From: a virus
Reading direction: 5' to 3' (one strand)
IMG/VR virus record: IMGVR_UViG_3300031669_000007
Coordinates: 1-64,000 of that record
DNA length: 64,000 nucleotides
The notes under the pieces are model-generated. The model did no database searches. It worked only from the letters and a program-made list of their open reading frames with translations, and was not told the DNA's origin. This document shows, in pieces, positions 1 through 64,000 of this stretch. Positions within the stretch are counted from its first letter, which is position 1. Each line of letters begins with the position of its first letter. The translations under genes and the position numbers were made by a program.

Positions 1-814
1 ATCGACCCCACTAGAAAAAACGAGTATCCTGCAATGGCGAGATCCACACGGTGAGCCGAGAATGCCACAAGCAATGCACCGACGATATTTCCCGTTACTG
101 CCAAAAAATCACATAGTTTCTTCATACTGCGTGTTTGCCGAATTCAATTGCCAGCCCGATCAGTTCTATCATAAGAATAGAACCAGCAATGAAGCTTATT
201 GCACCGTAGATTGCTGTTCTCATTCCTGCTTCTTTGCGGATTATTCGACCGAAGTCATCGCCAGCAAACATGAACAGAACTGCGGCAAGAATCATAATAG
301 TGATTGTCATTTGACACTTTCTAAGATTTGTTATGCGATTCTACTGATTTTATTTCTTGCTTTTCTTCGGTGCGCGAGCAACTGTATTGATGGCCTTTAC
401 TGCTGCTTCCTGCGACGTGTTAGGCACCTCGCTCATCACAAAACGTGCGGCGCGAGTTGTGTTATATTGCAATCCGTAAACGGCTTTGATTGCTGCATTC
501 TCGATATTTTGGTTCATTTGTGTTGCTCCTTCTTTGCTGGTTAAAAAAACTTATACTATTGTTTTGGATTTTACCTTTCCACAAATCTCGCATTGTAGAA
601 TATATTTTTTGCCTGTTGCCAATTGCCCTTTTTCTCGAGTCGGGGTATCATATAACGTTGCCTGATTGATAACTTTCCATTTGTGATTGTGGCCGATAAA
701 AAGTCTGTGTAGAAACTCAATCATTTCTTGTCCTTCATAATTTTTGCCGCATCTGTAATCGCGCTCCCAATAATAACAGATCCAACAACAATTGCAATAG
801 AGAGCAATATCATA

Positions 815-1195
815 TTATTTTACTTTCGGGAAGTCTACGGGATTATCCGTATTTGTTTCGTGAAATTTACCTTCTGCTGCTTCGAGGGCATCCCTTGCTG
901 ATTGGATTGCGAAATCAAAATCTTGCTGGACAAGTGCGCCCTGAATCTGATGGCGTCCTCGTCTCATTGCGCTATATGCTTCGTGAAGTGCGGCGACCAG
1001 TTTCTTACGCAACTGCACCTCAGGGTCATGTTCGTCCCAGTCACACATCTCACAATACATGCCAATCTCTTTTCCGAGAACAACTGGGCAATCCTCGTCT
1101 CCGTATTTGCATCCATGATCTGGGCAACAGTGCGAGTCATGCACTGATTTGAACTCTCGTGTTTTCATTGCTATTTTTCGTTCTTGTGGTGTCAT
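815..1195 (-). CDS. Hypothetical Cys/His-rich early protein
   Basis: ORF with HCCPDHGCKYG and CEMC metal-binding-like motifs. Confidence 0.6.
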   Translation of the reverse strand: MTPQERKIAMKTREFKSVHDSHCCPDHGCKYGDEDCPVVLGKEIGMYCEMCDWDEHDPEVQLRKKLVAALHEAYSAMRRGRHQIQGALVQQDFDFAIQSARDALEAAEGKFHETNTDNPVDFPKVK

Positions 1196-1365
1196 GATAA
1201 TGCCACAATGTAGGCCGTAATTAATGCGGCTGCCTGAAAGTATGATCGCTCAAAAGCTATTAGCCATTCACGTGTTGTGAGAAGCACCCATATGAAATTG
1301 CCGATTGTCAATCCCAGCCAAAGCATAAAGAGTTTTTCTTTCATTTCCATCTCCGTGCCGGTCGA

Positions 1366-1548
1366 TTAGAAATATCCCATGATCGCGCCAAGTGGCGCAA
1401 CGACGATTCCGAAGCAACGAAGAATAAACATTGCTGTGATCGGATCACTTACTGTGTGGACAATGTCAACGACGTTTGAGATCCAACCATATATTGCTGC
1501 TACCCAAATGCCAAGTATTATTAATCCACCAATTCCTGCTGTTTTCAT
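1366..1548 (-). CDS. Small membrane protein
   Basis: Two hydrophobic segments, GGAG SD upstream. Confidence 0.6.
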   Translation of the reverse strand: MKTAGIGGLIILGIWVAAIYGWISNVVDIVHTVSDPITAMFILRCFGIVVAPLGAIMGYF

Positions 1549-2079
1549 TTACTGCTCTCCTTTTGTTGATGTTAATGCACGAATAAAATTTTGTTTCGTG
1601 CGGGCTCGCGACGCGAACTTTCCGTCTTTCGCTTGATGAACTCCTGCACCACTGTTCCCATGTTCTTTGGCGAACTTAGCTGCGTGATTGCGAAATTTTA
1701 TTACCTTTGTATTCTTCATTTCTTTCTCTTGTTAAGATGTTGAGCACTTAGATATCACACTTGAGGTCAAGGTATATAAGAACTCCAAAAAGCGACAACA
1801 GCAACCCAAATATAGGTTCTTTGTCGCCTATCATCACACCTATCCCCAATATTAGTCCGCCGGCAAAACCTTGATCTGCTGATTTGTTCAGCTTAAATTT
1901 TTTCATTCTATTCCTTAATGCAAAACTGTTCAAGAACTGTTTCAGAAAAGTCGAGCATATCTGTTTCGCTCATTTGTATTGTCATTCTTTTGCATCTTCG
2001 TCAAATCGCATCGCAAAGCCGTGTGCTCTACACCAGTTGCGAAATTTCTCCATTGACATAAATCCCGGACGATTCATTT

Positions 2080-2382
2080 CTACATCGACCAATATGTTTC
2101 ACTTGCGGGCGAGCAGCAATTTGGCGTATCTTCTGCTTCCATATACTTTTGTCCGCTCAACAAGTTTGTCTTCTCTACCATTTTGACTGGATACAGCACA
2201 CGATATTGATCTGCAGGAATTACTTTCCACTGTCCCACGTTTCCGTATTCTTTGTTCAGCCGTGTGCAAGCTCCTTTGGCACCGCGCTCTGTTTCGTAAT
2301 ATGCCGAGCAAAAATGACCTGGCTTCTTGTAAAGCTGTTCTGTTCCAACATTCACAATAACGTAACTCATTTCACACTCCAT
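2080..2382 (-). CDS. Hypothetical early protein
   Basis: Directly downstream of a sigma70-type promoter; ends CCSPASETYWSM. Confidence 0.6.
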   Translation of the reverse strand: MECEMSYVIVNVGTEQLYKKPGHFCSAYYETERGAKGACTRLNKEYGNVGQWKVIPADQYRVLYPVKMVEKTNLLSGQKYMEAEDTPNCCSPASETYWSM

Positions 2383-2401
2383 TTATTAACTGTATAGAGC
2401 T

Positions 2402-2429
2402 ATTATACACTGTTTTACCGGATTGTCAA
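2402..2429 (-). promoter_or_regulatory. Early sigma70-type promoter
   Basis: TTGACA-N16-TATAAT on minus strand. Confidence 0.8.
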
Positions 2430-2462
2430 GCACTCTTTTGCTGAAGTAAGTGCTTGATTCTA

Positions 2463-2786
2463 TTAGGCAAATATTGCTTGAACGACCCACCCAAACAATA
2501 ATACCACAAGACCGACGCTAAAGGATTGAATCAGCGCATTTGATATTTCTCTTTTCTGCTGATTGTGTGCTGTGAACATCACTGTTGTGAGCATCAGTCC
2601 GTATAAAACATAGAGTTTTGGGACGGCCAAATGAAATGCCGGCAACAAATACCAGCCCCACATTTTTGAAAAGACCCAAGTGTCGAAAAGGGCCATAGCT
2701 GCTCCGACCAGCATAAAAAATAAAAACTTCAAAAACTTTTCCATTTCATTCTTCCTTTTATTTGTAGTATTCAGAATCAGCGACAA
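2463..2786 (-). CDS. Membrane protein
   Basis: Three hydrophobic segments; true start probably MEKFL. Confidence 0.55.
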   Translation of the reverse strand: MSLILNTTNKRKNEMEKFLKFLFFMLVGAAMALFDTWVFSKMWGWYLLPAFHLAVPKLYVLYGLMLTTVMFTAHNQQKREISNALIQSFSVGLVVLLFGWVVQAIFA

Positions 2787-3145
2787 TCTGATCGACTAAC
2801 TCATTGAAGTCCGGCAACGTCAATAGTGTGTCAACATCTTTACGCTGAACTGCATCAAGACAGATTGGACCTTTGAAAATCTCGCTGGCAGTCTTTACTG
2901 CTTTAGCAATTGAATGAGTCTTTTTTGTTTTTTCAGAAAACGTGTAGGTGATCATTTCTTTTCCTAATGTAGGTCTATCTGACGAGGTTTAGTTGTTTGA
3001 CGCATGTTAGCGACATGGTCTAAAAACATTGCTCGGCGACTTTGCTTGTGCCATCTCTTTGACCATCTTGACCACTTGCGTTCACGCATCATCTTTGTTT
3101 CAAAATTTCTATACATTTTTTCTTTAGCTCCCGTTGCTTTTCTGC

Positions 3146-3556
3146 TTATGCCAGAATGTAAGGCTTGTTCCACTTACCAGCTTGGATGCTAATGTAGTAA
3201 GCAGTATGGAAGTAATCAGTCATTATATCGCTCTTGTCGAACCAGGTGTCGCCCTTCATTGCTTCAAGCAACTCGGCCAAACATTTTTGTGCTTTGCCTG
3301 TGAATTGAGTGTGCATCCAATACACGTTGAAGTCGATGTGCTCGCCTTTTTCGCGGCGAAGCGGCTCGCTTGTGGTTTCGCGCTCTGCTGCATAATCGTT
3401 GTAATTTTTTGCGAAGTCGATCTTGCCTGACTTGATTGTGAGAACCAACGTTGAGTGATTATCAACGGACAATGAACCTTTGAGTTTGTATTTTCCCAAA
3501 ACTTTTTTCACATTGGGGGCGATCTTTGCTTTCAACTCTTGGGAAATATATGCCAT
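3146..3556 (-). CDS. Hypothetical early protein
   Basis: First gene after promoter 3589-3616, GAGG SD. Confidence 0.7.
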   Translation of the reverse strand: MAYISQELKAKIAPNVKKVLGKYKLKGSLSVDNHSTLVLTIKSGKIDFAKNYNDYAAERETTSEPLRREKGEHIDFNVYWMHTQFTGKAQKCLAELLEAMKGDTWFDKSDIMTDYFHTAYYISIQAGKWNKPYILA

Positions 3557-3565
3557 TTGTTGTGC

Positions 3566-3623
3566 CTCTTTATTAACTGTATGATGCTATTATACAGCAT
3601 TTAACCGAAAAGTCAAGCGATTT
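3566..3623. repeat. 58-bp exact dispersed repeat, copy 1 (promoter cassette)
   Basis: Identical to 24196-24253; near-copy at about 5071-5115. Confidence 0.9.
3589..3616 (-). promoter_or_regulatory. Early sigma70-type promoter
   Basis: TTGACT-N16-TATAAT. Confidence 0.85.
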
Positions 3624-3648
3624 CTCTATTATTTTGGATTCTGTGGAA

Positions 3649-3960
3649 TCAACGACTTAGCTTGTCCCACATTTCTTGCTGCTCGAGTTTTAAAAATGCT
3701 TCTGAGTGCAAGCGTCGATATTCGTCCACTGTGACTAATGTTCCTCTGTCAGAATCTACAAGTTTGATGCGGACTTTTTCGCTTTTGCCCAACCAACCAG
3801 CGATTTTTCTTGCAAAGTAGGAAATTTTCTTGGGTCCAGTTGGGTCAAGAAGCATAAAATGCTGCACTTCTTCCCATCGACGACCCCAGAGCAACTCTCT
3901 TTTTGATGTGCGCCTGTCGAGCCAGTATGCAACTGTTGAGTATTTTGGTGGGATATTCAT
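3649..3960 (-). CDS. Hypothetical protein, paralogue of 5137-5433
   Basis: PPKYSTVAYWLD vs PPKNSVVAYWID; shared LLDP and C-terminal MWxxL. Confidence 0.7.
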   Translation of the reverse strand: MNIPPKYSTVAYWLDRRTSKRELLWGRRWEEVQHFMLLDPTGPKKISYFARKIAGWLGKSEKVRIKLVDSDRGTLVTVDEYRRLHSEAFLKLEQQEMWDKLSR

Positions 3961-4730
3961 TGTTATTGTTTCTTGAGCAACTCCATTGTCTTTTCTGGAG
4001 TATTGTTTATCCAAGTTTCAATACGAATAGTAAGCTTTCTCAACTTACAATCTGCCCAGAGTCCTATCCTATCGTTTAGTTCTGGAAAATATGTAGCTGT
4101 TATTTTCTCAATAATCCAGCAAGGAAAATATAATACAACAACAGTGATCCATACAGCACAACTAGCGATTTTTTCTCGATTCTCAGAAGTCAATCTCATA
4201 GTGTCAGACTCTTGACATATTCAACTGCCTCTTCTTTCGTCGGAAACTCAACTACGGGTGCGCCCATCGTGTATGGATTGACAACCAGCCAGCATGAGCC
4301 GTCTTCTTCAGGAACCACTGAACGATACAGCGAACGGCCGTTATCAAAAGTGAGCGTGACATTAACGCCAGGAACGCCTTTGTTTCGGGTTTCGACTTCA
4401 ACTTTGACAGTCATTGTGTTGACCTTTCTGCGTACTGCAAAGAATTTATTTGCTGGTGTCAGATGTTGCCATTAAGTATTCTGTGGCAAGACGGTACATC
4501 AACACTGGATAGGACTCTCTTACTTCATATGTCCCTGGAAAAATAAGACGCTTGTATGTGGTTGTTTTGTAAGGCAAATCACCGTGGTCGAGATAACCCT
4601 CGCTTTGAAGAAGTGCCTCGAGATATCCAGCAAAGCGCATTTCTTGATATATCGGATGACTTTGTTGATCCCATCCAGTAAGAACATTGGCGATTCTGCG
4701 TCTATTTGTTAGTGTGGTCATTTTTGCTCC

Positions 4731-5054
4731 TTAGTCTGCGCGGCTGCAAGCGTAAGCACGGAAGCCGTATTTTTGAAACACTTTGGCAAATGCCGATGCG
4801 CCAGCTTCTTTGACGTCCATGCTTTGCGTTGCCGAACCACCTGTGTTCCAAACGCTCAGACATTTTGGTTTGTAATCTTTGCGGAAGCCAGCTGCAATCA
4901 ATTCTTTAGCTGGTTTGCTGTTTGTGCGGTCAACATAAACTTCGACCCAGGCAAATCCGCAATATGCCATTTCGCCATGCTTGGCACGAAACTCTGCTTC
5001 TGCTGCTTTGGCGGCAGTGACTGCTTCTTGGTAAATAGCTTGAACTGCTGACAT
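4731..5054 (-). CDS. Hypothetical early protein
   Basis: First gene after promoter; AGGAG SD; CGFAWV motif. Confidence 0.7.
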   Translation of the reverse strand: MSAVQAIYQEAVTAAKAAEAEFRAKHGEMAYCGFAWVEVYVDRTNSKPAKELIAAGFRKDYKPKCLSVWNTGGSATQSMDVKEAGASAFAKVFQKYGFRAYACSRAD

Positions 5055-5086
5055 TTGTTTCTCCTGTTGTTTAACTGTATGATGCT

Positions 5087-5114
5087 ATTATACAGTCTTT
5101 AACCGAAATGTCAA
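5087..5114 (-). promoter_or_regulatory. Early sigma70-type promoter
   Basis: TTGACA-N16-TATAAT. Confidence 0.85.
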
Positions 5115-5136
5115 GAAAAGAATTAACCCTTTAGAA

Positions 5137-5433
5137 TCATGTTTTTAGAATACGCCACATTTTAGTTTTCTCAATTACCAGAGCAATATCCTTATACAAT
5201 TCGTTGTATTCTTGCTCTGTAACGAGTCTTGAGTATCCAAATACTTCAAGTTGAATACGGACCGGCTCTGTTCCTCCACTACGAAAAAGTTTAATTGCAT
5301 CGTAGATTAATGATCCGGGAGCGACCGGATCTAATAAAATGTAATGCTGAGCTCTCTCCCACGGAACATAATCAGAAAAACTATCTATGTCTATCCAATA
5401 CGCAACTACGGAATTTTTTGGTGGTGCCTCCAT
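5137..5433 (-). CDS. Hypothetical protein, paralogue of 3649-3960
   Basis: Shared motifs as above. Confidence 0.7.
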   Translation of the reverse strand: MEAPPKNSVVAYWIDIDSFSDYVPWERAQHYILLDPVAPGSLIYDAIKLFRSGGTEPVRIQLEVFGYSRLVTEQEYNELYKDIALVIEKTKMWRILKT

Positions 5434-5435
5434 AG

Positions 5436-6071
5436 TTAAATCAGTGCGTGAATTTGTTTTGCCTTCTCTAAAACAATCTTAGAGTATTCTCCTGAACTTG
5501 CTGTGCCGTTGTAACAAGCTAACGCTCGAGACATATTGTGATGCTTTTGTCGTAAACATTCTCTTAAAATACTTGCTGCAAGAGTTGAATTGGTGTATGG
5601 ATCATATATGTTTTTAGTTGAGATTTCATCTTCTCTCAACAATAGAAAAACTCTACCTACATGTGGCTTTGTCATAATTTGAAAGAACCCAAGTTCTCCC
5701 TGCGAGCCCAATGCATATTGTTCAAAGTTAGATTCGTGTTTAGCAACTGCCAACTCAATCTCAATTGGTATTCCATACTTCCATGAATTTTCCATAATTG
5801 CATCAGCTAATCTATTTGCAACACTGTCGCTGATATTTGGTCTAACACTTTTGATATAATGAACAATCCGTTGTTGTCTTTTGGCCATTGGCGAAAAAGA
5901 TAACGATCTTGATGGTTGGATCTGCGATGCTTCTGCTGGTGGTATTGCTGCTTTGAGCAATACATTTATTGATACTCCAAATATCAATAAAAATGAAACT
6001 ATTACTACCTTAATCATTGGCACGAAACCTATCTTTGGAACGTAAACCAGTCGTCTTGGTATTTTAGTCAT
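5436..6071 (-). CDS. Lytic transglycosylase (SLT domain) with N-terminal membrane anchor
   Basis: AVAKHESNF (catalytic E-S), GFFQI, ALACYNG; hydrophobic N-terminus; TAAATA box at 6101-6106. Confidence 0.85.
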   Translation of the reverse strand: MTKIPRRLVYVPKIGFVPMIKVVIVSFLLIFGVSINVLLKAAIPPAEASQIQPSRSLSFSPMAKRQQRIVHYIKSVRPNISDSVANRLADAIMENSWKYGIPIEIELAVAKHESNFEQYALGSQGELGFFQIMTKPHVGRVFLLLREDEISTKNIYDPYTNSTLAASILRECLRQKHHNMSRALACYNGTASSGEYSKIVLEKAKQIHALI

Positions 6072-6138
6072 AACACTTCTCCTTTTTAAGATGCGAGTAG
6101 TATTTATCGGTTAATCCGACAGACACAACATCTTTTTC

Positions 6139-6166
6139 ATTATAACACAACGGTAGAGAAAGTCAA
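6139..6166 (-). promoter_or_regulatory. Sigma70-type promoter
   Basis: TTGACT-N16-TATAAT. Confidence 0.75.
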
Positions 6167-6190
6167 GGACTATTTTGTTCGAAGATACTG

Positions 6191-6424
6191 TTAATTATCA
6201 ACAGTTGTAGAGGTTCCTACCCACTTTAATGCGAATAAAGTAGCATCTTCTTCATTGCTGAAAGTATATTGTTGGTGCCCAAAAACTTCAGACATCTGCC
6301 ATACTCCGCACTCAAAGTTGCCTACTTCGTTTTTAGTCCAGGCAGGTCCATATTGTTGTTCGCACCAATTCCATATTTCAAGCTGCTTGGGATAATACCC
6401 TCTATTTAAGGTAACTTTTATCAT
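6191..6424 (-). CDS. FxLRW-family small protein
   Basis: WCEQQYG...FSNEEDATLFALKW. Confidence 0.8.
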   Translation of the reverse strand: MIKVTLNRGYYPKQLEIWNWCEQQYGPAWTKNEVGNFECGVWQMSEVFGHQQYTFSNEEDATLFALKWVGTSTTVDN

Positions 6425-6425
6425 G

Positions 6426-6704
6426 TTATTGTTCCGGGCAAATTAATAAAAGCATCGTATAGACCTCATCGGGAATTTCAACTGTCCTAATAAGTGTATC
6501 GTTTTCAATTCGTGTAATAATTATCCCATACTTTTCTCTTACTTCATCATAGAACTCTTTAGTAAAGTCGCTATAATTGTATTTGGTTTTCAGAGAAGTA
6601 AGTAGTCTGGCCATACGTTCTGCTCGAACTTGCGCCTCAAGTCTTTCTTGATGATTTCTATATTCTTCATTAAAATAAAATATCATATTTCTCTTCCTGA
6701 CCAA
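6426..6704 (-). CDS. FxLRW-family variant
   Basis: IPDEVYTMLLL; resembles 57677-57940. Confidence 0.7.
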   Translation of the reverse strand: MVRKRNMIFYFNEEYRNHQERLEAQVRAERMARLLTSLKTKYNYSDFTKEFYDEVREKYGIIITRIENDTLIRTVEIPDEVYTMLLLICPEQ

Positions 6705-6934
6705 AGCAAAGAAAACATAACTGCATCTTTCTCGTGTCTAAATAAAAAGATTGACATCTTTAATGGTTTCTCCACGTAGGTTGGATTTACTTCCCAGTCG
6801 ATCCCCTCTTCGCCTATATTTTCTTCACACCAGTCACATCGAGGACTGGTCTCGGGGTATATTAACCTGGGAACAATGACTTTATATTTCATGACCACTT
6901 TAACAAACAGAGAGTTATGTTTTTTTCGGCGCAC
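6683..6934 (-). CDS. FxLRW-family small protein
   Basis: WCEENIG...FRHEKDAVMFSLLW. Confidence 0.8.
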   Translation of the reverse strand: MRRKKHNSLFVKVVMKYKVIVPRLIYPETSPRCDWCEENIGEEGIDWEVNPTYVEKPLKMSIFLFRHEKDAVMFSLLWSGREI

Positions 6935-7129
6935 CCTTTACAATTTGTATTGCGGGATAATCAATATCACCAGCAAAGTCTGCTCGGTAAAAGCCATCTA
7001 AGTTTACATACTTTTCAATATCACATTCTTTTGCCCACTTAAAGAATTCCTCTTTCTCTTTCTCAGTAGTAAAATCCTTGAGTTCAAGTCCAGTTTGTCC
7101 TTCACTTAAAGTAAGCGTGTTAATAATTT

Positions 7130-7360
7130 TCATGACCACCTCAACATAAAGAGCATAAGATCTTGTTCACTTGTAAAATCAATATATTCAGTTTTCTCAA
7201 TATTAATTGCTCGCCATTCTAATAATAGCTTAGAGATGATATCATTATCTACCATCTTATGCCCGAGACCCTCGTAGTAATCAACAAAGTTGTCCCACCA
7301 ACCATTGAACTCAAGACTTGCTCCACCATCCTCATATACAGAAATTCGTATCATGCCCAC
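7130..7360 (-). CDS. FxLRW-family small protein
   Basis: FTSEQDLMLFMLRWS; close paralogue of next two. Confidence 0.8.
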   Translation of the reverse strand: MGMIRISVYEDGGASLEFNGWWDNFVDYYEGLGHKMVDNDIISKLLLEWRAINIEKTEYIDFTSEQDLMLFMLRWS

Positions 7361-7578
7361 CTCAATAAAAACAGCGTGACCTCTTCTTCAGTGTTGAAAC
7401 CAATATAGGGACTGTTTTCGACGTTGATTATTCCATATTTCCCCAACGTCTCGGTCATGCCCTCATTTGTTACCATGTCAAACCCTTTTCCTCTATGGTA
7501 GTCAACGAAGTTAGTCCACCATCTATTAAACTGCCTAACACCAGTATTGTCACATACAGTCATCTTAATCATGACCAC
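7351..7578 (-). CDS. FxLRW-family small protein
   Basis: FNTEEEVTLFLLRWA. Confidence 0.8.
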   Translation of the reverse strand: MVMIKMTVCDNTGVRQFNRWWTNFVDYHRGKGFDMVTNEGMTETLGKYGIINVENSPYIGFNTEEEVTLFLLRWA

Positions 7579-7790
7579 CTCAACACGAACAGTAAGTAAT
7601 CTTGCTCGGTTTTAAAACTAATGAATTCAGTTTCTTCAATGTTTGTTGCGTTCCAATCCTCTAATGCTTTGTCAAGTCGATCACCATCTAATAGAAAACT
7701 GCTTAGTTCTTCGTAGTGGGCAATAAAATTTAACCACCATCGATGATTGCTACCTATAGAATCGTAAGCAAATACAGATACCTTAATCAT
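7569..7790 (-). CDS. FxLRW-family small protein
   Basis: FKTEQDYLLFVLRWS. Confidence 0.8.
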   Translation of the reverse strand: MIKVSVFAYDSIGSNHRWWLNFIAHYEELSSFLLDGDRLDKALEDWNATNIEETEFISFKTEQDYLLFVLRWS

Positions 7791-8050
7791 TTATTCCACC
7801 TCAACAAAAACAGCATAGCATCTTTTTCTTCTTTAAACATCCAAGTCAACGGAGTCACTGTAGACATTGTATTTAGGGATGTGGTTGTTGGATGCTTGTG
7901 GAATTCATAGACCACGTTTCTCTTATACCATACATCTCTCTCATAGCCAAATATTTCTTCGCACCATTCTTCGCAGGGTCGCCACTGTAGATTTATATCG
8001 GGCACGTTGTGATAAATCTCATACCACCCATTAACAAGTTCATGTTTCAT
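7787..8050 (-). CDS. FxLRW-family small protein
   Basis: WCEEIFG...FKEEKDAMLFLLRW. Confidence 0.8.
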   Translation of the reverse strand: MKHELVNGWYEIYHNVPDINLQWRPCEEWCEEIFGYERDVWYKRNVVYEFHKHPTTTSLNTMSTVTPLTWMFKEEKDAMLFLLRWNK

Positions 8051-8273
8051 TGTTATTGGGATTCACGTTTGTCCAGCGTAGTGAAAATATTACTGCATCT
8101 TCTTCTCTCCTAAACAGGTAGATGGAATTTCCCGGAGAAGAATATGTATCTATATCCCAATCATACTGTCGCCGACCAATACTTTTGGCGCACCAATCAA
8201 CTCTTACATTTACATCTATATTATCACGTAGATTTGATCGACGAAGTGTGGGCAATGTTATCTTATGTATCAT
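8040..8273 (-). CDS. FxLRW-family small protein
   Basis: FRREEDAVIFSLRW. Confidence 0.8.
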   Translation of the reverse strand: MIHKITLPTLRRSNLRDNIDVNVRVDWCAKSIGRRQYDWDIDTYSSPGNSIYLFRREEDAVIFSLRWTNVNPNNNET

Positions 8274-8485
8274 GAGAACTGTATAATAAACATCAAATAA
8301 TCTGCTTCGGTCGTAAACTCAAAATCAAGAACTAAATCTTTATAAGGTTTTTGAATAACTCTTACGATATAATCTCCTGGGTAGGTCGTATAGACAAAAG
8401 AACAGATTTCGTCTTCTTCGCTATGAGTGATAATAAAGTTGCCATATATTTCTGTTACTGCCTTCTGTATCTTATCTATTTGCAC
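8270..8485 (-). CDS. FxLRW-family (YPG subfamily)
   Basis: YPGDYIV...FTTEADYLMFIIQF. Confidence 0.75.
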   Translation of the reverse strand: MQIDKIQKAVTEIYGNFIITHSEEDEICSFVYTTYPGDYIVRVIQKPYKDLVLDFEFTTEADYLMFIIQFS

Positions 8486-8486
8486 C

Positions 8487-8729
8487 TTAAAAATCCTCTA
8501 TCAAAGTATCCGGCCACTTCATCAACATGATTACTATTAACTTTTCATCAACCCACAGACTATCGCCGCGGTTCTTTGGTTCTATCCAAAGATCCCTGTC
8601 TTGAGTCGTAATCCAATCATACACTTCATTAGAGGCACTGATTAGTTGGAACATATATTCTGTTCCTACACGTTGCTTTGGATTCGTGTTGTTTTCTCTA
8701 ACCCAATGTTTTATTATGGCTATGACCAT
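8487..8729 (-). CDS. FxLRW-family variant
   Basis: VDEKLIVIMLMKWP. Confidence 0.7.
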   Translation of the reverse strand: MVIAIIKHWVRENNTNPKQRVGTEYMFQLISASNEVYDWITTQDRDLWIEPKNRGDSLWVDEKLIVIMLMKWPDTLIEDF

Positions 8730-8941
8730 TTCAATAGATACATCATATAATCAGATTCTGATGAAAGCCATACTTCTGGTCGACCACCCCAGTCATGTTT
8801 AATCTGCCAACCACCGTTGCATGATGCTCTAACCCAAGACATCGATTCTACATGATGATGAGTATTACAATCACATTTATATTTCGGATCAAATACGGAT
8901 ATGTTCGTTGTAGTCGCTGATTGTGTAAAGAAAGAAGTCAT
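8720..8941 (-). CDS. FxLRW-family small protein
   Basis: LSSESDYMMYLLKWS. Confidence 0.75.
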   Translation of the reverse strand: MTSFFTQSATTTNISVFDPKYKCDCNTHHHVESMSWVRASCNGGWQIKHDWGGRPEVWLSSESDYMMYLLKWS

Positions 8942-8942
8942 A

Positions 8943-9182
8943 CTATAACCACCTTAACGAAAACAACATTGCATCTTTCTTGCAGTTAAATGAATATAAT
9001 CTTCCAGGTAAGTCCTCGGACCACAGTAAATGACAATCCCCAAATGTTTTATCGCACCAATCAACTATTTCAATAGAGTTTTCTTTGCGTTCGCGAAATC
9101 TAATTTCGAAGCGAAGACTGCCACGACGTGTTTCCGCCCTCATCCTAGCTTTCTCTAGTGTTGACATTAATGTGATCCCCAC
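8943..9182 (-). CDS. FxLRW-family small protein
   Basis: FNCKKDAMLFSLRWL. Confidence 0.8.
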   Translation of the reverse strand: MGITLMSTLEKARMRAETRRGSLRFEIRFRERKENSIEIVDWCDKTFGDCHLLWSEDLPGRLYSFNCKKDAMLFSLRWL

Positions 9183-9439
9183 TTCAATAAGAACATTGAA
9201 GCATCTTCTTCGTTAAAAAATACAAAATATTCCTTCTTGTTTTCTCTTACGATAATGATACCCTGCGTAAATAGCCAATCCTCAAATTTCTTCATACTGC
9301 CATGATGGCGACTGCTCCCGCCTTGGAAGTAGAATCTTTTCTTCTCTTCTATTTCTAATCCCAGAATCACTTGATTGTGATATTTAAGAAGTTTCTGAAA
9401 ATATGGAAATGCGTGAATTTTTATCATTGACACTTCCAC
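9167..9439 (-). CDS. FxLRW-family small protein
   Basis: FFNEEDASMFLLKWG. Confidence 0.8.
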   Translation of the reverse strand: MEVSMIKIHAFPYFQKLLKYHNQVILGLEIEEKKRFYFQGGSSRHHGSMKKFEDWLFTQGIIIVRENKKEYFVFFNEEDASMFLLKWGSH

Positions 9440-9732
9440 TTCAAAAGAAAGTAAGAGATAAGAGACTCGTGTTTTTTACTAAGTTTTATCTCAAGAATCG
9501 AAAGATTCTTTTTGTTTAACCTATAATCCCAATCAATGCCACGAATACCGGCTATTTCCATTAGGTCATCGCGATACTGAATATATGACATCAAGTCATC
9601 ATCCGAATATAAAACACAAATAGTCTTTGTTCTGGTCGTTAGCCACCATATACGTTGTTTAAGAGAACCATAGTCAACTAAGTATTTCTTAGTTTCGTTG
9701 TAAAAAATTGATATAGTTGATAACTTAGGCAT
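9424..9732 (-). CDS. FxLRW-family variant
   Basis: HESLISYFLLKWK. Confidence 0.7.
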   Translation of the reverse strand: MPKLSTISIFYNETKKYLVDYGSLKQRIWWLTTRTKTICVLYSDDDLMSYIQYRDDLMEIAGIRGIDWDYRLNKKNLSILEIKLSKKHESLISYFLLKWKCQ

Positions 9733-9735
9733 TAA

Positions 9736-10410
9736 CTATTCTGCCATTTCCCAAGCATTAGATGTTTTGCACCATTTAAAAGATACTGTCTTTTCTTTTT
9801 CCAACTCACTCTTTTTCTTATCCGTTATGGATTTTACGAATGGCGGAAACCACTGTGCTTCGCAGTTGTTAACACTATCCCAAGTGCCGAATCCATTGTT
9901 TATCCATAAATGGAACTTCATTATTTTTTTCTCTTTTACTGCTGCTCGAGCCAAATAGTCTGCTCGGCAATTATCTATTATTTGTTTGTGTCCTTTTATC
10001 CAGTGCATCTGTGATAACGCGAGCCAACGCATCAATTTTATCACTGCATGTTTGTCGTTTGGACAGAAGAATTTTTGAAATAACGTGAGACGTTTGTATA
10101 TGTTTGCTCGATGATTACTCTTGTTTGCTCGTTCCAAATGAAATCCTGAATACGCAACCCACGAGCAGTCTGTGTAAAAACTTGTTTGCTCTGGATCAGC
10201 ATTATGTTTTTCTGCGTGAAGAACTGCATGATAAAATGCAAGAAGTTCGTAAAATCCGCCAGCCTGTCGTTTTTCCATGCTGTAATCTACGAACCCGTTT
10301 ATCTCTACTGACTTTCCGGTTAGGTGTCGCGCAACAACTCCCCAACCCTGACGGATAGTGTTTCCTATTTTAGATTCGCTTCCATCAATGTAAAAAGTAA
10401 GTTTTGACAT
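9736..10410 (-). CDS. rnhA: Ribonuclease HI-like protein
   Basis: FYIDGS, ELLA, YTDC, WIKGH, NCRADYLA match RNase HI catalytic motifs. Confidence 0.85.
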   Translation of the reverse strand: MSKLTFYIDGSESKIGNTIRQGWGVVARHLTGKSVEINGFVDYSMEKRQAGGFYELLAFYHAVLHAEKHNADPEQTSFYTDCSWVAYSGFHLERANKSNHRANIYKRLTLFQKFFCPNDKHAVIKLMRWLALSQMHWIKGHKQIIDNCRADYLARAAVKEKKIMKFHLWINNGFGTWDSVNNCEAQWFPPFVKSITDKKKSELEKEKTVSFKWCKTSNAWEMAE

Positions 10411-10439
10411 GATTGAATATCCCTTGACTTAATAACGCT

Positions 10440-10467
10440 ATTATACACTCTTTTGCTGAAATGTCAA
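10440..10467 (-). promoter_or_regulatory. Early sigma70-type promoter for RNase H and array A
   Basis: TTGACA-N16-TATAAT. Confidence 0.85.
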
Positions 10468-10469
10468 GC

Positions 10470-10507
10470 AAAGAAAACCCCAGAATAATCAACTACTTAT
10501 CTGGGGT
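10470..10507 (-). terminator. Rho-independent terminator
   Basis: ACCCCAGA...TCTGGGGT stem followed by TTTCTTT. Confidence 0.75.
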
Positions 10508-10529
10508 AAACCTACATCTTAGGAGATGT

Positions 10530-10793
10530 TTAGTGAGATCCTGACCTGTTATCGCGTATAAAGTCTTGCATTCTTTCGAGTTCTTCGACAGTTTCCCAAT
10601 CTAACTTTTTCATATCATTTGAATCAAGAAGTCTAACTGACAAGTCCTCGTTAAACTCTAGCAGTGAACCACATTTGTAGCAAATGGATAAATCGCCTTC
10701 ACGAGGAATTGCTTCTCCGTCTGTCCCAGTTGCTGCGTTTAATGTCGCGCCGCATCCAGGACATTCGTGATCGTCAGTGAGCGTAGTAACCAT
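10530..10793 (-). CDS. Zinc-ribbon protein
   Basis: CPGC and CYKC pairs. Confidence 0.65.
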   Translation of the reverse strand: MVTTLTDDHECPGCGATLNAATGTDGEAIPREGDLSICYKCGSLLEFNEDLSVRLLDSNDMKKLDWETVEELERMQDFIRDNRSGSH

Positions 10794-10806
10794 CTTATCT
10801 TTTATA

Positions 10807-11925
10807 TTAGAAGGCATAAGCGTTGTATGTCTGTACGATCTTGGTGAAAGTAACTGTTGCGCCATCATCGTTAGCGTAGACGAATGTTCCTGCGGCCGCA
10901 TCAACTTTCTTCAAGTTAAGATAAGTGAAGTGGTATTCATTGTCTTGATCTTCGCGTCCAACCATACTTGCTGCACCATTTTCTGGTGTTTCGTCCCAGC
11001 ATTCATCGATGTTTTCAGCAGTGTCTGTATCAACTTTAGCGATGCTGAATTTTTCAGAAGTGATTGGGTTACCTCTCCATTCAGCAGGAGCAACTTCGTT
11101 GTCGGGCACCTGAACGCCCTTAACTTTCAGCGACACTTTGTAGCGGCCGCCGTCGCCAGCTTGTGGCTTCGCGTTAAGAAGTTTGATTGCTTCTTGCGCT
11201 GTTTCTTTGTAGCGATTCATTTCTTCGCAAAGTGCCTTGAGCAAGTCGAAGTTGAACTGCGAGAACATTGTGCTAATGCGGCAAACATTGTCGATCTGTC
11301 CTTGGTCATCCAGGTTTTCTTTGCAATACTCAATGATGAAATCAACATCAAGCCCAAGAAAGTCAAGCATGTAAAAAATACGACCAGGACGATTACGCAT
11401 ATTTTCGTCAATGCGCCACTTGTCGTTGCAAGTAAGCACGAACAGTTTCTTGGACGGAAATACGCCGTCGAGCAACGTAAGAATTGCTGTTTGCTCGTTG
11501 CTGTCATACACTTTCTCAAATTCATCAAACAAAATCATGCAGGGCTGCTCGATGGATTGGATAAGCGAATTAAAACCGTCGCCGGAGAAGGGAGTGTTGA
11601 TGATGATTGTTGGCATATTTTGCTCTGCTGCTTTAACAGACAGCATTTTGGCAAGAAGAGTTTTGCCAGAACCTTTTTCTCCAGCAAGCATCACGCCAGT
11701 AGAGTTTGGGCGAGTATTGAAAGTGTTGATCATGCGATCAGCATTTTTCAGAGTGTCGCCATAAATCTTTTGTGACATATCAAACGTGTCAACTATTTCA
11801 AAGAAAAAGTTACCAAACGGATCTTGTTTGATAATGTAATTACCGACCGGCAAGACTTTGTGCAAATCAAGCATTTCTTCATTTGCTGCGCGGAAGGTGT
11901 TGCCGTTCTTCATAAACATTGTCAT
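10807..11925 (-). CDS. AAA+ ATPase
   Basis: Walker A GEKGSGKT, Walker B ILFDEFEK, sensor LTCN, Arg finger NRPGR. Confidence 0.9.
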   Translation of the reverse strand: MTMFMKNGNTFRAANEEMLDLHKVLPVGNYIIKQDPFGNFFFEIVDTFDMSQKIYGDTLKNADRMINTFNTRPNSTGVMLAGEKGSGKTLLAKMLSVKAAEQNMPTIIINTPFSGDGFNSLIQSIEQPCMILFDEFEKVYDSNEQTAILTLLDGVFPSKKLFVLTCNDKWRIDENMRNRPGRIFYMLDFLGLDVDFIIEYCKENLDDQGQIDNVCRISTMFSQFNFDLLKALCEEMNRYKETAQEAIKLLNAKPQAGDGGRYKVSLKVKGVQVPDNEVAPAEWRGNPITSEKFSIAKVDTDTAENIDECWDETPENGAASMVGREDQDNEYHFTYLNLKKVDAAAGTFVYANDDGATVTFTKIVQTYNAYAF

Positions 11926-12005
11926 CGTGTTGTCTTTCTATTGAGTTAATTAAATTGTGTAACTACTATACTATGGTTCTTGCTATTTTGCAACTATTTC
12001 GGTTG

Positions 12006-12182
12006 CTATGATGTGCCTTGCCAGCGTAACGTAAAGAGCAAGGCGTCGGCATCTATCTCAAAATTCATGTAATATGCTTTTCTATACCACCGACCCGCAC
12101 AGTGAAAATCACACCATACCTTATATTCATATAGACGTGTCGTCCAATCTCCGGCACCCCAATCTCCTATATCAACTATCAT
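12006..12182 (-). CDS. FxLRW-family small protein (58 aa, absent from ORF track)
   Basis: Hand-translated: MIVDIGDWG...WCDFHC...FEIDADALLFTLRWQGTS. Confidence 0.75.
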   Translation of the reverse strand: MIVDIGDWGAGDWTTRLYEYKVWCDFHCAGRWYRKAYYMNFEIDADALLFTLRWQGTS

Positions 12183-12321
12183 ATTATCGCCGTCGGATCA
12201 AAGTATGGACTAAACAATTTCAAAAATGCTGCTCTTACAAGAGTTAAAGAAGGAACTCACCCATCTCAAATTTTAGTATCCTGTATTGTTTGTCACAAAG
12301 CAATTAAGGGAGTAGCTAACC

Positions 12322-12648
12322 TTACGAAATACCATCAGCACAATTAGTTATTCGTTCTTTTAAATTAGAATAAAAACTGTCCAGTTCACCACCAAACTTC
12401 CCGATCAGATGTGGCATACCAAAAAGAACCGTTGCGTAATCTTCTTTATCCCATGCTTCGATTACTGCTTGATGTAAATCAGTGAGTCTTTTCATGTCGG
12501 CCATTTCTTCAGGCGGAACCGATGCTGGATCTACGATGCAGTAGGCAGTTTGGTTGTTTCCTGCAATCTCAAATGTCTCGAGTTGAAGAACGACATATTT
12601 TTCTTTTATCTCATCAAAATTTTTGCAGTTGCCAAATATTATATGCAT
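12322..12648 (-). CDS. Hypothetical protein
   Basis: AGGA SD and TAAATA box at 12670-12675. Confidence 0.65.
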   Translation of the reverse strand: MHIIFGNCKNFDEIKEKYVVLQLETFEIAGNNQTAYCIVDPASVPPEEMADMKRLTDLHQAVIEAWDKEDYATVLFGMPHLIGKFGGELDSFYSNLKERITNCADGIS

Positions 12649-12690
12649 TTATTATCCTTTAGTTAAATATATTTAGTCTACATTGCGTGG

Positions 12691-12698
12691 TATAAATA
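12691..12698 (+). promoter_or_regulatory. T4-type late promoter box
   Basis: TATAAATA 4 nt before ATG 12703. Confidence 0.7.
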
Positions 12699-12702
12699 CT
12701 TT

Positions 12703-13455
12703 ATGAAAAAACTTACATTAGATGAATTTCTATATCGATCAGAAAAGCAACATAAAAACAAATATGACTACTCTTTAGTAAATTATCAAAATGTAGATGC
12801 CGAAGTTCAAATTAAATGCATCAAACATAATTTTATTTTTTCTCAAACTCCATATTATCATATGCGTGGTTTTTGTAGATGCCCATCGTGTAAGATTGAA
12901 AAACAAAAAGAAACATTCTTAAAAAATTTCGGTGTTGATAACCCAATGAAAGACACCAACAAACAAAAGCAAGCAATCAAAACTAAAAAACAAAAATATA
13001 ATGATGACTGGAATAACACCAAAAAATTAAGATCTACTTTATTGGAACGATATGGAGTAGACTGGAATTCTAAAATACCTGAGGTGTTTGAAAAACAACA
13101 AAGTAGGCAGCGAACTAATAAATCTTATTCTTTCCCATCTGGCAATACATATAATGTTCAAGGATATGAGTCAATGGCAATCGACCTCTTACTAAAAGAG
13201 GGTTATGCAGAAGAAGATATTCTCTTAAAAAATCGACCATCAATAACTTATCAAACATATGATTCTAAATTAAGTCTATACCACCCAGATATTATCTTAT
13301 CAAAAGAAAAAAGAATAATAGAAGTTAAATCTACATATACGGTTACTATTGATAAAAACTTGCAACAAAAACAAAATGCCTGCAAAAATCAAGGTTGGTT
13401 ATTTGAAGTCTGGGTATTTGATAAGAAAGCAAATTTAGTTAGAAAATTTTCATAA
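12703..13455 (+). CDS. Putative homing endonuclease, PD-(D/E)xK type
   Basis: KYDYSLVNY/CxxH/CPSC Zn module, YGV repeats, YHPDI...IEVKS core; opposite strand to neighbours. Confidence 0.75.
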   Translation: MKKLTLDEFLYRSEKQHKNKYDYSLVNYQNVDAEVQIKCIKHNFIFSQTPYYHMRGFCRCPSCKIEKQKETFLKNFGVDNPMKDTNKQKQAIKTKKQKYNDDWNNTKKLRSTLLERYGVDWNSKIPEVFEKQQSRQRTNKSYSFPSGNTYNVQGYESMAIDLLLKEGYAEEDILLKNRPSITYQTYDSKLSLYHPDIILSKEKRIIEVKSTYTVTIDKNLQQKQNACKNQGWLFEVWVFDKKANLVRKFS

Positions 13456-13982
13456 GCCTCTGTTGAAGTAAGAATTTCTGGATAATCTTGCAAGTCTCTA
13501 AGAGAGACGGGATAATTTTCTTTTTCCGGCCAGTGTTGACCACGACTATGCATAAAGTGATATGCTTCAATAAACTGCGCTTTCTTATCATAATAATGAC
13601 AAATTTTTTGTTCTTCTTCTGTTGGTTGTCTACCTAAAAATTTCTCATTGACAATAAATAATAGTCGATCTTCAACCTCCTTAACTGCTTTTCTAATAGA
13701 TACAATGTGTTTAACCGGTGACGGTATATCGCCAATATATGTTTCTGCCGCATCATGCAATAAACCTATCATTGCCAATCCATTGTTTTTATATTCGTGA
13801 AACATTAAATCAGCAACAAAAATACAATGTTGAGCAACTGTTGGCGGAACTGCTGTTACCGTCTGTCCGCAGAAGCGCGACATTCGCGATAATCCCCACG
13901 CAATATCTTCAATATTTATAGTGTTTGGGTCAGGGTTTGATAAATCAACGAGTTGCCCAGTAACTGTTTCTAATTTACGCAT
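13389..13982 (-). CDS. HD-domain phosphohydrolase (YfbR/YfdR-like)
   Basis: IEDIAWGLS, RFCGQ, VAQHC, LLHDAAE, GDIPSP. Confidence 0.85.
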   Translation of the reverse strand: MRKLETVTGQLVDLSNPDPNTINIEDIAWGLSRMSRFCGQTVTAVPPTVAQHCIFVADLMFHEYKNNGLAMIGLLHDAAETYIGDIPSPVKHIVSIRKAVKEVEDRLLFIVNEKFLGRQPTEEEQKICHYYDKKAQFIEAYHFMHSRGQHWPEKENYPVSLRDLQDYPEILTSTEAYENFLTKFAFLSNTQTSNNQP

Positions 13983-14256
13983 TGTCTTCTTCTTTGTGTA
14001 GTGAGACTACGTTTGATTCGCTAATTTCTTTATATCGGATAGACTTAACATAATCAATCTTAATCTCTAACCACCCATCACTTGTTTGAAAGTTAATAAA
14101 GTGATCGGTAGTCAGAATATTCCAAACCTTGAGCTCCAATACTTCGTTATCAATTAATATAATCTCTACGTCGCCGTATTCTTTTGGTTCATCATCAACT
14201 TCTGTTAGTTCATCGACAACTTCTGTCTGTTTTACTTTATTACTAAATGGCCACAT
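13975..14256 (-). CDS. Hypothetical protein
   Basis: ORF in operon; start MWPF with GAGGA SD. Confidence 0.55.
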   Translation of the reverse strand: MWPFSNKVKQTEVVDELTEVDDEPKEYGDVEIILIDNEVLELKVWNILTTDHFINFQTSDGWLEIKIDYVKSIRYKEISESNVVSLHKEEDNA

Positions 14257-14514
14257 GTTATTCTTCCTCTTCTTCGTCGTTATTAGTTTCTTTCCTGACA
14301 GGAGCAAATGCTGCCCATAGTATGTATCCAAGAGTTATAACAAGAGCAGAACCAATCAATACAGCAAGAATTATTGGATGTAGAAAAATAAGAATTAAAA
14401 CAGAAATAAGCAACAGGGTGCCGATAATACTTTTCACGCTATTTCTTAGATCTTTTCTTGCCAGTGCTCTATCCTTTTCTGTCGGTAGAATGCCATTGAT
14501 ATACTTCTTAACTT

Positions 14515-14838
14515 TCATACTTGTTCCTTTGGTAAATAAGTTAGCACTTCCCATACTCGTTCTTTATCTCTCTCGAGTTCTCGCTCTGTCATTTCTCTTC
14601 GATAAGTATTTTCTGTCCAACACTCACATAAAGAATGCTTGTCTTCCATAAATGTAATATCAGGGAAAAATTCAGGACAGAGACAACCATACCCAATTAT
14701 CTCTGTAACTTTTCCTTTTACAAAAGGATCTTTATTCCACGGATGAGCGTTAATTGGTTGTTGAAACTGACAATTGCAACAACAACTACCGTGAGCTGAG
14801 AATCCATTTATATCATTCTTGTCACACGGGTTATTCAT
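14515..14838 (-). CDS. Cys-rich hypothetical protein
   Basis: CCCNC, GYGC, CECW. Confidence 0.6.
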   Translation of the reverse strand: MNNPCDKNDINGFSAHGSCCCNCQFQQPINAHPWNKDPFVKGKVTEIIGYGCLCPEFFPDITFMEDKHSLCECWTENTYRREMTERELERDKERVWEVLTYLPKEQV

Positions 14839-15602
14839 TATAAAAGTCTATTTGAAGAATATATCTTTTTCATCATTCCTTTGGTCCATCCTTGAGAAAT
14901 ATATTCATCTAACTTTTCTATTTCAATTCGACGAGAAATTTGTGCCCAAGGTAAAGTTGCCCAACAGGTCCCAAACTGTGAATTCTTTTTTCCTTGTGCA
15001 TGACCAATTTTTTTGAATGTATTTTTCTGTTTTTCTCTAGCTTTTGGTGTTTTTGAATTTATTCGTGCCGTGCAGTTTGGATCAAAGAAGGCAGTTTTAT
15101 TTTGTCTTTGAAGATTTGTGGCAGCTTTCCCTCCAAGTTTCCCCCATTTACTCTGTGTCTCTGAACTAAATCTACCCAATTTTCTTTCTCTTAGCATTGT
15201 TACAAATGTCATGTCTCCAGGTTTGTTTGTGACACTGCCGCCGTTTAATCCATTATTGTTGATATAATCAAATCCGCCATCTAATCCATTTTCAGGTTTT
15301 TCATTTGCCCACACCTTTTTGCCGGTTATTGTATCTTTTGCTTTGACAATATCCCATTGTTCTGAACACATTAAAGCAAACTTAGTGAGTTCTTCTTTCT
15401 CTGTATATAAGCAATACCAAATAGTTTCAACTTGATCTTCTCCGTGGATTCGTAGGTGGTTCCCCCAATAATTTCCAGATCCGTTATATTCATATAGTAG
15501 ATAATTTTCTGATCCAGATGTCTTACCCAAATACAATAAGCCGGTAACCGCATGTCGCTTAATATAAAGGTATGTAGGATTAAATATTTTTTCTATTAAC
15601 AC
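14838..15602 (-). CDS. Putative GIY-YIG-like (Seg-type) homing endonuclease
   Basis: PTYLYIKRH..TGLLYLGKT, YNGSGNYW, WANEKPENGLDG; paralogue of 29546 and 37518. Confidence 0.75.
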   Translation of the reverse strand: MLIEKIFNPTYLYIKRHAVTGLLYLGKTSGSENYLLYEYNGSGNYWGNHLRIHGEDQVETIWYCLYTEKEELTKFALMCSEQWDIVKAKDTITGKKVWANEKPENGLDGGFDYINNNGLNGGSVTNKPGDMTFVTMLRERKLGRFSSETQSKWGKLGGKAATNLQRQNKTAFFDPNCTARINSKTPKAREKQKNTFKKIGHAQGKKNSQFGTCWATLPWAQISRRIEIEKLDEYISQGWTKGMMKKIYSSNRLL

Positions 15603-16137
15603 CCAACATCCCTAATTCTTTGAAGACTTGCTGAACTCCTCTTGCTTGATGATAGGCATCTGCTAATGCATTATGAGCATCTAAATTATTTTTGGGTCTT
15701 GGGTCTCCTATTAAAGAAAACAATGTTCTGCTGTCTCGGATTTGCCAATAATTCCAAGGGATTGGCTTACCTAACATGCGATATAAGTTTTCTAAAATTA
15801 CAATATCAAATGTCGTCCCGTGAGCATAAATGTCATTGACGCCAACAATATACTTGTTGAGTTGAGTTGTAAAATCTTCAAGCGATATGCGATTCTCTAC
15901 TGAGAATGCTTCTTCTTGCGATTCTTTAGATTGCTTTCCCCACCACTCAACTGTGTCGTGATTTATTGTCCTACCAAGTGCTGTTTGTTCGTCCATATCA
16001 AGTCTCAGATAAATTGCAGACGAATCGTCTGGATCCTTTTCTGAAAACTTATCAAACTTTACTGCACCAAAAGTTAATACTACTGATGTTGGGCTCGTAT
16101 CCAACGTTTCTAAGTCGAGCATTAGGTCTTGAGCCAT
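15580..16137 (-). CDS. DEDDh 3'-5' exonuclease/exoribonuclease
   Basis: MLDLETL, FDIVIL, RDSRT, HNALADA. Confidence 0.85.
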   Translation of the reverse strand: MAQDLMLDLETLDTSPTSVVLTFGAVKFDKFSEKDPDDSSAIYLRLDMDEQTALGRTINHDTVEWWGKQSKESQEEAFSVENRISLEDFTTQLNKYIVGVNDIYAHGTTFDIVILENLYRMLGKPIPWNYWQIRDSRTLFSLIGDPRPKNNLDAHNALADAYHQARGVQQVFKELGMLGVNRKNI

Positions 16138-16448
16138 TAAATTGCCTGCTCCAAACGAACCAGCAACGGAAATCCGTTGTTTCGTGCAAGAACACTCACG
16201 TCCATGCCTTTTTGTTCTGCGAGCTCGTAAGGTAAAACAGCAACCACCGCTGATCCATCTTCATGAACCTTAGCGCATAGTTCTGCTGCTGATTCTTCTG
16301 AGTGATCAAAAATTTCAACTAAACTCGTGATAACGAATTCCATTGTTGTTATCTCATCATTCATATAAATTACATTATAGAGCGAAGGTGGAGCCAAGTC
16401 AGTTTTAGGCTTAATCTTCTCTCTTGTTGATGTGTCTGTCATTGCCAT
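16137..16448 (-). CDS. clpS: Clp protease adaptor ClpS
   Basis: PSLYNVIYMNDEITTMEFV, VHEDGSAVV, AEQK, FPL. Confidence 0.93.
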   Translation of the reverse strand: MAMTDTSTREKIKPKTDLAPPSLYNVIYMNDEITTMEFVITSLVEIFDHSEESAAELCAKVHEDGSAVVAVLPYELAEQKGMDVSVLARNNGFPLLVRLEQAI

Positions 16449-16465
16449 GCTATTTCCTTTAGTGT

Positions 16466-16483
16466 GGGCGGGTTTCCCCGCCC
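16466..16483 (-). other. GC-rich stem-loop between sHSP and clpS
   Basis: GGGCGGG-GAAA-CCCGCCC, no U-tract. Confidence 0.7.
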
Positions 16484-16489
16484 GTTAGT

Positions 16490-16960
16490 TTACTCTGCTT
16501 TTTTCAACTGTTTCAGTTTTCTAATTTCAATCTTTCGAGGTTTATGTTCCTCTGGGACTTCAACTTCAAGGTCGATGATAAGCATTCCGTCTTCGCATTT
16601 TGCTCCTCTTACGACTACATGTTCTGCAAGATTAAATGTGCGCTCAAATGAACGAGCACTTATTCCCTGAAATACATAGTCTTGTTTTTCGCGCTCTTGT
16701 TGTTTGCCTTTAACCGTTAGAACATTTCTTTCTAATGTAATGTCGAGTTCGGAATCTTTAAATCCCGCAACTGCTATATGAATAGCATAGCACATATCGT
16801 TCAATTTTACAATATCATACGGTGGATAATTAACCGAAACCGATGCAGCGGATGCACGGTCTAAGTCGGCGAACATTCGGTCGAATCCGATTGAAGAGCG
16901 ATGTAAGTTTGCAACAAGTGAGGGTAGATCGAGGGTTGTGAGACGTGTAGATTGATTCAT
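16490..16960 (-). CDS. Small heat-shock protein (Hsp20/IbpA family)
   Basis: IGFDRMF, NYPPYDI, AVAGF, GISARSFERTF, DGMLII. Confidence 0.95.
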   Translation of the reverse strand: MNQSTRLTTLDLPSLVANLHRSSIGFDRMFADLDRASAASVSVNYPPYDIVKLNDMCYAIHIAVAGFKDSELDITLERNVLTVKGKQQEREKQDYVFQGISARSFERTFNLAEHVVVRGAKCEDGMLIIDLEVEVPEEHKPRKIEIRKLKQLKKAE

Positions 16961-16966
16961 TGTTTT

Positions 16967-17024
16967 TCTCCTTTATTAAGCAAGATCAATATATGTAAGA
17001 CCCGGCTAATCCAGCATCTTACAT
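16967..17024 (-). promoter_or_regulatory. ROSE-like RNA thermometer in sHSP 5' UTR
   Basis: UCUUGCUU pairs with AAGGAGA SD with bulged G; upstream hairpin AUGUAAGA/UCUUACAU. Confidence 0.65.
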
Positions 17025-17027
17025 TAT

Positions 17028-17035
17028 TATTTATA
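17028..17035 (-). promoter_or_regulatory. Late promoter box
   Basis: TATAAATA just upstream of the sHSP leader. Confidence 0.65.
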
Positions 17036-17084
17036 CGCGGTTATGGGAGAAAAGTAAAGATAACCGGTTAGAAATTTAACCGAT

Positions 17085-17339
17085 TTAATACATCTTCTTT
17101 GGCATTGATTCAGCGGCCAATTTTTTATTCCAACGATTTTTCCCTGCTGCCATCTTTTCCTTACGGCGTGTGGTTGGTTTAACGTATGCTTCTCTACTGC
17201 GTAGGTCAAGCAAAAGACCAGAGTCTCTTACTTTGTTTTTCCATTTTCTGAGTGCTTGGTCGAATTTTCCGTCACGAACATGAACGGTGTTTCCTTCACA
17301 AATTACTGCATCGGTTGTGTTATTTCGGTAGTTTGCCAT
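17085..17339 (-). CDS. rpsU: Ribosomal protein bS21
   Basis: VRDGKFDQALRKWK...LRSREAYVKPTTRRK...MPKKMY; TATAAATA at 17364-17371. Confidence 0.9.
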   Translation of the reverse strand: MANYRNNTTDAVICEGNTVHVRDGKFDQALRKWKNKVRDSGLLLDLRSREAYVKPTTRRKEKMAAGKNRWNKKLAAESMPKKMY

Positions 17340-17393
17340 TGGTTCCTTATTAAGTGTTAGTATTATTTATATATCTAAAATGCAGTGAAAATA

Positions 17394-19226
17394 TTATTTT
17401 GGTTGATCAAGATACCTTGCAACTTGCTCCTGTTCAGTGTGGTTTAAATCATCGATGTCGTATTCGCCTGTGCTAATCTTTTCAACAAGCAAGCGAATAT
17501 ATTCTTTGTCATATGCGTAAGCTGAAGTGACATCTTTATCAATCTCGATCCACCTTGTGCCTACCCACTTGAACAGCTTGCTTGGCATATAATCAACTCT
17601 TAGAAATAAATCTCCGTTACCTGGATTGGGCGGGAAAATTACACCAAAGCTTGCGTTTCCTCCTTTTGGCATATCTGCTGTTACTACAAATACATTTTCT
17701 TCTGCCTTATCGACATCGCTATTGCTCTCCATTTGAGTATGTTCTTTAACTTTATCAATTGAATTAGATTCTTCGATTTGCTCAAGCAACGAACTTTTTT
17801 CGTGTAGTTCTGTTTGAAGTGCCGAATATAAGTCTTTTATTGTTACTTCTTTATTATATATTTCCTGAGTCAACGATAATTCTTTATCAGTTAGATTTTT
17901 CTTAGCAATGACGATCTCATTATTTTTTTCTTCTATTATTTTTTGTAAGTCTGTTAGGTCTAACAGAGCAGAATTAATTTGAGTATCCTTGCTATCTATT
18001 TCAGCTTGCAATGCTGTTAGCATCTCTTCATACAAAGAACTTTGTTCTTCGCTTGCCTTCTTTGCCTTTTCTTCTAACTCAGATTTCTCATCAAGTAACG
18101 AGTCGTAGCTATCTATTAGCGTTTTAAGCTGTCCCCTTAATGTGCTATCAGCAGTTACTAAATCAGAACACTCTTCCTCAAGTGAGAATATAACAGGAAC
18201 CAAGTTGTTAAAATCGTCTGTTACTTTTTTCAATGACGCAGTAAGCTCTGTTATTTCCTCCTCAATCTGCGAAGTTTCTGCTTGTCGCTGCTGTAACTCA
18301 TCGTTTCTCTTTCTTTCCTCATCAAGCAATGCTGCTAGTCTATCGCTCTCTGATGTATCAACAACAATTTTCTCTGCGACTATTTCTTTAGGAGGTAAGT
18401 CAACTATTTGTTTTGATGCTATTCTTTTTCGTTCTTCTTTAATCCAATCCATCGAAGTTGTTGCCGCAAGCAATAGCATAATTGCAAGCGGATCAAACAC
18501 AACAACGATAATAATAATTACAAGTCTGACTGCTGCTTCAAGAGTATTTTGGTCGGGGTTTGCTCCATAAATAACTGCTGCAATATACTGTATTGGCCCA
18601 ACATCTGCAATCGCAGTTCTTAATTTGCTCGCAATTGGTGCTTTCTCTGATTGCAATTTAACGATATCATTTTGCGCCCTATCTATGTCGTCGGATAACC
18701 TTGCTCTATCTTTTGATTGACTGCGACGAATGTATAAAGCTCTCTCTGCTGCGCTCTGAGTATATGTTCGCCCATCTCTAAGTTTTATATCTCTGCTTGT
18801 GCCCTGAGATATTTCGTTATTTACTACATCATCTAATTGTTTTATAAGATTTCTATCGCTTGCAATGTTATCTCTGTCGTTCTGAATTTTCTCATCAAAC
18901 ACAGAAACCTGAGCTGCAATATCGCCTGACGGAACAGCCTGGTCTAAGTGAGCCTTGCTCAAGAAACCAAACGACCCCATACTGGTAATTCCCATCAATA
19001 TGATAACGGCCGGAACCAAGTAAAGTTTTAGTCTTAGCGGTGACTTATCCCAGTTATAATGCAACCATGCCGTCGTAACAATCTTCGAGAATTCTAACGT
19101 GGCTCCCATTATTATGATAGGAAGTGGCATAGCTGCAAAGATTGCGACCAGTCCCAATACGCTATAATAAGCACTTACAGCAGACAAAGATAGTGCGGCA
19201 AACAAAGTAATCAGTGATACAAACAT
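17394..19226 (-). CDS. Membrane-anchored coiled-coil protein
   Basis: N-terminal TM helices, further TM near aa 235-258, long coiled coil, C-terminal FPPNPGNGDLFLRVD module. Confidence 0.7.
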   Translation of the reverse strand: MFVSLITLFAALSLSAVSAYYSVLGLVAIFAAMPLPIIIMGATLEFSKIVTTAWLHYNWDKSPLRLKLYLVPAVIILMGITSMGSFGFLSKAHLDQAVPSGDIAAQVSVFDEKIQNDRDNIASDRNLIKQLDDVVNNEISQGTSRDIKLRDGRTYTQSAAERALYIRRSQSKDRARLSDDIDRAQNDIVKLQSEKAPIASKLRTAIADVGPIQYIAAVIYGANPDQNTLEAAVRLVIIIIVVVFDPLAIMLLLAATTSMDWIKEERKRIASKQIVDLPPKEIVAEKIVVDTSESDRLAALLDEERKRNDELQQRQAETSQIEEEITELTASLKKVTDDFNNLVPVIFSLEEECSDLVTADSTLRGQLKTLIDSYDSLLDEKSELEEKAKKASEEQSSLYEEMLTALQAEIDSKDTQINSALLDLTDLQKIIEEKNNEIVIAKKNLTDKELSLTQEIYNKEVTIKDLYSALQTELHEKSSLLEQIEESNSIDKVKEHTQMESNSDVDKAEENVFVVTADMPKGGNASFGVIFPPNPGNGDLFLRVDYMPSKLFKWVGTRWIEIDKDVTSAYAYDKEYIRLLVEKISTGEYDIDDLNHTEQEQVARYLDQPK

Positions 19227-19329
19227 TAATTTTCCTTTTGTGGTAGAGATATCAAGTGTATCTAATATTTACCAAATATTAAAAATAGTATATACGACTT
19301 TAATACAGGAAATCAAGAAAACCGAACGA

Positions 19330-19572
19330 TTAAAGAACTGTTGCGTCCTTACCGATACCGCTAACATAGTTAGGGTCTTTTGTGAATGGGTGCGGTTCTG
19401 TTGGAGAAACCGTTCCGGGTGACGTGTATTGGTTGTATGGACGATAACTGTTTGTTCCAACACTCTGTCTATCTGGTGCTGCTTCGACACCCAACTTACG
19501 GTCTCGGCGTTGCGCCTTAGTTAGAGGGTTAAATAACAGGTTATTTCCGAAATTTTGGTATGAGTTGGACAT
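19330..19572 (-). CDS. Small late protein
   Basis: TAAATA 5 nt upstream of ATG. Confidence 0.6.
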   Translation of the reverse strand: MSNSYQNFGNNLLFNPLTKAQRRDRKLGVEAAPDRQSVGTNSYRPYNQYTSPGTVSPTEPHPFTKDPNYVSGIGKDATVL

Positions 19573-19580
19573 ACAAGTAT

Positions 19581-20936
19581 TTATACAGAATTTCGATTTC
19601 CTTTCAGAATACGCATTATTGCCTCTTCTTCGGTAAGTGAGTCTGATTCTCTAACAATCATCGTGGTTGGGAGTTTAACTCTTTCACTTATTATTTGTAG
19701 AGTTATATATCTGGGTTCTACTGCTATTATTTGGCAGACGTTGTCAGCCCAATAAATCCAAGACCCTATACTCAATTGTGTTTCTTTATCAATTATCACT
19801 CTTTGTATGACCTTTGAGAATGAGCATAGCTGCTTCTTCTTCTGTAATTACTGTCATTTCTGATGATCGATAGGTGCTTAGTCTGAAGTCGTAATTAAAT
19901 CCTGCTCCACGTATTATAAGAATATCCTCAACGTTGATAACCTTACAAACATAGTTGGACCACATAACCCAGTCTCCGACCCTAATAGAAGTCATCTATT
20001 TGCACAGCTCTTTAAGAGAAAAATAGTAACTTCTTCCTCAGTTAGCACTTCTACATCTTTAATTCTACTTTGCGGTATTCTAACAACAACTGATTCATAA
20101 GGACGAAGAAGCATCTCAAGTCTGGTTTTATCTACGGCAACAACTGTTCCAAGATAATTATCATATCCAAGAATATTGCCGATCTTAATTTTTTTTCCGT
20201 TTTTATCAGTTGGCATTTTTTAATAAATACATTGTTGTTTCTTCTTCAGAAAGCATTATTAGTTCTTTCTCTGGGTGGTGTGACCACTGTAATCCGACAG
20301 GGAACAAATATTCTTCTTTAAAAGGACGAGTCAGAACGATTGTGGTTCCTTCATACTCATCTAATCCCTGAACAACAAAACATCGTCCCGCAGTGTTTAA
20401 TACTAAACGACCAATAAGTATTTGATTACCATTTATATCGTACGCTATCATTTTTTAACAGTTCAAAGACTGCCTCTTCTTCGGTCATTGCAATGATATC
20501 AACTGCATTTTGCCAACATTGCAGGGTTCCACCTTTTAATTTAAGTAGCACAGCATCTGTTCTTATTTTGTATACAGAAGTCTTCAGTGATCTAATTTCA
20601 ACAACATCAAAGACACCATAATCATACATTATGCCACCGCCGAGAACTGAGAAGGCGCAATCGCCAACTTCTATGTTGCGGCCGTTTTTATCCTTCATTT
20701 GCTTGCCTCTTCAAGATCCACATGATCATGTCTTCTTCTGGCAAGAGAACAAGAGAGTTGCAAGGTTGATTTTTCTTTTTAGTAGTAGGCGACGGTTCTC
20801 TTAGAAAGATAATTGCATCTCTTCCTTTGAATCTGAATCCCATAATCTTATAAATGTTGTTGAATGAAACAACATGGTCGCCGACTTTAAGAGGGCGACC
20901 AATTATATCTAAATACTCTTTTGGTGATTTATCCAT
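19581..20936 (-). other. Array of six small paralogous proteins (D-x-x-G-x-x-I-x-x-G-D-like N-terminus, EE(E/D)xxxxxLK C-terminus)
   Basis: ORFs 19581-19799, 19789-19995, 19992-20216, 20206-20451, 20426-20698, 20688-20936. Confidence 0.8.
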
Positions 20937-21169
20937 TAGTTGAGGCGTTGTTCGGGTGCCTCGATGTAGAAACTGCGACCAACCGCTGCGTTGATTGCGT
21001 CGTCGAAATCAGTCGGCGTGAAAATGTATTGCAGGTCTTTCAAGAGCAATAACAACTCATCTTCAGAAACATTTTGATCGAGCAAATCTGCAAGTATTTC
21101 GCTGTGTTTTTCATTTTGGTCTTCCATGTTAGTCTCCTAAGTTGATCGATTTCTTTATTTACAAGTTAT

Positions 21170-21197
21170 ATTATACACTCTTTTACCGAAAAGTCAA
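21170..21197 (-). promoter_or_regulatory. Early sigma70-type promoter
   Basis: TTGACT-N16-TATAAT. Confidence 0.85.
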
Positions 21198-21200
21198 GGA

Positions 21201-21506
21201 TTATTTTTGTTTAAGTTTGACCCATGCTTCTGGCTCTGGCTCATAGATTGTTACTTTTGTGTTTTCTTTTTTTCTTTGTTTTTCTCTTTCAATCCGAGCC
21301 AGTGTATCATACATACCAATGGTTGCTTCATCGAGAGTGTTATAAGAACAGTAGTTTAGTTGAGAATCTCGGTCCGCCCATTGATTCGTATCTCTTTGAG
21401 AAAGCCCATACCACGTTAGTTTTTTACGAATTTGAGGAATATATTTTCCTCGAACTTTGATGATACGCTTCTTTTTAAAGAAAGACTTGATTGCTACTAA
21501 AACCAT
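21201..21506 (-). CDS. Hypothetical protein
   Basis: AGGAG SD before MVLVAIK; ends EAWVKLKQK. Confidence 0.6.
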   Translation of the reverse strand: MVLVAIKSFFKKKRIIKVRGKYIPQIRKKLTWYGLSQRDTNQWADRDSQLNYCSYNTLDEATIGMYDTLARIEREKQRKKENTKVTIYEPEPEAWVKLKQK

Positions 21507-21525
21507 AATTAGCTCCTTTCGTAAA

Positions 21526-22077
21526 TTATCGTGCCAATGAGCAAGATTTAAGCAAAGCGATGAGTTCATGCTCTGCTGTTCCTGGTAAATAACGTGCAGT
21601 AATGACGTTATCGTTAATAAAGAAGAAACATTCGCGCGCCTCATATGTCGATTGCGGCATAAATGCTCTTGCATCAAGCAAGTCGGATGCTTTACGAAAA
21701 TCAACTGCTTCGTAGATTTCTTGAGGCAACACGCAACCGCAGGCAGTAATAATTCCGCCAAGAGACTTGCTATCTTCGTTGAATTTTGCAAATGGCAGCG
21801 GAAATGAAAGTGACCGAGACAGTTCCTCGAGTTTGTAATATGTGTCTTCGATGTCTGCATTTGCTCCGCCGTTCAGCACGATTAGCGTTTTGTGATTTGT
21901 TGACCAGTCGCGTAGACGCTTAGATGCAGCAAGTTTCTGATCATCTCGAAGAGAAATGTTTAGTGCTATTGCGTGATACTTGTTAAACATTTCGTGCAAC
22001 ACGTGAAACGACTGAACGCCCTGCTGGATGCTCGACAGGTAAAAATTGACGAATGTATAAAATCGTAAATCGCTCAT
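21526..22077 (-). CDS. Peptidyl-tRNA hydrolase 2-like protein
   Basis: IQQGVQSFH, WSTNHKTLIVLNGG, FNED..SLGGIITA resemble PTH2-fold motifs. Confidence 0.55.
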   Translation of the reverse strand: MSDLRFYTFVNFYLSSIQQGVQSFHVLHEMFNKYHAIALNISLRDDQKLAASKRLRDWSTNHKTLIVLNGGANADIEDTYYKLEELSRSLSFPLPFAKFNEDSKSLGGIITACGCVLPQEIYEAVDFRKASDLLDARAFMPQSTYEARECFFFINDNVITARYLPGTAEHELIALLKSCSLAR

Positions 22078-22486
22078 TGTTTTCCCCTCGGTAGCATTGA
22101 AACTAACAATACCAGCATCGACGCGTTAATTGCTAAATTAACCCAGCTGTGTGTCAAAAATGATATAACCGCCGCAAGTGCATTTACGCTTATGGCAACG
22201 ATAAAAAGTTTCCTCATGTTATTCTTCATCCTTTATTTGTTTAAGCAGTTCTCGGTTATTGCGCTTACGATCAATGCGACGATCAATTACTTTTTCTTTT
22301 GCGATGCCGTGCCTGTTGTTGCCGTGTCGCATAGGACCACGATAGAATTCATCAGACGCGCGATTGAAATCTGCATAGTGGCTATCAGAGCACATCCCCA
22401 CATAAGAGAGTGGGCCGAGCTTCTCTTGCTCTGCTCGCATAAGGCGCTTTAGACTACACTGTTTCTTGCTCACTGAATTTGACATA

Positions 22487-22807
22487 TTACTTCACCTTGT
22501 TAGAAAGAACGGCCATCATCAAGTGCTTCTCGACGTCGTCCTTAAAGTTAGGAAAGATTGTAAAAAGTTGAAATGCATCAACTTCGTTGTATTCTTTTTC
22601 GCCGCGAACTGTTGAGTTCTGTTTCTTTCTCTGAACTGCTGCAAGAGTGTGTTGCGAATCATGTTTCTTAAAGGAAAGCTTTTTATCGCGCCTTCCCCAG
22701 CCAGCATAATAAGCATTCCCCATTTTGAATGCAGTCCAAATTTTATCGTGTTTGGTGCCGTTCTCCATGAGAGTGCTCCAACCAATATAAAGAAATTCTG
22801 GTTCCAT
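22487..22807 (-). CDS. WGR-like domain protein
   Basis: HDKIW...YAGWGRR...KK.....Y. Confidence 0.5.
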   Translation of the reverse strand: MEPEFLYIGWSTLMENGTKHDKIWTAFKMGNAYYAGWGRRDKKLSFKKHDSQHTLAAVQRKKQNSTVRGEKEYNEVDAFQLFTIFPNFKDDVEKHLMMAVLSNKVK

Positions 22808-22999
22808 CTTATCTTCTCCTTAAATCAACCACTGCAACGTAACGAAGATCGTTATCCCTGCAGACATTAAATAGTTGTTTGCCTCTGAAATATCCTGCCT
22901 ATATGTTACTTTGGCTATATTAATAAATCCAAAAGCAATGGCTATAAACAAACTAATCATCTTCCCTACTAAAATTAAATCGTGCATCTGATTCTCCTG

Positions 23000-23278
23000 T
23001 TATTGCCAGCGTAAACTGAACATCAGCATATCTTGCTCGTTCTCAAAGTAGTAAATTATGTCGCCCAACTCTGCACCATCAAATGTGCGGTCAACAATAA
23101 CTTTGTCTGTTTTCCAGTCATATCTGGTAGCAGGGGAATATTCTTCTGACGAGTGCTTCCCCGAACAGCATTCGTATTGCCATACCCTACGCGGGTCACG
23201 GTTAACGTGATCAGGGTGACGAGCAAGACAGATAAACCAGTCATATCGTAGAGTAGGACCAACGCGTCTTGCGATCAT
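23000..23278 (-). CDS. FxLRW-family small protein
   Basis: FENEQDMLMFSLRWQ. Confidence 0.75.
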   Translation of the reverse strand: MIARRVGPTLRYDWFICLARHPDHVNRDPRRVWQYECCSGKHSSEEYSPATRYDWKTDKVIVDRTFDGAELGDIIYYFENEQDMLMFSLRWQ

Positions 23279-23490
23279 TTCAGCAACTCATACAAGTATG
23301 CAGTTAATTCTTCATCAGCACCTTCGCGCTCACACCAATCTGCATACCACACAGGATCAAGTTCATCTGCCAACTCGCATTGTTCATACATTGGCATGAT
23401 AGAAAGGCGCTTTTTTACGTTGTAACAAAGCCGCTTAAACATTTCGTGTTCCATCTTACTGTTCCTTTGTGCCGGTCATTAGGGTTCTTT

Positions 23491-23868
23491 TCACTTCAAT
23501 CCCAACAGCTCGCGTTCTTCTGGGTCAAGTTTTGCAAGAGCAGCCTGACGCTTTTCATAACGACGCTGTGCTTCCAATCGATCATCGATTTTGCGGTTCA
23601 CTGCTCGCTCAAGCTCTTCGAGAGACCAATCACTTTGACCAGCAAGGCCGAATTCATCGTAGACATAATATTCTGTTTCTGCGTCGCGGTCGTAAAACGT
23701 GTATTTTCCATAGTCGACGTCGACTTTAGTCAACTCAAAACCTTCGTTCACTGCGGCTGCGACTGTTTCACGGAAACGCCGAGGGTATGTTTCCCGACGA
23801 GCCTGCATCAATGCTGCACGTTCTGCTTCTTCACGTGCGCGACGGTCTGCTGCTTTTTCTCGTGCCAT
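23491..23868 (-). CDS. Hypothetical early protein
   Basis: Ends ALAKLDPEERELLGLK; AGGAG SD. Confidence 0.65.
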   Translation of the reverse strand: MAREKAADRRAREEAERAALMQARRETYPRRFRETVAAAVNEGFELTKVDVDYGKYTFYDRDAETEYYVYDEFGLAGQSDWSLEELERAVNRKIDDRLEAQRRYEKRQAALAKLDPEERELLGLK

Positions 23869-23869
23869 T

Positions 23870-24187
23870 TTATACTCCTGCTTTCTTAGATTCAGCGGCG
23901 ATTGCCAGTTGTTTCCAGTAGATGCCAATTTTCATATTGCCATCTTTCATCTTTTTGCGCCAGTATGCAACTTGCTTTGCCGTCAAAAATCCACGATTCA
24001 AATAAAATGTTGCCATCGATGTCCCTACTCGGGCGTGGCACGGGCGAAATCCTTCGCCATTACGATATTTCGTATCTTCTGTTCTTTGTTCGTCTGCTGT
24101 TTGATTTTTGTAGAGCACCACAAGAGCGTGAGCAACTGCTTTGTCATTTATTTCAAGCAATTTTACAATGGCTTCTTTGGATAACAT
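23870..24187 (-). CDS. Hypothetical early protein
   Basis: First gene after promoter; YKNQTADEQ..NGEGF. Confidence 0.7.
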   Translation of the reverse strand: MLSKEAIVKLLEINDKAVAHALVVLYKNQTADEQRTEDTKYRNGEGFRPCHARVGTSMATFYLNRGFLTAKQVAYWRKKMKDGNMKIGIYWKQLAIAAESKKAGV

Positions 24188-24195
24188 TTTGCGCT

Positions 24196-24253
24196 CTCTT
24201 TATTAACTGTATGATGCTATTATACAGCATTTAACCGAAAAGTCAAGCGATTT
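24196..24253. repeat. 58-bp exact dispersed repeat, copy 2, containing promoter 24219-24246
   Basis: Identical to 3566-3623; TTGACT-N16-TATAAT on minus strand. Confidence 0.9.
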
Positions 24254-24579
24254 TTACCATCTATGGAATCAACAGTTTAGCTATTCGTCTTCGTTGTTTT
24301 TAGCCAGTTCTCGCAACATTTTTAGTTTATCTGATACCGAAATCTTATAAACTATTGGATGCAGGCGAAATTCTATTTTGTCGGTGAATTTAATCCAAAA
24401 ATCTACTGCACGGTGACATATCAAACAATTCTTTTTTGTGAGCATCTCTTTTAAAAAATCAAAGATACCAAATGGTACAAGAGGAAGAGCACTAAGAATT
24501 AAGAATATGAGATATATAAGAACGATCAAATAACCCAACAGCATTCTCGCTGTTGTCTCTGCGTCAATGTTAAATGGAT

Positions 24580-24807
24580 TCACATCCATTTTAATTTAAA
24601 CACCACTGCTTCTTCGTCAGAATAAAACCTAAATTTAACACGGTCAGGTTGTTGTCCGTCTGCCCACCCAACCATCCACGATACGCCATTGTATTCCATT
24701 TTGCCAAATACATTTTCGCACCATTCATAGATTTTAATCATATGCTCGTATTCTTCGTTTGTCCCACGCTCAACAATAAATTCTGTCATAATTTTATACC
24801 TCCCCAA
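24580..24807 (-). CDS. FxLRW-family small protein
   Basis: WCENVFG...FYSDEEAVVFKLKWM. Confidence 0.8.
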   Translation of the reverse strand: MGRYKIMTEFIVERGTNEEYEHMIKIYEWCENVFGKMEYNGVSWMVGWADGQQPDRVKFRFYSDEEAVVFKLKWM

Positions 24808-25064
24808 CGCAATGCAAATAATGTTGCATCGTGTCCATTGACAAAGCAGTAATACAAAATATTATTCTCATCTTCGTCTTCGTCTATTTTCCACTCATCA
24901 TATGACGTGGCTTCTGTTGTCCATAACTCATGTCTCTCGCCAATGTTTTCTTCGCACCATATAATTCGGACATGGGTGCGATCGGCAAAACGAACGCTTG
25001 GCACACCTACCCTAAAGATCATTTCTTTTTCCGATTTTGCCATTATACAGTTACGTTGGCCCAC
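24786..25064 (-). CDS. FxLRW-family small protein
   Basis: WCEENIG...FVNGHDATLFALRWG. Confidence 0.8.
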   Translation of the reverse strand: MGQRNCIMAKSEKEMIFRVGVPSVRFADRTHVRIIWCEENIGERHELWTTEATSYDEWKIDEDEDENNILYYCFVNGHDATLFALRWGGIKL

Positions 25065-25279
25065 CGCAATGCAAATAACATTGCATCTTGTTCATTGAGA
25101 AACATGAAAAGAGTTTTCCGATCGTTTCCTTCTCCAAGAGGTAACTTAATTGTCCACGATTTATATATTTCGCCGACGTGTTCTTCGCACCATTCAACTC
25201 TTATCATCGAGTTATTTGAAAAAATAAATTTTGGCACACTTACCGCAAACTTTAGATCTTGCATGTCTTGTCGGTCCAT
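25043..25279 (-). CDS. FxLRW-family small protein
   Basis: WCEEHVG...FLNEQDAMLFALRWA. Confidence 0.8.
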   Translation of the reverse strand: MDRQDMQDLKFAVSVPKFIFSNNSMIRVEWCEEHVGEIYKSWTIKLPLGEGNDRKTLFMFLNEQDAMLFALRWANVTV

Positions 25280-25515
25280 ATAATGCCTTTTCCCTCAACT
25301 AACAACTCAAACACGTCGTTGACCTGAACAAGCTGTGGCCTGCCAGGCGAGGAGTAGCATTCTGGTGTTTCTTTTGGCTGCTTCACCCAATAGGCGTCGA
25401 TATATTCGTTTGCTTCGGCAATGCTGCGATGATACGAAAACCCGTCAGGCCGTTGACCCCAGCCACGTTCGTATTCAGTCCATTCAACTTCTGTTACTGC
25501 TGATATTTTTGCCAT
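25252..25515 (-). CDS. Hypothetical protein
   Basis: EYERGWGQRPDG motif. Confidence 0.65.
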   Translation of the reverse strand: MAKISAVTEVEWTEYERGWGQRPDGFSYHRSIAEANEYIDAYWVKQPKETPECYSSPGRPQLVQVNDVFELLVEGKGIIWTDKTCKI

Positions 25516-25953
25516 ATTATTCCTTTGCCCACTCTCTTGGGTTAGTATAAATTTTCTTAATTGACTCTGGGTATTTTAGTAGCAACATTGACTCAATGCC
25601 GTCTATGCGAACAAAATATACGCCGTCGTGCTGCGCGTAGTAGTCATCCTCGCCGAGAAGACTCAATATCCAGTCACATATTTCTGTGCGATTTTTCATC
25701 TCATATTGACTCTTAATTCTTAGGCCAATGAAGCCGCAACTAAGAAGTTTCTTGGGAGTATTTCTAATTTTTAACACTATTCGCCTTTTTTGATTTGTTC
25801 AAGACGAGCCAAAACTTCTTCAAGTATGTCAACCTTTGCTTCACATTTTGCATACCACTCCTGCTCCTGATATGAACCAGGATGAGCATAATCATCAATA
25901 CGAGATTTTACATACTCAATTGCTTTATCTATTTTTTTTGCCACAATGACCTC

Positions 25954-26490
25954 TTACTTTGCTAAACGTTTTTGCAACCAGTACGGAACACCGTTGTTTC
26001 GACCACAGCCAAGTTTCTTGCCGAGTTTTACCAACTTGCCTTTTGGCCAATGTGCATAAACTCGTTTTTGAAGCAAGAATTTGTCGTAGTATGCTTCGCC
26101 GCTATAACGCAACTTATGATTAAGGTAATTTCGAGGGCCGATATTGTATGATTCAACTGCGCCGCGAACTGAGTGTGTCAGTTTGTAATATTCGCGAAGT
26201 TTTGCAATTCCCTGAGCAATGTTTGTGTGAATGTTGAAGGATCCGTTTTGGACTTGCATTAGTCCATTGGACGATTCTCTTGCAGTATGGTTCCTAGCGA
26301 GTGGGTTCATTGAAGACTCGTTACGCATAATTGCGAAAACATCTGATGCTCTTGGGAAATCACTGTAAGCAAGGCGCGTCACAGTTTTTGTTATCTCTCT
26401 GTTTGGAGTGATCTCGCCGCAGGCATATACTGATGCTGTCATTGCTGTCATCGTGAGGGCAAGTGCTAAGAATATCTGACTTCGGTTCAT
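25954..26490 (-). CDS. Exported lytic transglycosylase (SLT domain)
   Basis: Signal peptide; AIMRNESSMNP, GLMQV, ESYNIGP. Confidence 0.85.
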   Translation of the reverse strand: MNRSQIFLALALTMTAMTASVYACGEITPNREITKTVTRLAYSDFPRASDVFAIMRNESSMNPLARNHTARESSNGLMQVQNGSFNIHTNIAQGIAKLREYYKLTHSVRGAVESYNIGPRNYLNHKLRYSGEAYYDKFLLQKRVYAHWPKGKLVKLGKKLGCGRNNGVPYWLQKRLAK

Positions 26491-26518
26491 TATTTCTCCT
26501 TAATTAGGCAACAGTTCT

Positions 26519-26546
26519 ATTATACGCTTTCGGTAAGAAAAGTCAA
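26519..26546 (-). promoter_or_regulatory. Early sigma70-type promoter
   Basis: TTGACT-N16-TATAAT. Confidence 0.8.
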
Positions 26547-26619
26547 GGTTTTTGTGATTTTAATCACTTTTAGAATCAATGATTTAAAATTTAATCCTGT
26601 GTTTTCAACTAAATACTGA

Positions 26620-27075
26620 ATGCAACTATCAGAAATTAAACCCCAATTCGTAATTGTGATGGGCGGTGCAGGAAGCGGTAAGAACCACTTTATTGCTAAC
26701 AATCCACCCTACTCTGGATACGAACTTATTGACGTCGACGCTATTAAAGGCGAAGTAGGTCTGGATGCAGCTATTTCTCAAATTAAGCCCTTAATAATAT
26801 CATCGTTTGAAGTACAAGAAAACGTAGTTCATCCGACAACAGGTACTAATCTCAAGGCTCAACAAAATAAGATTGCCTTAGCGCATGACTATGGATACGT
26901 TGTTACGCTTATTTTAGTCGATGTTCCCATTGAGCAAGCAATTGATCAAGTCAGACAGCGTGTAAGAGCAGGTGGTCACGATGTATCTCTTGAGAAGATT
27001 GTATCGTCAAATAAGATAGCAAAAGAAAACTTTAATTCTCTTTCCCAGCTTGTAGATAAAGCTCAGGTTGTTTAG
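26620..27075 (+). CDS. P-loop kinase (zeta-toxin/AAA_33-like)
   Basis: GGAGSGK, IDVD, RVRAGGHDV; TAAATA 4 nt upstream; N-terminus MQLSEI. Confidence 0.8.
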   Translation: MQLSEIKPQFVIVMGGAGSGKNHFIANNPPYSGYELIDVDAIKGEVGLDAAISQIKPLIISSFEVQENVVHPTTGTNLKAQQNKIALAHDYGYVVTLILVDVPIEQAIDQVRQRVRAGGHDVSLEKIVSSNKIAKENFNSLSQLVDKAQVV

Positions 27076-27305
27076 TGTACGACGTGCCCTAGTCGAGCAT
27101 GTACTTCTTCTATATCAGTTACTCCGTATAGCTTAAAAATCTCAATTAGCTTTTCTGGAATCTCATCATATACTTCGGGCATTAGAATGGATTTAAGATT
27201 TCCGTCAGCATCAAGTATTATTGCATAATCATCTAACCCAATTTCTTCTAGATCAACTTCGTCTTCTGTATCAACCTCATTCAACTTCTTGTAATCTTCT
27301 TTCAT
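27072..27305 (-). CDS. Acidic hypothetical protein
   Basis: ORF in operon. Confidence 0.6.
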   Translation of the reverse strand: MKEDYKKLNEVDTEDEVDLEEIGLDDYAIILDADGNLKSILMPEVYDEIPEKLIEIFKLYGVTDIEEVHARLGHVVH

Positions 27306-27942
27306 GACTGCCCTCTGCTAGTGCTTCATAATACTTAACAACATATAATAATAGTTGATTTACTACCTTATGTTCTCTTCCAAAAGCTGCCTCATAACAT
27401 TTAAACATTGCAGTCTTAGATATGTGTTTAATTGTTATCTTTTTTGGATACTCTTTAATTAGAATATCTACTGCGATTGAATAACCGAAAGCTTCTACTT
27501 CATCTGAGTTGCCCAAGTATTCCTGTTCTAATCTTTTGCTTTCTTCTGTCGATAAGCTTACAAAAATAGTGTGGCCAATATCAAAACCACGCAATCTATA
27601 TTGTGTCTGATGTACAATTTCATGCCCGGAACATTCTATTAGATCAAGACATAACTTTGGCCAATCTATATCCTTCATTAGAATTTTTTTCTGAGTATTG
27701 CTGTATGTGACATATATCACAATAGGCGGGATATTTGATTCGTCATCTTCTGGATCATATGTGCCACTAATCACAATGTGGTTTTTTAATATAGATTTAT
27801 CTCTTGCTGTTCTAACACGAATGTCAGTAGTTGCAATAAGACTGCGTATTAATCTTGTAAATTCTGGTACTGTAAATTTTTTAGTTGAGATGGATTCTCC
27901 GTACTTAATCATCTCTTGATAATGATCTCTAATCTCTGACAT
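27277..27942 (-). CDS. HExxH zincin-like protein
   Basis: GHEIVHQTQ and YLGNSDEVEAF. Confidence 0.6.
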   Translation of the reverse strand: MSEIRDHYQEMIKYGESISTKKFTVPEFTRLIRSLIATTDIRVRTARDKSILKNHIVISGTYDPEDDESNIPPIVIYVTYSNTQKKILMKDIDWPKLCLDLIECSGHEIVHQTQYRLRGFDIGHTIFVSLSTEESKRLEQEYLGNSDEVEAFGYSIAVDILIKEYPKKITIKHISKTAMFKCYEAAFGREHKVVNQLLLYVVKYYEALAEGSHERRLQEVE

Positions 27943-27946
27943 GGTG

Positions 27947-28237
27947 TCAGCCCACGAAAACGTTCGGTGATCCTGCTGCTGCTATATCACCACATGATAT
28001 AGCATCCCCTATGCGATGTATGAATTTTCCTTCTGCTTGAACTGTAGATGAAGCTCCGACTGCTTTAGCTTCTTGCACGTCTTGTCCGTCATTGCATACA
28101 TGTGTTGTGTAGTGATCTCCTACTCTAAGAACTGAGATACCATTAATAATAACAGTGGATGATCCTTCTATAGGAGTTAGTGGACCGTGACAGTGTCCTG
28201 CGCTTAGATCTACACCTTTTCTAACTGGAGCGGGCAT
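27947..28237 (-). CDS. PAAR-family tail spike tip protein
   Basis: D.SAGHC, GSSTVIING, RIGD.ISCG, GSPNVFVG. Confidence 0.92.
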   Translation of the reverse strand: MPAPVRKGVDLSAGHCHGPLTPIEGSSTVIINGISVLRVGDHYTTHVCNDGQDVQEAKAVGASSTVQAEGKFIHRIGDAISCGDIAAAGSPNVFVG

Positions 28238-28752
28238 TAAAATTTCCCCTTTTTAACACTTGCAACTAATGATGCATTTGCTGATACATAATCCGTTAAT
28301 ACAGTTATATCAAATTTCTGTGTTGAATTGTCCGAAAATAACACATCGACCTGTACTGTTTTGCTTGAAACACTTGGTGCTATGTATTTATACAAAGAGT
28401 TAAAAGTTTCTGGTAATTTGCCGAAAGAGGTGGTCTCTTTATATGCATTGTTAACGTCAAGATAATCAAGTATTCGACTAAACACGTCTTGGAATTGCCC
28501 AGAAATGACAAAGGAATTAGATGGTATATGAATATCAGATAAATGAGTTGCGATAGTTATGCCAGAGTCTACCAATACAGCACTAACAATCTCGGGCTGC
28601 GTGGGAGTAATTCCGATTCCTATACCACCAGAACCTAATCCAGATTCTTCAATCGTATATGTCACAGTTAGCGAAAACGGCGTAAACTCGGTGTAGATAG
28701 GAGTTATTTTGGGCGTTATTACTAACTTTGATGTAGACGATACTGCTGACAT
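28237..28752 (-). CDS. Putative virion/baseplate protein
   Basis: S/T-rich, beta-like composition, next to PAAR. Confidence 0.5.
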   Translation of the reverse strand: MSAVSSTSKLVITPKITPIYTEFTPFSLTVTYTIEESGLGSGGIGIGITPTQPEIVSAVLVDSGITIATHLSDIHIPSNSFVISGQFQDVFSRILDYLDVNNAYKETTSFGKLPETFNSLYKYIAPSVSSKTVQVDVLFSDNSTQKFDITVLTDYVSANASLVASVKKGKF

Positions 28753-29051
28753 TATGCTTTCGCTAATGTAATGCCTGTAGTCTTTTGAATATAGTGATCA
28801 GACATTTCACGCATAGTTAAACCGTGCAGCATAATATGCTGGAAATGTATTGGCATTGCCAACTCTGATTCACTTGTAAAGATTGTAGGCACTAATACGA
28901 TACCCTGTTGAGTAGGCATCACTGTCATTGGTTTCTTAATCATAAATCCAGTTTCTGTTTCTTCGTCGAACTTAGCAACAACCTCATCTCCGTTTGAAAT
29001 TTTCATTGAGATGATGTCTCCTGATTTGTATTTCTTTTTATTTAATAACAT
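28752..29051 (-). CDS. Sm-like fold protein (putative)
   Basis: GDIISMKISNGDEVVAKF...KKPM pattern. Confidence 0.5.
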   Translation of the reverse strand: MLLNKKKYKSGDIISMKISNGDEVVAKFDEETETGFMIKKPMTVMPTQQGIVLVPTIFTSESELAMPIHFQHIMLHGLTMREMSDHYIQKTTGITLAKA

Positions 29052-29340
29052 GTTTTTTCCTTTTTAATTGGTTGCCATGTTTGGCAGTATAGATTACTAT
29101 ATTTCTGACGACCCCTAAATTTTCGTCTAATGATCCTAAAATGAAACGAACATCTTTCTGAACGAGTATCAAATGTCATCGGATCGACGTAATTTTTAAC
29201 ATTCTTCTTTATAAAAGGAAGTATGACAGTAAGATGCCAGCCGTTGTGATAGTCTTTTCCTTCAATCTGTTTCCCGAAGCAAATTATGACATCAGCTGGT
29301 GTTCTGCATCCTTCATGGCGATCTTCATATTTAAAGAGTT

Positions 29341-29535
29341 TCATTCTGTTCCTGACGAAGTAGGTTTAAACCACCCGTTACCTTTAAGAATAAAGTTTGT
29401 TCCTGATTGATCAAATGTTTTACGCATTGTGCTGCCGCAGTCTGTGCAACTTGCAGGCAAATCACTTTCAGTAACTTTTCTAATCTTTGTTTCTATGTTT
29501 TCACATTTAGTGCATTTGTATGTATATAACGGCAT
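29341..29535 (-). CDS. FmdB-family zinc ribbon protein
   Basis: MPLYTYKCTKC...CTDC...FILKGNGWF. Confidence 0.88.
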   Translation of the reverse strand: MPLYTYKCTKCENIETKIRKVTESDLPASCTDCGSTMRKTFDQSGTNFILKGNGWFKPTSSGTE

Positions 29536-29545
29536 TATATTCCCT

Positions 29546-30193
29546 TTAGTTTTTTAATTTACAGTTTTCGCCGTGCCATCGAGAATAATTTCCCTGAGCA
29601 ATTAATTTGTGGCAATAAGGACACTCTATTTTTAATCTAGCTATCCTAAATCTTGGATTCTTTTCGCCTATTTTGCCGAACATTGGATTCTTATCTCCAA
29701 GATGCGATATTGATTTTTTAATTTTTGTTTCTTCGGAATCTTTAATAATTCCGGTTACTCCTTTATTCCATGCTACTACTCCTGGCTTACCTTTATTGTG
29801 TGCTGGTTGACCTTGTCTTGCTTCAGATATTTTAGCTCGGGTTATGTCTGAGTGTCTGCTTCCTGGTGTTGCTCCATCTAACCCGTTTTCTGGTTTTTCA
29901 TTTGCCCATATCTTTTTGCCAGTTAAACTATCTTTGGCATTTACTATATCCCATTGATCTGAACACATTAACGCAAATTTAACTAATTCGTCTTTCTCGG
30001 TGAATAAACAGTACCAAATAGTTTCAACTTTGCTGCCGTGTTTCTTTAAGTGCCTTTTCCAATATCGGCCAGATCCTCTATATGAAATCACTCTGCCATG
30101 ACTACCCGTTGTTTTACAAAAATATTTTAAGCCTGTTACAGAATGCTGTTTAATACACAAATAAGTTGTTCTGAATTCCGCCTCATTATTCAT
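29546..30193 (-). CDS. Putative GIY-YIG-like homing endonuclease with NUMOD3-type repeats
   Basis: TYLCIKQH..TGLKYFCKT, HSDITRAKIS, AWNKG, NPMFGK; own TAAATA at 30216-30221. Confidence 0.78.
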   Translation of the reverse strand: MNNEAEFRTTYLCIKQHSVTGLKYFCKTTGSHGRVISYRGSGRYWKRHLKKHGSKVETIWYCLFTEKDELVKFALMCSDQWDIVNAKDSLTGKKIWANEKPENGLDGATPGSRHSDITRAKISEARQGQPAHNKGKPGVVAWNKGVTGIIKDSEETKIKKSISHLGDKNPMFGKIGEKNPRFRIARLKIECPYCHKLIAQGNYSRWHGENCKLKN

Positions 30194-30243
30194 ACTATTC
30201 CTTGAACTATAATAGTATTTATTCTATTGTTAGAGACGATAAA

Positions 30244-31341
30244 TTAAAAGTCGGTGTCAAACATAATATCGTCGTCATCCTTAGTTACTACTCCGACCTT
30301 GTACTGGTTATTATCCTGTTCTTGTGGTGCTGCCTGTGTCTTACTAATATTAATCCAGTCTTCCATGTGAGGCATTGGATTATGACGAGGAAACTTGTAC
30401 TCGCTTTCCAGATCTAAAAATTTATGAACTGGTGCTGCGTTATACATTACCCACGACTTAACTGTGGCTGCATTTGCTCCAACTAATTCTCTGCCTTCAC
30501 TAAACAAATAGTCAGTCCACACCATCTCTGATTCAACTATGTCATTAAATAGTTTTTCAATACGCGGCTTTAATCTTAAATATGCTTCTTTACCTCGCTC
30601 AGTTTGCAGTTCTACTCTCAATACTTCCTTATCGAGCTCAACGTGTACTTCAAGCTCGTCCTGTGCAATCTTTTGAACTGCTTTTCCAATACTTTGGAAC
30701 CAGCCCGTGCTGCAAATAGTAAATGTGATTGCAAAGCTTGCCATAAATTGCACTCTCTCTAATAAGAACAATGCAATGATTGCCATAAAGAGTGAATCAT
30801 ACGATTGTTCTGCTGTCATCTCTCCTAATGCATAACGATGTGAAACTTTGAATACATCATCAAATACTTCTTTGATAGTAGTTAAGCGAACTAAGCTTTC
30901 TCTTACTGCAAGGATATCTGTTAATACTAACTCTGGATTATCAAAGCTCATACGAACAATTTCACTGTAGGTTGCTGAGTGAATAACCTCGTTATCTGAA
31001 ATTCTTTGCCATGCTGCCCACAATGAACTATCAGTAATGAATGGAGCTAGTACAGGAGCAATGTTTCTTGATGCAACACTGTCTGCTTCCCATTGCCACG
31101 CGAGTGTTCGTATCATCATATCATACACTGACTTAGGACAGTTCTTAAAATCTAAGTTGCACTGACTATAGTCAAACTCATCCTCTGACCAGTCTAAGCT
31201 TTTCATTGTTTTATAGATTGCCCAAATTTTAGGATAGTGTTTATTTACTGTGTCAAACACACCAGGATCTTCACCAAAAAATAGCGGTGACTTATCGTGA
31301 TATTGTTTTACTGTTTTATTTACGTTAAATACTTTTGTCAT
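30244..31341 (-). CDS. nrdB: Ribonucleotide reductase class Ia beta subunit
   Basis: WSEDEF, ADS, EVIHSATY, ERVQFMASF, DELEVH, APQE. Confidence 0.95.
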   Translation of the reverse strand: MTKVFNVNKTVKQYHDKSPLFFGEDPGVFDTVNKHYPKIWAIYKTMKSLDWSEDEFDYSQCNLDFKNCPKSVYDMMIRTLAWQWEADSVASRNIAPVLAPFITDSSLWAAWQRISDNEVIHSATYSEIVRMSFDNPELVLTDILAVRESLVRLTTIKEVFDDVFKVSHRYALGEMTAEQSYDSLFMAIIALFLLERVQFMASFAITFTICSTGWFQSIGKAVQKIAQDELEVHVELDKEVLRVELQTERGKEAYLRLKPRIEKLFNDIVESEMVWTDYLFSEGRELVGANAATVKSWVMYNAAPVHKFLDLESEYKFPRHNPMPHMEDWINISKTQAAPQEQDNNQYKVGVVTKDDDDIMFDTDF

Positions 31342-31365
31342 TTGTCTTCTTTCTTCGTTGTGTTG

Positions 31366-33672
31366 TTATAAACTGCACGACTCACAGTAGTCGTCGCCAT
31401 TATTTGAATCAGATACTGTGTCGCTTGTAATAGCGTTACTACTTTCAATTGCATTTTCATTTGATCCAAGCTCAACGCCCTTGCTTGTTAAACTATTTAC
31501 ATAATAGCGTGATTTCATTCCATACTTTATCATATCTATGTAGTCTTGTATCATTTCCGTACTAGATACTTTCTGGTCACCTTGTATTTTTACAAAGAAG
31601 TCAGCACTAATTCCTTGATCGCACCATTTTTGCATAATAGCATAAACTTTAATCATGTCGCTAGTTTTTATATCCCATGCGAATTGATATTTGTTCTTTA
31701 ACTTTGTTGCGTCAGGAGCACACCAATGGTTGATTAGTGTATCGTTTGTTTTCATTAAATAGAACTCACGGATTGGGTACGGCCCGTTTGTGGTGCCAGA
31801 TGAAATAGTTGAGGATTCTCCTGGCATGTGTGCAACTAACACTGAATTACGAATACCACCGTTCTTAATAATGTCTTTACGCAATAAGTCCCAGTCACGC
31901 TTGTTCTCTACTGTAACTAACTCATCGACACGTTTTTCGTATGTATCAAGCGGTAACCATCCCTGTGGCCATTTTGTTTTGTGCATCCAAGGAGCATTCC
32001 CTAGCTCTTTGCCTAATCTTAGGCTTGCGTTGATTAAGTGCCACATATGAGTCTCTGATAACTCATGAATAAAATCCCTACCGCCTTGCTCTGAGTATAA
32101 GAAACCTTTCTTCGCCATTAGATGTGCAAGACCTAATATACCAACACCTGCGCTCAGTCTTGCTTTTGCTGTGTGTTCCAAGTTAGGGAACACATAGTCG
32201 CTTTTGAAGATACATTTGTCAATCATCTTCAGTGCATAGTAGGCTGCATCGGCGTATTGATCATCTGACTCAATATTACTGACGATAATGCCCGCAATAC
32301 TGCAAAGACCAATTTCTCCGTCGCCTTCTTCGTATTCTTCTTTATACAATTCTGCTACGCTCTCGTATCCTTTAGTTACAAGGTCAATCTCTTGGCACAA
32401 ATTGCTTGAATAGATTTTTTCTAAGAAAGGAGTATGCTGGTTCATCATATCAGTAATATGTAGATATTGAACACCAGTTTCGTAGCTCTGTGTTAAGGCA
32501 CCAAGCAACAACTCACGAGCATTTACTTTGATGGTTGCTTTTCCCGATTCGACATATTCGTTATATAGTCTCTCAAACTCGGATGTATCACTACTGTACT
32601 GTGCTTCGTATAAGTCGGGAGCATCGGCAATAGAGAAGAGGTAAATGTCTTCTTTCTTTGCTACTTTGCGGGCAAAAAACTTGTTTGAACCAAAGCTGTA
32701 ATGACATCCACCAATCTTTTTATTTGCTGGTGTCATTGGGTGACGTAATTTCTGAATTACTTCTACTTCTGGATCATAAGCCGTGTAATGAACAGTGCTT
32801 GCTCCGCCACGCCCATTTTGTAGATTAGCTTGAATAGCACCAACCATTGATCTATAATATGGAAGCTTTCCTTGATGCTGGATCATTCCGCTTCTAATTG
32901 AATCACCCAACGAACGTGTCTTAATATGTGTTCCGATACCTGCACTCATACATGTCATCATATATGAAATGTGATCACCTGCTGCTAAACTTGGAGCAGA
33001 ATCTTTCGTAGTGTAAAGACAGCAAGATGCGTAGCCGTTTAATTTTGTTCCAAGGTTTACGAAGTTTGGTGTTGGGCAGTTAATGCGATTATAACTAAAG
33101 TGATCATACCATGCCTTCACATGAACTAAACGTTCCGCTGGATTTTCGTCTTCGGCAAGAGCCATTGCCATACGCATATAAACAAACTGCGGAGATTCAT
33201 ATTCTTTACCTGTCAGCTTGTTGCGTAAAGAATATTTGTATCTGATTTGATTTAGTTGATAATGTGGATATTTAAGATCTCGCTTATGGTCAATTATCTT
33301 CTCCACTGCACTGTATTCCTCGTCTGAGTAATCTAATGTTACCATTAAACCATCAGTGGCCAATGATCTATGTAGATCATTTACGGTAGGGCGACCGTCA
33401 GGGTAAGTTATGCGCTCAATCAATGACGCATATAGTCTACCGGCCATTCTATTGTATTCCCAAGTTTTCTTACTCAGACACACTTTAATTAATGTTTCTT
33501 GTAGCTGTTGACTTGTGCATTCCTCTGGACATTGGTTAACTGTATCAATTACTATGGTTGACCAATCTACATGTGGTCCGAGAGTTTTTGCTGCCCACAC
33601 TCCCCACCCATTTAATTTACTAGGAATGAATTCTTCCGTAGTACCGTTACGTTTCAAAATAGTTTTTATCAT
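31366..33672 (-). CDS. nrdA: Ribonucleotide reductase class Ia alpha subunit
   Basis: ATP cone, ESPQ, PTP, ASCC, SNLCQEI, PGESS, DQGIS, C-terminal CESCSL. Confidence 0.97.
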   Translation of the reverse strand: MIKTILKRNGTTEEFIPSKLNGWGVWAAKTLGPHVDWSTIVIDTVNQCPEECTSQQLQETLIKVCLSKKTWEYNRMAGRLYASLIERITYPDGRPTVNDLHRSLATDGLMVTLDYSDEEYSAVEKIIDHKRDLKYPHYQLNQIRYKYSLRNKLTGKEYESPQFVYMRMAMALAEDENPAERLVHVKAWYDHFSYNRINCPTPNFVNLGTKLNGYASCCLYTTKDSAPSLAAGDHISYMMTCMSAGIGTHIKTRSLGDSIRSGMIQHQGKLPYYRSMVGAIQANLQNGRGGASTVHYTAYDPEVEVIQKLRHPMTPANKKIGGCHYSFGSNKFFARKVAKKEDIYLFSIADAPDLYEAQYSSDTSEFERLYNEYVESGKATIKVNARELLLGALTQSYETGVQYLHITDMMNQHTPFLEKIYSSNLCQEIDLVTKGYESVAELYKEEYEEGDGEIGLCSIAGIIVSNIESDDQYADAAYYALKMIDKCIFKSDYVFPNLEHTAKARLSAGVGILGLAHLMAKKGFLYSEQGGRDFIHELSETHMWHLINASLRLGKELGNAPWMHKTKWPQGWLPLDTYEKRVDELVTVENKRDWDLLRKDIIKNGGIRNSVLVAHMPGESSTISSGTTNGPYPIREFYLMKTNDTLINHWCAPDATKLKNKYQFAWDIKTSDMIKVYAIMQKWCDQGISADFFVKIQGDQKVSSTEMIQDYIDMIKYGMKSRYYVNSLTSKGVELGSNENAIESSNAITSDTVSDSNNGDDYCESCSL

Positions 33673-33756
33673 ATTGCCTTTTTTATTGTATTGTATTTAC
33701 GAGTGACGCTGAGTAACCAAACTATTTACTGTTCGATTTGTGTTTTCTTGTTTATC

Positions 33757-34287
33757 TTATATAAATGATATGCTGTTGTAGGTAAGTATTGCAGGATTTC
33801 CTGAAGATGATGTGTATGTCATGCTCAGTGAGTTTGCCGTAATAGTTGTGTTTGGTATCAACGTAATACCCAGATTATTTGTTTCAACGTAATCATCTTC
33901 GTATGCTACTGCAGAACCATCGGACAACATTGCTATTTTCATTGATCCTGTTCTCTCATCTAAATCACGAGTAATTGAGTAACTCATTATAACTGAACTG
34001 AAATTACTGTCAATTACTGTGGATAGAGTCGGTACAGAAACATTTGCAGATAACGGTGTATATAACATGGCTGCCCCGTTTCCGGAAATGCCTGCTAAAT
34101 CTAAGTCAGTTAGTATTCTAGTACTCTGTCCAGGAAGAGGAGAACCTTCAGATAACGTTCCATTGCCAATATATAATTCTCTAGTATCAACTGCCCAACC
34201 AAGTTCTGCGCTTGTTAGTGTGCTTGAAGATAAATCTGATCGTAATCCTCTTCGAAGTTGTATGCGACTGATTTGTAAAATTGCCAT
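33757..34287 (-). CDS. Virion structural protein with Mtd_N-like N-terminus
   Basis: ISRIQLRRG...ELGWAVDTRELYIGNG. Confidence 0.7.
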   Translation of the reverse strand: MAILQISRIQLRRGLRSDLSSSTLTSAELGWAVDTRELYIGNGTLSEGSPLPGQSTRILTDLDLAGISGNGAAMLYTPLSANVSVPTLSTVIDSNFSSVIMSYSITRDLDERTGSMKIAMLSDGSAVAYEDDYVETNNLGITLIPNTTITANSLSMTYTSSSGNPAILTYNSISFI

Positions 34288-34302
34288 TGTTTTATGTCCT
34301 AA

Positions 34303-34875
34303 TTACTCAATAATTGCTGTATAATCTTCTTTAATGTATGATGAACCTGTCTTAAACATTGGCCAGTCAGAAAAATCGCCAGTATTTTCTATCATAATAC
34401 GCCAATCCGTAGATCCACCACTACTGTAAAAATTATTTAATGTATCAATATCAAATGGTTCATTCTGCCCAGCTTTGATATTATGCCATTGTTTCTTAAA
34501 TCTTGATAATCCCTTAACTACTTCTTGCATATCAGGAGAATGTATCTTACCCAAAAATAATGGGTTTTTCGCCAATCTTGATTTATAAAACCAGAGCATT
34601 TTAGAAAATATCTTTTGTCCTCTATATTCTTCTTTAACCCAAATATCATCGACTATGTTCTTATCATTCAATGAAGTATATGCTATTAGTTGATTCCTGT
34701 ACCATAAAGAATAATAGTCATTATATTGTCTAACTTGATATTGTTCAATATCTGCGATATATTTCCCGTGTGTTAGCCACAACTCAGAGTGTTCTTCCCC
34801 AAACTTTTTTGCAAGGTTAGAATAATCTGGACCTCGCCAAGGCATTTCGCTTATAAATTCTATGGATCTCATCAT
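34303..34875 (-). CDS. GNAT-like acetyltransferase with CTS-like N-terminus
   Basis: IWVKEEYRGQKIFSKML motif A; MRSIEFISE; TAAATA at 34877-34882. Confidence 0.65.
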   Translation of the reverse strand: MMRSIEFISEMPWRGPDYSNLAKKFGEEHSELWLTHGKYIADIEQYQVRQYNDYYSLWYRNQLIAYTSLNDKNIVDDIWVKEEYRGQKIFSKMLWFYKSRLAKNPLFLGKIHSPDMQEVVKGLSRFKKQWHNIKAGQNEPFDIDTLNNFYSSGGSTDWRIMIENTGDFSDWPMFKTGSSYIKEDYTAIIE

Positions 34876-34884
34876 GTATTTATG

Positions 34885-35595
34885 CTAAGAGAGGCGATAG
34901 AACTTCTCAACCCTCGCCAACCATTTTTCTACATAAATATCCCACTCATCGCCTTCGACCACCCACTGTTGATACTCACATGCTCGACTACACATTAAGA
35001 TAACGCCAGTGCGTATATTTGTTTTATGTACTTCGTTGTGTGCCATTGCATAGGCAACAAGCTGAGTCTTATAATCCTCAACCCACTCGTCCTTTTTAGG
35101 CTTATTGGTCTGTTTATAGTCGAGAATTGACTCTTTTCCGTTCCAAATACCAGCCAAATCTGTTGACCCTGCATAGAGTCCTGGATAGTAAACGGGGACT
35201 TCCGTTCCCCATATCTCGTCCATATGAACTAGGCCCTTTTCTATAATTTGTTGTGCCATTGGATGAGCAATCTGTTGAACAGTGTTTGTTCCTGGGGCTT
35301 TGGATTCACCCAAGCAATATTGTTCGAGCATCTTATGCATCGTCGTTCCAACTCCGGCTGCTTCTGTTGTGATAGTTTGGGCTGCTTGATGTCCTACTCT
35401 TTTACGCCAATTTTGTAGGGCTGCTTTAGATTCCTCAGACTTGGTCTTATCTAAGATAGTTGTGACCGAGGGGAGTTTGCTACCGTCAGGAGTATCATAT
35501 AATCGTTTGCCATCTACTATGGCTCTGGACATTGCTTGATACGTGAATTTTTCTACAATCGGTATTTGTTTTTGTGGGTTAGTTATAAGTGTCAT
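34885..35595 (-). CDS. PD-(D/E)xK exonuclease
   Basis: LPSVTTIL, GTTMH, TE, YAGSTD, DYKQ, QLVAYA. Confidence 0.88.
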   Translation of the reverse strand: MTLITNPQKQIPIVEKFTYQAMSRAIVDGKRLYDTPDGSKLPSVTTILDKTKSEESKAALQNWRKRVGHQAAQTITTEAAGVGTTMHKMLEQYCLGESKAPGTNTVQQIAHPMAQQIIEKGLVHMDEIWGTEVPVYYPGLYAGSTDLAGIWNGKESILDYKQTNKPKKDEWVEDYKTQLVAYAMAHNEVHKTNIRTGVILMCSRACEYQQWVVEGDEWDIYVEKWLARVEKFYRLS

Positions 35596-35633
35596 GCATT
35601 AATTGTATAACAACATACCATCAAAAAGCAAGT

Positions 35634-36056
35634 TTATTGGCGATTTTTTGCTGCGCTTTTTGCCATATTCGAAACTGTTTCTTCCGAATCTTGTTCCGGC
35701 GACGTGTGTTCTTCACCGCTATCTTCGCCGTCGCCAGTATGCTCTTCATCGGAATCTTCATCCGAATCAGATGCAAGCTCGATTGTATCTTTATTGAAGG
35801 TTTTGATTAGGTCTTTTACTGCGTCATTGTTTTCGAATGCGTCAACAAGTGCATTATAATCGAATGTAGTATCGCCAGCGTTCTGAACCAATTGAATCAA
35901 GCTATCGGTGCGTAGTTTTGCAGATAGTTCTTTATCTTCAGAACGCTTCTTTAAGAACATAAGAACAGGCATAAGATTTGAAGATAGTGTATCTTCGCCG
36001 CCACCTAATTGATCTTCTGCTGATGCATCTTCAAATACTATTTCTCTTATTTTCAT
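35634..36056 (-). CDS. Putative prohead core/internal protein
   Basis: MKIREIVFE start; acidic tail. Confidence 0.55.
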   Translation of the reverse strand: MKIREIVFEDASAEDQLGGGEDTLSSNLMPVLMFLKKRSEDKELSAKLRTDSLIQLVQNAGDTTFDYNALVDAFENNDAVKDLIKTFNKDTIELASDSDEDSDEEHTGDGEDSGEEHTSPEQDSEETVSNMAKSAAKNRQ

Positions 36057-36787
36057 TAACGACGCTCTCTACCAAGTGATTCCGGACCACCTGCGGCTGC
36101 ATCATCTGCGCCAAATTCATCTGGAGGAGCTTCACCGCCAAACTCATCTGCGCCGCCCATTTCGTCTGGAAGTCCTGCACCAGGCATACCTTCTGCTCCT
36201 GCTACGCCCGACATATCCATTGGTTCTTCTTGAGCTTCGCCGGTTAATGCGCGAGCTGCGCCGTCTACGCCATCGCGTGATTGGTTAAGTTGTTGTGATA
36301 ATGTTCCTAATACTTGTCCTACTGAGTTTTTGAATTGATCTGCTTGTGCTGCGCCAATCTGATCACGGATAGTGTCAATAAGTGCAGGAAGCTGTTCGTT
36401 CTGTAGTTTGCCTACTTTTTCGATCATGTCTTGAACTGTGTCAACCATGTCTTTTGCTGCAAGAATAGCTTCTGACTTTCCTAGCTCGCCTTCTTTTAAT
36501 TTACGCTTTGTTCTTTCTTTTGATTCTACTAATTTAGTTGCATCAATGAAGCGGGATAATCCTTCAAAGACAATAAGCATTTCTAAATACTGCGGGTCTT
36601 GTTCAGCTGTATGGATTAGGCTGCTTTTACGGATAGCATTGACTGCCTCCATAATCTTATCACGCATTGCTTCTGCTTTTGCTAGTGTTAGAGCTTCATA
36701 ATTGATTTTGAATCCAAAACGTGACTCGGTCACTTTGTTTAGTTTCTTCATTGATGGCTTGTTTTTTGTCATATCTGTCAGTTTCAT
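36056..36787 (-). CDS. Putative scaffold/core protein
   Basis: VTE, LVE, LKE sites; acidic G/P tail; TATAAATA at 36819-36826. Confidence 0.55.
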   Translation of the reverse strand: MKLTDMTKNKPSMKKLNKVTESRFGFKINYEALTLAKAEAMRDKIMEAVNAIRKSSLIHTAEQDPQYLEMLIVFEGLSRFIDATKLVESKERTKRKLKEGELGKSEAILAAKDMVDTVQDMIEKVGKLQNEQLPALIDTIRDQIGAAQADQFKNSVGQVLGTLSQQLNQSRDGVDGAARALTGEAQEEPMDMSGVAGAEGMPGAGLPDEMGGADEFGGEAPPDEFGADDAAAGGPESLGRERR

Positions 36788-36840
36788 GTTTGTGGTTTCC
36801 TATTAAAAACGCTTAATGTATTTATACTCAATTAAATAAT

Positions 36841-37347
36841 TTAAGAAAGTTTTCTAATTAATCGCTTCACCGCTGCAACATTGTTCTCTAAATCTTGTTT
36901 AATTAATCTAAGTTTACCTTTTGTTTCTTCATAGCGGCTTGAGTATAAGTCTATCTTAAATTGATCCTTGGCCGCATGAGCAGCATCTAATCTAACCCTG
37001 AATATAGACTTATCCAAGTCAAGTTTCCCTACATATAAATCTATTCTATATAATTCTTTTGCGGCATCTACTCTGCCCAAGTGCATTAAAGAACAATAGA
37101 AAATAGCACTTCTCTTATCAGTGAACTCTAACTCTTCTACACGCCAACATATATCTGACACCTTCTCTACTTTATATGTTGCAACGAGATAGTCTCCATT
37201 CTGAAGTAGCATACAGATGGGTAACTTGCTCTTTTTTTGAAGTTCTAGCAGTTCGTTTCTTGTCCACTCAGTTACGCGATGTAAGCCGTATGCCTCAATG
37301 ACGTCTAATTTTTTATCGGATTTTTTTAAGATAGATTGTTTTGCCAT
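36841..37347 (-). CDS. Hypothetical protein
   Basis: Long ORF in operon; start probably MAKQ. Confidence 0.6.
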   Translation of the reverse strand: MAKQSILKKSDKKLDVIEAYGLHRVTEWTRNELLELQKKSKLPICMLLQNGDYLVATYKVEKVSDICWRVEELEFTDKRSAIFYCSLMHLGRVDAAKELYRIDLYVGKLDLDKSIFRVRLDAAHAAKDQFKIDLYSSRYEETKGKLRLIKQDLENNVAAVKRLIRKLS

Positions 37348-37522
37348 CGTTTTTAGTTCTCTTAAGGACATCTTTCTTAACTAGGCTACTGGCAATTAGC
37401 TGTTCTCTTGGATTTAGACTCTTCTTAAATACTCCGCCTGTCTCATTAAATTTCGACAATACTTCCCATTCCTCATTATTAAGTGGTATAGAAATATTGT
37501 TTAATAACTCGACGATTTTAAT
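37313..37522 (-). CDS. 69-aa protein with apparent AUU start (absent from ORF track)
   Basis: ATT AAA ATC GTC GAG = (M)KIVELLNNISIPLNNEEW...; GGAG SD upstream. Confidence 0.6.
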   Translation of the reverse strand: MKIVELLNNISIPLNNEEWEVLSKFNETGGVFKKSLNPREQLIASSLVKKDVLKRTKNDGKTIYLKKIR

Positions 37523-38120
37523 TTTGTATCTCCCTGTTCTTTTTACGTTTAAGCCCTGTCCTAATTTTAACCCAGGCTTCTTTGCGTTCAGCCGACCATT
37601 TCTTGTCTGTCATTGCCTTAGCTATTTTCTTGCTTGTTTCTTTTAATTTAGGGCTCGTTTCTTTAGTAAGTCCGGTATTCCAGGACGTTGATACACCAAG
37701 CTCTTTTTTAAGTTTATTGTTCTTCTTTCTTGATTCATTCAGATTACGGGTATGTTCAGCAGTGCGTGGTTTATGATAAGCATGTTTACTGCATATTCTA
37801 CCCTTCTCGCCACCACCGTTTAATCCATTTTCAGGTCTTAAATTAGCCCAATTTTTTGATTCAACTATCTTTTCTTGTTCTGAAAAAATCTCAGCAAATT
37901 TTTTGCATTCTTCTTTATCATAAAATAAACAGAACCAAACTGTTTCAACATATTCTTTACCGTGTTTCATATTATGATTTTGCCAATATTTTCCAGATCC
38001 AAAATATGTAAGCATTTCTTCATAATTAGCAACCGTTTTGCCAAAATACAACTTGCCGGTTATGCGGTGTCTCTTTATATAAAGATATGTTGGTTTAAAC
38101 TCTCTCATGACTGTAGCCAA
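37518..38120 (-). CDS. Putative GIY-YIG-like homing endonuclease
   Basis: PTYLYIKRH..TGKLYFGKT, YFGSGKYW, WANLRPENGL, WNTGLTKE. Confidence 0.78.
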   Translation of the reverse strand: MATVMREFKPTYLYIKRHRITGKLYFGKTVANYEEMLTYFGSGKYWQNHNMKHGKEYVETVWFCLFYDKEECKKFAEIFSEQEKIVESKNWANLRPENGLNGGGEKGRICSKHAYHKPRTAEHTRNLNESRKKNNKLKKELGVSTSWNTGLTKETSPKLKETSKKIAKAMTDKKWSAERKEAWVKIRTGLKRKKNREIQN

Positions 38121-38539
38121 GGCTCGATAAAAATATTCTTAATGGCACCGTATGGGTGAAAGATGGGTAATATAAAACGTGCCGTCTCATCTAATCCAGT
38201 GATGACTGGCACTTGCTCAAAATCGGCATTTAGTGCAGACATTGGCTTGCCAGGCAAGTCATATACGCCCTCTGCTTCAATGGCCCAAGACCACTGCCAT
38301 ATAGTCTGGACTCCCGAGTAGAATTCTCCGAAATTATAAAAATCTACGTTGTCTTCGAATTTCTGCGGTAATTTGATATTCAAGGGTTGTGTTTTTAATC
38401 CAATACATTGTAGCACTGTTTCCCAGTTGCGCTGCTGGTTTCTTGCGATATCTTCTGTGTCAGAGCTTCGTGTTACTCCGGTAGCAGTTATATCTACTAA
38501 GGAATAGCCTATAAAGAATTGTGGATTCGCCGCGCTCAT
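38105..38539 (-). CDS. Late hypothetical protein
   Basis: TAAATA 4 nt upstream of ATG. Confidence 0.65.
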   Translation of the reverse strand: MSAANPQFFIGYSLVDITATGVTRSSDTEDIARNQQRNWETVLQCIGLKTQPLNIKLPQKFEDNVDFYNFGEFYSGVQTIWQWSWAIEAEGVYDLPGKPMSALNADFEQVPVITGLDETARFILPIFHPYGAIKNIFIEPWLQS

Positions 38540-38569
38540 ACAGTATTTAGCTTATGAAGTTATAGTCAC

Positions 38570-38601
38570 AAAAAAGCCAGGTCTGACCTGGCCTGGCTTT
38601 T
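38570..38601 (-). terminator. Rho-independent terminator
   Basis: AGCCAGG...CCTGGCT stem with T6 tail. Confidence 0.75.
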
Positions 38602-38624
38602 AATGTGTGGATTCTAATTAACTA

Positions 38625-39047
38625 TTAAGCTAACTTGAAACCTTCTGTGCTTGAAACTGTGAAACCTACTGGCACAATGTTAGCAACGTTTGCAGTTGTA
38701 GATAACACCGGCGAATTCAATGCTGTTGCAAGAGTTGTGTCAGTGAAGCCTGTTGCTTCAACTAACAAGCTGATTACTGAACCGTCAACTTGATACATAG
38801 TTGTTGTTGATTCAACACCAACTCTGCGTAGTGTTGATTCAACAACTCCGCCCACTCCCATTTCAACTGTCAAATCTACGTTTGAAGTAAGTTTGAAAGC
38901 TGTTGGGCTTTTTGTAAGACCAGGTGCAATGATAATTCCAACTGAATTATCACCTGTCATACCGATATCGAAGTTAACAACACCGTCTGCATCTCCGTGT
39001 ACTCTTGTTGCGCCTAATGGTTGATTATTGTTGATTGGTAATGCCAT
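38625..39047 (-). CDS. Putative abundant virion structural protein
   Basis: TATAAATA at 39094-39101, AGGAG SD, own terminator, T/G/V-rich. Confidence 0.55.
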   Translation of the reverse strand: MALPINNNQPLGATRVHGDADGVVNFDIGMTGDNSVGIIIAPGLTKSPTAFKLTSNVDLTVEMGVGGVVESTLRRVGVESTTTMYQVDGSVISLLVEATGFTDTTLATALNSPVLSTTANVANIVPVGFTVSSTEGFKLA

Positions 39048-39152
39048 AATATTTCTCCTAAAGTAAGTGGGATCTATACGATCCGCATATACTTATTTAT
39101 ACGAGTGGAGAAAAATCGTCGAATTTCGATCTGAAGATTTATCCAACTGCAT

Positions 39153-40412
39153 CTACTTTTTAATGACCTTACCGTCCTGTACGTATAGGAATCGTCTGAT
39201 CCATTCTGCGGTTGATTCTAGTATTTCTCTCTCATCCCTAGTGTAGAAGTGATCTGATGACATCATATGTACAATGACGTCGTCTATATCTTTAATCATT
39301 GGCACATCTTCCTCATCGTTCATATATATTATGGCTGCTTCTTTAAGCTTATCTACACCTGGGTTAATTGCATCTAATATCAGTTCATACTCTCTTTTTG
39401 CGTCGTCGTTATAATATAAATAACCAGGTGCATTTTCATAATCTACGTCACCGTTTTCGTCGACGAACCCTTCTTCCTGAAGCCAAGTATAATAATACTC
39501 GTCGTTCACTTCCCAGTCCGTCAGTCTATCGTCTGCTGACTCTGATGCATATTCACTGATCTGGTCAATGATCCTATTTAATACATTATCATATGCAAAT
39601 ATAATCATCTTAGAAAAATTAGGGTCAAACTGACGTAAGTTATTAATTAAATTACCAAAGCGTTTAGTTAATATATCAATTGGATCAACTGGCTCATCCT
39701 CTTCGTTCATAAACTGACCTGATGCAGCATGAACCTGATATTTTTCACCGTCGTATGCTGGCTGCTTAGGCAGAAGAATAAACATTGGTCCCTGGCGATT
39801 ATATCTGTCAAACATGTTATTATTCGTCGCTGCCGTGCACCAGGTTGTGCCCTGACCATAGTAGCAGGCTGCATCAGTATCTTCTGGCTGTACAATTCTG
39901 ACCGCTGCGTTACTATATATCTCTTTTGATTTGCCCTTAGGTATTGCTGTCTGAGCAGCGGTCTTTAGCTTATCTACTAATTCTGGTGTATGGGTAATCG
40001 TATATAGATCCTTAAAATTAATTCTATTTATGTCTCTGAGTTCGACCGGCAATATCTTTCTAAGTTTCATTTGTGCGAAGGTTTTGAGCCAGTCTGCGCC
40101 CTTTGATAATATGTCCTCTAGTGCCACGCCGCCGTTAGCATAAATTTTAGCCAGCCATGGTGTGTATTCTTTGTGTGTGGTAGGGTCTGCATTCTTCAAG
40201 AATTCAAGTATAAGATTTGAAATATGAGAAATAGTCTGCTGGTCGAGTTCTATTCCCTTCATGTCTGGTGATAGTAATAAAGATATCTGCCTATCTAAGG
40301 CAGGAGCAGGCATATTCCTTTCGTCTTTAAGCATGGCATTGACCAGTTTGCGCCCAAAGACCTGTATTGTCTTAGCTTGATTATATTCTACTAGAAATTC
40401 ATTGGCTCTCAT
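39153..40412 (-). CDS. CTS-tagged protein with PcfJ-like domain
   Basis: MRANEFLVE; ADPT..K.Y..W; AACYYGQGTTWCTAA; KYQ. Confidence 0.6.
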   Translation of the reverse strand: MRANEFLVEYNQAKTIQVFGRKLVNAMLKDERNMPAPALDRQISLLLSPDMKGIELDQQTISHISNLILEFLKNADPTTHKEYTPWLAKIYANGGVALEDILSKGADWLKTFAQMKLRKILPVELRDINRINFKDLYTITHTPELVDKLKTAAQTAIPKGKSKEIYSNAAVRIVQPEDTDAACYYGQGTTWCTAATNNNMFDRYNRQGPMFILLPKQPAYDGEKYQVHAASGQFMNEEDEPVDPIDILTKRFGNLINNLRQFDPNFSKMIIFAYDNVLNRIIDQISEYASESADDRLTDWEVNDEYYYTWLQEEGFVDENGDVDYENAPGYLYYNDDAKREYELILDAINPGVDKLKEAAIIYMNDEEDVPMIKDIDDVIVHMMSSDHFYTRDEREILESTAEWIRRFLYVQDGKVIKK

Positions 40413-40413
40413 C

Positions 40414-41064
40414 TTATGCAACCCATGGGTCGACGATCACCGGGAAGTCTGATCCTCTAGACATTACGTTGTCGTTATGTAAATCCCAATACCAGTTCTT
40501 CTTGTCGGATATATTGAATAAATCAAGTATAGTAGACAATAATAAAGCGGTCTTCTCACGTCCAAGATTCTTGGTTAATTGATTAAACCATTTTTCTCCA
40601 TCGTGCTCTGCCTCTGTGCCCAGTTCGTGAAACACATTTGATGCATTTAGTCTATGAGCTGACCAAGAAATATTTACGCCTGCTCTTGCGACTGCTAACC
40701 CAATGACATCATTTTCATTGAGTTTCTCCTGACGAATCTGTAGATATGGGTTACCATTGAACATAAAGCTCTCAAACCCATAGAACTTAGGTAGAAAAGG
40801 ATTGTTTTGTCTATCCATGCAATACTTGGCCCAGAAGAAGAACATTTTTTGCCCTTTAGTAAATTGCGGTTTTCCCGACGTCGTTAGACCTTTCCCAAAC
40901 TGAGTTCCAAATATCTTTAAGACTTGACCCGTGCTTGGTTCTAAGAATGCCATCTGATCGACTCCCTGACCCAACTTCTTATATCCTTTTGCCCTAAGAA
41001 TCTTAGTAATGTCTACGTGATTATCGCTATATTCATCTATTTGTTCTATTTCGATTATTTTCAT
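40414..41064 (-). CDS. Ser/Thr protein kinase-like protein
   Basis: LGQGV loop, VLK, LPKFY, QEKL, DLHNDNVM, IVDP. Confidence 0.78.
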   Translation of the reverse strand: MKIIEIEQIDEYSDNHVDITKILRAKGYKKLGQGVDQMAFLEPSTGQVLKIFGTQFGKGLTTSGKPQFTKGQKMFFFWAKYCMDRQNNPFLPKFYGFESFMFNGNPYLQIRQEKLNENDVIGLAVARAGVNISWSAHRLNASNVFHELGTEAEHDGEKWFNQLTKNLGREKTALLLSTILDLFNISDKKNWYWDLHNDNVMSRGSDFPVIVDPWVA

Positions 41065-41660
41065 CTTATTCTCTTTGTAGCAACTAGTTCCATATTTTTA
41101 GCATCTAATAGTTCGGGACTGTATTCTCCACCGTAATCCCAGGTATCTGTGTCTTTTGAATGAGTATATTCTGGATCGCGCATATCTACATTGACTGGCT
41201 TCCCGTTTAACCATCCGTGTATCTCAACATTTTTATGATACTTCTGTAGTTGTTTCCACACTGCGTGGCCACCAGGCGATTGGCTTGATGCAACTAATGT
41301 CTTCCCTAATTTAGTAATTAAAAAGGCATAGAAATTATGAGCCTTGAGTGTATTATTTTTATTAATAGCGTATAGACTTATATTCGTTAATATATTATTA
41401 TCTTCGTTTGCCCCAACTACTAAATCAACTTTTCCGTCTGGCGACACAGCATAATATCCATGCCAATCCCCGCCCTGAGGATCTTTCTCAAAATATACTT
41501 TGTGACCGTCTGGCATCTTAGCAATCTGAACACCGCCAATCTTTAGAAGTTGCTTTTCGTTAGATGGATCTTCCGGGTGCCATTTCCCCTTACGTTTAGT
41601 AATATAATCAAGCTCTTCAACCTCGTCAATTGTAGTCTGAATTACTTCATTGATTTTCAT
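41061..41660 (-). CDS. CTS-tagged GNAT-like protein
   Basis: MKINEVI; FYAFL...LVASSQSPGGHAVWKQL. Confidence 0.45.
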   Translation of the reverse strand: MKINEVIQTTIDEVEELDYITKRKGKWHPEDPSNEKQLLKIGGVQIAKMPDGHKVYFEKDPQGGDWHGYYAVSPDGKVDLVVGANEDNNILTNISLYAINKNNTLKAHNFYAFLITKLGKTLVASSQSPGGHAVWKQLQKYHKNVEIHGWLNGKPVNVDMRDPEYTHSKDTDTWDYGGEYSPELLDAKNMELVATKRIR

Positions 41661-43153
41661 AAATCTAATTCCCAATAGTTTCCGCTGTCATTATGATCAA
41701 CGGACTTAAATCCTGCTTTCTTAAACATATCTTTTGAACCCACATTAGTCCATTCCGTGTATGCCTTAACCGTGTAATAACCATGTGCTTTTGATTGCTC
41801 AACTATGTATTTAAGCAATTCTGAGCCAAACCCTTGTCCCGTAGGTGTTGCGTCTATGCGATTAATATATGCAATTCCAGAACTATTATCTAAATCTAAC
41901 GTGGCTGATCCGCGTTTTGCTTGTGTTTCGCCTATTCTATCAATCCAGTTCTTAGCTGAGTTTGTTATGTGTGCATTTAAGAATACTCTCAGATTCCAGT
42001 CGCCTTTCTCTTCTATGTCTAATCGTTCTGTTTCTGACGATTCTTTTATTGATATCGACTTAATTTTACGAACTATTTCCCAGGTGTTTAACCCCTCCGA
42101 TATTGTTAATTTAGATTTAAATTCAAATTCAGGAAAATACTTACTGATAGATTTGGCAAATCTATCATATAATTTATTTCGACTTGGTAAATCTATCTTA
42201 CTTGAAAAGTAAATAGCTCCTATAGATTTATTTTCTCTGTCAAAATCAACGAGAATCAATGATAATATTTCTTTAATAGTTGCAAAAATTCTAAATGCAT
42301 CCCCTGTATTTTCTATATCCTGACTCAAATCCGACTTTTCTTCTCCTTTAATCAATGAAAATAAAACATTGATTACATTCTCATTCCCTCTAAATTCTTT
42401 TGCATATTTGACGGTAACAAGATAAGCTAATCCCGAATCAGTCTTAAATTTATAAGATTTTTTCGGCATTAAAGAATCTGAGTTATTGCTGTATTCGGGG
42501 GAATACTTAAACGGATACGGAGCATCGGCTAACTCGGTTAGCATTTTATTATCTTCTAATACAGTAGATGACTCTGTAATCTTAAATTCTGATTTATACC
42601 ACAAGTAGATGTCTGCAGAAGAACAACGCTTGTCGAACTCTCTGCGTAAGATATAATAAATTTGCTGTTTATCTGCTCTCGATAAATCATCCCAGTTACC
42701 AATGTCGCGACGCAATTGCCTTAATAAGGAATTAGACGATAGCTTTAGATAATCTTCTAATCTCCAAAAGAATGTAACATCGTCGTTGTGAGATGATTTT
42801 GACTTAGTCTTAGATGCCAATACACCCAAGTATCTATTAATTTGGAATAACGGAATGCTCACGCCGATATGAGTTTTAATATCCTTCTTAAATGTGTCTT
42901 GGTTATTTAATACAGCAAGCAAATTGCCCAGGTCAGAGCCTGAATAATGCAGTTGATCATAGGTATTATATTTTAGTGTATCTCTTGCGTAATCTGCTGT
43001 ATAATTTGGTTTGTAATGTCTTATTACTTCTAACATCATAAACATCAAAAAGACTATCTGTGCTATTTCGTCAGCAGACATGCCTTTAATGTCCTTTACT
43101 CCATAAAACATGCGAGCTTCGACGAGAGAATCAATGAAAGGTAGTAGTGACAT
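41657..43153 (-). CDS. Multidomain putative internal virion protein with C-terminal GNAT
   Basis: RIDATPTGQGFGSELL and N..S..MFKKAGF; Glu-rich linkers. Confidence 0.65.
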   Translation of the reverse strand: MSLLPFIDSLVEARMFYGVKDIKGMSADEIAQIVFLMFMMLEVIRHYKPNYTADYARDTLKYNTYDQLHYSGSDLGNLLAVLNNQDTFKKDIKTHIGVSIPLFQINRYLGVLASKTKSKSSHNDDVTFFWRLEDYLKLSSNSLLRQLRRDIGNWDDLSRADKQQIYYILRREFDKRCSSADIYLWYKSEFKITESSTVLEDNKMLTELADAPYPFKYSPEYSNNSDSLMPKKSYKFKTDSGLAYLVTVKYAKEFRGNENVINVLFSLIKGEEKSDLSQDIENTGDAFRIFATIKEILSLILVDFDRENKSIGAIYFSSKIDLPSRNKLYDRFAKSISKYFPEFEFKSKLTISEGLNTWEIVRKIKSISIKESSETERLDIEEKGDWNLRVFLNAHITNSAKNWIDRIGETQAKRGSATLDLDNSSGIAYINRIDATPTGQGFGSELLKYIVEQSKAHGYYTVKAYTEWTNVGSKDMFKKAGFKSVDHNDSGNYWELDL

Positions 43154-43161
43154 CTATATCC

Positions 43162-43716
43162 TTATGGCATGTTGGGCCAAGTTAAGTTATTCTTGGTAAT
43201 ATTTTGTTTTGCTTCTAGTATCTGCAAATTCGCGAGACAGTGTAATCCTTGTACGAGCGGCGAGTTAAGTGGCACAATGTGATCTACGTGATAAGACACA
43301 CCTGTTAATTCAGTCAATGCTTTTGCTTGAGAATATAATGCCAAAATCTGATCTTTCTCGGCGATCGCCCATTGAGGTGTCGCCTGTAGCTTAGTTGCTC
43401 TTCTATTTGCGTTTTTTGCGTTGATCTTATCTGGATTGTTCTTTCTCCATTTTCTATTTGATTCTCTATGAAATTCTGGATTATTGCGCCTGAACTTATT
43501 CACTGATTCTTTGCTTCCTTCCGGATCTGCTATATATCTTTTATGAGCCGACTTCGTTTTATACAATGCAACCTTGTCTAAGTTGGCAGATTTCCATGCA
43601 TCGTTTTCAGTATTAATACAGATTTTGCATCTTGTCGTTAAGCCGCACTTATAGCCTTTATTTTTATAGAAAGAATCAAGCGATTTACTTTCGTTACATT
43701 TTGTGCATGTTTTCAT
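43162..43716 (-). CDS. HNH homing endonuclease
   Basis: CTKC/CKIC Zn finger; HVDHIVPL..GLHC..NLQIL...N..K. Confidence 0.88.
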   Translation of the reverse strand: MKTCTKCNESKSLDSFYKNKGYKCGLTTRCKICINTENDAWKSANLDKVALYKTKSAHKRYIADPEGSKESVNKFRRNNPEFHRESNRKWRKNNPDKINAKNANRRATKLQATPQWAIAEKDQILALYSQAKALTELTGVSYHVDHIVPLNSPLVQGLHCLANLQILEAKQNITKNNLTWPNMP

Positions 43717-43772
43717 AATAAGTATTTATCTTAGTGATGGCTCCAGTCTGGAGCAACATACGGTGTCTCTGG

Positions 43773-44549
43773 TCATGTAATAGGAGTGCCGCCAACGCGA
43801 AGTGTTTCTAATAGATCAGATCTAACTATAATACACGGTCCGCCTATCCACAATTCTTTATCTCGCATTCCACCGCCAGCAAATTCTTCTAAGTCATATA
43901 ATTGAAACCCGGTATTTTGTGGAGCCATTGCTTCTTCAATTTCTGGTAAAAAATCCTTAGGCTCAATTGGTTTAATTTTATTATCTTTAATTAAGTAGTT
44001 CAGTTCTCTCGCGAAGAAATCAGATTGAACTTCTTTAACCATTGAATTATAGTCCTGAGATAATCTCAGGTCTTCAAGAAATTCATTTAGGTCTGGAAAA
44101 TCAAGACCACTATAGACAAACGGTAGATCAATTCGTGTTTCCCATATATCAATGGCAGGACACACGGCAACCTTAACTCCTCTTGCTGGAAATACGGCAT
44201 AGGTTGCAGCCGACCACGGTGCTCCATGAGCATAATCAGATGCTCTGTCAAATTCAGTTGAACAAATTATGCTTCTACTTCTTTTTGGCCATCCATTGAA
44301 ATAAGGAGAATTATCCATTAATTCTGTGTAATAGTTAGATGTATTTTGTGATTGTCTAACGCCTGTGCTTGGATAAATCTTTAATATCTCCTGATTATGA
44401 TTGTTAAATCCGCGCCAGATAGGTTCTCTAATTAGTTCATCTACTACGGGGCAGAATTGCCTTAGTAATGTCTCTACCTTGTCGGTGTTGATTACTTCTT
44501 TTTCGTAAGGTTTAACCTCTGCTTCAGATATTATCTCATTGATTTTCAA
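43773..44549 (-). CDS. CTS-tagged ADP-ribosyltransferase-like protein 1
   Basis: MKINEIISE; IWRG...SIICST...A..Y...KELWI. Confidence 0.5.
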   Translation of the reverse strand: MKINEIISEAEVKPYEKEVINTDKVETLLRQFCPVVDELIREPIWRGFNNHNQEILKIYPSTGVRQSQNTSNYYTELMDNSPYFNGWPKRSRSIICSTEFDRASDYAHGAPWSAATYAVFPARGVKVAVCPAIDIWETRIDLPFVYSGLDFPDLNEFLEDLRLSQDYNSMVKEVQSDFFARELNYLIKDNKIKPIEPKDFLPEIEEAMAPQNTGFQLYDLEEFAGGGMRDKELWIGGPCIIVRSDLLETLRVGGTPIT

Positions 44550-45307
44550 AATGGGTCATCCTCTATTGAATCATTGTCATCGTCGGCAGTGTCGTTTGTA
44601 TATCCTACCGTGCTACCCGAGAAAGGATTATATCCGGCTGCAATAGAACTGCCATTGTCTTGAAGAGGATCAGTTAATACTAATTGTATGCCAGTTGGTC
44701 CAAGCCGAATCATTATATTCCCTGCGTGTACATCAGTGCTAAACGCTGAATTAGAGTTATATACTTCTTGAATTAACTGTATAGCTTGAATTAATTTTTC
44801 ATCACTGAAAATCTCGTACATATTAATGCTTGACTCAATTCCTTTTTCAATGTCACTTGAAATATTCCACAGTAATAATTCTCCTAGACGATGGTAGGCC
44901 AGAGCTTTCTCAGTGTAAATCTTTTCGGCTATTATCTCAACTAAGTTTTCTATCTCAGAGTTTGCTTCACTAATTGTCATTAGTTTTTCCATATTATAAG
45001 CTGGTTTAACTAATCCATCGCTATATCTTTTAAAGACAACTTCATAGACTCTTGGGAAATATGGGTTGCTTTTCATAAAAGGAGAACATGCTTTGATATA
45101 TTGATAATATGCATCGTTCTTTAGATTAGATGGCATTCTTATTTTCTTACGATACATGTGAGTATCAAGAGGATCTGGTGTCCCACGAGCATACGCCCCA
45201 CCATTTGTAGTGTCGATTTTTTGTCTTTGCCCCATCTTTTCAATGTTGTATGGTTTGCTTATCGGACGCTCGACATGTATTGGTTCTATTATCTCATTGA
45301 TTTTCAT
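44546..45307 (-). CDS. CTS-tagged protein kinase-like protein
   Basis: MKINEIIE; GGAYA, NPYFPRVY, MEKL, DVHAGNIM, LTDP. Confidence 0.72.
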   Translation of the reverse strand: MKINEIIEPIHVERPISKPYNIEKMGQRQKIDTTNGGAYARGTPDPLDTHMYRKKIRMPSNLKNDAYYQYIKACSPFMKSNPYFPRVYEVVFKRYSDGLVKPAYNMEKLMTISEANSEIENLVEIIAEKIYTEKALAYHRLGELLLWNISSDIEKGIESSINMYEIFSDEKLIQAIQLIQEVYNSNSAFSTDVHAGNIMIRLGPTGIQLVLTDPLQDNGSSIAAGYNPFSGSTVGYTNDTADDDNDSIEDDPF

Positions 45308-46432
45308 TTATGTATTCCTTGCGAAATTAGCCTGGCTAAATTGGGTGCGATTAACCAATTTAATTGGTCCTCCCTCGTCGCTAGATACATAGCCCTCACC
45401 GCCACGTGCGCCTGCAATGTGTGCGATAACTGTTCCTTCATGTGAATCTAATTGATGAAGTATATCTAATTTTAGTCCGGTAATTAAATCGAATATATTA
45501 AATACTGCCTGTAATCCTGCTGCGTTTTGTTCTGAATAGGCAATTACCTTACCGACCATTGCCTTAGATATCTTTGGGTTAGATTGAACCCAAGAACCGA
45601 ACTTAGCATATAGATTGGTTAAATCTCTTGTCTTAACCTGTGCATTGACGTATGTGTATAATAGATCAGGCAATGCTGCCATCTTTTGTTCACGCAATAC
45701 ATCTTCGTCAAGGAACGCATCTACCACTTTGGCATTCTTCTTAACGTATTGTGTGATCTGTTTGGCTTTTACTTTGTCTGCTTGAAGAGTAGCTTCGTTC
45801 TTAATCTCCGGGCCTAAGATGCATAATGGGCCATTGAGGTTTAGTCCTGCTGTATTCTTTAATGGAACACCGTCTGCACCCACGTCTGAATAAAAGGTGT
45901 GAACAGCCATCCCAGCTTTTGATTGAGCTATGTGATGTCCGAGTTCAGAGTTCTTATCTACTTCATACGTTACCGTATTAGGCGTAAAGATGAATCGCTT
46001 AGTTGTTTCTTTTAGTTCGCCAGGGAACCACATAATATCGCCAAACACAAAACCACGATAATTAGAAGGCACCGAAGCCTGAACGATAGGCCAGATTGCG
46101 ACGATTTTAGCGAGATAATCTTCATCTCCACCTTTGCTGCGCTTTTGCTTAACAAATTCTTTAGCTGATTTATATAGTCCATTGTATCCTTTCGCGCCAA
46201 ATCCCGCTTTGTCAGTGAAGATGAATTCTCCATCTTCATTACGACCGAATACACAACTTGGTTTTCCATCCCATTTGATTGACAAAATATCTTTACTCTT
46301 GCTTAGACTTAATAAGTTATTAACTGCTCTGAGAGCACCAGCAGATTTTTCCCAAAAAACTAAGTCCTCGGCGTGCTGAATGCGAGCACCCTCATTGAGA
46401 ACTGATTCTACTATTATTTCATTGATTTTCAT
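45308..46432 (-). CDS. CTS-tagged RNA-ligase-like nucleotidyltransferase
   Basis: MKINEIIVESVLNE; KWDG (motif I), GDI, GEGYV (IV), IKLV (V). Confidence 0.6.
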   Translation of the reverse strand: MKINEIIVESVLNEGARIQHAEDLVFWEKSAGALRAVNNLLSLSKSKDILSIKWDGKPSCVFGRNEDGEFIFTDKAGFGAKGYNGLYKSAKEFVKQKRSKGGDEDYLAKIVAIWPIVQASVPSNYRGFVFGDIMWFPGELKETTKRFIFTPNTVTYEVDKNSELGHHIAQSKAGMAVHTFYSDVGADGVPLKNTAGLNLNGPLCILGPEIKNEATLQADKVKAKQITQYVKKNAKVVDAFLDEDVLREQKMAALPDLLYTYVNAQVKTRDLTNLYAKFGSWVQSNPKISKAMVGKVIAYSEQNAAGLQAVFNIFDLITGLKLDILHQLDSHEGTVIAHIAGARGGEGYVSSDEGGPIKLVNRTQFSQANFARNT

Positions 46433-47174
46433 TTTTTAATCGTTCCTTTAGTAATGGCAACAATGTTTTTCTAAATTCATTCTCATTCATATGCCCTTTA
46501 ACAGTATTCACTATTCTAAGACAAAAGACTAAATTTTCTGCGGCGGCGGTTTTCTCAGTAGGCCAGTTATAAAAGAATGCTTCATTGACCGAAATCTTAT
46601 GATCGATTGTCCTCTTCAGCGGGTCATTTGGGTTGACTTTTTCTAATAAATTGTCATTGAATGCAATGTCGGTATAATAGCATGTGTTAGGTATTAGGTT
46701 AATTTTCTTAATTTTGTCAACCTGTTTTTTAGTCATTGACTCTACTTCTTTTCTATAATTATTAAATTCCTCATTGATTTTTAATTTTTTATAAGGTATT
46801 AAGTTTTGTTTCTTGAACCCTTCTCCGGGTCGTTGGCCATTATTAATAACGCCATATCGATTAAGCATTGATGCCTGCATTTTACTTTGTCTCTTATCAT
46901 TGGTGTTTTTACCGCTAATCCCTTCATAAACACCGCCCTTCTTCAAAATTTCTGTGATCAAATTTCGCAATTTCCCACCAAAAACTTTAGTGCTTTCTTT
47001 CTCAATAACATATTTACAACATTCAGAAACCGAATATGTCTCTAAGTAATACTTAGCTATATAATCATTGAGAACATCCTTTAATCGTAATACTTCCTTC
47101 TGATAATCAGAACAATTTCTAAAATGAGCCGTATTTCCCTTAGGTATCTCTAATCCACAAACACATTCACACAT
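46419..47174 (-). CDS. HNH-like homing endonuclease
   Basis: RYGV, CYYT, TIDHKIS..NLV....N..K; TAAATA at 47193-47198. Confidence 0.7.
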   Translation of the reverse strand: MCECVCGLEIPKGNTAHFRNCSDYQKEVLRLKDVLNDYIAKYYLETYSVSECCKYVIEKESTKVFGGKLRNLITEILKKGGVYEGISGKNTNDKRQSKMQASMLNRYGVINNGQRPGEGFKKQNLIPYKKLKINEEFNNYRKEVESMTKKQVDKIKKINLIPNTCYYTDIAFNDNLLEKVNPNDPLKRTIDHKISVNEAFFYNWPTEKTAAAENLVFCLRIVNTVKGHMNENEFRKTLLPLLKERLKNENQ

Positions 47175-47442
47175 AATAGTTCTCCTTACTATTATTTATG
47201 CTGGATAGCGTCTTATCTAATAGAAGTTCGTTAATCTTCATAACTTCCATCCTTTCTGAGATAGGTACAGTTAATAATATTTGTTCAACTTTCTCATAAT
47301 ACTGATATGCGTCCATAATTCTTGGAATGGCAATACCAACACCGAGAGATATAATACCGGCAGCGGCCAATTTAGCAACTTTTGCTTTAATACTTTCTTC
47401 AAGTATTTGTGATTCTGTTAATATAAATTCGCTTGATTTCAT
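47167..47442 (-). CDS. CTS-tagged small protein with hydrophobic helix
   Basis: MKSSEFILTESQILEES then LAAAGIISLGVGIAI. Confidence 0.55.
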   Translation of the reverse strand: MKSSEFILTESQILEESIKAKVAKLAAAGIISLGVGIAIPRIMDAYQYYEKVEQILLTVPISERMEVMKINELLLDKTLSSINNSKENYYV

Positions 47443-48197
47443 AATGTCCATCCCTCATTCTGATAATAGTGTTTAGCCAAAACAAGCCAATTTGAATTAA
47501 CCACTATTGCTTTGTCTGCTATTAGCATTATTTCGTGTGATGATCTAATGCCACCTATTAAATCTTTATTAAACTGATAATCACCGTCGATCATAAAATC
47601 ATTGACATAATTATAATTATCGAATACTTGTTTCATCTTTTCTTTTAAAGAAAAAGAACTAGCGTGTTCATCTCCGTCGCCAGCTGCATCAGTGAAGTGT
47701 TCCATACTTTCATACATATCGACATAATTTCTGGACCAGCAGAAGCTAAAATTACCCATTGGTATTACCACGACGGTATCACCGTATCCAGATGCCTTAG
47801 CTTCCTTACCAAAACAAAATAACGATTGGCGTCTAATTCTGATGTTTGTTCTTTCTTCAAACCAATCATCTATTGCTGCGCTAACATTCTTGGGTGTGTC
47901 TTTTGGGTTACGGTCTTTTCTGATGTTCACAGTGTTAAACGGATGCTCTTCTGGTATATCCATTGCCTGATGGTCAGGAATACCCACACCTCTGAATAAC
48001 GGGTAATTAAACAAAGCATTCTCGATGCCGCCGACCTGAGTCAGGTATGGTTGTGATGTTCTCGTCAGAAGAGCCGCTAACTCTGACAGCGACGATTTTA
48101 TTTTATTTACTTCATTTGCATCTGACCATTCGATATCATTCTCTATTTTTGCTGTGTCAGAATCAAGGTCTTCTAAGATTATGTCTTTAATTTTCAT
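47439..48197 (-). CDS. CTS-tagged ART-like protein 2
   Basis: MKIKDIILE; LFRG...RNPKDT...SLFC...A..YG...HEIML. Confidence 0.5.
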   Translation of the reverse strand: MKIKDIILEDLDSDTAKIENDIEWSDANEVNKIKSSLSELAALLTRTSQPYLTQVGGIENALFNYPLFRGVGIPDHQAMDIPEEHPFNTVNIRKDRNPKDTPKNVSAAIDDWFEERTNIRIRRQSLFCFGKEAKASGYGDTVVVIPMGNFSFCWSRNYVDMYESMEHFTDAAGDGDEHASSFSLKEKMKQVFDNYNYVNDFMIDGDYQFNKDLIGGIRSSHEIMLIADKAIVVNSNWLVLAKHYYQNEGWTL

Positions 48198-48862
48198 TCT
48201 GGCTCCACCAATTTCTTTAAGAATTTCTGTCGTATTACTAATGCCTTTTTACAGGAGAGCATTATTTCTGTCCCGGAAAATATCGCACCTCGAATATTGG
48301 TATCAAATCGATAATCTCCTGAATCCATAAATTCGTTTATTCTAGCTTTGTAAAACTGTTCTGCCTCATGCACAGACATGCCAGCACCTCCGTTGGGCGG
48401 CTTGTAGTTAAATTTGCCTAATGCAACAAATAAGTCTCTATACTGGGCAGAATATGCATAGTGGTATTCTCCCATTGGTATTACAATTAATGCACCGGTT
48501 GCCATTCCTGAATAAGAAATAGCGATATCAAATCGACCAGTGCAATGCAACGATGTCTGTCTAAATCTGACACCTACACGCTCTTGAAACCAGTCGTCAA
48601 TGAGAATCTGAACTCCTTCAGGGGTATCTGTCGGAATCCGATTTTGATTTACTATAACAGTTTTGGCGTGAGAACCAGGCGGAAATTCTATTTTCTCTAT
48701 TCCTCGATACATTGGATAGTCGATTATTGCAGCGTCGAATCCACCTATCTCTTGAAGATATGGTTGACATTGTTCTTCTGCGAACATTCTTATGCCAGCA
48801 AACTCTTTAAGAAGCTCTTTTTTAGTGTCACTGTCTTCAGTAATTATCTCTTGTATTTTCAC
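48194..48862 (-). CDS. CTS-tagged ART-like protein 3
   Basis: MKIQEIITE; MYRG...RIPTDT...SLHCT...A..Y...TEIML; clear paralogue of 47439. Confidence 0.5.
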   Translation of the reverse strand: MKIQEIITEDSDTKKELLKEFAGIRMFAEEQCQPYLQEIGGFDAAIIDYPMYRGIEKIEFPPGSHAKTVIVNQNRIPTDTPEGVQILIDDWFQERVGVRFRQTSLHCTGRFDIAISYSGMATGALIVIPMGEYHYAYSAQYRDLFVALGKFNYKPPNGGAGMSVHEAEQFYKARINEFMDSGDYRFDTNIRGAIFSGTEIMLSCKKALVIRQKFLKKLVEPE

Positions 48863-49620
48863 TTTGGGTTCACCATCTGAGATAACGATCTATACCAGGA
48901 TGGAGAACCTACTTGAATAGATTCTGGCAAGTTAATTAATCCCTTTTTGGCATCTTCTCTTGCCTGTGCTAGTTTTGCATCTCTAGCTGGGTCAGATGCC
49001 AATGCTTTCATTATTGTTTTAATGCTGGCCAGGTCTGCTGCTGTTGCCTTAGGATTAAGCAGTATCTTAGCCACAGAATCTTTGTCGTCTGCTACCACCA
49101 CGCCTGTCTCTCTGTTAACTAGCTTGCCCTCAAATGGGCTGAACTTTAAGCCTAATGATTTGGCAATGCTTGAATATAATATGAATAGCTGACCGCCCTT
49201 AAAGTCTGGATCATCGTATTGTCCTGACGGACCATGCTGATGGAACGGTGCGACTTTAGCTGCATTCGGAATGACCATAATATCTAGCTGAACAAACGTG
49301 CCATCTGGCACTGGCATACGAACGTGGACATTACGTCCCGACAATGCGACCTGAAACCCCTCTTTCTCAATGTATTGCTTTAATGCTAATTTAGTATATT
49401 TCTCGTCTGGTGTATTAAATAACTGTGCTAATTTACCGGCATCAACAAATACATCCATGTCACCTGACTCAACCTTATATCCAGCCGATCCGATATCTGG
49501 AATAATATTAATTCCAAATGGCATTATCTTCTGAATATCTTTAATTATTCCTGGGACATATTCTCTTTTAATTGGAGATACGTCAGGAAATACATTTCCG
49601 CCTTCATTTAATTGATGCAT
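48859..49620 (-). CDS. Pol-beta superfamily nucleotidyltransferase
   Basis: LNEGG; GSAG...SGDMDV; VQLDIM. Confidence 0.75.
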   Translation of the reverse strand: MHQLNEGGNVFPDVSPIKREYVPGIIKDIQKIMPFGINIIPDIGSAGYKVESGDMDVFVDAGKLAQLFNTPDEKYTKLALKQYIEKEGFQVALSGRNVHVRMPVPDGTFVQLDIMVIPNAAKVAPFHQHGPSGQYDDPDFKGGQLFILYSSIAKSLGLKFSPFEGKLVNRETGVVVADDKDSVAKILLNPKATAADLASIKTIMKALASDPARDAKLAQAREDAKKGLINLPESIQVGSPSWYRSLSQMVNPK

Positions 49621-49621
49621 A

Positions 49622-50605
49622 TTAATTCCTTTTAGCTTTACCGCCATATGTTGGAGCTAACACCTGGTTCAACGTTGGCTTGTCCTTAGGCAGTGGATCA
49701 TTGACTGTTTTGTGCCATTCTTTGCCGGTTCTCGGCGTATCTAAGCTATTTTTCTTCTTTTTATTTTTTGCTTCTTCTAACTTCTCTTTCTTTAAGCGTC
49801 TGACAGCCATCTCCTTAACTGTGTATTCATTGATCAGCTTTTTAGCTTTGTTAATTGATTCGGTCATTTCTAGTTCCTCGTTATTTGTGCTGCGATTACC
49901 GACTATGCGGTTATACAGATCTGGCCGTACTCCGACTTTATCAGTGTGCTGTTTTGTTGCCTTAGCATAATAGTTGCCGGCCAAGTTCTTAGATATTTCA
50001 TTGACTTGTGATTCTTCGGTTGGCTGCGGTTCTTGCTTAGGCCGTCTATTAGCTCTAGCTTGCATTCTTCTTTGATAGCTAGGAGCCATTTTGTAAGGAG
50101 TTTGTGGAGATGGTGGAGCAGGAATAAACGTTCCTGTCTGATTGTCGGCCATTTTCTCTAATGCCTGAACTTGTGTAGGATCGACAATTTTTTGATTTAA
50201 TTCATTGACCCAACCTGCATTAGTTTTATAATATTTTCCCTTACTTCTAGGGTCAATGATCATAAACTTTTCCCCTGGCCTTAGAGCAGGCTCCTTCTGA
50301 GGCGTCTGAGACGTCTGACCTTGAGTAGGCATATTTGATGCTCTATTTGGGTTTGGTTTTACTTGCATCTGAGCTTGGCTTCTGGCTTGCGTAACTTCTT
50401 GGCGTTTTTGTTGAAAGTTTTTTTCTGCTTGATGACTTAAACTATGCTCTAAGTCGTGGGCGCCTAACCCCCTTGCCAGACCAGAATAGGCATTAGCGTT
50501 TCTATCAATGTGGCTACTAGCTGCGGCAGCGGCGTTAGCTGCACCCTTCTTAATAGCGTCCCATATTCCTTCGTCTAACTCACTGCTAAATTCATTGATC
50601 TTCAT
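49622..50605 (-). CDS. CTS-tagged low-complexity protein
   Basis: MKINEFSSELDEG; internal VNE, MTE, INE, LEE. Confidence 0.55.
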   Translation of the reverse strand: MKINEFSSELDEGIWDAIKKGAANAAAAASSHIDRNANAYSGLARGLGAHDLEHSLSHQAEKNFQQKRQEVTQARSQAQMQVKPNPNRASNMPTQGQTSQTPQKEPALRPGEKFMIIDPRSKGKYYKTNAGWVNELNQKIVDPTQVQALEKMADNQTGTFIPAPPSPQTPYKMAPSYQRRMQARANRRPKQEPQPTEESQVNEISKNLAGNYYAKATKQHTDKVGVRPDLYNRIVGNRSTNNEELEMTESINKAKKLINEYTVKEMAVRRLKKEKLEEAKNKKKKNSLDTPRTGKEWHKTVNDPLPKDKPTLNQVLAPTYGGKAKRN

Positions 50606-50846
50606 TCTTGTTCACTCTCCTGACTCCCCGGGCGAACTTTGATGTGTCTTGTGCTCTGATGCTATTAAGTAATCTACGCTCTAAGTCAGCGGCTGTTTCG
50701 GGGTCATAGTTCTCCCGTATCAAATTGATTAAATTAATTGCACCCTGAATAATGTGCGTGGCGCGGCTTTCTAGTAGTTTTTCTCTATCTCGATGGACTA
50801 ATAGACTATCGAGCTCATCTAAGATGCTTTTTGTTTGTTTTTTCAC
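50592..50846 (-). CDS. Late hypothetical protein, first gene of cassette
   Basis: GTG start, GAGG SD, TAAATA at 50875-50880. Confidence 0.65.
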   Translation of the reverse strand: MKKQTKSILDELDSLLVHRDREKLLESRATHIIQGAINLINLIRENYDPETAADLERRLLNSIRAQDTSKFARGVRRVNKNEDQ

Positions 50847-50897
50847 AAGAAATGCCTCTCCCCTGGGGTTATTGTATTTATTCGGAATTGTGAATGG

Positions 50898-51134
50898 TTA
50901 CTTTTTAATCGACGAAGCAATGACCTTAAGGTCATTGAATTCTTCTTCAGAATACTCTTTTCCGTATAGATACCAACGCTGCCAGATCGGAAAGCATAAT
51001 TCTTTGGCATATATAACTGCAGGACCATCTTCCCTATGAAAGATATTATTAAGCATATAGAATTTACTACCATTTGAATCAATGATAATCTTAGTCTTTA
51101 AGACATTGATAAGTTGATCGTCTGTCAGTTCCAT
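50898..51134 (-). CDS. HRxDGPA-motif protein
   Basis: FHREDGPAVI...WYLYGK. Confidence 0.65.
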   Translation of the reverse strand: MELTDDQLINVLKTKIIIDSNGSKFYMLNNIFHREDGPAVIYAKELCFPIWQRWYLYGKEYSEEEFNDLKVIASSIKK

Positions 51135-51135
51135 A

Positions 51136-52569
51136 TTATTTCTTAGCTCCTAATCCTGATATCATTGATTTAAGTCTGGCGGCATTAATTTCTCCTGCTC
51201 CCTTACCTGTAATCTCTGCCTCAGTCTGACTTACTGCGGTTGTGGTTGTTGATTTTGGCTTAATCTTACTCAGGATACTATTTGCTACTGATGGTGGTAT
51301 TCCCGAATCTTCCTCGCCAGTTCCGGCATCTACAATACGCAAGCTGTCTACATTAAAGTCTAATTCCACCTTGGTGCCGATACCAGAGCTTGAACGAGTT
51401 TTCAACAGTTGAAGTTGATACTTGCCGCGCTCTCGCATTGCGCGGGACGTAAAGATACCAAACACGTTATCTGCTGTGTTGATCTTGCTAATACCGCCTG
51501 AAATGTGACTGTGGTCAAATTCAACTTCATCTACTGCTGATCTATTTAACTGTGATGCTGTAATGAATAAAATATTTAATTCCCTAGCCAAGTTACGCAA
51601 TTCTTCTGAAACATACTTATCCTTGACGAATAAGTCGTTCGGGCTAACCTTGGCTGATACTGGCATCAGCAGATCCAAATAATCCACCATTAAGAAATCT
51701 ACCTTCTTTCCAGTCTGAATCTGAAACTCTCTAATATAAGCACGAATATCGTTTACGTTAGATTGCGCTGGCATATATTTAATTTGAAATGCTCCAGACT
51801 TCTTAGCTGCCATTCGAACCTTAAGTTCTACGTCGTCTAGGTTCTTAAATAGCTCACGTGTGCTTACGTTTGCAATCATTGAATCGATACGCATTGAACA
51901 TAGGCCCTCGCTTAATTCTAATGTTAAATAGATACCATTTAATCCCGCCGTAATCCAGTTTACGGATATATTTTGCATGAATAATGATTTACCTGAGCCA
52001 GATCCTCCCGCAAAGATGTTTAGCTCGCCTCTATTCATACCGCCAAATAATGCTTTATCCAATGCTGGCCAACCTGTGCTAAATTGCCCGTTGCCTGACT
52101 TAATTGCCATAAGCCGCGCTCTTGGGTCTGCAAAGTAATCAGTTCCAATATCCTTAACAAGTCCAATTTGAACTGCATCTTTAATTAACTTCTCAATTGG
52201 TGCGCGATTGCCTTTCTCTAAGTAGTCTGCTGCCTTTAATATGGCGCGTTCTAATGCTTTACTCTGACTAAATCCCTCAAACTCTTCTAAGAACCAATCA
52301 GTGTGTTCTTCTGTCAGATCCTTTGTCGGTTTAAGCGTTGTGCCAACCGACGCGTTAATTTGCTCGATTGTTGGCATTGCTTTATATTTCTCTGTGTGCT
52401 CTTTAATGAATGTTGCCGCTGGCTGCAATGAACGAGCAAAGTTCTTTGAATCAAATATATTCTGCACCCTGACATATGATTCGGGGTGGTCTAACATTAT
52501 TTCTAAGAATAGTTTCTGTAGGTCGTCGGTATATTCTTTTGCTTGTGTTTTTTCTTCTTTATTATACAT
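51136..52569 (-). CDS. Replicative helicase (DnaB/gp41-like)
   Basis: GGSGSGKS, TLELSE, VDYLDL, TASQLNR, KTR. Confidence 0.93.
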   Translation of the reverse strand: MYNKEEKTQAKEYTDDLQKLFLEIMLDHPESYVRVQNIFDSKNFARSLQPAATFIKEHTEKYKAMPTIEQINASVGTTLKPTKDLTEEHTDWFLEEFEGFSQSKALERAILKAADYLEKGNRAPIEKLIKDAVQIGLVKDIGTDYFADPRARLMAIKSGNGQFSTGWPALDKALFGGMNRGELNIFAGGSGSGKSLFMQNISVNWITAGLNGIYLTLELSEGLCSMRIDSMIANVSTRELFKNLDDVELKVRMAAKKSGAFQIKYMPAQSNVNDIRAYIREFQIQTGKKVDFLMVDYLDLLMPVSAKVSPNDLFVKDKYVSEELRNLARELNILFITASQLNRSAVDEVEFDHSHISGGISKINTADNVFGIFTSRAMRERGKYQLQLLKTRSSSGIGTKVELDFNVDSLRIVDAGTGEEDSGIPPSVANSILSKIKPKSTTTTAVSQTEAEITGKGAGEINAARLKSMISGLGAKK

Positions 52570-53641
52570 ACTTCTTCCTCAATAATTTTATCTTTAGTGG
52601 ATTAGATTCTATAGAATCTAATATAGTTTTAAGCACGAATAATTTTCCATATTTTTGAACTGCTTGGTTAATATCTACGCACGTCTCTGCCCATATTGGG
52701 AAACTAACTGACCAGGAATTGGCCAGTGCCACATCTATAAGATTTCCGCCAGTCTTGTTCCAATCCGGAACCACAATAATTTCTCTATCTAATCCTTCTA
52801 TAATATCAATTTGAGTTTTGGTTATGTCTGATTTAAGAACAGCGACCGCATCAATACTTATCGCATCAAATACACCCTCGCAAACAATTACAACCTTCCA
52901 GTCTTTTTTCTGTTTATCAATATTAAATACATAACCAGTGTCGATATGCTGAATATACTTAGGCGTAATGTCATCATTTAATGCTCTGGCGGTAAATCCT
53001 ATTATTTCATTTTTCCAAGTAAATGGTATAATCACCCGTTTATTCATTTTATTTTTCGTATCTGTTGACCAATAGAAATCATATTTTTGCATGTCTATCT
53101 TACGGTCATATACATATTCAACCGAATCTATTAATCCTCGAGGAAGTGGTTTAAAGTGTTCAGGCGTGGGTTGATGCTCGTCTATTCCTTCATTTGCTAA
53201 GATAAAGAAATCCATCATACCCATGAAAGATAGTGCCTCGTCTGGTAAAGGTTCTTTCTTAAAGTCTACCTTTACTTCTTCTTTCTTGTGTTCAATCTTT
53301 ACCAAGCCGAGAAGTTCTTGTCTTTGCTGTTCACGCTTTGCTTCAATGTTTAGCCGCTGTATCTCTGCTTCGTCTACGTTGAGCCATCTTAGCAACTTAC
53401 GGAATTTGTAGTATAGCGGATAGCCTGGAGTATAACTGGCTCTGAAGTTGCAGTTGAAGCAAGAATACGACACTGTTCCATCAGCATTTGCAATCATTCC
53501 TCCACGACCACGCGTATCTGCACTTTCGCCATTGTGCGGGCAGCAGACGGCATTACCTGAGATCCATCCCTTAGCATCGCGCCTTGTCTTCCTGCCGCTT
53601 GTCCATGCGCTTACTGCCGTCGATTGTATAGGGTTAGTCAT
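52562..53641 (-). CDS. DNA primase (Zn finger plus Toprim)
   Basis: CCPH..YSCFNC; RVIIPF, GFTAR, VCEGVFDA, VPD. Confidence 0.88.
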   Translation of the reverse strand: MTNPIQSTAVSAWTSGRKTRRDAKGWISGNAVCCPHNGESADTRGRGGMIANADGTVSYSCFNCNFRASYTPGYPLYYKFRKLLRWLNVDEAEIQRLNIEAKREQQRQELLGLVKIEHKKEEVKVDFKKEPLPDEALSFMGMMDFFILANEGIDEHQPTPEHFKPLPRGLIDSVEYVYDRKIDMQKYDFYWSTDTKNKMNKRVIIPFTWKNEIIGFTARALNDDITPKYIQHIDTGYVFNIDKQKKDWKVVIVCEGVFDAISIDAVAVLKSDITKTQIDIIEGLDREIIVVPDWNKTGGNLIDVALANSWSVSFPIWAETCVDINQAVQKYGKLFVLKTILDSIESNPLKIKLLRKKYV

Positions 53642-53706
53642 AATATATTATATAGAATCGTGCTTACAAGAAGCAAGTAATTCGAAGTATTCAGCACTAA
53701 AACCGG

Positions 53707-53735
53707 TTGACATTCTAACCGAAAGAGTGTATAAT
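53707..53735 (+). promoter_or_regulatory. Sigma70-type promoter
   Basis: TTGACA-N17-TATAAT, 6 nt before ATG 53742. Confidence 0.85.
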
Positions 53736-53741
53736 AGTCTT

Positions 53742-54002
53742 ATGATACATGTCAAAACACTAGTCGAGGATTTCCCGCATCTCGTGCATAAAGCACGGAA
53801 AATCTGGTGCATCGAAACCTTTGGGAAACCATTTGGCGGTAAGCCTGCACCCGGAAAGAATTCTGAAACTAAGTGGGTAGACTGTCGCTGGTCACAGTAT
53901 AATACATATTTTCGGTTTAAGTATGAAGAAGATGCAATGATATTCATACTTAGGTGGGGCGGAGAAGTTAAGAATAAAGTTAAATGGAAAGTAAAAGAAT
54001 GA
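53742..54002 (+). CDS. FxLRW-family small protein (plus strand)
   Basis: WCIETFG...FKYEEDAMIFILRWGG. Confidence 0.8.
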   Translation: MIHVKTLVEDFPHLVHKARKIWCIETFGKPFGGKPAPGKNSETKWVDCRWSQYNTYFRFKYEEDAMIFILRWGGEVKNKVKWKVKE

Positions 54003-54412
54003 AAAACACATGGGATAACTTGCCAAACGGAAAAGCCATTGATCGAGTCTTAGTCGATGTCTTTAAGAATCCACAAATTTGGGAAGAAATGTATAACGAA
54101 ATGTATAATATTCCTGTAGTGTCAGACCAAAGAAATAGTAATTGTTGGAATGCAGTGTGGATCAGATCCAGAGAAAAGTTAAAAACTATGGATCGTTATG
54201 ATCTGTGGTTAGACATTTCAGAAAGAATAGTCACACCGGAAAATGAAATGTCATGGGAAGGTGCAAAGATTTGTGCTAGAAGCACGATTTTAGGGTTGCT
54301 TAGTAACGACGAGTGCGGAAATCTTCTAGACAGTGATCCTGAACATATCAAGTTACTAACGATTCTTGGTGACGATTCAATAATGATGATATGCCCGGCT
54401 GTATGTCGTTAA
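53984..54412 (+). CDS. Hypothetical protein
   Basis: WDNLPNGKAIDRVL; follows 53742 gene. Confidence 0.6.
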   Translation: MESKRMKNTWDNLPNGKAIDRVLVDVFKNPQIWEEMYNEMYNIPVVSDQRNSNCWNAVWIRSREKLKTMDRYDLWLDISERIVTPENEMSWEGAKICARSTILGLLSNDECGNLLDSDPEHIKLLTILGDDSIMMICPAVCR

Positions 54413-54424
54413 ATCCTAATCGAG

Positions 54425-55291
54425 TTAAACACGGTATAAAATCTGAGTCACATGTGACGGATTAACGTTTCCGCTTGTTGGCGCAACAACAAACCTAACC
54501 GCAGTATAAACACCATCAAAATTGCAATATGATGTGGCCGTTTGTGCTGTATAATTTAAGATAGATGTGTTTCCTGACAACGGCATGACATTTGCAGTTG
54601 ATGTCAATTCAACGACTCCCCAACTTACCTGTGGGCTCCCCGCTCCAACCAAAGCCAATGAATCAAGCGTTCCCTCTACAGTAATATTTCCGGTAAAGCC
54701 AACTGTATCAAAATTGATCTGCGCTGTGTGATGTGCCGACTGTTGTAGTGAATTAATATCTGCACTAATTGCAGCAGATGTAATCGTAGTATTGTTATTG
54801 CTTGGCAAATCTACAACTATGCTAGGCAATAGCGTTGGATATGGACCATCTCGTAGTAGTATTTCTCCACGAGATTCATAGTTTTCGTCGGTGTAGACCA
54901 CCTCTGTTATTCCTGTTACTGGGTCAGATACCGTTAATGCATAGTTATAGTAGGGTTGTGATAAGTCAATGAGATCAAAAGCAGTTAATCGAACAGAGAT
55001 AATTCCTTTGACTGCATCAACGATTGTAATTCCGCCGTTTGTGTTACTATTCTTAGTTACTACAACTGCACTCTCAGAATCTGATATCATATTAAATGTA
55101 ATGACCCAACCAGTGATATTAACTGCTTTCTGATCTGAGTTTTTCCATACAAACTGTATGATGTTGTCAACGCCTTTATAAATCTTTACTTGTCTTTGAT
55201 ACATGGTTTTCCACCTCGCGGTAATAGTTGGGTCAAGGTTGCATTGAACCGTGACGGAGTTTGGATAAAAATAAGTGTTCATTCTTTGCAA
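54425..55291 (-). CDS. Putative virion structural protein
   Basis: IYKGVDN..F..KNSDQK; T/N/V-rich. Confidence 0.55.
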   Translation of the reverse strand: MQRMNTYFYPNSVTVQCNLDPTITARWKTMYQRQVKIYKGVDNIIQFVWKNSDQKAVNITGWVITFNMISDSESAVVVTKNSNTNGGITIVDAVKGIISVRLTAFDLIDLSQPYYNYALTVSDPVTGITEVVYTDENYESRGEILLRDGPYPTLLPSIVVDLPSNNNTTITSAAISADINSLQQSAHHTAQINFDTVGFTGNITVEGTLDSLALVGAGSPQVSWGVVELTSTANVMPLSGNTSILNYTAQTATSYCNFDGVYTAVRFVVAPTSGNVNPSHVTQILYRV

Positions 55292-55293
55292 AA

Positions 55294-55758
55294 TTACCTC
55301 TTTTCAGAATCTGGCATATCGAGCCAAGTTCTATTTCCTTTTGATATATTTATCTTACCCTCTAATATCTGTAAATTGGATAGACAATGGAAACCCTGAA
55401 CAATTTTTGAGTTAAGTGGAACGATATGATCTACATGATAATCTATATTGGTAATTATAGATTTTGTGTGTGCAACAATATATAATTCGGTTATACATAA
55501 TTTCTCTAACCAATTATCTGACCATGCAGGTGTGGCCTTTATTTTCTTGGCTCTTCGTTTAGCATTTATCTCTTTGACTTTTTCTGGGTTAGCAGTGCGC
55601 CATTTCTTATTGTATTCTGCATTCTTTTCTGGATTGGCATCTCTCCATTTTTTGATCTGTTCTGTTCCAGATTCTCTAAACTTTTTTTGATATTGCCTAA
55701 CTTTATCCGCATTTTCTTTACGCCATATCAGGCGGTGATTTTCTTTTTTAGTGTCCAT
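55294..55758 (-). CDS. HNH homing endonuclease, paralogue of 43162
   Basis: ATPAW, YHVDHIVPLNS..VQGFHCLSNLQILE; TAAATA at 55763-55768. Confidence 0.88.
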   Translation of the reverse strand: MDTKKENHRLIWRKENADKVRQYQKKFRESGTEQIKKWRDANPEKNAEYNKKWRTANPEKVKEINAKRRAKKIKATPAWSDNWLEKLCITELYIVAHTKSIITNIDYHVDHIVPLNSKIVQGFHCLSNLQILEGKINISKGNRTWLDMPDSEKR

Positions 55759-55814
55759 TATGTATTTATGCAAGTTTTTCTTCCGCACCTGATTCCGAAT
55801 TGCTAAATATTCGT

Positions 55815-56192
55815 ATGGAAGAAAACGATATTAAACGTATTATGGCAGACAAGCCTTACCTGTCACTATTGACGTATGGCGGCAATGATTATTTGGGTAT
55901 TATTCAGAACATCGACGACACCATTACCACAATCTATGATTTTGGTTCTCTCAAAACAGAAGATCAGAAGATTGTATTCTTAGAGTTGGCTGAGATATGG
56001 TGGATGGAGAGTAATCGACTTGTCCCAATCAATGTATTCTTGCGCGTAGAATGGGCAATCTTCCGTCCTACACTAAAGACACTAAACTCTAAGGATGTTG
56101 ATGTTAAGCTAGGTCCTCATCTAAGTCTTAAAGAGATGGCTGCTAAGAAATCAAAACGTAGATCAATTACTCTTGTTCGTCGTATGCAGTAA
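55815..56192 (+). CDS. Late hypothetical protein
   Basis: TAAATA 5 nt upstream; WWMESNRLVPINVFL. Confidence 0.7.
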   Translation: MEENDIKRIMADKPYLSLLTYGGNDYLGIIQNIDDTITTIYDFGSLKTEDQKIVFLELAEIWWMESNRLVPINVFLRVEWAIFRPTLKTLNSKDVDVKLGPHLSLKEMAAKKSKRRSITLVRRMQ

Positions 56193-58172
56193 ACGGCGAT
56201 CCATACTTAATAACTGCCAATGGATAGGTTTCATCAGTAAACTCTAATGAGTCGAGAGACTTATTAAACTTCCCTTTCCCCAAGTTTGCTTTACAATTCC
56301 ATTCGTTTTCTAACCAGCTTAGCCAGTCAGGTATATCACCGTCGTATTGAGCACGGTGTTGATCATTTATGATTTTCTTCCAATTATACGGATATGGATT
56401 AGGACCGCTAAACGATATTTTCATAATGCAGGTGGTCCATACTTAAGAACTGCTAAGAGATAGTTATCATCCTCAAAGATTAGTGCAGCTATGCATTTAT
56501 CATCACCAAATTTCCCCATCTCTACTTTACATTTCCATTCGTTTTCTAACCAGTTTATCCACTCAACTAAATTACCGTAATACATTATGCTGTGTTGATC
56601 TGAGATAACCATAGCCCAGTTAGTTGTCTTTTCATAATTATCTTTAAACGATATTTTCATTGTTTGCATACCTCAATAATAAAAGTGTGTAATGTTCATC
56701 ATCTACTTCTATCCTCGTAATTTTTTCATCTCTGATAGTGATTACAATTCCTAGCGTATTATATGCCCACTCTATAAATATTCTCTCGCCTACAGATGAC
56801 TCAAGGTCTTCTTTTGGTAGAGAATTTCCAATGGATTCCATAAAGTCATCCCATACACCAGCTATAGGCGGCCTGTCAGGAACATTGTCTAATGTATCAA
56901 TAGAAAAGAGTATCATGCGGCATACTGTAATAAAAACATTGTTAATTCTTCATCATCTACTGTTACGGCATAGATAGCGTTTTCTTCTTTATCTTTGCCA
57001 ATCTTTCTTCTTTTATAGATGACCTTGCTTGATGGTATTCTTTCAGTCAATGACTGAACATATTCTTCTGTTGTTACGTCTGTTCCATCGTCGAATACTT
57101 CTCTAAAATACCTGGCCGCTGCTCTCTTAAAGGACTCGGCGTTGTGGTCGAGATATTTTCCATCTACAGCTTCAAAACTAATTGTTATCATGGCGGAAAC
57201 CTTATTAAGAGCATAGTATAGGCAGAGTCCTCTACATCTATTCCGGCAATATGCCCAGGAAAAAGTCCGCCCGGATCGTTAAGAACTGTTATCTGCCAGG
57301 TATCTTTAAGCCAGGCACGAAACTCTTCGTATTCATTGGCATGACCAATTCCCTTCCACGGGGATTCTTCTCTAAGTGCTCGAAGTATCTTAGCCCAATG
57401 AATAGGCGAAGTGCCTCTAATTGGAAAATATCCGGCATAATCAACGATGCGATCAGTGAAAGATACTATCATTCTCCGAACCTCAACATAAAAAACATTG
57501 CGTCCTTCTCCTCTTTGAAAGCATAAATGTGATACTTTAAGAAAACTACCGTCCAATCTTCGTTTTTCTTCCCCATACAAGTATTAAGCCAAGCTAAACG
57601 ATTACAGTAGTCTTGATAGGTATGCTTCTTATTAGCTCTAATAATATAGGGAAACCTGGCGTTATAGGGTAATTTTTCAATCATATCCGTATTTTAAGAG
57701 TAGCATGGTAAAAACTTCGTCGGGCAAATCAATATATTCAAGGTGTCTAACCATTGTATATTTTTCGGAAAACATAGCATCTATGCCGTGTTCTCCTCTG
57801 ACATAATTGTAGAAATCATCATCAAAGAAGCCAAACCCGGCATCATTTCTTAAATTAATCAAGATCTCTGACATCTTCCGACGAAGAGCATACTCTTTTT
57901 CACCGGGTGCAGGAAGGTGGTTATTGTATATTATTCTCATTCAAATATTTAAGTAACAAAAATGTATATTCTTCATCATTGACCTCTAATCCTATAATGT
58001 TCGAATTGATATCATCATTTTTAAATGTTAAATTGATTGTCCATTTTTTGTTAAGCATTGATATAAAGCCCTCTTTATCAATTTGATCGCTTTTACTGGT
58101 CACTTTATACTCTTCCGCAAGTCCGCGCAATACAGCAAAACAGGGGTGACGGTTAGTTGGTTTTATTTTCAT
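56167..58172 (-). other. Array B: eight small FxLRW-variant genes (DxxYTxxLL(K/R)Y subtype)
   Basis: 56167-56424, 56421-56669, 56644-56916, 56913-57191, 57188-57472, 57469-57684, 57677-57940, 57921-58172. Confidence 0.85.
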
Positions 58173-58785
58173 TCTTAAATTCCCACAACGAGTTTTTCTC
58201 TTGTTCTGCTATTAAATTCATATGGACCACAACAAGGTGAGCATATCCAACAGCATGTGCTTTCTTGAAGGTGTATCCATCGTCTGTTTTATCCCATATT
58301 GTTTTTGCAATCTCTGCCCAACTCTTTCCTTGCAAGTGTTTCTTTCCTGGACGGATCAATGCTAGGAACATAGCCATGCGTGGTATTGAATTGATTGGTT
58401 CCGGCAGCTTGCTTATCGTTTCGTGATAATTGCCAATGTGTATTAACTGCTCGCAAAAGTCTTTCTCAAGCAATCGTGTCCACGGCGGATCAGTAAGCAT
58501 CAGTTTCAACAAGTGTGCCTCTGATTGAACTTTTTCATATACTGATACATTGAGTAGGTCTACTTTAAAATACCCGCGTTCTTCCGCTGCCTTATAGTCA
58601 ATTGTTGCCAAGTTATTTACATCGTGCGGTATGTCTGTAAAATATACACCGGTCGCATGTTTACTAAGAGCTGCATCTGTTCTTATCATGCTCGCGTTGA
58701 TATGCTTGAGATGAGCCAAAGCAGCATCTCTGCTGCCAAAGTCTATGTCGATGTCACCTTTAAATTTTTTAATTTCTTCGCTCAT
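58153..58785 (-). CDS. Minimal DNA polymerase III alpha (DnaE)-like protein
   Basis: GDIDIDF, KHATGV, GYFKVDLL, ALIRPG, YTFKKAHAVGYA. Confidence 0.85.
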   Translation of the reverse strand: MSEEIKKFKGDIDIDFGSRDAALAHLKHINASMIRTDAALSKHATGVYFTDIPHDVNNLATIDYKAAEERGYFKVDLLNVSVYEKVQSEAHLLKLMLTDPPWTRLLEKDFCEQLIHIGNYHETISKLPEPINSIPRMAMFLALIRPGKKHLQGKSWAEIAKTIWDKTDDGYTFKKAHAVGYAHLVVVHMNLIAEQEKNSLWEFKNENKTN

Positions 58786-59037
58786 GCTGTAATAAACTCC
58801 AACGGACGTGGTTCTATTCTTATTTCTACGGGAAACCTCGGTAAACTCTCGTCTAACTCTTCGTCACAGTATATACCGTCAGCTACAATGTTATCACCTA
58901 AGAAATAAACAAACTTCTCTATCGACGGCCGCGATGCTCCTGAGTCAAATATAATAAAGTATATACGGGTCAGGATTCTTCATCGCTGCTAAAATCTGCT
59001 TTGAAAATCTTGCCGTTACGTTGGTTACTCCATTCAT
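58782..59037 (-). pseudogene. Frameshifted small gene
   Basis: ATGA overlaps at both ends; 256 bp; frames join near TATATA at 58960-58965. Confidence 0.55.
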
Positions 59038-60046
59038 TGCTGATACCTTAGAATAAACATTGTTTCGTCTTCTGGCTTATCAAATACTAACTTTGCTTTA
59101 AATGCCATTCTATGAAAATCGTAGTATTCTTGTACGACATAATTCCCAGGATAATTTTTTTGCATTTGTTCTGCCACATATAGTATTGTATCCTCTTTGC
59201 CAGGATTGAATGTTTTCTCTGAGTAGATCTTATCTAAATATCTGTTATAGTTCATGCTTTATTCTCAATGACGATTATCTTCCCCACCGCAGTGAGAACA
59301 ACGTCGCATCTATATCGTTAAAAAATCTAATGCCTGATCTTCCTGTCCCATCGTTTGCTTCCCCTATAGTCCAACGCTGTTCATCTGGAAGCGGAGGATT
59401 AGGCATGTTTTCCTCTAACCACAAGCCTATATCTATCTCGGACTTACCCTTTGTTGCCGAGAAGTAAAATTCTAAATCAACCATTATGCCCACTTCAATG
59501 CGAACAATATCGCATCCTTCTCGTTGTCGAAGCACCACACTACTTCTCCTTCTTTGACACCTGCGTATGTAATCATACTGCTATCGTCATCATCAAGACA
59601 AGTATTTTCTTCGCACCACTTTGCCATCTCTTCCATTTTTGCATTTCGAGACTTTCCCCAAATTGAGTCTAATATAGTTGATACTCTGTGGTCACCAAAC
59701 AACGAATCTTTCTTCATGCTAACTCCACTTCAATAAAAACAAGGTAAACTGTTCTTCATCCATATATGCAGTCCACAGGGTTGATCCTTTGTATATTTCT
59801 ACGGTTAGACCAAATTTTCTATCGAGTAATCTCTTAATTTCTTCTATGCTTATTAACGCAGTAGAAAACTTGTTTGCGTTCATCTCAGATCTAAAGCAAT
59901 CATAAAACTTTGGATAATCCTGGAAATCAAACTGTATCATTTCCACCTTAATAAGAAAAGCATCAAGTCTTGTTCATTAACAAAATAATATGTATCACCA
60001 TTTACTATATACCAATCTGACTCTTTAAGATTGTCTTTCAACCAAT

Positions 60047-60121
60047 CATATCTATTTTCGAAAAGATCGCTGTTCGTTTTTCCATATCTATTTTCGAAAA
60101 GATCGCTGTTCGTTTTTCCAT
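60047..60121. repeat. In-frame 36-bp tandem duplication
   Basis: GKTNSDLFENRY twice, exact at DNA level. Confidence 0.95.
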
Positions 60122-60607
60122 GCAGCCTTGTCTTAAAGGGCCAAATCTTTTTATTCAATTCTCTCATAGCCAACGCAATGTAAACATTGTAGCATGAATT
60201 GGGTCACGAAAGTAGAAGATCATGCCGTCTCTATACCACATTTTTTCACCGAAAGTCTCCGTGCAATAGGGTTCATATTTGAATCCCTCTGACATAAATG
60301 CTCTTGTTGTCATCTCAACTCGAACCCAAAAGATTTCTTTCCACAATAGATGCAACGGCATACTTGTTATTGTTGTTAATTTATCGAACCAAGTCTCTTT
60401 TCTCATGTCAGCTACACTGTAAGATAAACAATGTTAGATCTTCTTCTGTATTAAATATTATCGAAAATACCAAGTCTTCTGCGACTTCAACCACATAGTT
60501 TCCTGGATATTGAGATTTGATGTAACTTTCAACTTTTTCTTGTAGTCTTGTATCTATGGGTTCTCCTCGAAATCGAGTAGAAACGTCTTTATATAAATTA
60601 TCTAATA

Positions 60608-60807
60608 TCATTGCCATCTCAACCTAAAAGCAATGCGTCGGGTTCGTATTTGAACCAAAAAAGAACAGAGGTTTGGAACGTGATTGGGTTTGTGACTCCT
60701 GCAGTTTTAAACCAATTATCCTCGCCTACTCCGTGATTTAACCACTCAACTATTTTTTCTCTGTTTTCCGTAACGCAGTCGGATGACAGTTGAACCTTAT
60801 ATTCCAT
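60608..60807 (-). pseudogene. FxLRW member with 1-nt frameshift in its motif
   Basis: Reads DALLLG*; one extra T in the run at 60626-60629 gives DALLFRLRWQ*. Confidence 0.7.
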
Positions 60808-61246
60808 TGTTACCCATCCACCGTAACGCGAAAATAGTTGCGTCCTCTGACTGACTAAACCAGAACCGTGTTCGACCAACTGAGTATGATCCATCGCTCT
60901 CATATTCCTCGCACCATCTCTGCATTTTACCAAACTCTTCGGGCATCAAGTGTTCAGCTATAGTCACTCTATACCAAGATCCTATCTGTTCCATATTTAA
61001 TGCGCCAGAATAGTTCATCTGCTGTGCCTTAATAAGAATAAAGTAGCATCTTCGTCATTTTGAAAATATACGCTAGAATAGCTAGATGTGTATTCAAGAT
61101 TGCCTTGATATTTTATATTGAACCAAGAAATCACAAATGAATATACCTCGGCGTTAGAAAAATCTTTACCCGCAACAATATCACATTCTCGACTGAATTC
61201 ATTTATAATTTTGTTAAGATCAAAGTTAGTAATTTTTGTCCCCATC

Positions 61247-61414
61247 TTATGACCACCGTAATAAAAATAAAGTCGCGCCTTGTTCACTCTCAAAATACCA
61301 ATCTTTACCACAAGCAATAAATGTATCTCTCCCGAAGTTTTTTATTGCCCATTGATATGCTGTATGCCAGGATGTATTATCCCACAATGACAAACCAGAA
61401 ACAACGTGTATCAT
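61247..61414 (-). CDS. FxLRW-family small protein (55 aa, absent from ORF track)
   Basis: MIHVVSG...WAIKNFG...FESEQGATLFLLRWS. Confidence 0.8.
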   Translation of the reverse strand: MIHVVSGLSLWDNTSWHTAYQWAIKNFGRDTFIACGKDWYFESEQGATLFLLRWS

Positions 61415-61654
61415 ACTAACTCCATTTCAGTAAGAACATAACAAGATCTGAGTCAGTTGCAAATTCCAACGATACTGTTTCTATCCAGGATGTACCGATT
61501 CCTTCATGCAGCACTCTATTTACCTTTACACTGTTTTCTTTTTCCATATATTTAATGTGGTCGTCTGGCACAAGGTGATAATACTGATGTCCGCCCTCAT
61601 TTCTATAAGCGTTTCGAAACGGAGTAGATATCTTTTCGATGGGGATTACTATGC

Positions 61655-62353
61655 TCATACTTTGGCCTCTATCAACACAGATTTAATAAACTCGGTGTCG
61701 GCAACATAGTCTTTGAATTTGCGATTCCAAAAGTCTGGGTCAATAAATCTGAAGATCAATGTGACTTGTTCTTCGTTTAGTCCAGATAAGAATGCTATGC
61801 CGCTATCGCAGTTATATAGAATCCACGGAGAGATACGACCATTGACTATCATATTGCATATCTTATTGGGTGCGCCTTCTCGGAAGATATTGTTAAACTG
61901 TTTGTCTGTATCGTCTGCCCAGTTCTGCATCTCAGTGAATGAACGCTCTAATGCATCATTGGGATGTTCTTTACGCAGATAGTCGTGTAAGTATTCGTCG
62001 TAGAACGATTCCTTCGTCCATTGATCTAACTTTTTGTTTTCTTTAATGATCCACGCAATAAACATAGGCACATTGATTGCGCGTATTTGCACCAAGTATT
62101 GACCAAACTTAACAAATGCAGAATAGTATGGCGAATCTACAAAGTCGGCATAGGTTTTGGTCTTTGCTGATCCCTGTGTCATCTCATAGAATTTGAGATA
62201 TGCTTGCATACCAAGTCTTACTCCTGATTCGTTCTCTTGCTGATATCTGCGTTTCTTTTCACACATATGAACAGACAGCGTAGAGAGTTTTCTAAAACTC
62301 TTCTCGCAGTATTTACAAGTATATTTTTCTACTGTTGCTTCAATATTTGCCAT
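61655..62353 (-). CDS. Zinc-finger-containing phage protein
   Basis: YTCKYCEKSF...HMC; GRISPW. Confidence 0.7.
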   Translation of the reverse strand: MANIEATVEKYTCKYCEKSFRKLSTLSVHMCEKKRRYQQENESGVRLGMQAYLKFYEMTQGSAKTKTYADFVDSPYYSAFVKFGQYLVQIRAINVPMFIAWIIKENKKLDQWTKESFYDEYLHDYLRKEHPNDALERSFTEMQNWADDTDKQFNNIFREGAPNKICNMIVNGRISPWILYNCDSGIAFLSGLNEEQVTLIFRFIDPDFWNRKFKDYVADTEFIKSVLIEAKV

Positions 62354-62583
62354 ACTTTATTCATTTCCATGTAGTCTACAACACAAACAAACCTATCTTC
62401 TGAAAGTTGTTTGACCGGCAACAGCCCATAAAAAATATATTCCCCGTTATCAACAATACTAGCTTTCTTCCCCAGACTTATTCCATTACTTCTTACTGTG
62501 AACGCAGAGAATATTGCTTGCTTGTCAACATAAGAACACACTGGCAAACTCTCTACATCAAGATCCACTTTAGTAGTTGTCAT
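62329..62583 (-). CDS. Hypothetical protein
   Basis: Ends EMNKVWQILKQQ. Confidence 0.55.
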   Translation of the reverse strand: MTTTKVDLDVESLPVCSYVDKQAIFSAFTVRSNGISLGKKASIVDNGEYIFYGLLPVKQLSEDRFVCVVDYMEMNKVWQILKQQ

Positions 62584-62750
62584 TTGATACTAGTCTTTTC
62601 TAGTTGTTTCCACATAGCTGAGTATCTTCCGAAGAAGATCAACAAAAAATGTTAGATGTTCGAGCAACTCGAAAAGGTGCTGCTGGAGATGCAGCAAGAA
62701 AAGAGTTAGAACAAAAAAGAATTCTTGAAGAAATTAGATCAAGAAATCGA

Positions 62751-63008
62751 TCAAGAAATTGATGATTCATCTTCTCTCATGAGAATCCAGATACCAAGAA
62801 TTGCACGAATTATAAATACAACTAATGCAGCAAGTGGACTAAAAATAATAGCAACTACTGCATAAAAAATACAGTTAAGTAAAAATTTAGTTGATGATTT
62901 TAAAGGGAAAATGCTTGGTTGTTCTTTAATGATTTCGAATACTTCTGCTATTATAAAGAAAAGAATTAAAGCAACAAAAACGGAAAGAACTGAATAAAGT
63001 GCTGACAT
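62751..63008 (-). CDS. Small membrane protein
   Basis: AAGGAG SD, TATAAATA at 63036-63043, 2-3 TM segments. Confidence 0.55.
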   Translation of the reverse strand: MSALYSVLSVFVALILFFIIAEVFEIIKEQPSIFPLKSSTKFLLNCIFYAVVAIIFSPLAALVVFIIRAILGIWILMREDESSIS

Positions 63009-63038
63009 TAGTGACTCCTTAAAATTATGTAATAGTAT

Positions 63039-63221
63039 TTATACAAGTGTATCTGACCATTTTTTTAAATATTCAAGTTTCTCCGTTCTTCTCTGCTCTA
63101 TCTCCGGGTACTTAAGAATACAAAACTCTTTTATCTGTTTGAGCATATCTGCCAGTGCTTCGTCTGTCTCTGCCAATGCAACAATTTCTTCAACCTCTGA
63201 TGTTGTAAATATTTTCCCCAT
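63039..63221 (-). CDS. Small protein, paralogue of 63222-63419
   Basis: LAETDEALADML...ILK. Confidence 0.65.
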   Translation of the reverse strand: MGKIFTTSEVEEIVALAETDEALADMLKQIKEFCILKYPEIEQRRTEKLEYLKKWSDTLV

Positions 63222-63419
63222 TTAACCTGGTCCTGGATAGTCTGTTCCTTTAATTGCTGGTTGTCGATATCTCGGTGAACCTTTGAGAACATAATATACC
63301 TCGGCCTTATCCAAGAGTTCTTTCATTGCGGGATCAGTTTCTGCAAGTTGCATGATTCCCTTCATGGTGTTTATTCTCTTTTGTTCTTTTTTTACCCAAC
63401 CATCAATCCATGTTGCCAT
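63222..63419 (-). CDS. Small protein, paralogue of 63039-63221
   Basis: LAETDPAMKELL...VLK. Confidence 0.65.
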   Translation of the reverse strand: MATWIDGWVKKEQKRINTMKGIMQLAETDPAMKELLDKAEVYYVLKGSPRYRQPAIKGTDYPGPG

Positions 63420-63892
63420 TATCCAAGTTCTTTCTTAATCTGTTCTTTAGTCATTCCTAAATCTACGGCCAACTTTTTAATATCTGCCGCTGTGTTTAGA
63501 TTTGCCATTAGAGTAATGTCCTCTGCCTTCATTGTTGGATACATCTTTACTAAAAACTTTTCTGCCTTGTTGTTTGCTGCTGCCTTCTTAGGCGCTGCTA
63601 ACCACTGATGATTTTGATTGCCCATACCAGGAGAAATCGTTGATGCTGCGAGCCAGTTCAGTTTATCGTGTGCTTTTTTGATATCAAAAAAGTTTTTGTT
63701 CAATCGCAAGTTAGTCGACTGTAGATAATATTGCTGTAGTTCAGGAATACCGCTCACGCTTGAACCATATCGTATCATCAAGAAAGTGCTGAACTTTTTC
63801 TTTTCCTCATCTGTGAGACTATCGTAGAACTCGCGGTCTTTTGAATCAAGAGCCCGCATCTCTGATGCTACGCTAAGTCTATCAATTGCCAT
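63419..63892 (-). CDS. Conserved-type phage protein, possibly clamp-loader small subunit (gp62-like)
   Basis: F..FLMIRY.S...N...N...W pattern and size loosely recall gp62. Confidence 0.45.
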   Translation of the reverse strand: MAIDRLSVASEMRALDSKDREFYDSLTDEEKKKFSTFLMIRYGSSVSGIPELQQYYLQSTNLRLNKNFFDIKKAHDKLNWLAASTISPGMGNQNHQWLAAPKKAAANNKAEKFLVKMYPTMKAEDITLMANLNTAADIKKLAVDLGMTKEQIKKELG

Positions 63893-64000
63893 CTTTTATC
63901 ACATCCAAAAGTGTTCCGTTTTTTCTAAATCTGTCGATGAATATGTGGTCTCTTGAGTAATATGTCTTCAGCCATATAGTTTCGTCTTCGCTCATATATG

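Follow-up and report, generated by a model that had tools for sequence, protein, structure and literature searches.

In a 64,000-nt fragment of an uncultured giant (jumbo) phage (positions 1–64,000 of IMG/VR record IMGVR_UViG_3300031669_000007, hereafter the window), arrays of very small, divergent genes raise the question of what unites the encoded proteins and what they do for the phage. The first-pass annotation had described about 40 of them (41 counted), coupled by overlapping stop and start codons, with only a C-terminal helix in common. A loose regular expression for the C-terminal motif matched 22 of the 619 ORFs, while residue shuffles gave an expectation of 0.43 and a maximum of 2. 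A C-terminal HMM recovered 26 members with E<1e-5, and with a full-length profile, for which 138 homologues from elsewhere were used, the record gave 28 matches with E≤0.01. The resulting tally of about 38 copies, which are 30 core members (55–92 aa) and eight members of a sister branch ending in DDExYTMLLLKY, plus three doubtful ORFs, agrees with the earlier count and its places, and the overlapping codons were confirmed at the array junctions (Table 1). Eleven core members lie in 6191–9439 and 12 in 59034–61658, while single ones start at 12006, 23000, 24580, 24786, 25043, 53742 (+ strand) and 57469; seven sister-branch members lie in 56167–58172 and one at 6426–6704. The ORFs 8487, 9424 and 25517 show a weak C-terminal resemblance and nothing more, and the array ORF 6915 is without the motif. 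Subfamilies recur across arrays, as had been proposed: the YPGxY type was found at 8270, 59034 and 60408, and the DxxYTLLL type at 6426 and at 56–58 kb. Several members have their closest relative in a different array.

Table 1. Family members, doubtful ORFs and associated features in the window (E values are from profile searches unless specified otherwise).
Feature	Position	Strand	Evidence or remark
Core member, last gene of array 1	6191..6424	-	A2 profile E 4e-18
Sister-branch (A3-type) member within array 1	6426..6704	-	aligns with 56-58 kb group
Core member	6683..6934	-	E 1e-19
Motif-less array ORF, doubtful membership	6915..7139	-	E 0.2, iterated profile only
Core member, WWxNF subgroup, end AGG TGG TCA TGA	7130..7360	-	profile match and junction sequence
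Core member, WWxNF subgroup	7351..7578	-	42% identity with 7130
Core member, WWxNF subgroup	7569..7790	-	46% identity with 7130
Core member	7787..8050	-	E 2e-11
Core member	8040..8273	-	E 2e-18
Core member, YPGxY subgroup	8270..8485	-	C-terminal HMM E 3e-6; 32% identity with 60408
Array ORF, weak C-terminal resemblance only	8487..8729	-	not significant
Core member	8720..8941	-	E 8e-7
Core member	8943..9182	-	E 3e-13
Core member, also matching sister-branch profile	9167..9439	-	profile searches
First array ORF, end FLLKW, doubtful membership	9424..9732	-	E 5.6
RNase H gene, between promoter and array 1	9736..10410		Pfam
Consensus sigma-70 promoter TTGACA-16-TATAAT, ahead of RNase H gene and array 1	10440..10467	-	12/12 matches
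Lone core member adjoining AAA ATPase gene	12006..12182	-	E 5e-5; C-terminal HMM E 1e-7
Core member	23000..23278	-	E 2e-9
Core member	24580..24807	-	E 3e-13
Core member, start trimmed	24786..25043	-	E 1e-17
Core member, modelled protein (P0011)	25043..25279	-	E 9e-21; AF2 pLDDT 79.7
Doubtful member, WIL..G helix, MLLLKY	25517..25777	-	E 0.06, iterated profile
Near-consensus sigma-70 promoter upstream of 25.9-24.3 kb operon	26519..26546	-	11/12 matches
Consensus sigma-70 promoter immediately 5' of lone + strand member	53707..53735	+	12/12 matches
Core member, start trimmed	53742..54002	+	E 4e-16
Five sister-branch members (56167, 56421, 56644, 56913, 57188; start of 57188..57472 trimmed)	56167..57472	-	alignments A3, A5
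Core member inside sister-branch array	57469..57684	-	E 2e-15
Two sister-branch members (57677, 57921); 57921 modelled	57677..58172	-	AF2 pLDDT 83.4, beta-alpha-alpha-beta-beta-alpha
Core member, YPGxY subgroup	59034..59255	-	E 1e-4, iterated profile
Core member, start trimmed	59275..59484	-	E 3e-10
Core member	59484..59717	-	E 1e-13
Intermediate member bridging core and sister branches	59719..59946	-	iterated A5 E 4e-8; iterated A2 E 0.003
Core member with perfect 36-nt internal tandem duplication	59937..60173	-	profile match and repeat scan
Core member	60164..60406	-	E 5e-6
Core member, YPGxY subgroup	60408..60617	-	C-terminal HMM and profile
Core member, helix end truncated (ALLLG), start trimmed	60619..60807	-	E 5e-7; start set at 60807
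Core member	60797..61018	-	E 1e-11
Core member, start trimmed	61015..61245	-	E 2e-6
Core member	61247..61414	-	E 1e-8
Core member, first gene of 59-61.7 kb array	61416..61658	-	C-terminal HMM E 8e-7

No known family was found for the proteins. Pfam-A and PHROGs v4 were scanned with 138 outside homologues as well as 10 members from the window, and NCBIfam 20 with 26 window members; there was no match at or near the cut-off, and scattered single matches fell far below it. We found no description of the family or of such arrays in the literature. A profile search of 1.84 billion representatives yielded 2,875 clusters (50% identity, E≤1e-3), nearly all of 60–100 aa; its top match, P0010 (890 aa), was a spurious repeat protein. 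Among IMG/VR loci found by a DNA pattern 115 of 118 held true members, while the same pattern in prokaryote genomes (596 Gb) gave true members at 3 of 87 loci, and the ESM Atlas clusters of the family were 96–100% viral. Hence, the family is essentially virus-only. The usual arrangement is in arrays, with 14–36 copies per jumbo-phage record, and complete genomes of 369 kb and 518 kb contain 14 and 19 copies, respectively. Another genome (G001) gave 16 matches, with no one-to-one orthologues. G002, Microcystis phage Mel-JY01 and Microbacterium phage Pumpernickel, the nearest relatives in a search by AAA ATPase, were without the family.

Cultured phages also encode the family. A tblastn search with four outside members against 50,697 GenBank phage records gave nothing real, and the cultured homologues surfaced only when the record of Pseudomonas phage PA5oct was searched with the profile built from window-seeded homologues, which matched EST35_0247, EST35_0274 and EST35_0275 (E 1e-8, 3e-5 and 1e-4) over positions 24–86 of its 93. 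Unannotated homologues are found in the Wroclawvirus Pseudomonas jumbo phages (PA5oct, also Paride, Callisto and MIJ3). The PA5oct proteins (71–85 aa) have neighbours similar to those in the window, which are ribonucleotide reductase, thymidylate synthase, DNA polymerase III, ClpP and MazG. In contrast to the window, PA5oct has three copies per genome and no long arrays, and all three are listed as 'hypothetical protein'.

The comparison of 645 members showed that the C-terminal helix is indeed common to the family, while the claim that nothing else is shared did not hold, because W36 is conserved in 97%, C/L37 in 76% and W48 in 69% of these relatives. The other conserved positions are F59, F61, D66, A67, L/M69, F70, L72, R/K73 and W74, and no polar residues of catalytic type appear in this profile. 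Homology in the core family is not limited to the last helix but spans the whole domain. The AF2 model of a core member (P0011) has the order beta-alpha-beta-beta-alpha with three strands (pLDDT 79.7, pTM 0.67). The W-C/L pair maps to helix 1, the second tryptophan to strand 2, F-x-F to strand 3 and D-A-x-L-F-x-L-R/K-W to helix 2. The members are predicted to adopt a two-layer alpha/beta fold, to which the sister branch adds one helix. The model and the conservation profile support a single fold, in which the core is fixed and the rest varies strongly. The probable link between the core and sister branches is provided by intermediate sequences, and hhalign gave a probability of only 2.5–5% for the two branches. 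A six-gene family at 19.5–20.9 kb was rejected as a further branch, because the alignment is confined to its last 18 columns and the two families stayed separate in iterated searches.

The first-pass annotation read the constant helix as a docking element, which would be exposed and bind a common partner, e.g., the neighbouring MoxR-like AAA ATPase or a Clp protease, while the variable body served as an interchangeable adaptor. This could be consistent with the conserved D66 and R/K73, with the second hydrophobic stripe (L/M69, L72) beside A67, F70 and W74, and with the occurrence of a similar helix at the end of the sister branch and of a looser version in the unrelated six-gene family. Also, a MoxR-like AAA ATPase gene was found near arrays in 6, and its usual VWA partner (DUF2201) in 5, of about 115 loci, and in the window the AAA ATPase gene adjoins array 1. 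However, this association is weak and explicable by shared backbone ancestry, and the search found no longer fused forms of the family, which counts slightly against docking. Aromatic and aliphatic side chains predominate among the conserved residues, these residues co-vary with W36 and W48 upstream in the chain, and the last helix is the most confident block of the model. From this residue pattern and model confidence, the C-terminal strand and helix, the W-C/L helix and the strand-2 tryptophan most likely form the hydrophobic core, while conservation of the very end is partly tied to the ribosome-binding site of the next gene. Docking is therefore an unlikely role for the helix. The members may nevertheless share a partner.

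The structural neighbours of the core model could suggest small regulators with an alpha/beta sandwich similar to RRM, ACT or KH domains, which would bind nucleic acids or ligands and tune phage replication, transcription or translation. The best neighbour was the TyrA ACT domain (VIA Z 6.2, rmsd 3.5, 73 residues aligned; Foldseek E 0.34), followed by RRMs and EF-G domains with Z 5–6 and weak KH and PII matches, and the genes around the window arrays serve replication and nucleotide metabolism (RNase H, ribonucleotide reductase, primase, helicase and polymerase). Similarly to the ferredoxin-like sandwiches (ACT, RRM, PII), the core model has two helices on one face of an antiparallel sheet, but it has three predicted strands, lacks the last strand of beta-alpha-beta-beta-alpha-beta and shares no sequence motif with them. 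The Z values are within the range that the tool gives for common arrangements. The sister-branch model has the type I KH order of elements, but there is no GXXG in the alignment, its best PDB neighbour has Z 3.9 and no KH chain is among its neighbours. The family in general has neither a GXXG nor an RNP motif, and R/K73 is the only conserved basic or exposed aromatic position. The members are mostly acidic (pI <6 in 21 of 30, the remainder basic), and this mixed net charge also gives no common DNA-mimic signature. Hence, a regulatory role appears improbable. A PDB sequence match to a viral non-structural protein 1 chain (E 0.002) was weak and was treated as chance.

The gene ends have a second property, which is new. 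The conserved last codons appear to double as signals for the next gene, providing its ribosome-binding site and its overlapping start. The next start lies −13 to +12 nt from the stop in 572 of 642 members, and the typical ending is AGG-TGG-TCA-TGA, of the general form AGG-TGG-NNA-TGA (R-W-x-stop). Arg73 is encoded by AGG in 62% of cases, compared with 9% of arginines elsewhere in the same genes, and Ser75 by TCA in 65%, compared with 19% elsewhere. Uncoupled genes use AGG less often than coupled ones (34% compared with 66%), while both classes conserve W and R/K. For window junctions ending in AGG TGG or CGG TGG, the pairing energy with the 16S 3′ end was −10 to −12 kcal/mol, while the mean for random 15-mers is −2.6. 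Since the last codons contain both the Shine-Dalgarno sequence and the ATG of the following gene, each gene would bring the translation signal of its successor; the dual coding is seen as a codon bias, from which an effect on translation may be expected.

The arrays had also been viewed as a gene accordion. Poxvirus-type accordions and the multigene families of large eukaryotic DNA viruses vary the copy number of host-interaction genes at fixed loci, and gene accordions are recent, near-identical amplifications. The window paralogs are different, with at most 46% protein identity and 60–80% DNA identity at the conserved ends, and 19 of 30 members are matched better by a protein from another phage contig than by any of their paralogs. 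Near-identical tandem copies are absent, and paralogs so old argue against recent amplification. On the other hand, the expected variation in copy number between relatives was observed at the same genomic slot. Three relatives (L228–L230) have a backbone of the same order with 62–87% identity to the window, while the same profile scan gave 2+2, 6+3 and 0+3 members, compared with 11+7 in the window, and these members are only 30–39% identical to any window member. These data show that the arrays occupy fixed slots between conserved backbone genes, where relatives hold differing numbers of non-orthologous members, and that array content evolves far more rapidly than the flanking genes.

Such turnover, the matches to other contigs and the self-contained junction would also be expected of largely selfish or near-neutral passenger cassettes, spread by recombination within and between phages and of little use to them. 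This is improbable, because the 2,875 clusters maintain their reading frames and the residues that define the fold, the complete genomes retain their many copies, and neither a nuclease nor any other mobility function was found. The arrays also resemble the hyperplastic regions of T4-type phages, where small non-essential ORFs between conserved genes differ among close relatives, early promoters are sigma-70-like, and ORF shuffling through a short conserved cassette, PeSL, was proposed (Arbiol et al. 2010, PMC2839356). However, PeSLs are intergenic promoter and terminator units flanking unrelated ORFans, while the window ORFs are homologous and overlap or abut without such units between them, and their conserved junction consists of coding sequence and a ribosome-binding site. 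The identity of the junctions with PeSLs was thus rejected.

Near-consensus sigma-70 promoters were found 21 times in comparison to 4.3 expected, including sites before array 1, the 24–26 kb operon and the + strand member. Promoters are at operon heads only, and no terminator-like sites were found on the coding strand between array genes. Judged from the promoter consensus only, expression would be early or mid-infection. A role as virion structural or assembly proteins, considered only since jumbo phages have many unassigned virion proteins and with no supporting point found, is most improbable given these promoters, the location in replication regions, and the lack of an ESI-MS/MS note for the three PA5oct homologues, unlike their virion-detected neighbours.

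The explanation that we prefer, and to which we give an even chance, is that of a single old multigene family that is specific to viruses, with proteins of about 70 residues that would form a repertoire of non-enzymatic binders in cassette arrays. Binding without enzymatic activity is suggested by the variability of nearly all other positions and the absence of conserved catalytic-type residues. By analogy with small early phage proteins, use of this repertoire in host takeover or counter-defence, early or mid-infection, is plausible, if somewhat short of an even chance. The members would be small cytoplasmic proteins, each with a different target in the host or a competitor, expressed behind host-type sigma-70 promoters and turned over by gain, loss or exchange of whole cassettes. 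More tentatively, the arrays could be a combinatorial library of small inhibitors, in which each paralog neutralises a different host defence or factor, and the junction would make each gene a plug-and-play cassette, so that gains, losses and swaps between phages would leave the translation of the operon intact. No anti-defence relative (anti-CRISPR, anti-restriction or others) was found in the PDB by sequence or by fold. A comparable expansion is that of zinc ribbons in Bacillus phage G, with roughly 35 copies in a lineage-specific expansion (Iyer et al. 2021, PMC7824862). In both cases a small non-enzymatic domain is present tens of times in one large genome, while the family described here has another fold and no metal site, and comprises thousands of clusters from many phage lineages.

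Small proteins of unknown role account for many genes of large phages, and this virus-only family, with thousands of clusters and tens of copies per genome, is among the larger small-protein phage families seen so far. The dual-coding junction is a concrete, checkable case, which may explain how arrays grow and shuffle while still being translated. The fold core with its hypervariable remainder, the fast slots and the three copies in a culturable Pseudomonas phage make the role of small early phage proteins directly testable. If true, the inhibitor library would be a counter-defence system in general use among uncultured jumbo phages, hitherto undescribed.

The conserved C-terminal motif of the small proteins, written as a loose regular expression, matched 22 of 619 ORFs, while residue shuffles gave a mean of 0.43 and a maximum of 2 matches. 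When the final 22 residues were made into an HMM and run over the entire record, 26 ORFs scored E<1e-5, every one of them within the window. After a few ORF starts running into the upstream gene had been trimmed, the window was found to contain 30 core members, named here by their lower coordinates, together with a sister branch, three ORFs with weak resemblance only and one array ORF without the motif. This tally agrees with the about 40 members proposed in the first-pass annotation for the same places, and two further observations made there were also borne out: the overlapping stop and start codons between array genes are real, and subfamilies recur across arrays, with YPGxY at 8270, 59034 and 60408, and 25043 closest to 6683. 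Member 60619 ends in ALLLG, with the usual R-W end missing, and its longest ORF overlaps the upstream member 60797-61018 by 137 nt in another frame; its true start is likely an internal ATG. In gene 59937-60173 a perfect tandem duplication repeats 12 residues (GKTNSDLFENRY), which is a very recent in-gene event in the variable part.

One virus record of 92,630 bp contains the window as its first 64 kb; CheckV put the completeness of this record at 26%, so that the whole genome is probably jumbo-sized. The G+C content is about 38%, and nearly all window genes are carried on the minus strand. Scanned for sigma-70 promoters, the record gave 21 sites that agreed with the consensus at 11 or all 12 positions, versus 4.3 in shuffles; most of these had a 16-nt spacer and were on the coding strand. 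Consensus promoters stand at the heads of the operons, which fits transcription of the arrays by the host RNA polymerase in early or mid infection; the number of such sites suggests a heavy dependence of the phage on that polymerase.

Features of the window and its flank (array 1, about 6.2-9.7 kb; coordinates are those of the virus record)
Feature	Position (strand)	Remarks
Sister branch	56167-58172; 6426-6704	8 members, ending DDExYTMLLLKY
Weakly resembling ORFs	8487, 9424, 25517	
Array ORF without motif	6915	
Member 60619	60619-60933	longest ORF; likely start ATG at 60807
Tandem duplication, 36 nt	60047-60118	
Weak member beyond window	83823-84083 (-)	ending FILRWS, E ~0.004
Two SLT-type lytic transglycosylases	5436-6071, 25954-26490 (-)	near-consensus promoter just ahead of both, array adjoining
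RNase H		
AAA ATPase		48% identity to Microbacterium phage Pumpernickel counterpart
Ribonucleotide reductase		both subunits recognisable
DnaB-like helicase and primase		
Short polymerase-related protein		
232-aa protein	61655-62353 (-)	weak C2H2-like zinc-finger match at N-terminus; directly upstream of 59-61.7 kb array
Six tandem, coupled paralogs	19581-20936 (-)	68-90 aa; near-consensus sigma-70 promoter at 21170-21197
Perfect sigma-70 promoter	10467-10440 (-)	ahead of RNase H and array 1
Sigma-70 promoter	26546	ahead of 25.9-24.3 kb operon
Perfect sigma-70 promoter	53707-53735 (+)	directly ahead of lone + strand member
Sigma-70 promoter	64400, just past window	upstream of operon spanning both 56-61.7 kb arrays
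Further near-perfect sigma-70 promoters	2429, 5114, 34013	examples in window

The proteins had been thought to share only their C-terminal helix, but the data showed that the whole domain is homologous. A profile of 26 strong members, compared with 1.84 billion representative proteins, matched 2,875 clusters at E<=1e-3, nearly all of them 60-100 aa long and matched over their full length. In a conservation profile of 645 members gathered from viral contigs, the conserved positions were W36 (97%) and C/L37 in helix 1, W48 (69%) in strand 2, F59 and F61 (87%) in strand 3, and D66, A67, L/M69, F70 (93%), L72 (94%), R/K73 (83%) and W74 (94%) in helix 2, while the remaining positions held almost no information; the chain ended one residue past W74 in 70% of the proteins. 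AlphaFold2 with 138 homologues predicted a beta1-alpha1-beta2-beta3-alpha2 fold (pLDDT 79.7, pTM 0.67), in which the last helix was the most confident block. The conserved positions carry aromatic or aliphatic residues and are distributed over both helices and two strands, so that they can be read, the C-terminal end included, as the hydrophobic core of the predicted fold. The alternative that all members dock onto a common partner, which the first-pass annotation had assigned to a constant helix, appears doubtful.

This small domain is virus-specific and matched no known family. Neither the window members nor 138 outside homologues gave a family in Pfam, PHROGs or NCBIfam, the source annotations of the homologues read "hypothetical protein", and a search for longer fused forms found none. 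The sole match in a PDB sequence search, to a viral non-structural protein 1 chain, was weak and was taken as chance. The best Foldseek match in the PDB had E 0.34. Among predicted viral structures, matches with probability 1.0 were obtained to dozens of 55-90-aa "uncultured Caudovirales phage" proteins, all uncharacterised, and the ESM Atlas neighbours were 96-100% viral and without names. In an exhaustive structural comparison the top match was an ACT domain (Z 6.2), followed by RRMs and EF-G domains; a Z of 6.2 is within the background range of the tool, and nucleic-acid or ligand binding is considered unlikely.

The sister branch aligned poorly with the core in profile-profile comparison (2.5-5% probability), but in register. 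Its model was beta-alpha-alpha-beta-beta-alpha (pLDDT 83.4), with no PDB neighbours above Z 3.9 and no overlap with the core model in viral structural neighbours. An iterated search from this branch recruited full-length sequences also matched by the core profile (e.g., L049_5286) as well as window gene 59719-59946, and cross-matches at E 1e-2 to 1e-4 tied it to 9167, 60408 and 61416. On the strength of these recruits and cross-matches, we place it, with moderate confidence, in the same superfamily as the core, as a remote branch. The six tandem paralogs from 19581 were also considered as a branch, and they are a separate family: only the last helix is loosely similar, the likeness to the main family is confined to the last 18 columns, and the two never merge in searches. 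Their N-terminal DKNGxxIxIGDxV stretch might, at a guess, form a small beta-barrel; the C-terminal helix reads LTEEEAxMxLLK, and Pfam gave no match.

The arrays are translationally coupled: in 572 of 642 family genes the next start lay -13 to +12 nt from the stop, most commonly in the layout ATGA. The codon for Arg73 was AGG in 62% of cases, versus 9% for arginine elsewhere in the same genes, and that for Ser75 was TCA in 65% versus 19% elsewhere. A typical gene end, AGG-TGG-TCA-TGA, includes the ATG of the next gene. This codon bias creates the Shine-Dalgarno sequence of the following gene: within the gene end, AGGUGGUC matches the 3' end of the 16S rRNA, GAUCACCU, by base complementarity that includes a single G-U pair. 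Window starts after AGG TGG or CGG TGG ends had anti-SD pairing energies of -10 to -12 kcal/mol, as compared to a mean of -2.6 and a 5th percentile of -6.9 kcal/mol for random 15-mers; stand-alone genes carried the classic AAGGAG. AGG usage was 66% in coupled genes versus 34% in 60 genes without a close downstream start, whereas the tryptophan was kept in both classes alike (94% and 98%), as was R/K. The gene end would so be dual-coding, the protein accounting for the conserved residues and the ribosome-binding site of the following gene for the preferred codon.

The arrays had also been described as a gene accordion, and as a recent amplification this does not hold, because the highest paralog identity was 46% and 19 of 30 core members were closer to members of other phage contigs (622 sampled) than to their own paralogs. 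Only 7130, 7351 and 7569 resemble a local duplication; the DNA of the conserved end is 60-80% identical, and long identical stretches are absent. Three related loci (L228-L230) keep the backbone order at 62-87% identity, with homologues of 65205, 63419 and 61655 followed by the polymerase-related gene, 54425, primase and helicase. Counted by one and the same profile scan, core members in the slot preceding the polymerase-related gene numbered 2, 6 or 0 versus 11 here, and sister-branch members in the slot following it 2, 3 or 3 versus 7 here; those of the relatives were at best 30-39% identical to window members. More remote relatives had 0-2 members. In phage G001, with core genes about 50% identical, 16 matches were found without one-to-one orthologues. 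The slot changes fast, and its content is drawn from a gene pool that is old and diverse. That the cassettes turning over in this way are largely selfish has, in our estimate, a low probability. A MoxR-like AAA ATPase, its VWA partner, a metallophosphoesterase and a C2H2-like 240-aa protein occurred close to arrays in 5-8 of the roughly 115 loci listed; shared backbone ancestry accounts for this recurrence no less well than a functional link. Homologues of the 61655 protein adjoin arrays in L228-L230 and in at least seven further viral loci.

A degenerate DNA pattern for E-D-A-x-x-F-x-L-R-W matched at least 118 loci in IMG/VR, and among the matches listed 115 of 118 had profile-confirmed members, with about 620 ORFs (overlapping frames partly counted twice) on contigs of 4 kb to 518 kb, usually coupled into arrays, the longest with 21 genes in 8.4 kb. 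The same pattern gave 87 loci in 596 Gb of prokaryote genomes, just three of them genuine: sphingomonad MAG contigs L183 and L177, and the small Bacteroidetes MAG contig L196. They might represent prophages, or phage contigs that entered the bins, and possibly point to hosts. Five large records, the first two complete (369 and 518 kb), had 14, 19, 17, 27 and 36 matches, and the 92.6-kb record had 28 when this profile was applied less strictly (E 0.01 instead of 0.001). While tblastn against GenBank phages found no homologue, a profile search of the Pseudomonas jumbo phage PA5oct detected three, EST35_0247, EST35_0274 and EST35_0275, which are kept in its close relatives and lie among genes for RNR, thymidylate synthase, DNA polymerase III, ClpP and MazG. 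A virion mass-spectrometry note is absent from all three and present on several neighbours, which makes it very improbable that the family consists of virion proteins. We tentatively propose that these proteins could be non-enzymatic binders, produced in early or mid infection, with targets in the host or in competitors.

Follow-up and report, generated by a model that had tools for sequence, protein, structure and literature searches.

A recurrent N-terminal peptide on diverse enzyme-like proteins of an uncultured jumbo phage, a candidate T4-type capsid-targeting tag

In bacteriophage T4 the capsid-targeting sequence (CTS) MKTYQEFIAE is carried by the internal proteins (IPs) IPI, IPII and IPIII and is removed by the prohead protease gp21 (work of Mullaney and Black; reviews PMC9026906, PMC3012670). 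CTS residues 4 and 7 direct targeting and residues 8 and 10 processing, with gp21 cutting after L/I-x-E (PMC9026906), and T4 reviews already suggest that the CTS allows T4-like phages to load varied proteins (PMC9026906, PMC3012670). T4 Alt is a head-packaged, injected ADP-ribosyltransferase (ART) and one of a wider class of packaged phage ARTs (PMC9503650). In the phiKZ-like phages and SPN3US, ejection and inner-body proteins are processed by the gp175/gp245 proteases; a diverged gp21 homologue cleaves many of the proteins inside the head behind Glu, and these are ejected into the host (PMC9026906, PMC10052503).

The locus described here lies in a window of 64,000 nucleotides from the 92.6-kb contig of an uncultured giant phage (26% complete), which belongs to the PA5oct/Atu_ph07 jumbo clade. 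Like the T4 CTS, its tag is a peptide of ~10 residues at the extreme N-terminus of otherwise unrelated proteins; the spacing Φ-x-E-Φ-Φ-x-E equals that of CTS residues 4-10 (Y-Q-E-F-I-A-E) and ends in (I/L)-x-E. The clade also has a gp21-family protease, tag-bearing proteins in its virions and a variable, fast-evolving cargo. Unlike in T4, the consensus (MKINEIIxE) is shorter by one residue and varies with the lineage (MRWEQLTE in Atu_ph07), 12-15 cargo genes form one operon-like cassette beside replisome genes where T4 has three IPs, the cargo is mostly enzyme-like and of 20-55 kDa whereas T4 IPs are small inhibitor proteins, and cleavage, tag sufficiency and injection are predictions. The phiKZ-like phages and SPN3US form a separate clade that carries a virion RNA polymerase; their cleavage occurs at S/A/G-x-E rather than hydrophobic-x-E, and the passages drawn on mention no short N-terminal tag common to many proteins (PMC9026906, PMC10052503).

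A shared start in a coupled gene cassette

A six-frame scan of the contig (pattern M[KRQH][ILVATS]x[ED][IFVL], ORFs of 50 aa or more) produced 14 matches, 12 of them on the minus strand within 34303-50605. In all, 12-13 minus-strand genes start with M-[KR]-(I/L)-x-(E/D)-Φ-Φ-x-E; every one falls within this interval, and the motif is missing from the remaining ~130 genes of the 92.6-kb contig (Table 1). The eleven N-termini that a sequence-only reading of this DNA had quoted for 39153-50880 are all found at their minus-strand starts, as are its outliers MRSIEFISE (start 34872) and MKIREIVFE (start 36056), and MKLTDM (start 36787) is a further member beyond that list. Two other proposed outliers were discarded: MQLSEI at 26620 begins a plus-strand ATPase-like ORF and matches the tag poorly, and KIVE at 37522 lies within a GIY-YIG homing-endonuclease gene. 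As that reading had also held, both inserted HNH genes lack the tag, and the genes are tightly coupled with different bodies: most starts overlap or adjoin the preceding stop codon, and the bodies of tagged genes are mutually unlike by BLASTP except for three ART-like paralogues.

Table 1. Features of the tagged cassette and its flank (window coordinates)
Feature	Position	Strand	Detail
ATAAATA box, T4-late-promoter-like	50875..50881	-	28 nt before GTG of first cassette gene
Anchor gene, small conserved virion structural protein	50592..50846	-	84 aa, GTG start; phrog_11854 'virion structural protein', E 9e-17
Tagged MKINEFSSE, 327 aa, low-complexity, Ala/Gly/Gln/Lys-rich	49622..50605	-	First tagged gene
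Pol-beta-type nucleotidyltransferase (NTase)-like, start MHQLNE-GGNVF (short L-x-E leader)	48859..49620	-	Motif; ATG at 49620 is 1 nt past previous stop, behind AAGGA
Tagged MKIQEIITE, ART-like paralogue 1	48194..48862	-	GTG start; phrog_11975, E 1e-24
Tagged MKIKDIILE, ART-like paralogue 2	47439..48197	-	phrog_11975, E 8e-29
Tagged MKSSEFILTE, 91 aa, hydrophobic segment	47167..47442	-	Family/profile search: no family match
HNH/EndoVII-type endonuclease insert, untagged	46419..47174	-	phrog_1035, E 9e-6; own ATAAATA at 47199
Tagged MKINEIIVE, DUF6267, RNA-ligase-like nucleotidyltransferase	45308..46432	-	Pfam DUF6267, E 9e-37
Tagged MKINEIIE, protein-kinase-like	44546..45307	-	phrog_15752 (T7 gp0.7-type protein kinase), E 8e-7
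Tagged MKINEIISE, ART-like subfamily B	43773..44549	-	TTG start; phrog_12810, E 2e-25
HNH endonuclease insert, untagged	43162..43716	-	phrog_1035, E 3e-24; own ATAAATA at 43729
498-aa protein, conserved N-domain and C-terminal GNAT acetyltransferase (predicted)	41657..43153	-	Pfam Acetyltransf_1, 25.1 bits (cut-off 20.7)
Tagged MKINEVI, 199 aa, GNAT-like (a lead only)	41061..41660	-	ESM Atlas
Tagged MKIIEIE, protein-kinase-like	40414..41064	-	phrog_15752, E 6e-7
Tagged MRANEFLVE, 419 aa	39153..40412	-	Only uncharacterised PHROGs and viral-only Atlas clusters
Conserved virion protein, untagged	38625..39047	-	Own ATAAATA at 39100
Virion structural protein, short tag-like start MKLTDM	36056..36787	-	phrog_14154 'virion structural protein', E 3e-11
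Tagged MKIREIVFE, acidic, 140 aa	35634..36056	-	Pattern scan
Tagged MRSIEFISE, 189 aa, weakly GNAT-like	34303..34872	-	ATAAATA at 34883; Pfam Acetyltransf_1, E 0.0013, 19.5 bits, just below cut-off 20.7

The T4 late promoter has the sequence TATAAATA, and the similar ATAAATA box, which the sequence-only reading had rightly placed upstream of the cassette, suggests that the cassette may be expressed late. Across the contig, 14 of the 22 minus-strand copies of ATAAATA are followed by a start codon within 46 nt; besides those before the two HNH genes and the tagged gene 34303..34872, copies at 39100 and 36825 precede two virion-protein genes. No strong minus-strand terminator was found within the cassette, and one lies at 38574-38594, by the untagged virion-protein gene.

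The arrangement recurs in 59 IMG/VR relatives, in all of which the anchor gene precedes the tagged cassette. The sequence-only reading had named an equal frequency of the motif in early non-virion genes as speaking against it; in these relatives the tag begins 80 of the 332 ORFs downstream of the anchor and 0 of the 589 upstream (Fisher 4e-39), on bodies that group into ~30 BLAST families. The first tagged gene after the anchor is always the counterpart of 49622..50605 (starts MKVNEIV..EGFWD or MKINEIV..EGFWD), which is fused to the NTase-like protein in two relatives, L003 and L017.

It is very improbable that this likeness is a feature of the DNA or mRNA, be it a translation-initiation region rich in A/U or a hot spot where recombination copies the 5' end of one gene onto its neighbour. 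Such an origin would fit the A/T-rich tag codons, the string ATGAAAATCAATGA(A/G)(A/G)TAAT common to four tags, and the translational coupling of genes with weak Shine-Dalgarno sequences; the tags at 46432, 45307, 44549 and 41660 are near-identical in DNA, so that part of the likeness does reflect recent copying. However, the tag residues are kept despite differing codons in the window (I3 ATC/ATA/ATT; E5 GAA/GAG; I6/I7 ATA/ATT/ATC/TTT/CTA/GTA), the relatives hold 62 distinct peptide variants, and the differing Atu_ph07 peptide is itself written in several codon sets. An initiation region or hot spot also sits badly with the absence of the motif from the other contig genes and upstream ORFs, gives Glu at positions 5 and 9 no obvious mRNA role, and leaves virion association unexplained.

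The tag's own features fit a T4-type propeptide. In 6 of 11 window tags, 20 of 66 tags of relatives and 42 of 100 tags of ART-family homologues there is an [ILV]-x-E whose Glu is residue 9, as against 7 of the 849 untagged ORFs that served as the comparison set, and AF2 models of two tagged proteins leave the tag disordered (residues 1-12 in ART-like paralogue 2, 1-16 in the DUF6267 protein). A gp21-like protease, which the sequence-only reading had proposed to locate elsewhere in the genome, was found in relatives, Peptidase_S77 (T4 gp21) scoring above cut-off in 4 of the 5 searched; the search of the 26%-complete contig for a gp21 homologue gave none.

Predicted functions of the cargo

By similarity the cargo comprises three ART-like, two kinase-like, two or three GNAT-type, one RNA-ligase-like and one Pol-beta-NTase-like protein, and several without assigned function. 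The GNAT label given by the sequence-only reading stands above the Pfam cut-off; its ligase-, NTase-, kinase- and ART-like labels hold in part, through motifs and weak matches. The GNAT prediction is supported by the Pfam score of the 498-aa protein. For the 199-aa protein, which had no match in the Pfam search, viral N-acetyltransferase clusters of the ESM Atlas (feature score 0.93-0.94, TM 0.60-0.69) offer a lead only. The two kinase-like predictions are supported by their PHROG matches (E ~1e-6 to 1e-7) and a catalytic-loop motif, the translations showing D-V-H-x-G-N and T-D-P in 44546..45307 and GQGxxxxAF..VLK, D-L-H-N-D-N and V-D-P in 40414..41064.

Motifs and weak but consistent fold matches support the RNA-ligase-like and Pol-beta-NTase-like calls. 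Homologues of the DUF6267 protein share invariant K53-W-D55-G56, E346-G347 and K358, and the top 12 VIA-align matches of its model (pLDDT 88) are all RNA/DNA ligases (Z 5.2-6.4, 163-197 residues aligned). The NTase-like family has an invariant GSAG..K..S.D.D and a weak PDB profile match to the terminal uridylyltransferase Tailor (E 0.6, nothing stronger); its counterparts in relatives begin with M-x-L-x-E-GGNVF, many of them as fusions with DUF6267.

The ART-like calls are supported by a conserved R/S/E set, seen as invariant R(YRG), R-S and E in an alignment that includes paralogue 1 (31% identical to paralogue 2), and by low-Z fold matches: the model of paralogue 2 (pLDDT 85) matches Arr, exotoxin A, cholix toxin, DarT and PARPs at Z 3-4.3, and best the uncharacterised 2aua (Z 5.5). 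In sequence the family matches neither Alt/VIP2 nor any Pfam ART. It resembles T4 Alt in placing in myovirus virions ART-like enzymes that are expected to act as infection begins, and differs in its ~220-260 aa with a short tag from the many packaged ARTs that have MuF-fusion or polyvalent-protein architecture (PMC9503650). Among its best 150 representatives 100 begin with the tag; others start M-x-x-F-K-Q-F-L-x-E, nearer to T4 MKTYQEFIAE.

The 498-aa protein was missing from the tagged list of the sequence-only reading. It carries its own conserved N-terminus, MSLLPFIDSLVE-A, a variant leader ending in L-x-E; relatives start MFDFIQELNE-S or MFEFLKEELTE-A, and in the 15 that keep the N-domain the leader always ends in L-x-E.

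Tagged proteins in related virions

Virion data come from the published proteomes of the related phages Atu_ph07 and PA5oct. In Atu_ph07 the syntenic cassette is gp53-63, which bears a version of the tag particular to that phage, and a whole-genome search with the pattern of this version gave 13 matches (control pattern 0), all of them CDS starts: gp53-62 and the dispersed gp381, gp408 and gp482. All 13 proteins are in the virion mass-spectrometry Table S5 (PMC6102473; CDS paired to rows by exact molecular weight), with 2-31 unique peptides and 12-46% coverage; given a background of 131 of 714 proteins, chance would produce this at ~3e-10, and at ~0.006 for the three dispersed proteins alone. 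The 11 cassette members all belong to one ART-like superfamily, so that paralogy may explain some of the likeness of their starts; gp381, gp408 and gp482, which lie apart, and the unrelated bodies in the window argue against this. In PA5oct the loose tag starts 7 annotated CDS, of which 5 are ESI-MS/MS virion proteins (background 93 of 461, P ~0.005); the other two, the small gp408 and gp103, went undetected in the particles. The earlier claim that a T4-CTS-like tag puts diverse enzymes into the virion thus gains support from these relatives.

Individual genes of the window can be tied to these proteomes. The anchor protein is 44% identical to PA5oct gp259 and 36% to Atu_ph07 gp68 (5 peptides), the NTase-like protein 29% to PA5oct gp253 (structural, ESI-MS/MS), with untagged Atu_ph07 gp65 likewise in the virion table; ART-like subfamily B is 36% and the 498-aa protein 25% identical to the virion proteins Atu_ph07 gp58 and gp64, and paralogue 2 is homologous to gp54, gp57 and gp60-63. 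Downstream, 36056..36787 (MRLTEM, MKLNEF or MKLQEL in relatives) is 33% identical to the ESI-MS/MS virion protein PA5oct gp247, and 35634..36056 (MRIREVIVE or MRIRDIILE in relatives) is the positional counterpart of gp246 (VKIKDILVE, ESI-MS/MS). The untagged 38625..39047, whose counterparts start MA.VTRVHG in 14 relatives, corresponds by position and N-terminal motif to Atu_ph07 gp50 (7 virion peptides, 57% coverage) and PA5oct gp250/251 (ESI-MS/MS), with no BLASTP match to them at E 1e-3. Since untagged gp64, gp65 and gp50, neighbours of the Atu_ph07 cassette, are also in virions, the tag is not the sole route into the particle.

Atu_ph07 virions were PEG-purified, not gradient-purified, and the table includes a few obvious non-structural proteins with one peptide each (PMC6102473), so that abundant late proteins may have been co-purified. 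This bears on a reading of the tag as an N-terminal degradation or regulation signal (e.g. for ClpXP) that limits toxic enzymes, virion detection being carry-over. ART-like and kinase-like cargo could indeed be toxic, and Atu_ph07 encodes ClpX (Table S1, PMC6102473), yet such a role is improbable: short-lived proteins would hardly be expected to give 13 detections out of 13, with as many as 31 peptides, the tag resembles no testable known degron, and it is found together with head-core genes.

Head loading and delivery

Packaging of the tagged proteins into the virion is well supported by the Atu_ph07 and PA5oct data, the tag distribution in the 59 relatives and the clade's gp21-family protease. 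Mass spectrometry places them in the virion no more finely than that, showing neither location within it nor N-terminus removal, and the tag might serve as a docking or assembly signal for tail, baseplate, the clade's hair-like whiskers or an assembly chaperone, on proteins that are not stored in the head or injected. The authors who described Atu_ph07 related its unusual morphology, with whiskers, to the many unknown proteins encoded by CDS 31-76 (PMC6102473), and untagged structural proteins are interspersed in the same module. Docking is nevertheless unlikely, as the bodies resemble soluble enzymes for intracellular substrates (RNA-ligase-like, NTase-like, GNAT, kinase-like, ART-like), the tag, spaced like the T4 CTS, terminates in the motif that gp21 cleaves, and PA5oct gp333 (MKINDIITE), a small tagged virion protein gene, belongs to the head-core gene block, with the portal on one side and the head-protease region on the other.

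The common start peptide and the tagged proteins in two related virion proteomes make a T4-like head-loading label the most likely function, and the shared start is probably a T4-type capsid-targeting propeptide whose cargo is packaged, trimmed of its tag and delivered at the next infection. Each cassette gene would yield cargo whose first ~9 residues, M-[KR]-(I/L)-x-E-Φ-Φ-x-E, bind it to the prohead's scaffolding core during assembly. Glu5 and Glu9 each lie in an (I/L/V)-x-E site, and a gp21-family prohead protease would next cleave behind one or both of them. Once free, the enzyme would remain in the head with the DNA and be ejected alongside it into the next host, where the cargo may serve host takeover or anti-defence. 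The system is not unprecedented: it is the known T4 internal-protein principle, expanded, in a new lineage.

The shared N-terminal tag and its genomic setting

The sequence-only reading of this region proposed that a short N-terminal peptide serves as a modular address which brings diverse enzymes into the phage particle, and this core claim is supported by two independent published virion proteomes from the same clade. The shared tag is itself a solid observation. Every N-terminus quoted for 39153-50880 is present, each at a plausible start codon. When the complete contig was scanned in six frames with M[KRQH][ILVATS]x[ED][IFVL], ORFs from 50 aa upwards gave 14 matches, and 12 of these are minus-strand matches within 34303-50605. 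The window holds 12-13 genes with the short peptide at the extreme N-terminus, including an additional member at 36787, while two proposed outliers were rejected, the one at 26620 being a plus-strand ATPase-like ORF and the one at 37522 lying inside a GIY-YIG gene. Both HNH/EndoVII genes in the cassette are inserts without the tag, as had been stated. The nucleotidyltransferase (NTase)-like gene starts MHQLNE-GGNVF, and a 498-aa GNAT protein that had not been listed as tagged begins with a conserved leader of its own: MSLLPFIDSLVE-A in this phage, and either MFDFIQELNE-S or MFEFLKEELTE-A among relatives. With the exception of three ART-like paralogues the tagged bodies are mutually unrelated by BLASTP; the tag codons differ from gene to gene, and four tags are nearly the same at the DNA level. 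The starts of the tagged genes mostly overlap or abut the preceding stop codon, which is what translational coupling would predict.

Judging from its DnaB-type helicase, which is 49-51% identical to the counterparts in Pseudomonas phage PA5oct (287 kb) and Agrobacterium phage Atu_ph07 (490 kb), the source phage is an uncultured member of the T4-superfamily jumbo clade of these two phages, also termed 'group 2.2' (PMC7824862). Its own IMG/VR contig, the first 64 kb of which are covered by the window, measures 92.6 kb, is 26% complete according to CheckV and carries nearly all of its genes on the minus strand. A megablast search with the cassette found no match among 50,697 phage records. Three GIY-YIG-type homing-endonuclease-like genes have a common start, and together with the two HNH genes in the cassette they point to a region heavily colonised by mobile endonucleases. 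A solitary plus-strand ORF stands between minus-strand genes.

Late transcription of the cassette is plausible if the T4 late promoter TATAAATA is taken as the model, and in view of a gp55-like factor that has been reported for Atu_ph07. The anchor gene, which encodes a small virion structural protein and precedes the cassette, has an ATAAATA box 28 nt ahead of it. Of the 22 copies on the minus strand of the contig, 14 are found no more than 46 nt ahead of a start codon, including those of three virion-protein genes, both HNH genes and one tagged gene. This element, often in the form (g)tATAAATAc and 4-46 nt ahead of the start, is a candidate for a late-type promoter in the clade. Several copies leave almost no space for a leader or Shine-Dalgarno sequence. 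No strong minus-strand terminator was found from 50846 to 39153; a strong intrinsic-terminator-like hairpin directly follows the gene of an untagged abundant virion protein.

Features of the window, its contig and related phages
Feature	Position (nt) or members	Strand	Remarks
DnaB-type helicase	51136-52569		
Anchor gene	50592-50846		PHROG 'virion structural protein'
NTase-like	48859-49620	minus	Pol-beta NTase signature GSxG...SxDxD
ART-like paralogues	48194-48862, 47439-48197, 43773-44549	minus	
DUF6267	45308-46432	minus	
Kinase-like	44546-45307	minus	phrog_15752, E 8e-7; DVHAGN/TDP
Kinase-like	40414-41064	minus	phrog_15752, E 6e-7; DLHNDN/VDP
C-terminal GNAT	41657-43153	minus	Acetyltransf_1, 25.1 bits
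GNAT-like	41061-41660	minus	Atlas lead only
Acetyltransferase-like	34303-34872	minus	Acetyltransf_1, 19.5 bits
Additional tagged gene	36787		start MKLTDM
Untagged abundant virion protein	38625-39047		
Terminator-like hairpin	38574-38594	minus	9 bp, 5 GC, then T-run
GIY-YIG-type genes	37518-38120, 29546-30193, 14838-15602	minus	start (F)KPTYLYIK(R/Q)H
Solitary ORF	26620-27075	plus	151 aa; weak PHROG ATPase matches (E 3e-5)
ATAAATA copies near starts	6107, 17370, 19584, 30222, 34883, 36825, 39100, 43729, 47199, 50881, 55769, 63042, 68360, 69427	minus	
Atu_ph07 loci of gp408 and gp482	303755-305556 (L087), 349666-351388 (L089)		
NTase-DUF6267 fusions in relatives	L027, L030, L035, L060, L062-L064, L069, L079		600-657-aa ORFs
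M-x-x-F-K-Q-F-L-x-E leader in homologous proteins	P0052, P0060, P0065, P0078, P0083, P0093, P0143, P0150 and others		

Tagged proteins in the virions and loci of relatives

The source phage is uncultured, and the virion evidence is drawn from published mass spectrometry of its relatives Atu_ph07 and PA5oct. In Atu_ph07 the same module lies downstream of the helicase, and gp53-gp63 start MRWEQLTE, MKWHQLTE or MRLFQLLE; the MRWEQLTE type, which likewise ends L-x-E, is a form of the tag specific to that lineage. When the full 490-kb genome was searched with a degenerate DNA pattern for M-x-W-x-[QED]-L-x-E, 13 matches came up, versus 0 for the control pattern, and these matches comprise gp53-62 plus three dispersed genes, gp381 (20.00 kDa), gp408 (30.60 kDa) and gp482 (31.68 kDa), the identity of which was set by calculated masses that agree to two decimals with the published Table S5. 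All 13 tagged proteins, plus gp63, were detected in the ESI-MS/MS virion proteome with 2-31 unique peptides (PMC6102473). Given that this proteome contains 131 of 714 proteins (PMC6102473), the chance of 13/13 is about 3e-10, and that of the three independent dispersed ones about 0.006. Term searches of the same paper returned neither 'N-terminal' nor 'paralog', so the shared N-terminus is apparently not discussed in it. Both gp408 and gp482 adjoin a virion protein with a tag-like start, namely gp407 with an internal MKLINLLE and gp483 with the start MLLSELF, which suggests small satellite cargo pairs outside the main Atu_ph07 cassette. The candidacy of gp66 as an untagged DUF6267 orthologue was rejected, as hhalign shows no relation; gp66 is untagged, has KLDG near its start and is the sole gene of gp53-69 missing from the virion table.

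The loose pattern [MV]-[KR]-Φ-x-[ED]-Φ gave 12 matches in PA5oct versus 2 for the control, and seven of the 12 are annotated CDS starts. Five of these seven (gp333, gp309, gp279, gp246 and gp104) are flagged as structural by ESI-MS/MS, which corresponds to a binomial P of about 0.005 against the background of 93/461 (PMC7318152). The gene of gp333 (MKINDIITE, 73 aa) has the portal gene on one side and the head-maturation protease region on the other, and at the same position in two uncultured relatives small ORFs start MLLNEFL and (M)YVKDFIKE; the tag is thus in use inside the head-core gene block too.

A related helicase is encoded by 587 IMG/VR stretches; 80 loci were fetched, and the 59 with a homologue of the anchor gene were used for counts. 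The tag is carried by 0/589 ORFs upstream of the anchor, around the helicase and primase, versus 80/332 downstream (Fisher 4e-39). A motif equally common in early non-virion genes, which would have refuted the sequence-only reading, is thus not what these loci show; the contrast is one of position, and most upstream genes are unannotated. The tagged proteins of the relatives belong to about 30 BLAST families, and their cassettes range from one or two tagged genes up to ten or more (e.g. loci L013 and L022), the cassette in the window being an expanded version. Tag identity is 0.34 within a genome between different body families, 0.27 between different genomes and different families, and 0.38 for orthologues across genomes, values from non-independent pairs that suggest genome-specific tag flavours.

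Predicted enzymes of the cargo

Pfam left eight of the ten main cassette proteins unnamed, and when the ART-like, DUF6267 and NTase alignments were used as profiles against the PDB, no match was better than E 0.36. Foldseek against the PDB returned nothing significant for the ART-like and DUF6267 models alike, and exhaustive VIA-align was the only structure search to give family-consistent matches for them, at low Z. For the DUF6267 model all 12 of the 12 best VIA-align matches are RNA or DNA ligases (Z 5.2-6.4, in a range where the tool advises caution, its line being drawn at 8), and the residues K53, D55, G56, E346, G347 and K358, invariant in 14 sequences, are those of ligase motifs I (KxDG, with the lysine nucleophile), IV (EG) and V (K). 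The NTase-like and DUF6267 proteins, encoded by separate genes in the window, are fused in a protein of about 620 aa in many relatives, which suggests joint action; the two are possibly an RNA end-repair pair. In the loci L003 and L017 the NTase is instead fused with the low-complexity protein that comes first among the tagged ones. The idea taken from this fusion, that 50605 and 49647 in the window form one frameshifted gene, was rejected in favour of two coupled genes because most relatives keep them separate and ATG 49620 lies 1 nt past the stop behind AAGGA.

The three ART-like paralogues are homologous to the Atu_ph07 virion proteins gp53-63. The ADP-ribosyltransferase (ART) superfamily has a catalytic set of R/S-x-S/E or H-Y-E on a split beta-sheet fold; the alignment of 17 sequences has R69 (Y/W-R-G), R122 and E222 as invariant residues, with a Ser after R122 kept in most. 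No Pfam or PDB sequence match was found, and the VIA-align matches of the fold, which include Arr, exotoxin A, cholix toxin, DarT, PARPs and diphtheria toxin, reach only Z 2.8-4.3; since the fold matches are confined to low Z, the label 'ART-like' is moderately supported. A word-index homologue search with an ART-like protein yielded only 4 relatives. By an exhaustive HMMER search the family has 8,034 representative clusters in metagenomes, and among the best 150 of these 8,034 the tag is on 100. The top match of the profile, a 2645-aa protein (P0006) with five matched stretches, the best-scoring at 1724-1898, may be a polyvalent-protein-like giant with an ART-like domain.

The kinase-like pair matches a family of the T7 gp0.7 kinase type, has zero Pfam matches and, as read from the translations, contains the catalytic-loop motif D-x-H-x-x-N and a D-P motif. 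The C-terminal GNAT domain exceeds the Pfam gathering cut-off of 20.7 bits, and the acetyltransferase-like protein furthest downstream falls just under it.

Likeness to the T4 capsid-targeting sequence

The consensus of the tag in the window and its relatives is M-[KR]-(I/L/V)-x-E-(I/L/F)-(I/L/V)-x-E, and residues 3-9 (Φ-x-E-Φ-Φ-x-E) have the same spacing as residues 4-10 (Y-Q-E-F-I-A-E) of the T4 capsid-targeting sequence (CTS) MKTYQEFIAE. According to PMC9026906, the CTS depends on residues 4 and 7 for targeting and on 8 and 10 for processing, and the T4 prohead protease gp21 cleaves after L/I-x-E. Among the window tags 6/11 have an [ILV]-x-E that ends at residue 9, as do 20/66 tags from relatives and 42/100 from homologues of the ART family, versus 7/849 untagged control ORFs, and the tag is disordered in both AlphaFold models made. 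The gp21-like protease that the sequence-only reading expected elsewhere in the genome (Peptidase_S77) was not found in the incomplete 92.6-kb contig but scored above cut-off in four of five relatives, namely PA5oct, Atu_ph07 and two of three larger uncultured ones, one of them a 289-kb IMG/VR contig. The gp21-like protease is PQE65_gp331 in PA5oct and gp204 in Atu_ph07. A second leader, M-x-x-F-K-Q-F-L-x-E, is common among the ART-like homologues and is nearer to the T4 peptide than the MKINEII type, a hint that CTS variants form a continuum in the phages of the T4 superfamily.

The mechanism is the CTS/internal-protein principle, known from T4 since the 1990s. T4 reviews already speculate that the CTS enables T4-like phages to take a variety of proteins on board, and that phages package ARTs is also an established idea. 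No description of the tag in the PA5oct/Atu_ph07/RaK2-like clade or in jumbo phages was found in the open-access literature; added here are the scale, the enzyme nature of the cargo, a new lineage and the link to published proteomes. The head location, tag cleavage, ejection and function of the tagged proteins we infer from the T4 precedent. Our joint reading, offered tentatively and at somewhat short of even chances, is that a nine-residue N-terminal address identifies a head-loaded, ejected protein set across the PA5oct/Atu_ph07/RaK2-like clade, and probably the wider T4-superfamily. This set would be a large, fast-turning-over enzyme arsenal, delivered before phage gene expression and including a pre-packaged RNA-repair pair (Pol-beta NTase plus RNA-ligase-like protein, often fused) that could repair tRNA or mRNA after cleavage by defence nucleases of the host, as well as ART-like, kinase-like and acetyltransferase batteries that would rewire host proteins. 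PA5oct and Atu_ph07 are cultured models with existing virion spectra. Should the tag function as the T4 CTS does, a single short rule would identify the proteins that are packaged, and probably injected, by a giant-phage group which is large and for the most part uncultured; it would then provide a natural address label for putting foreign proteins into jumbo-phage heads, and a candidate list of host-takeover and anti-defence enzymes that act before transcription.
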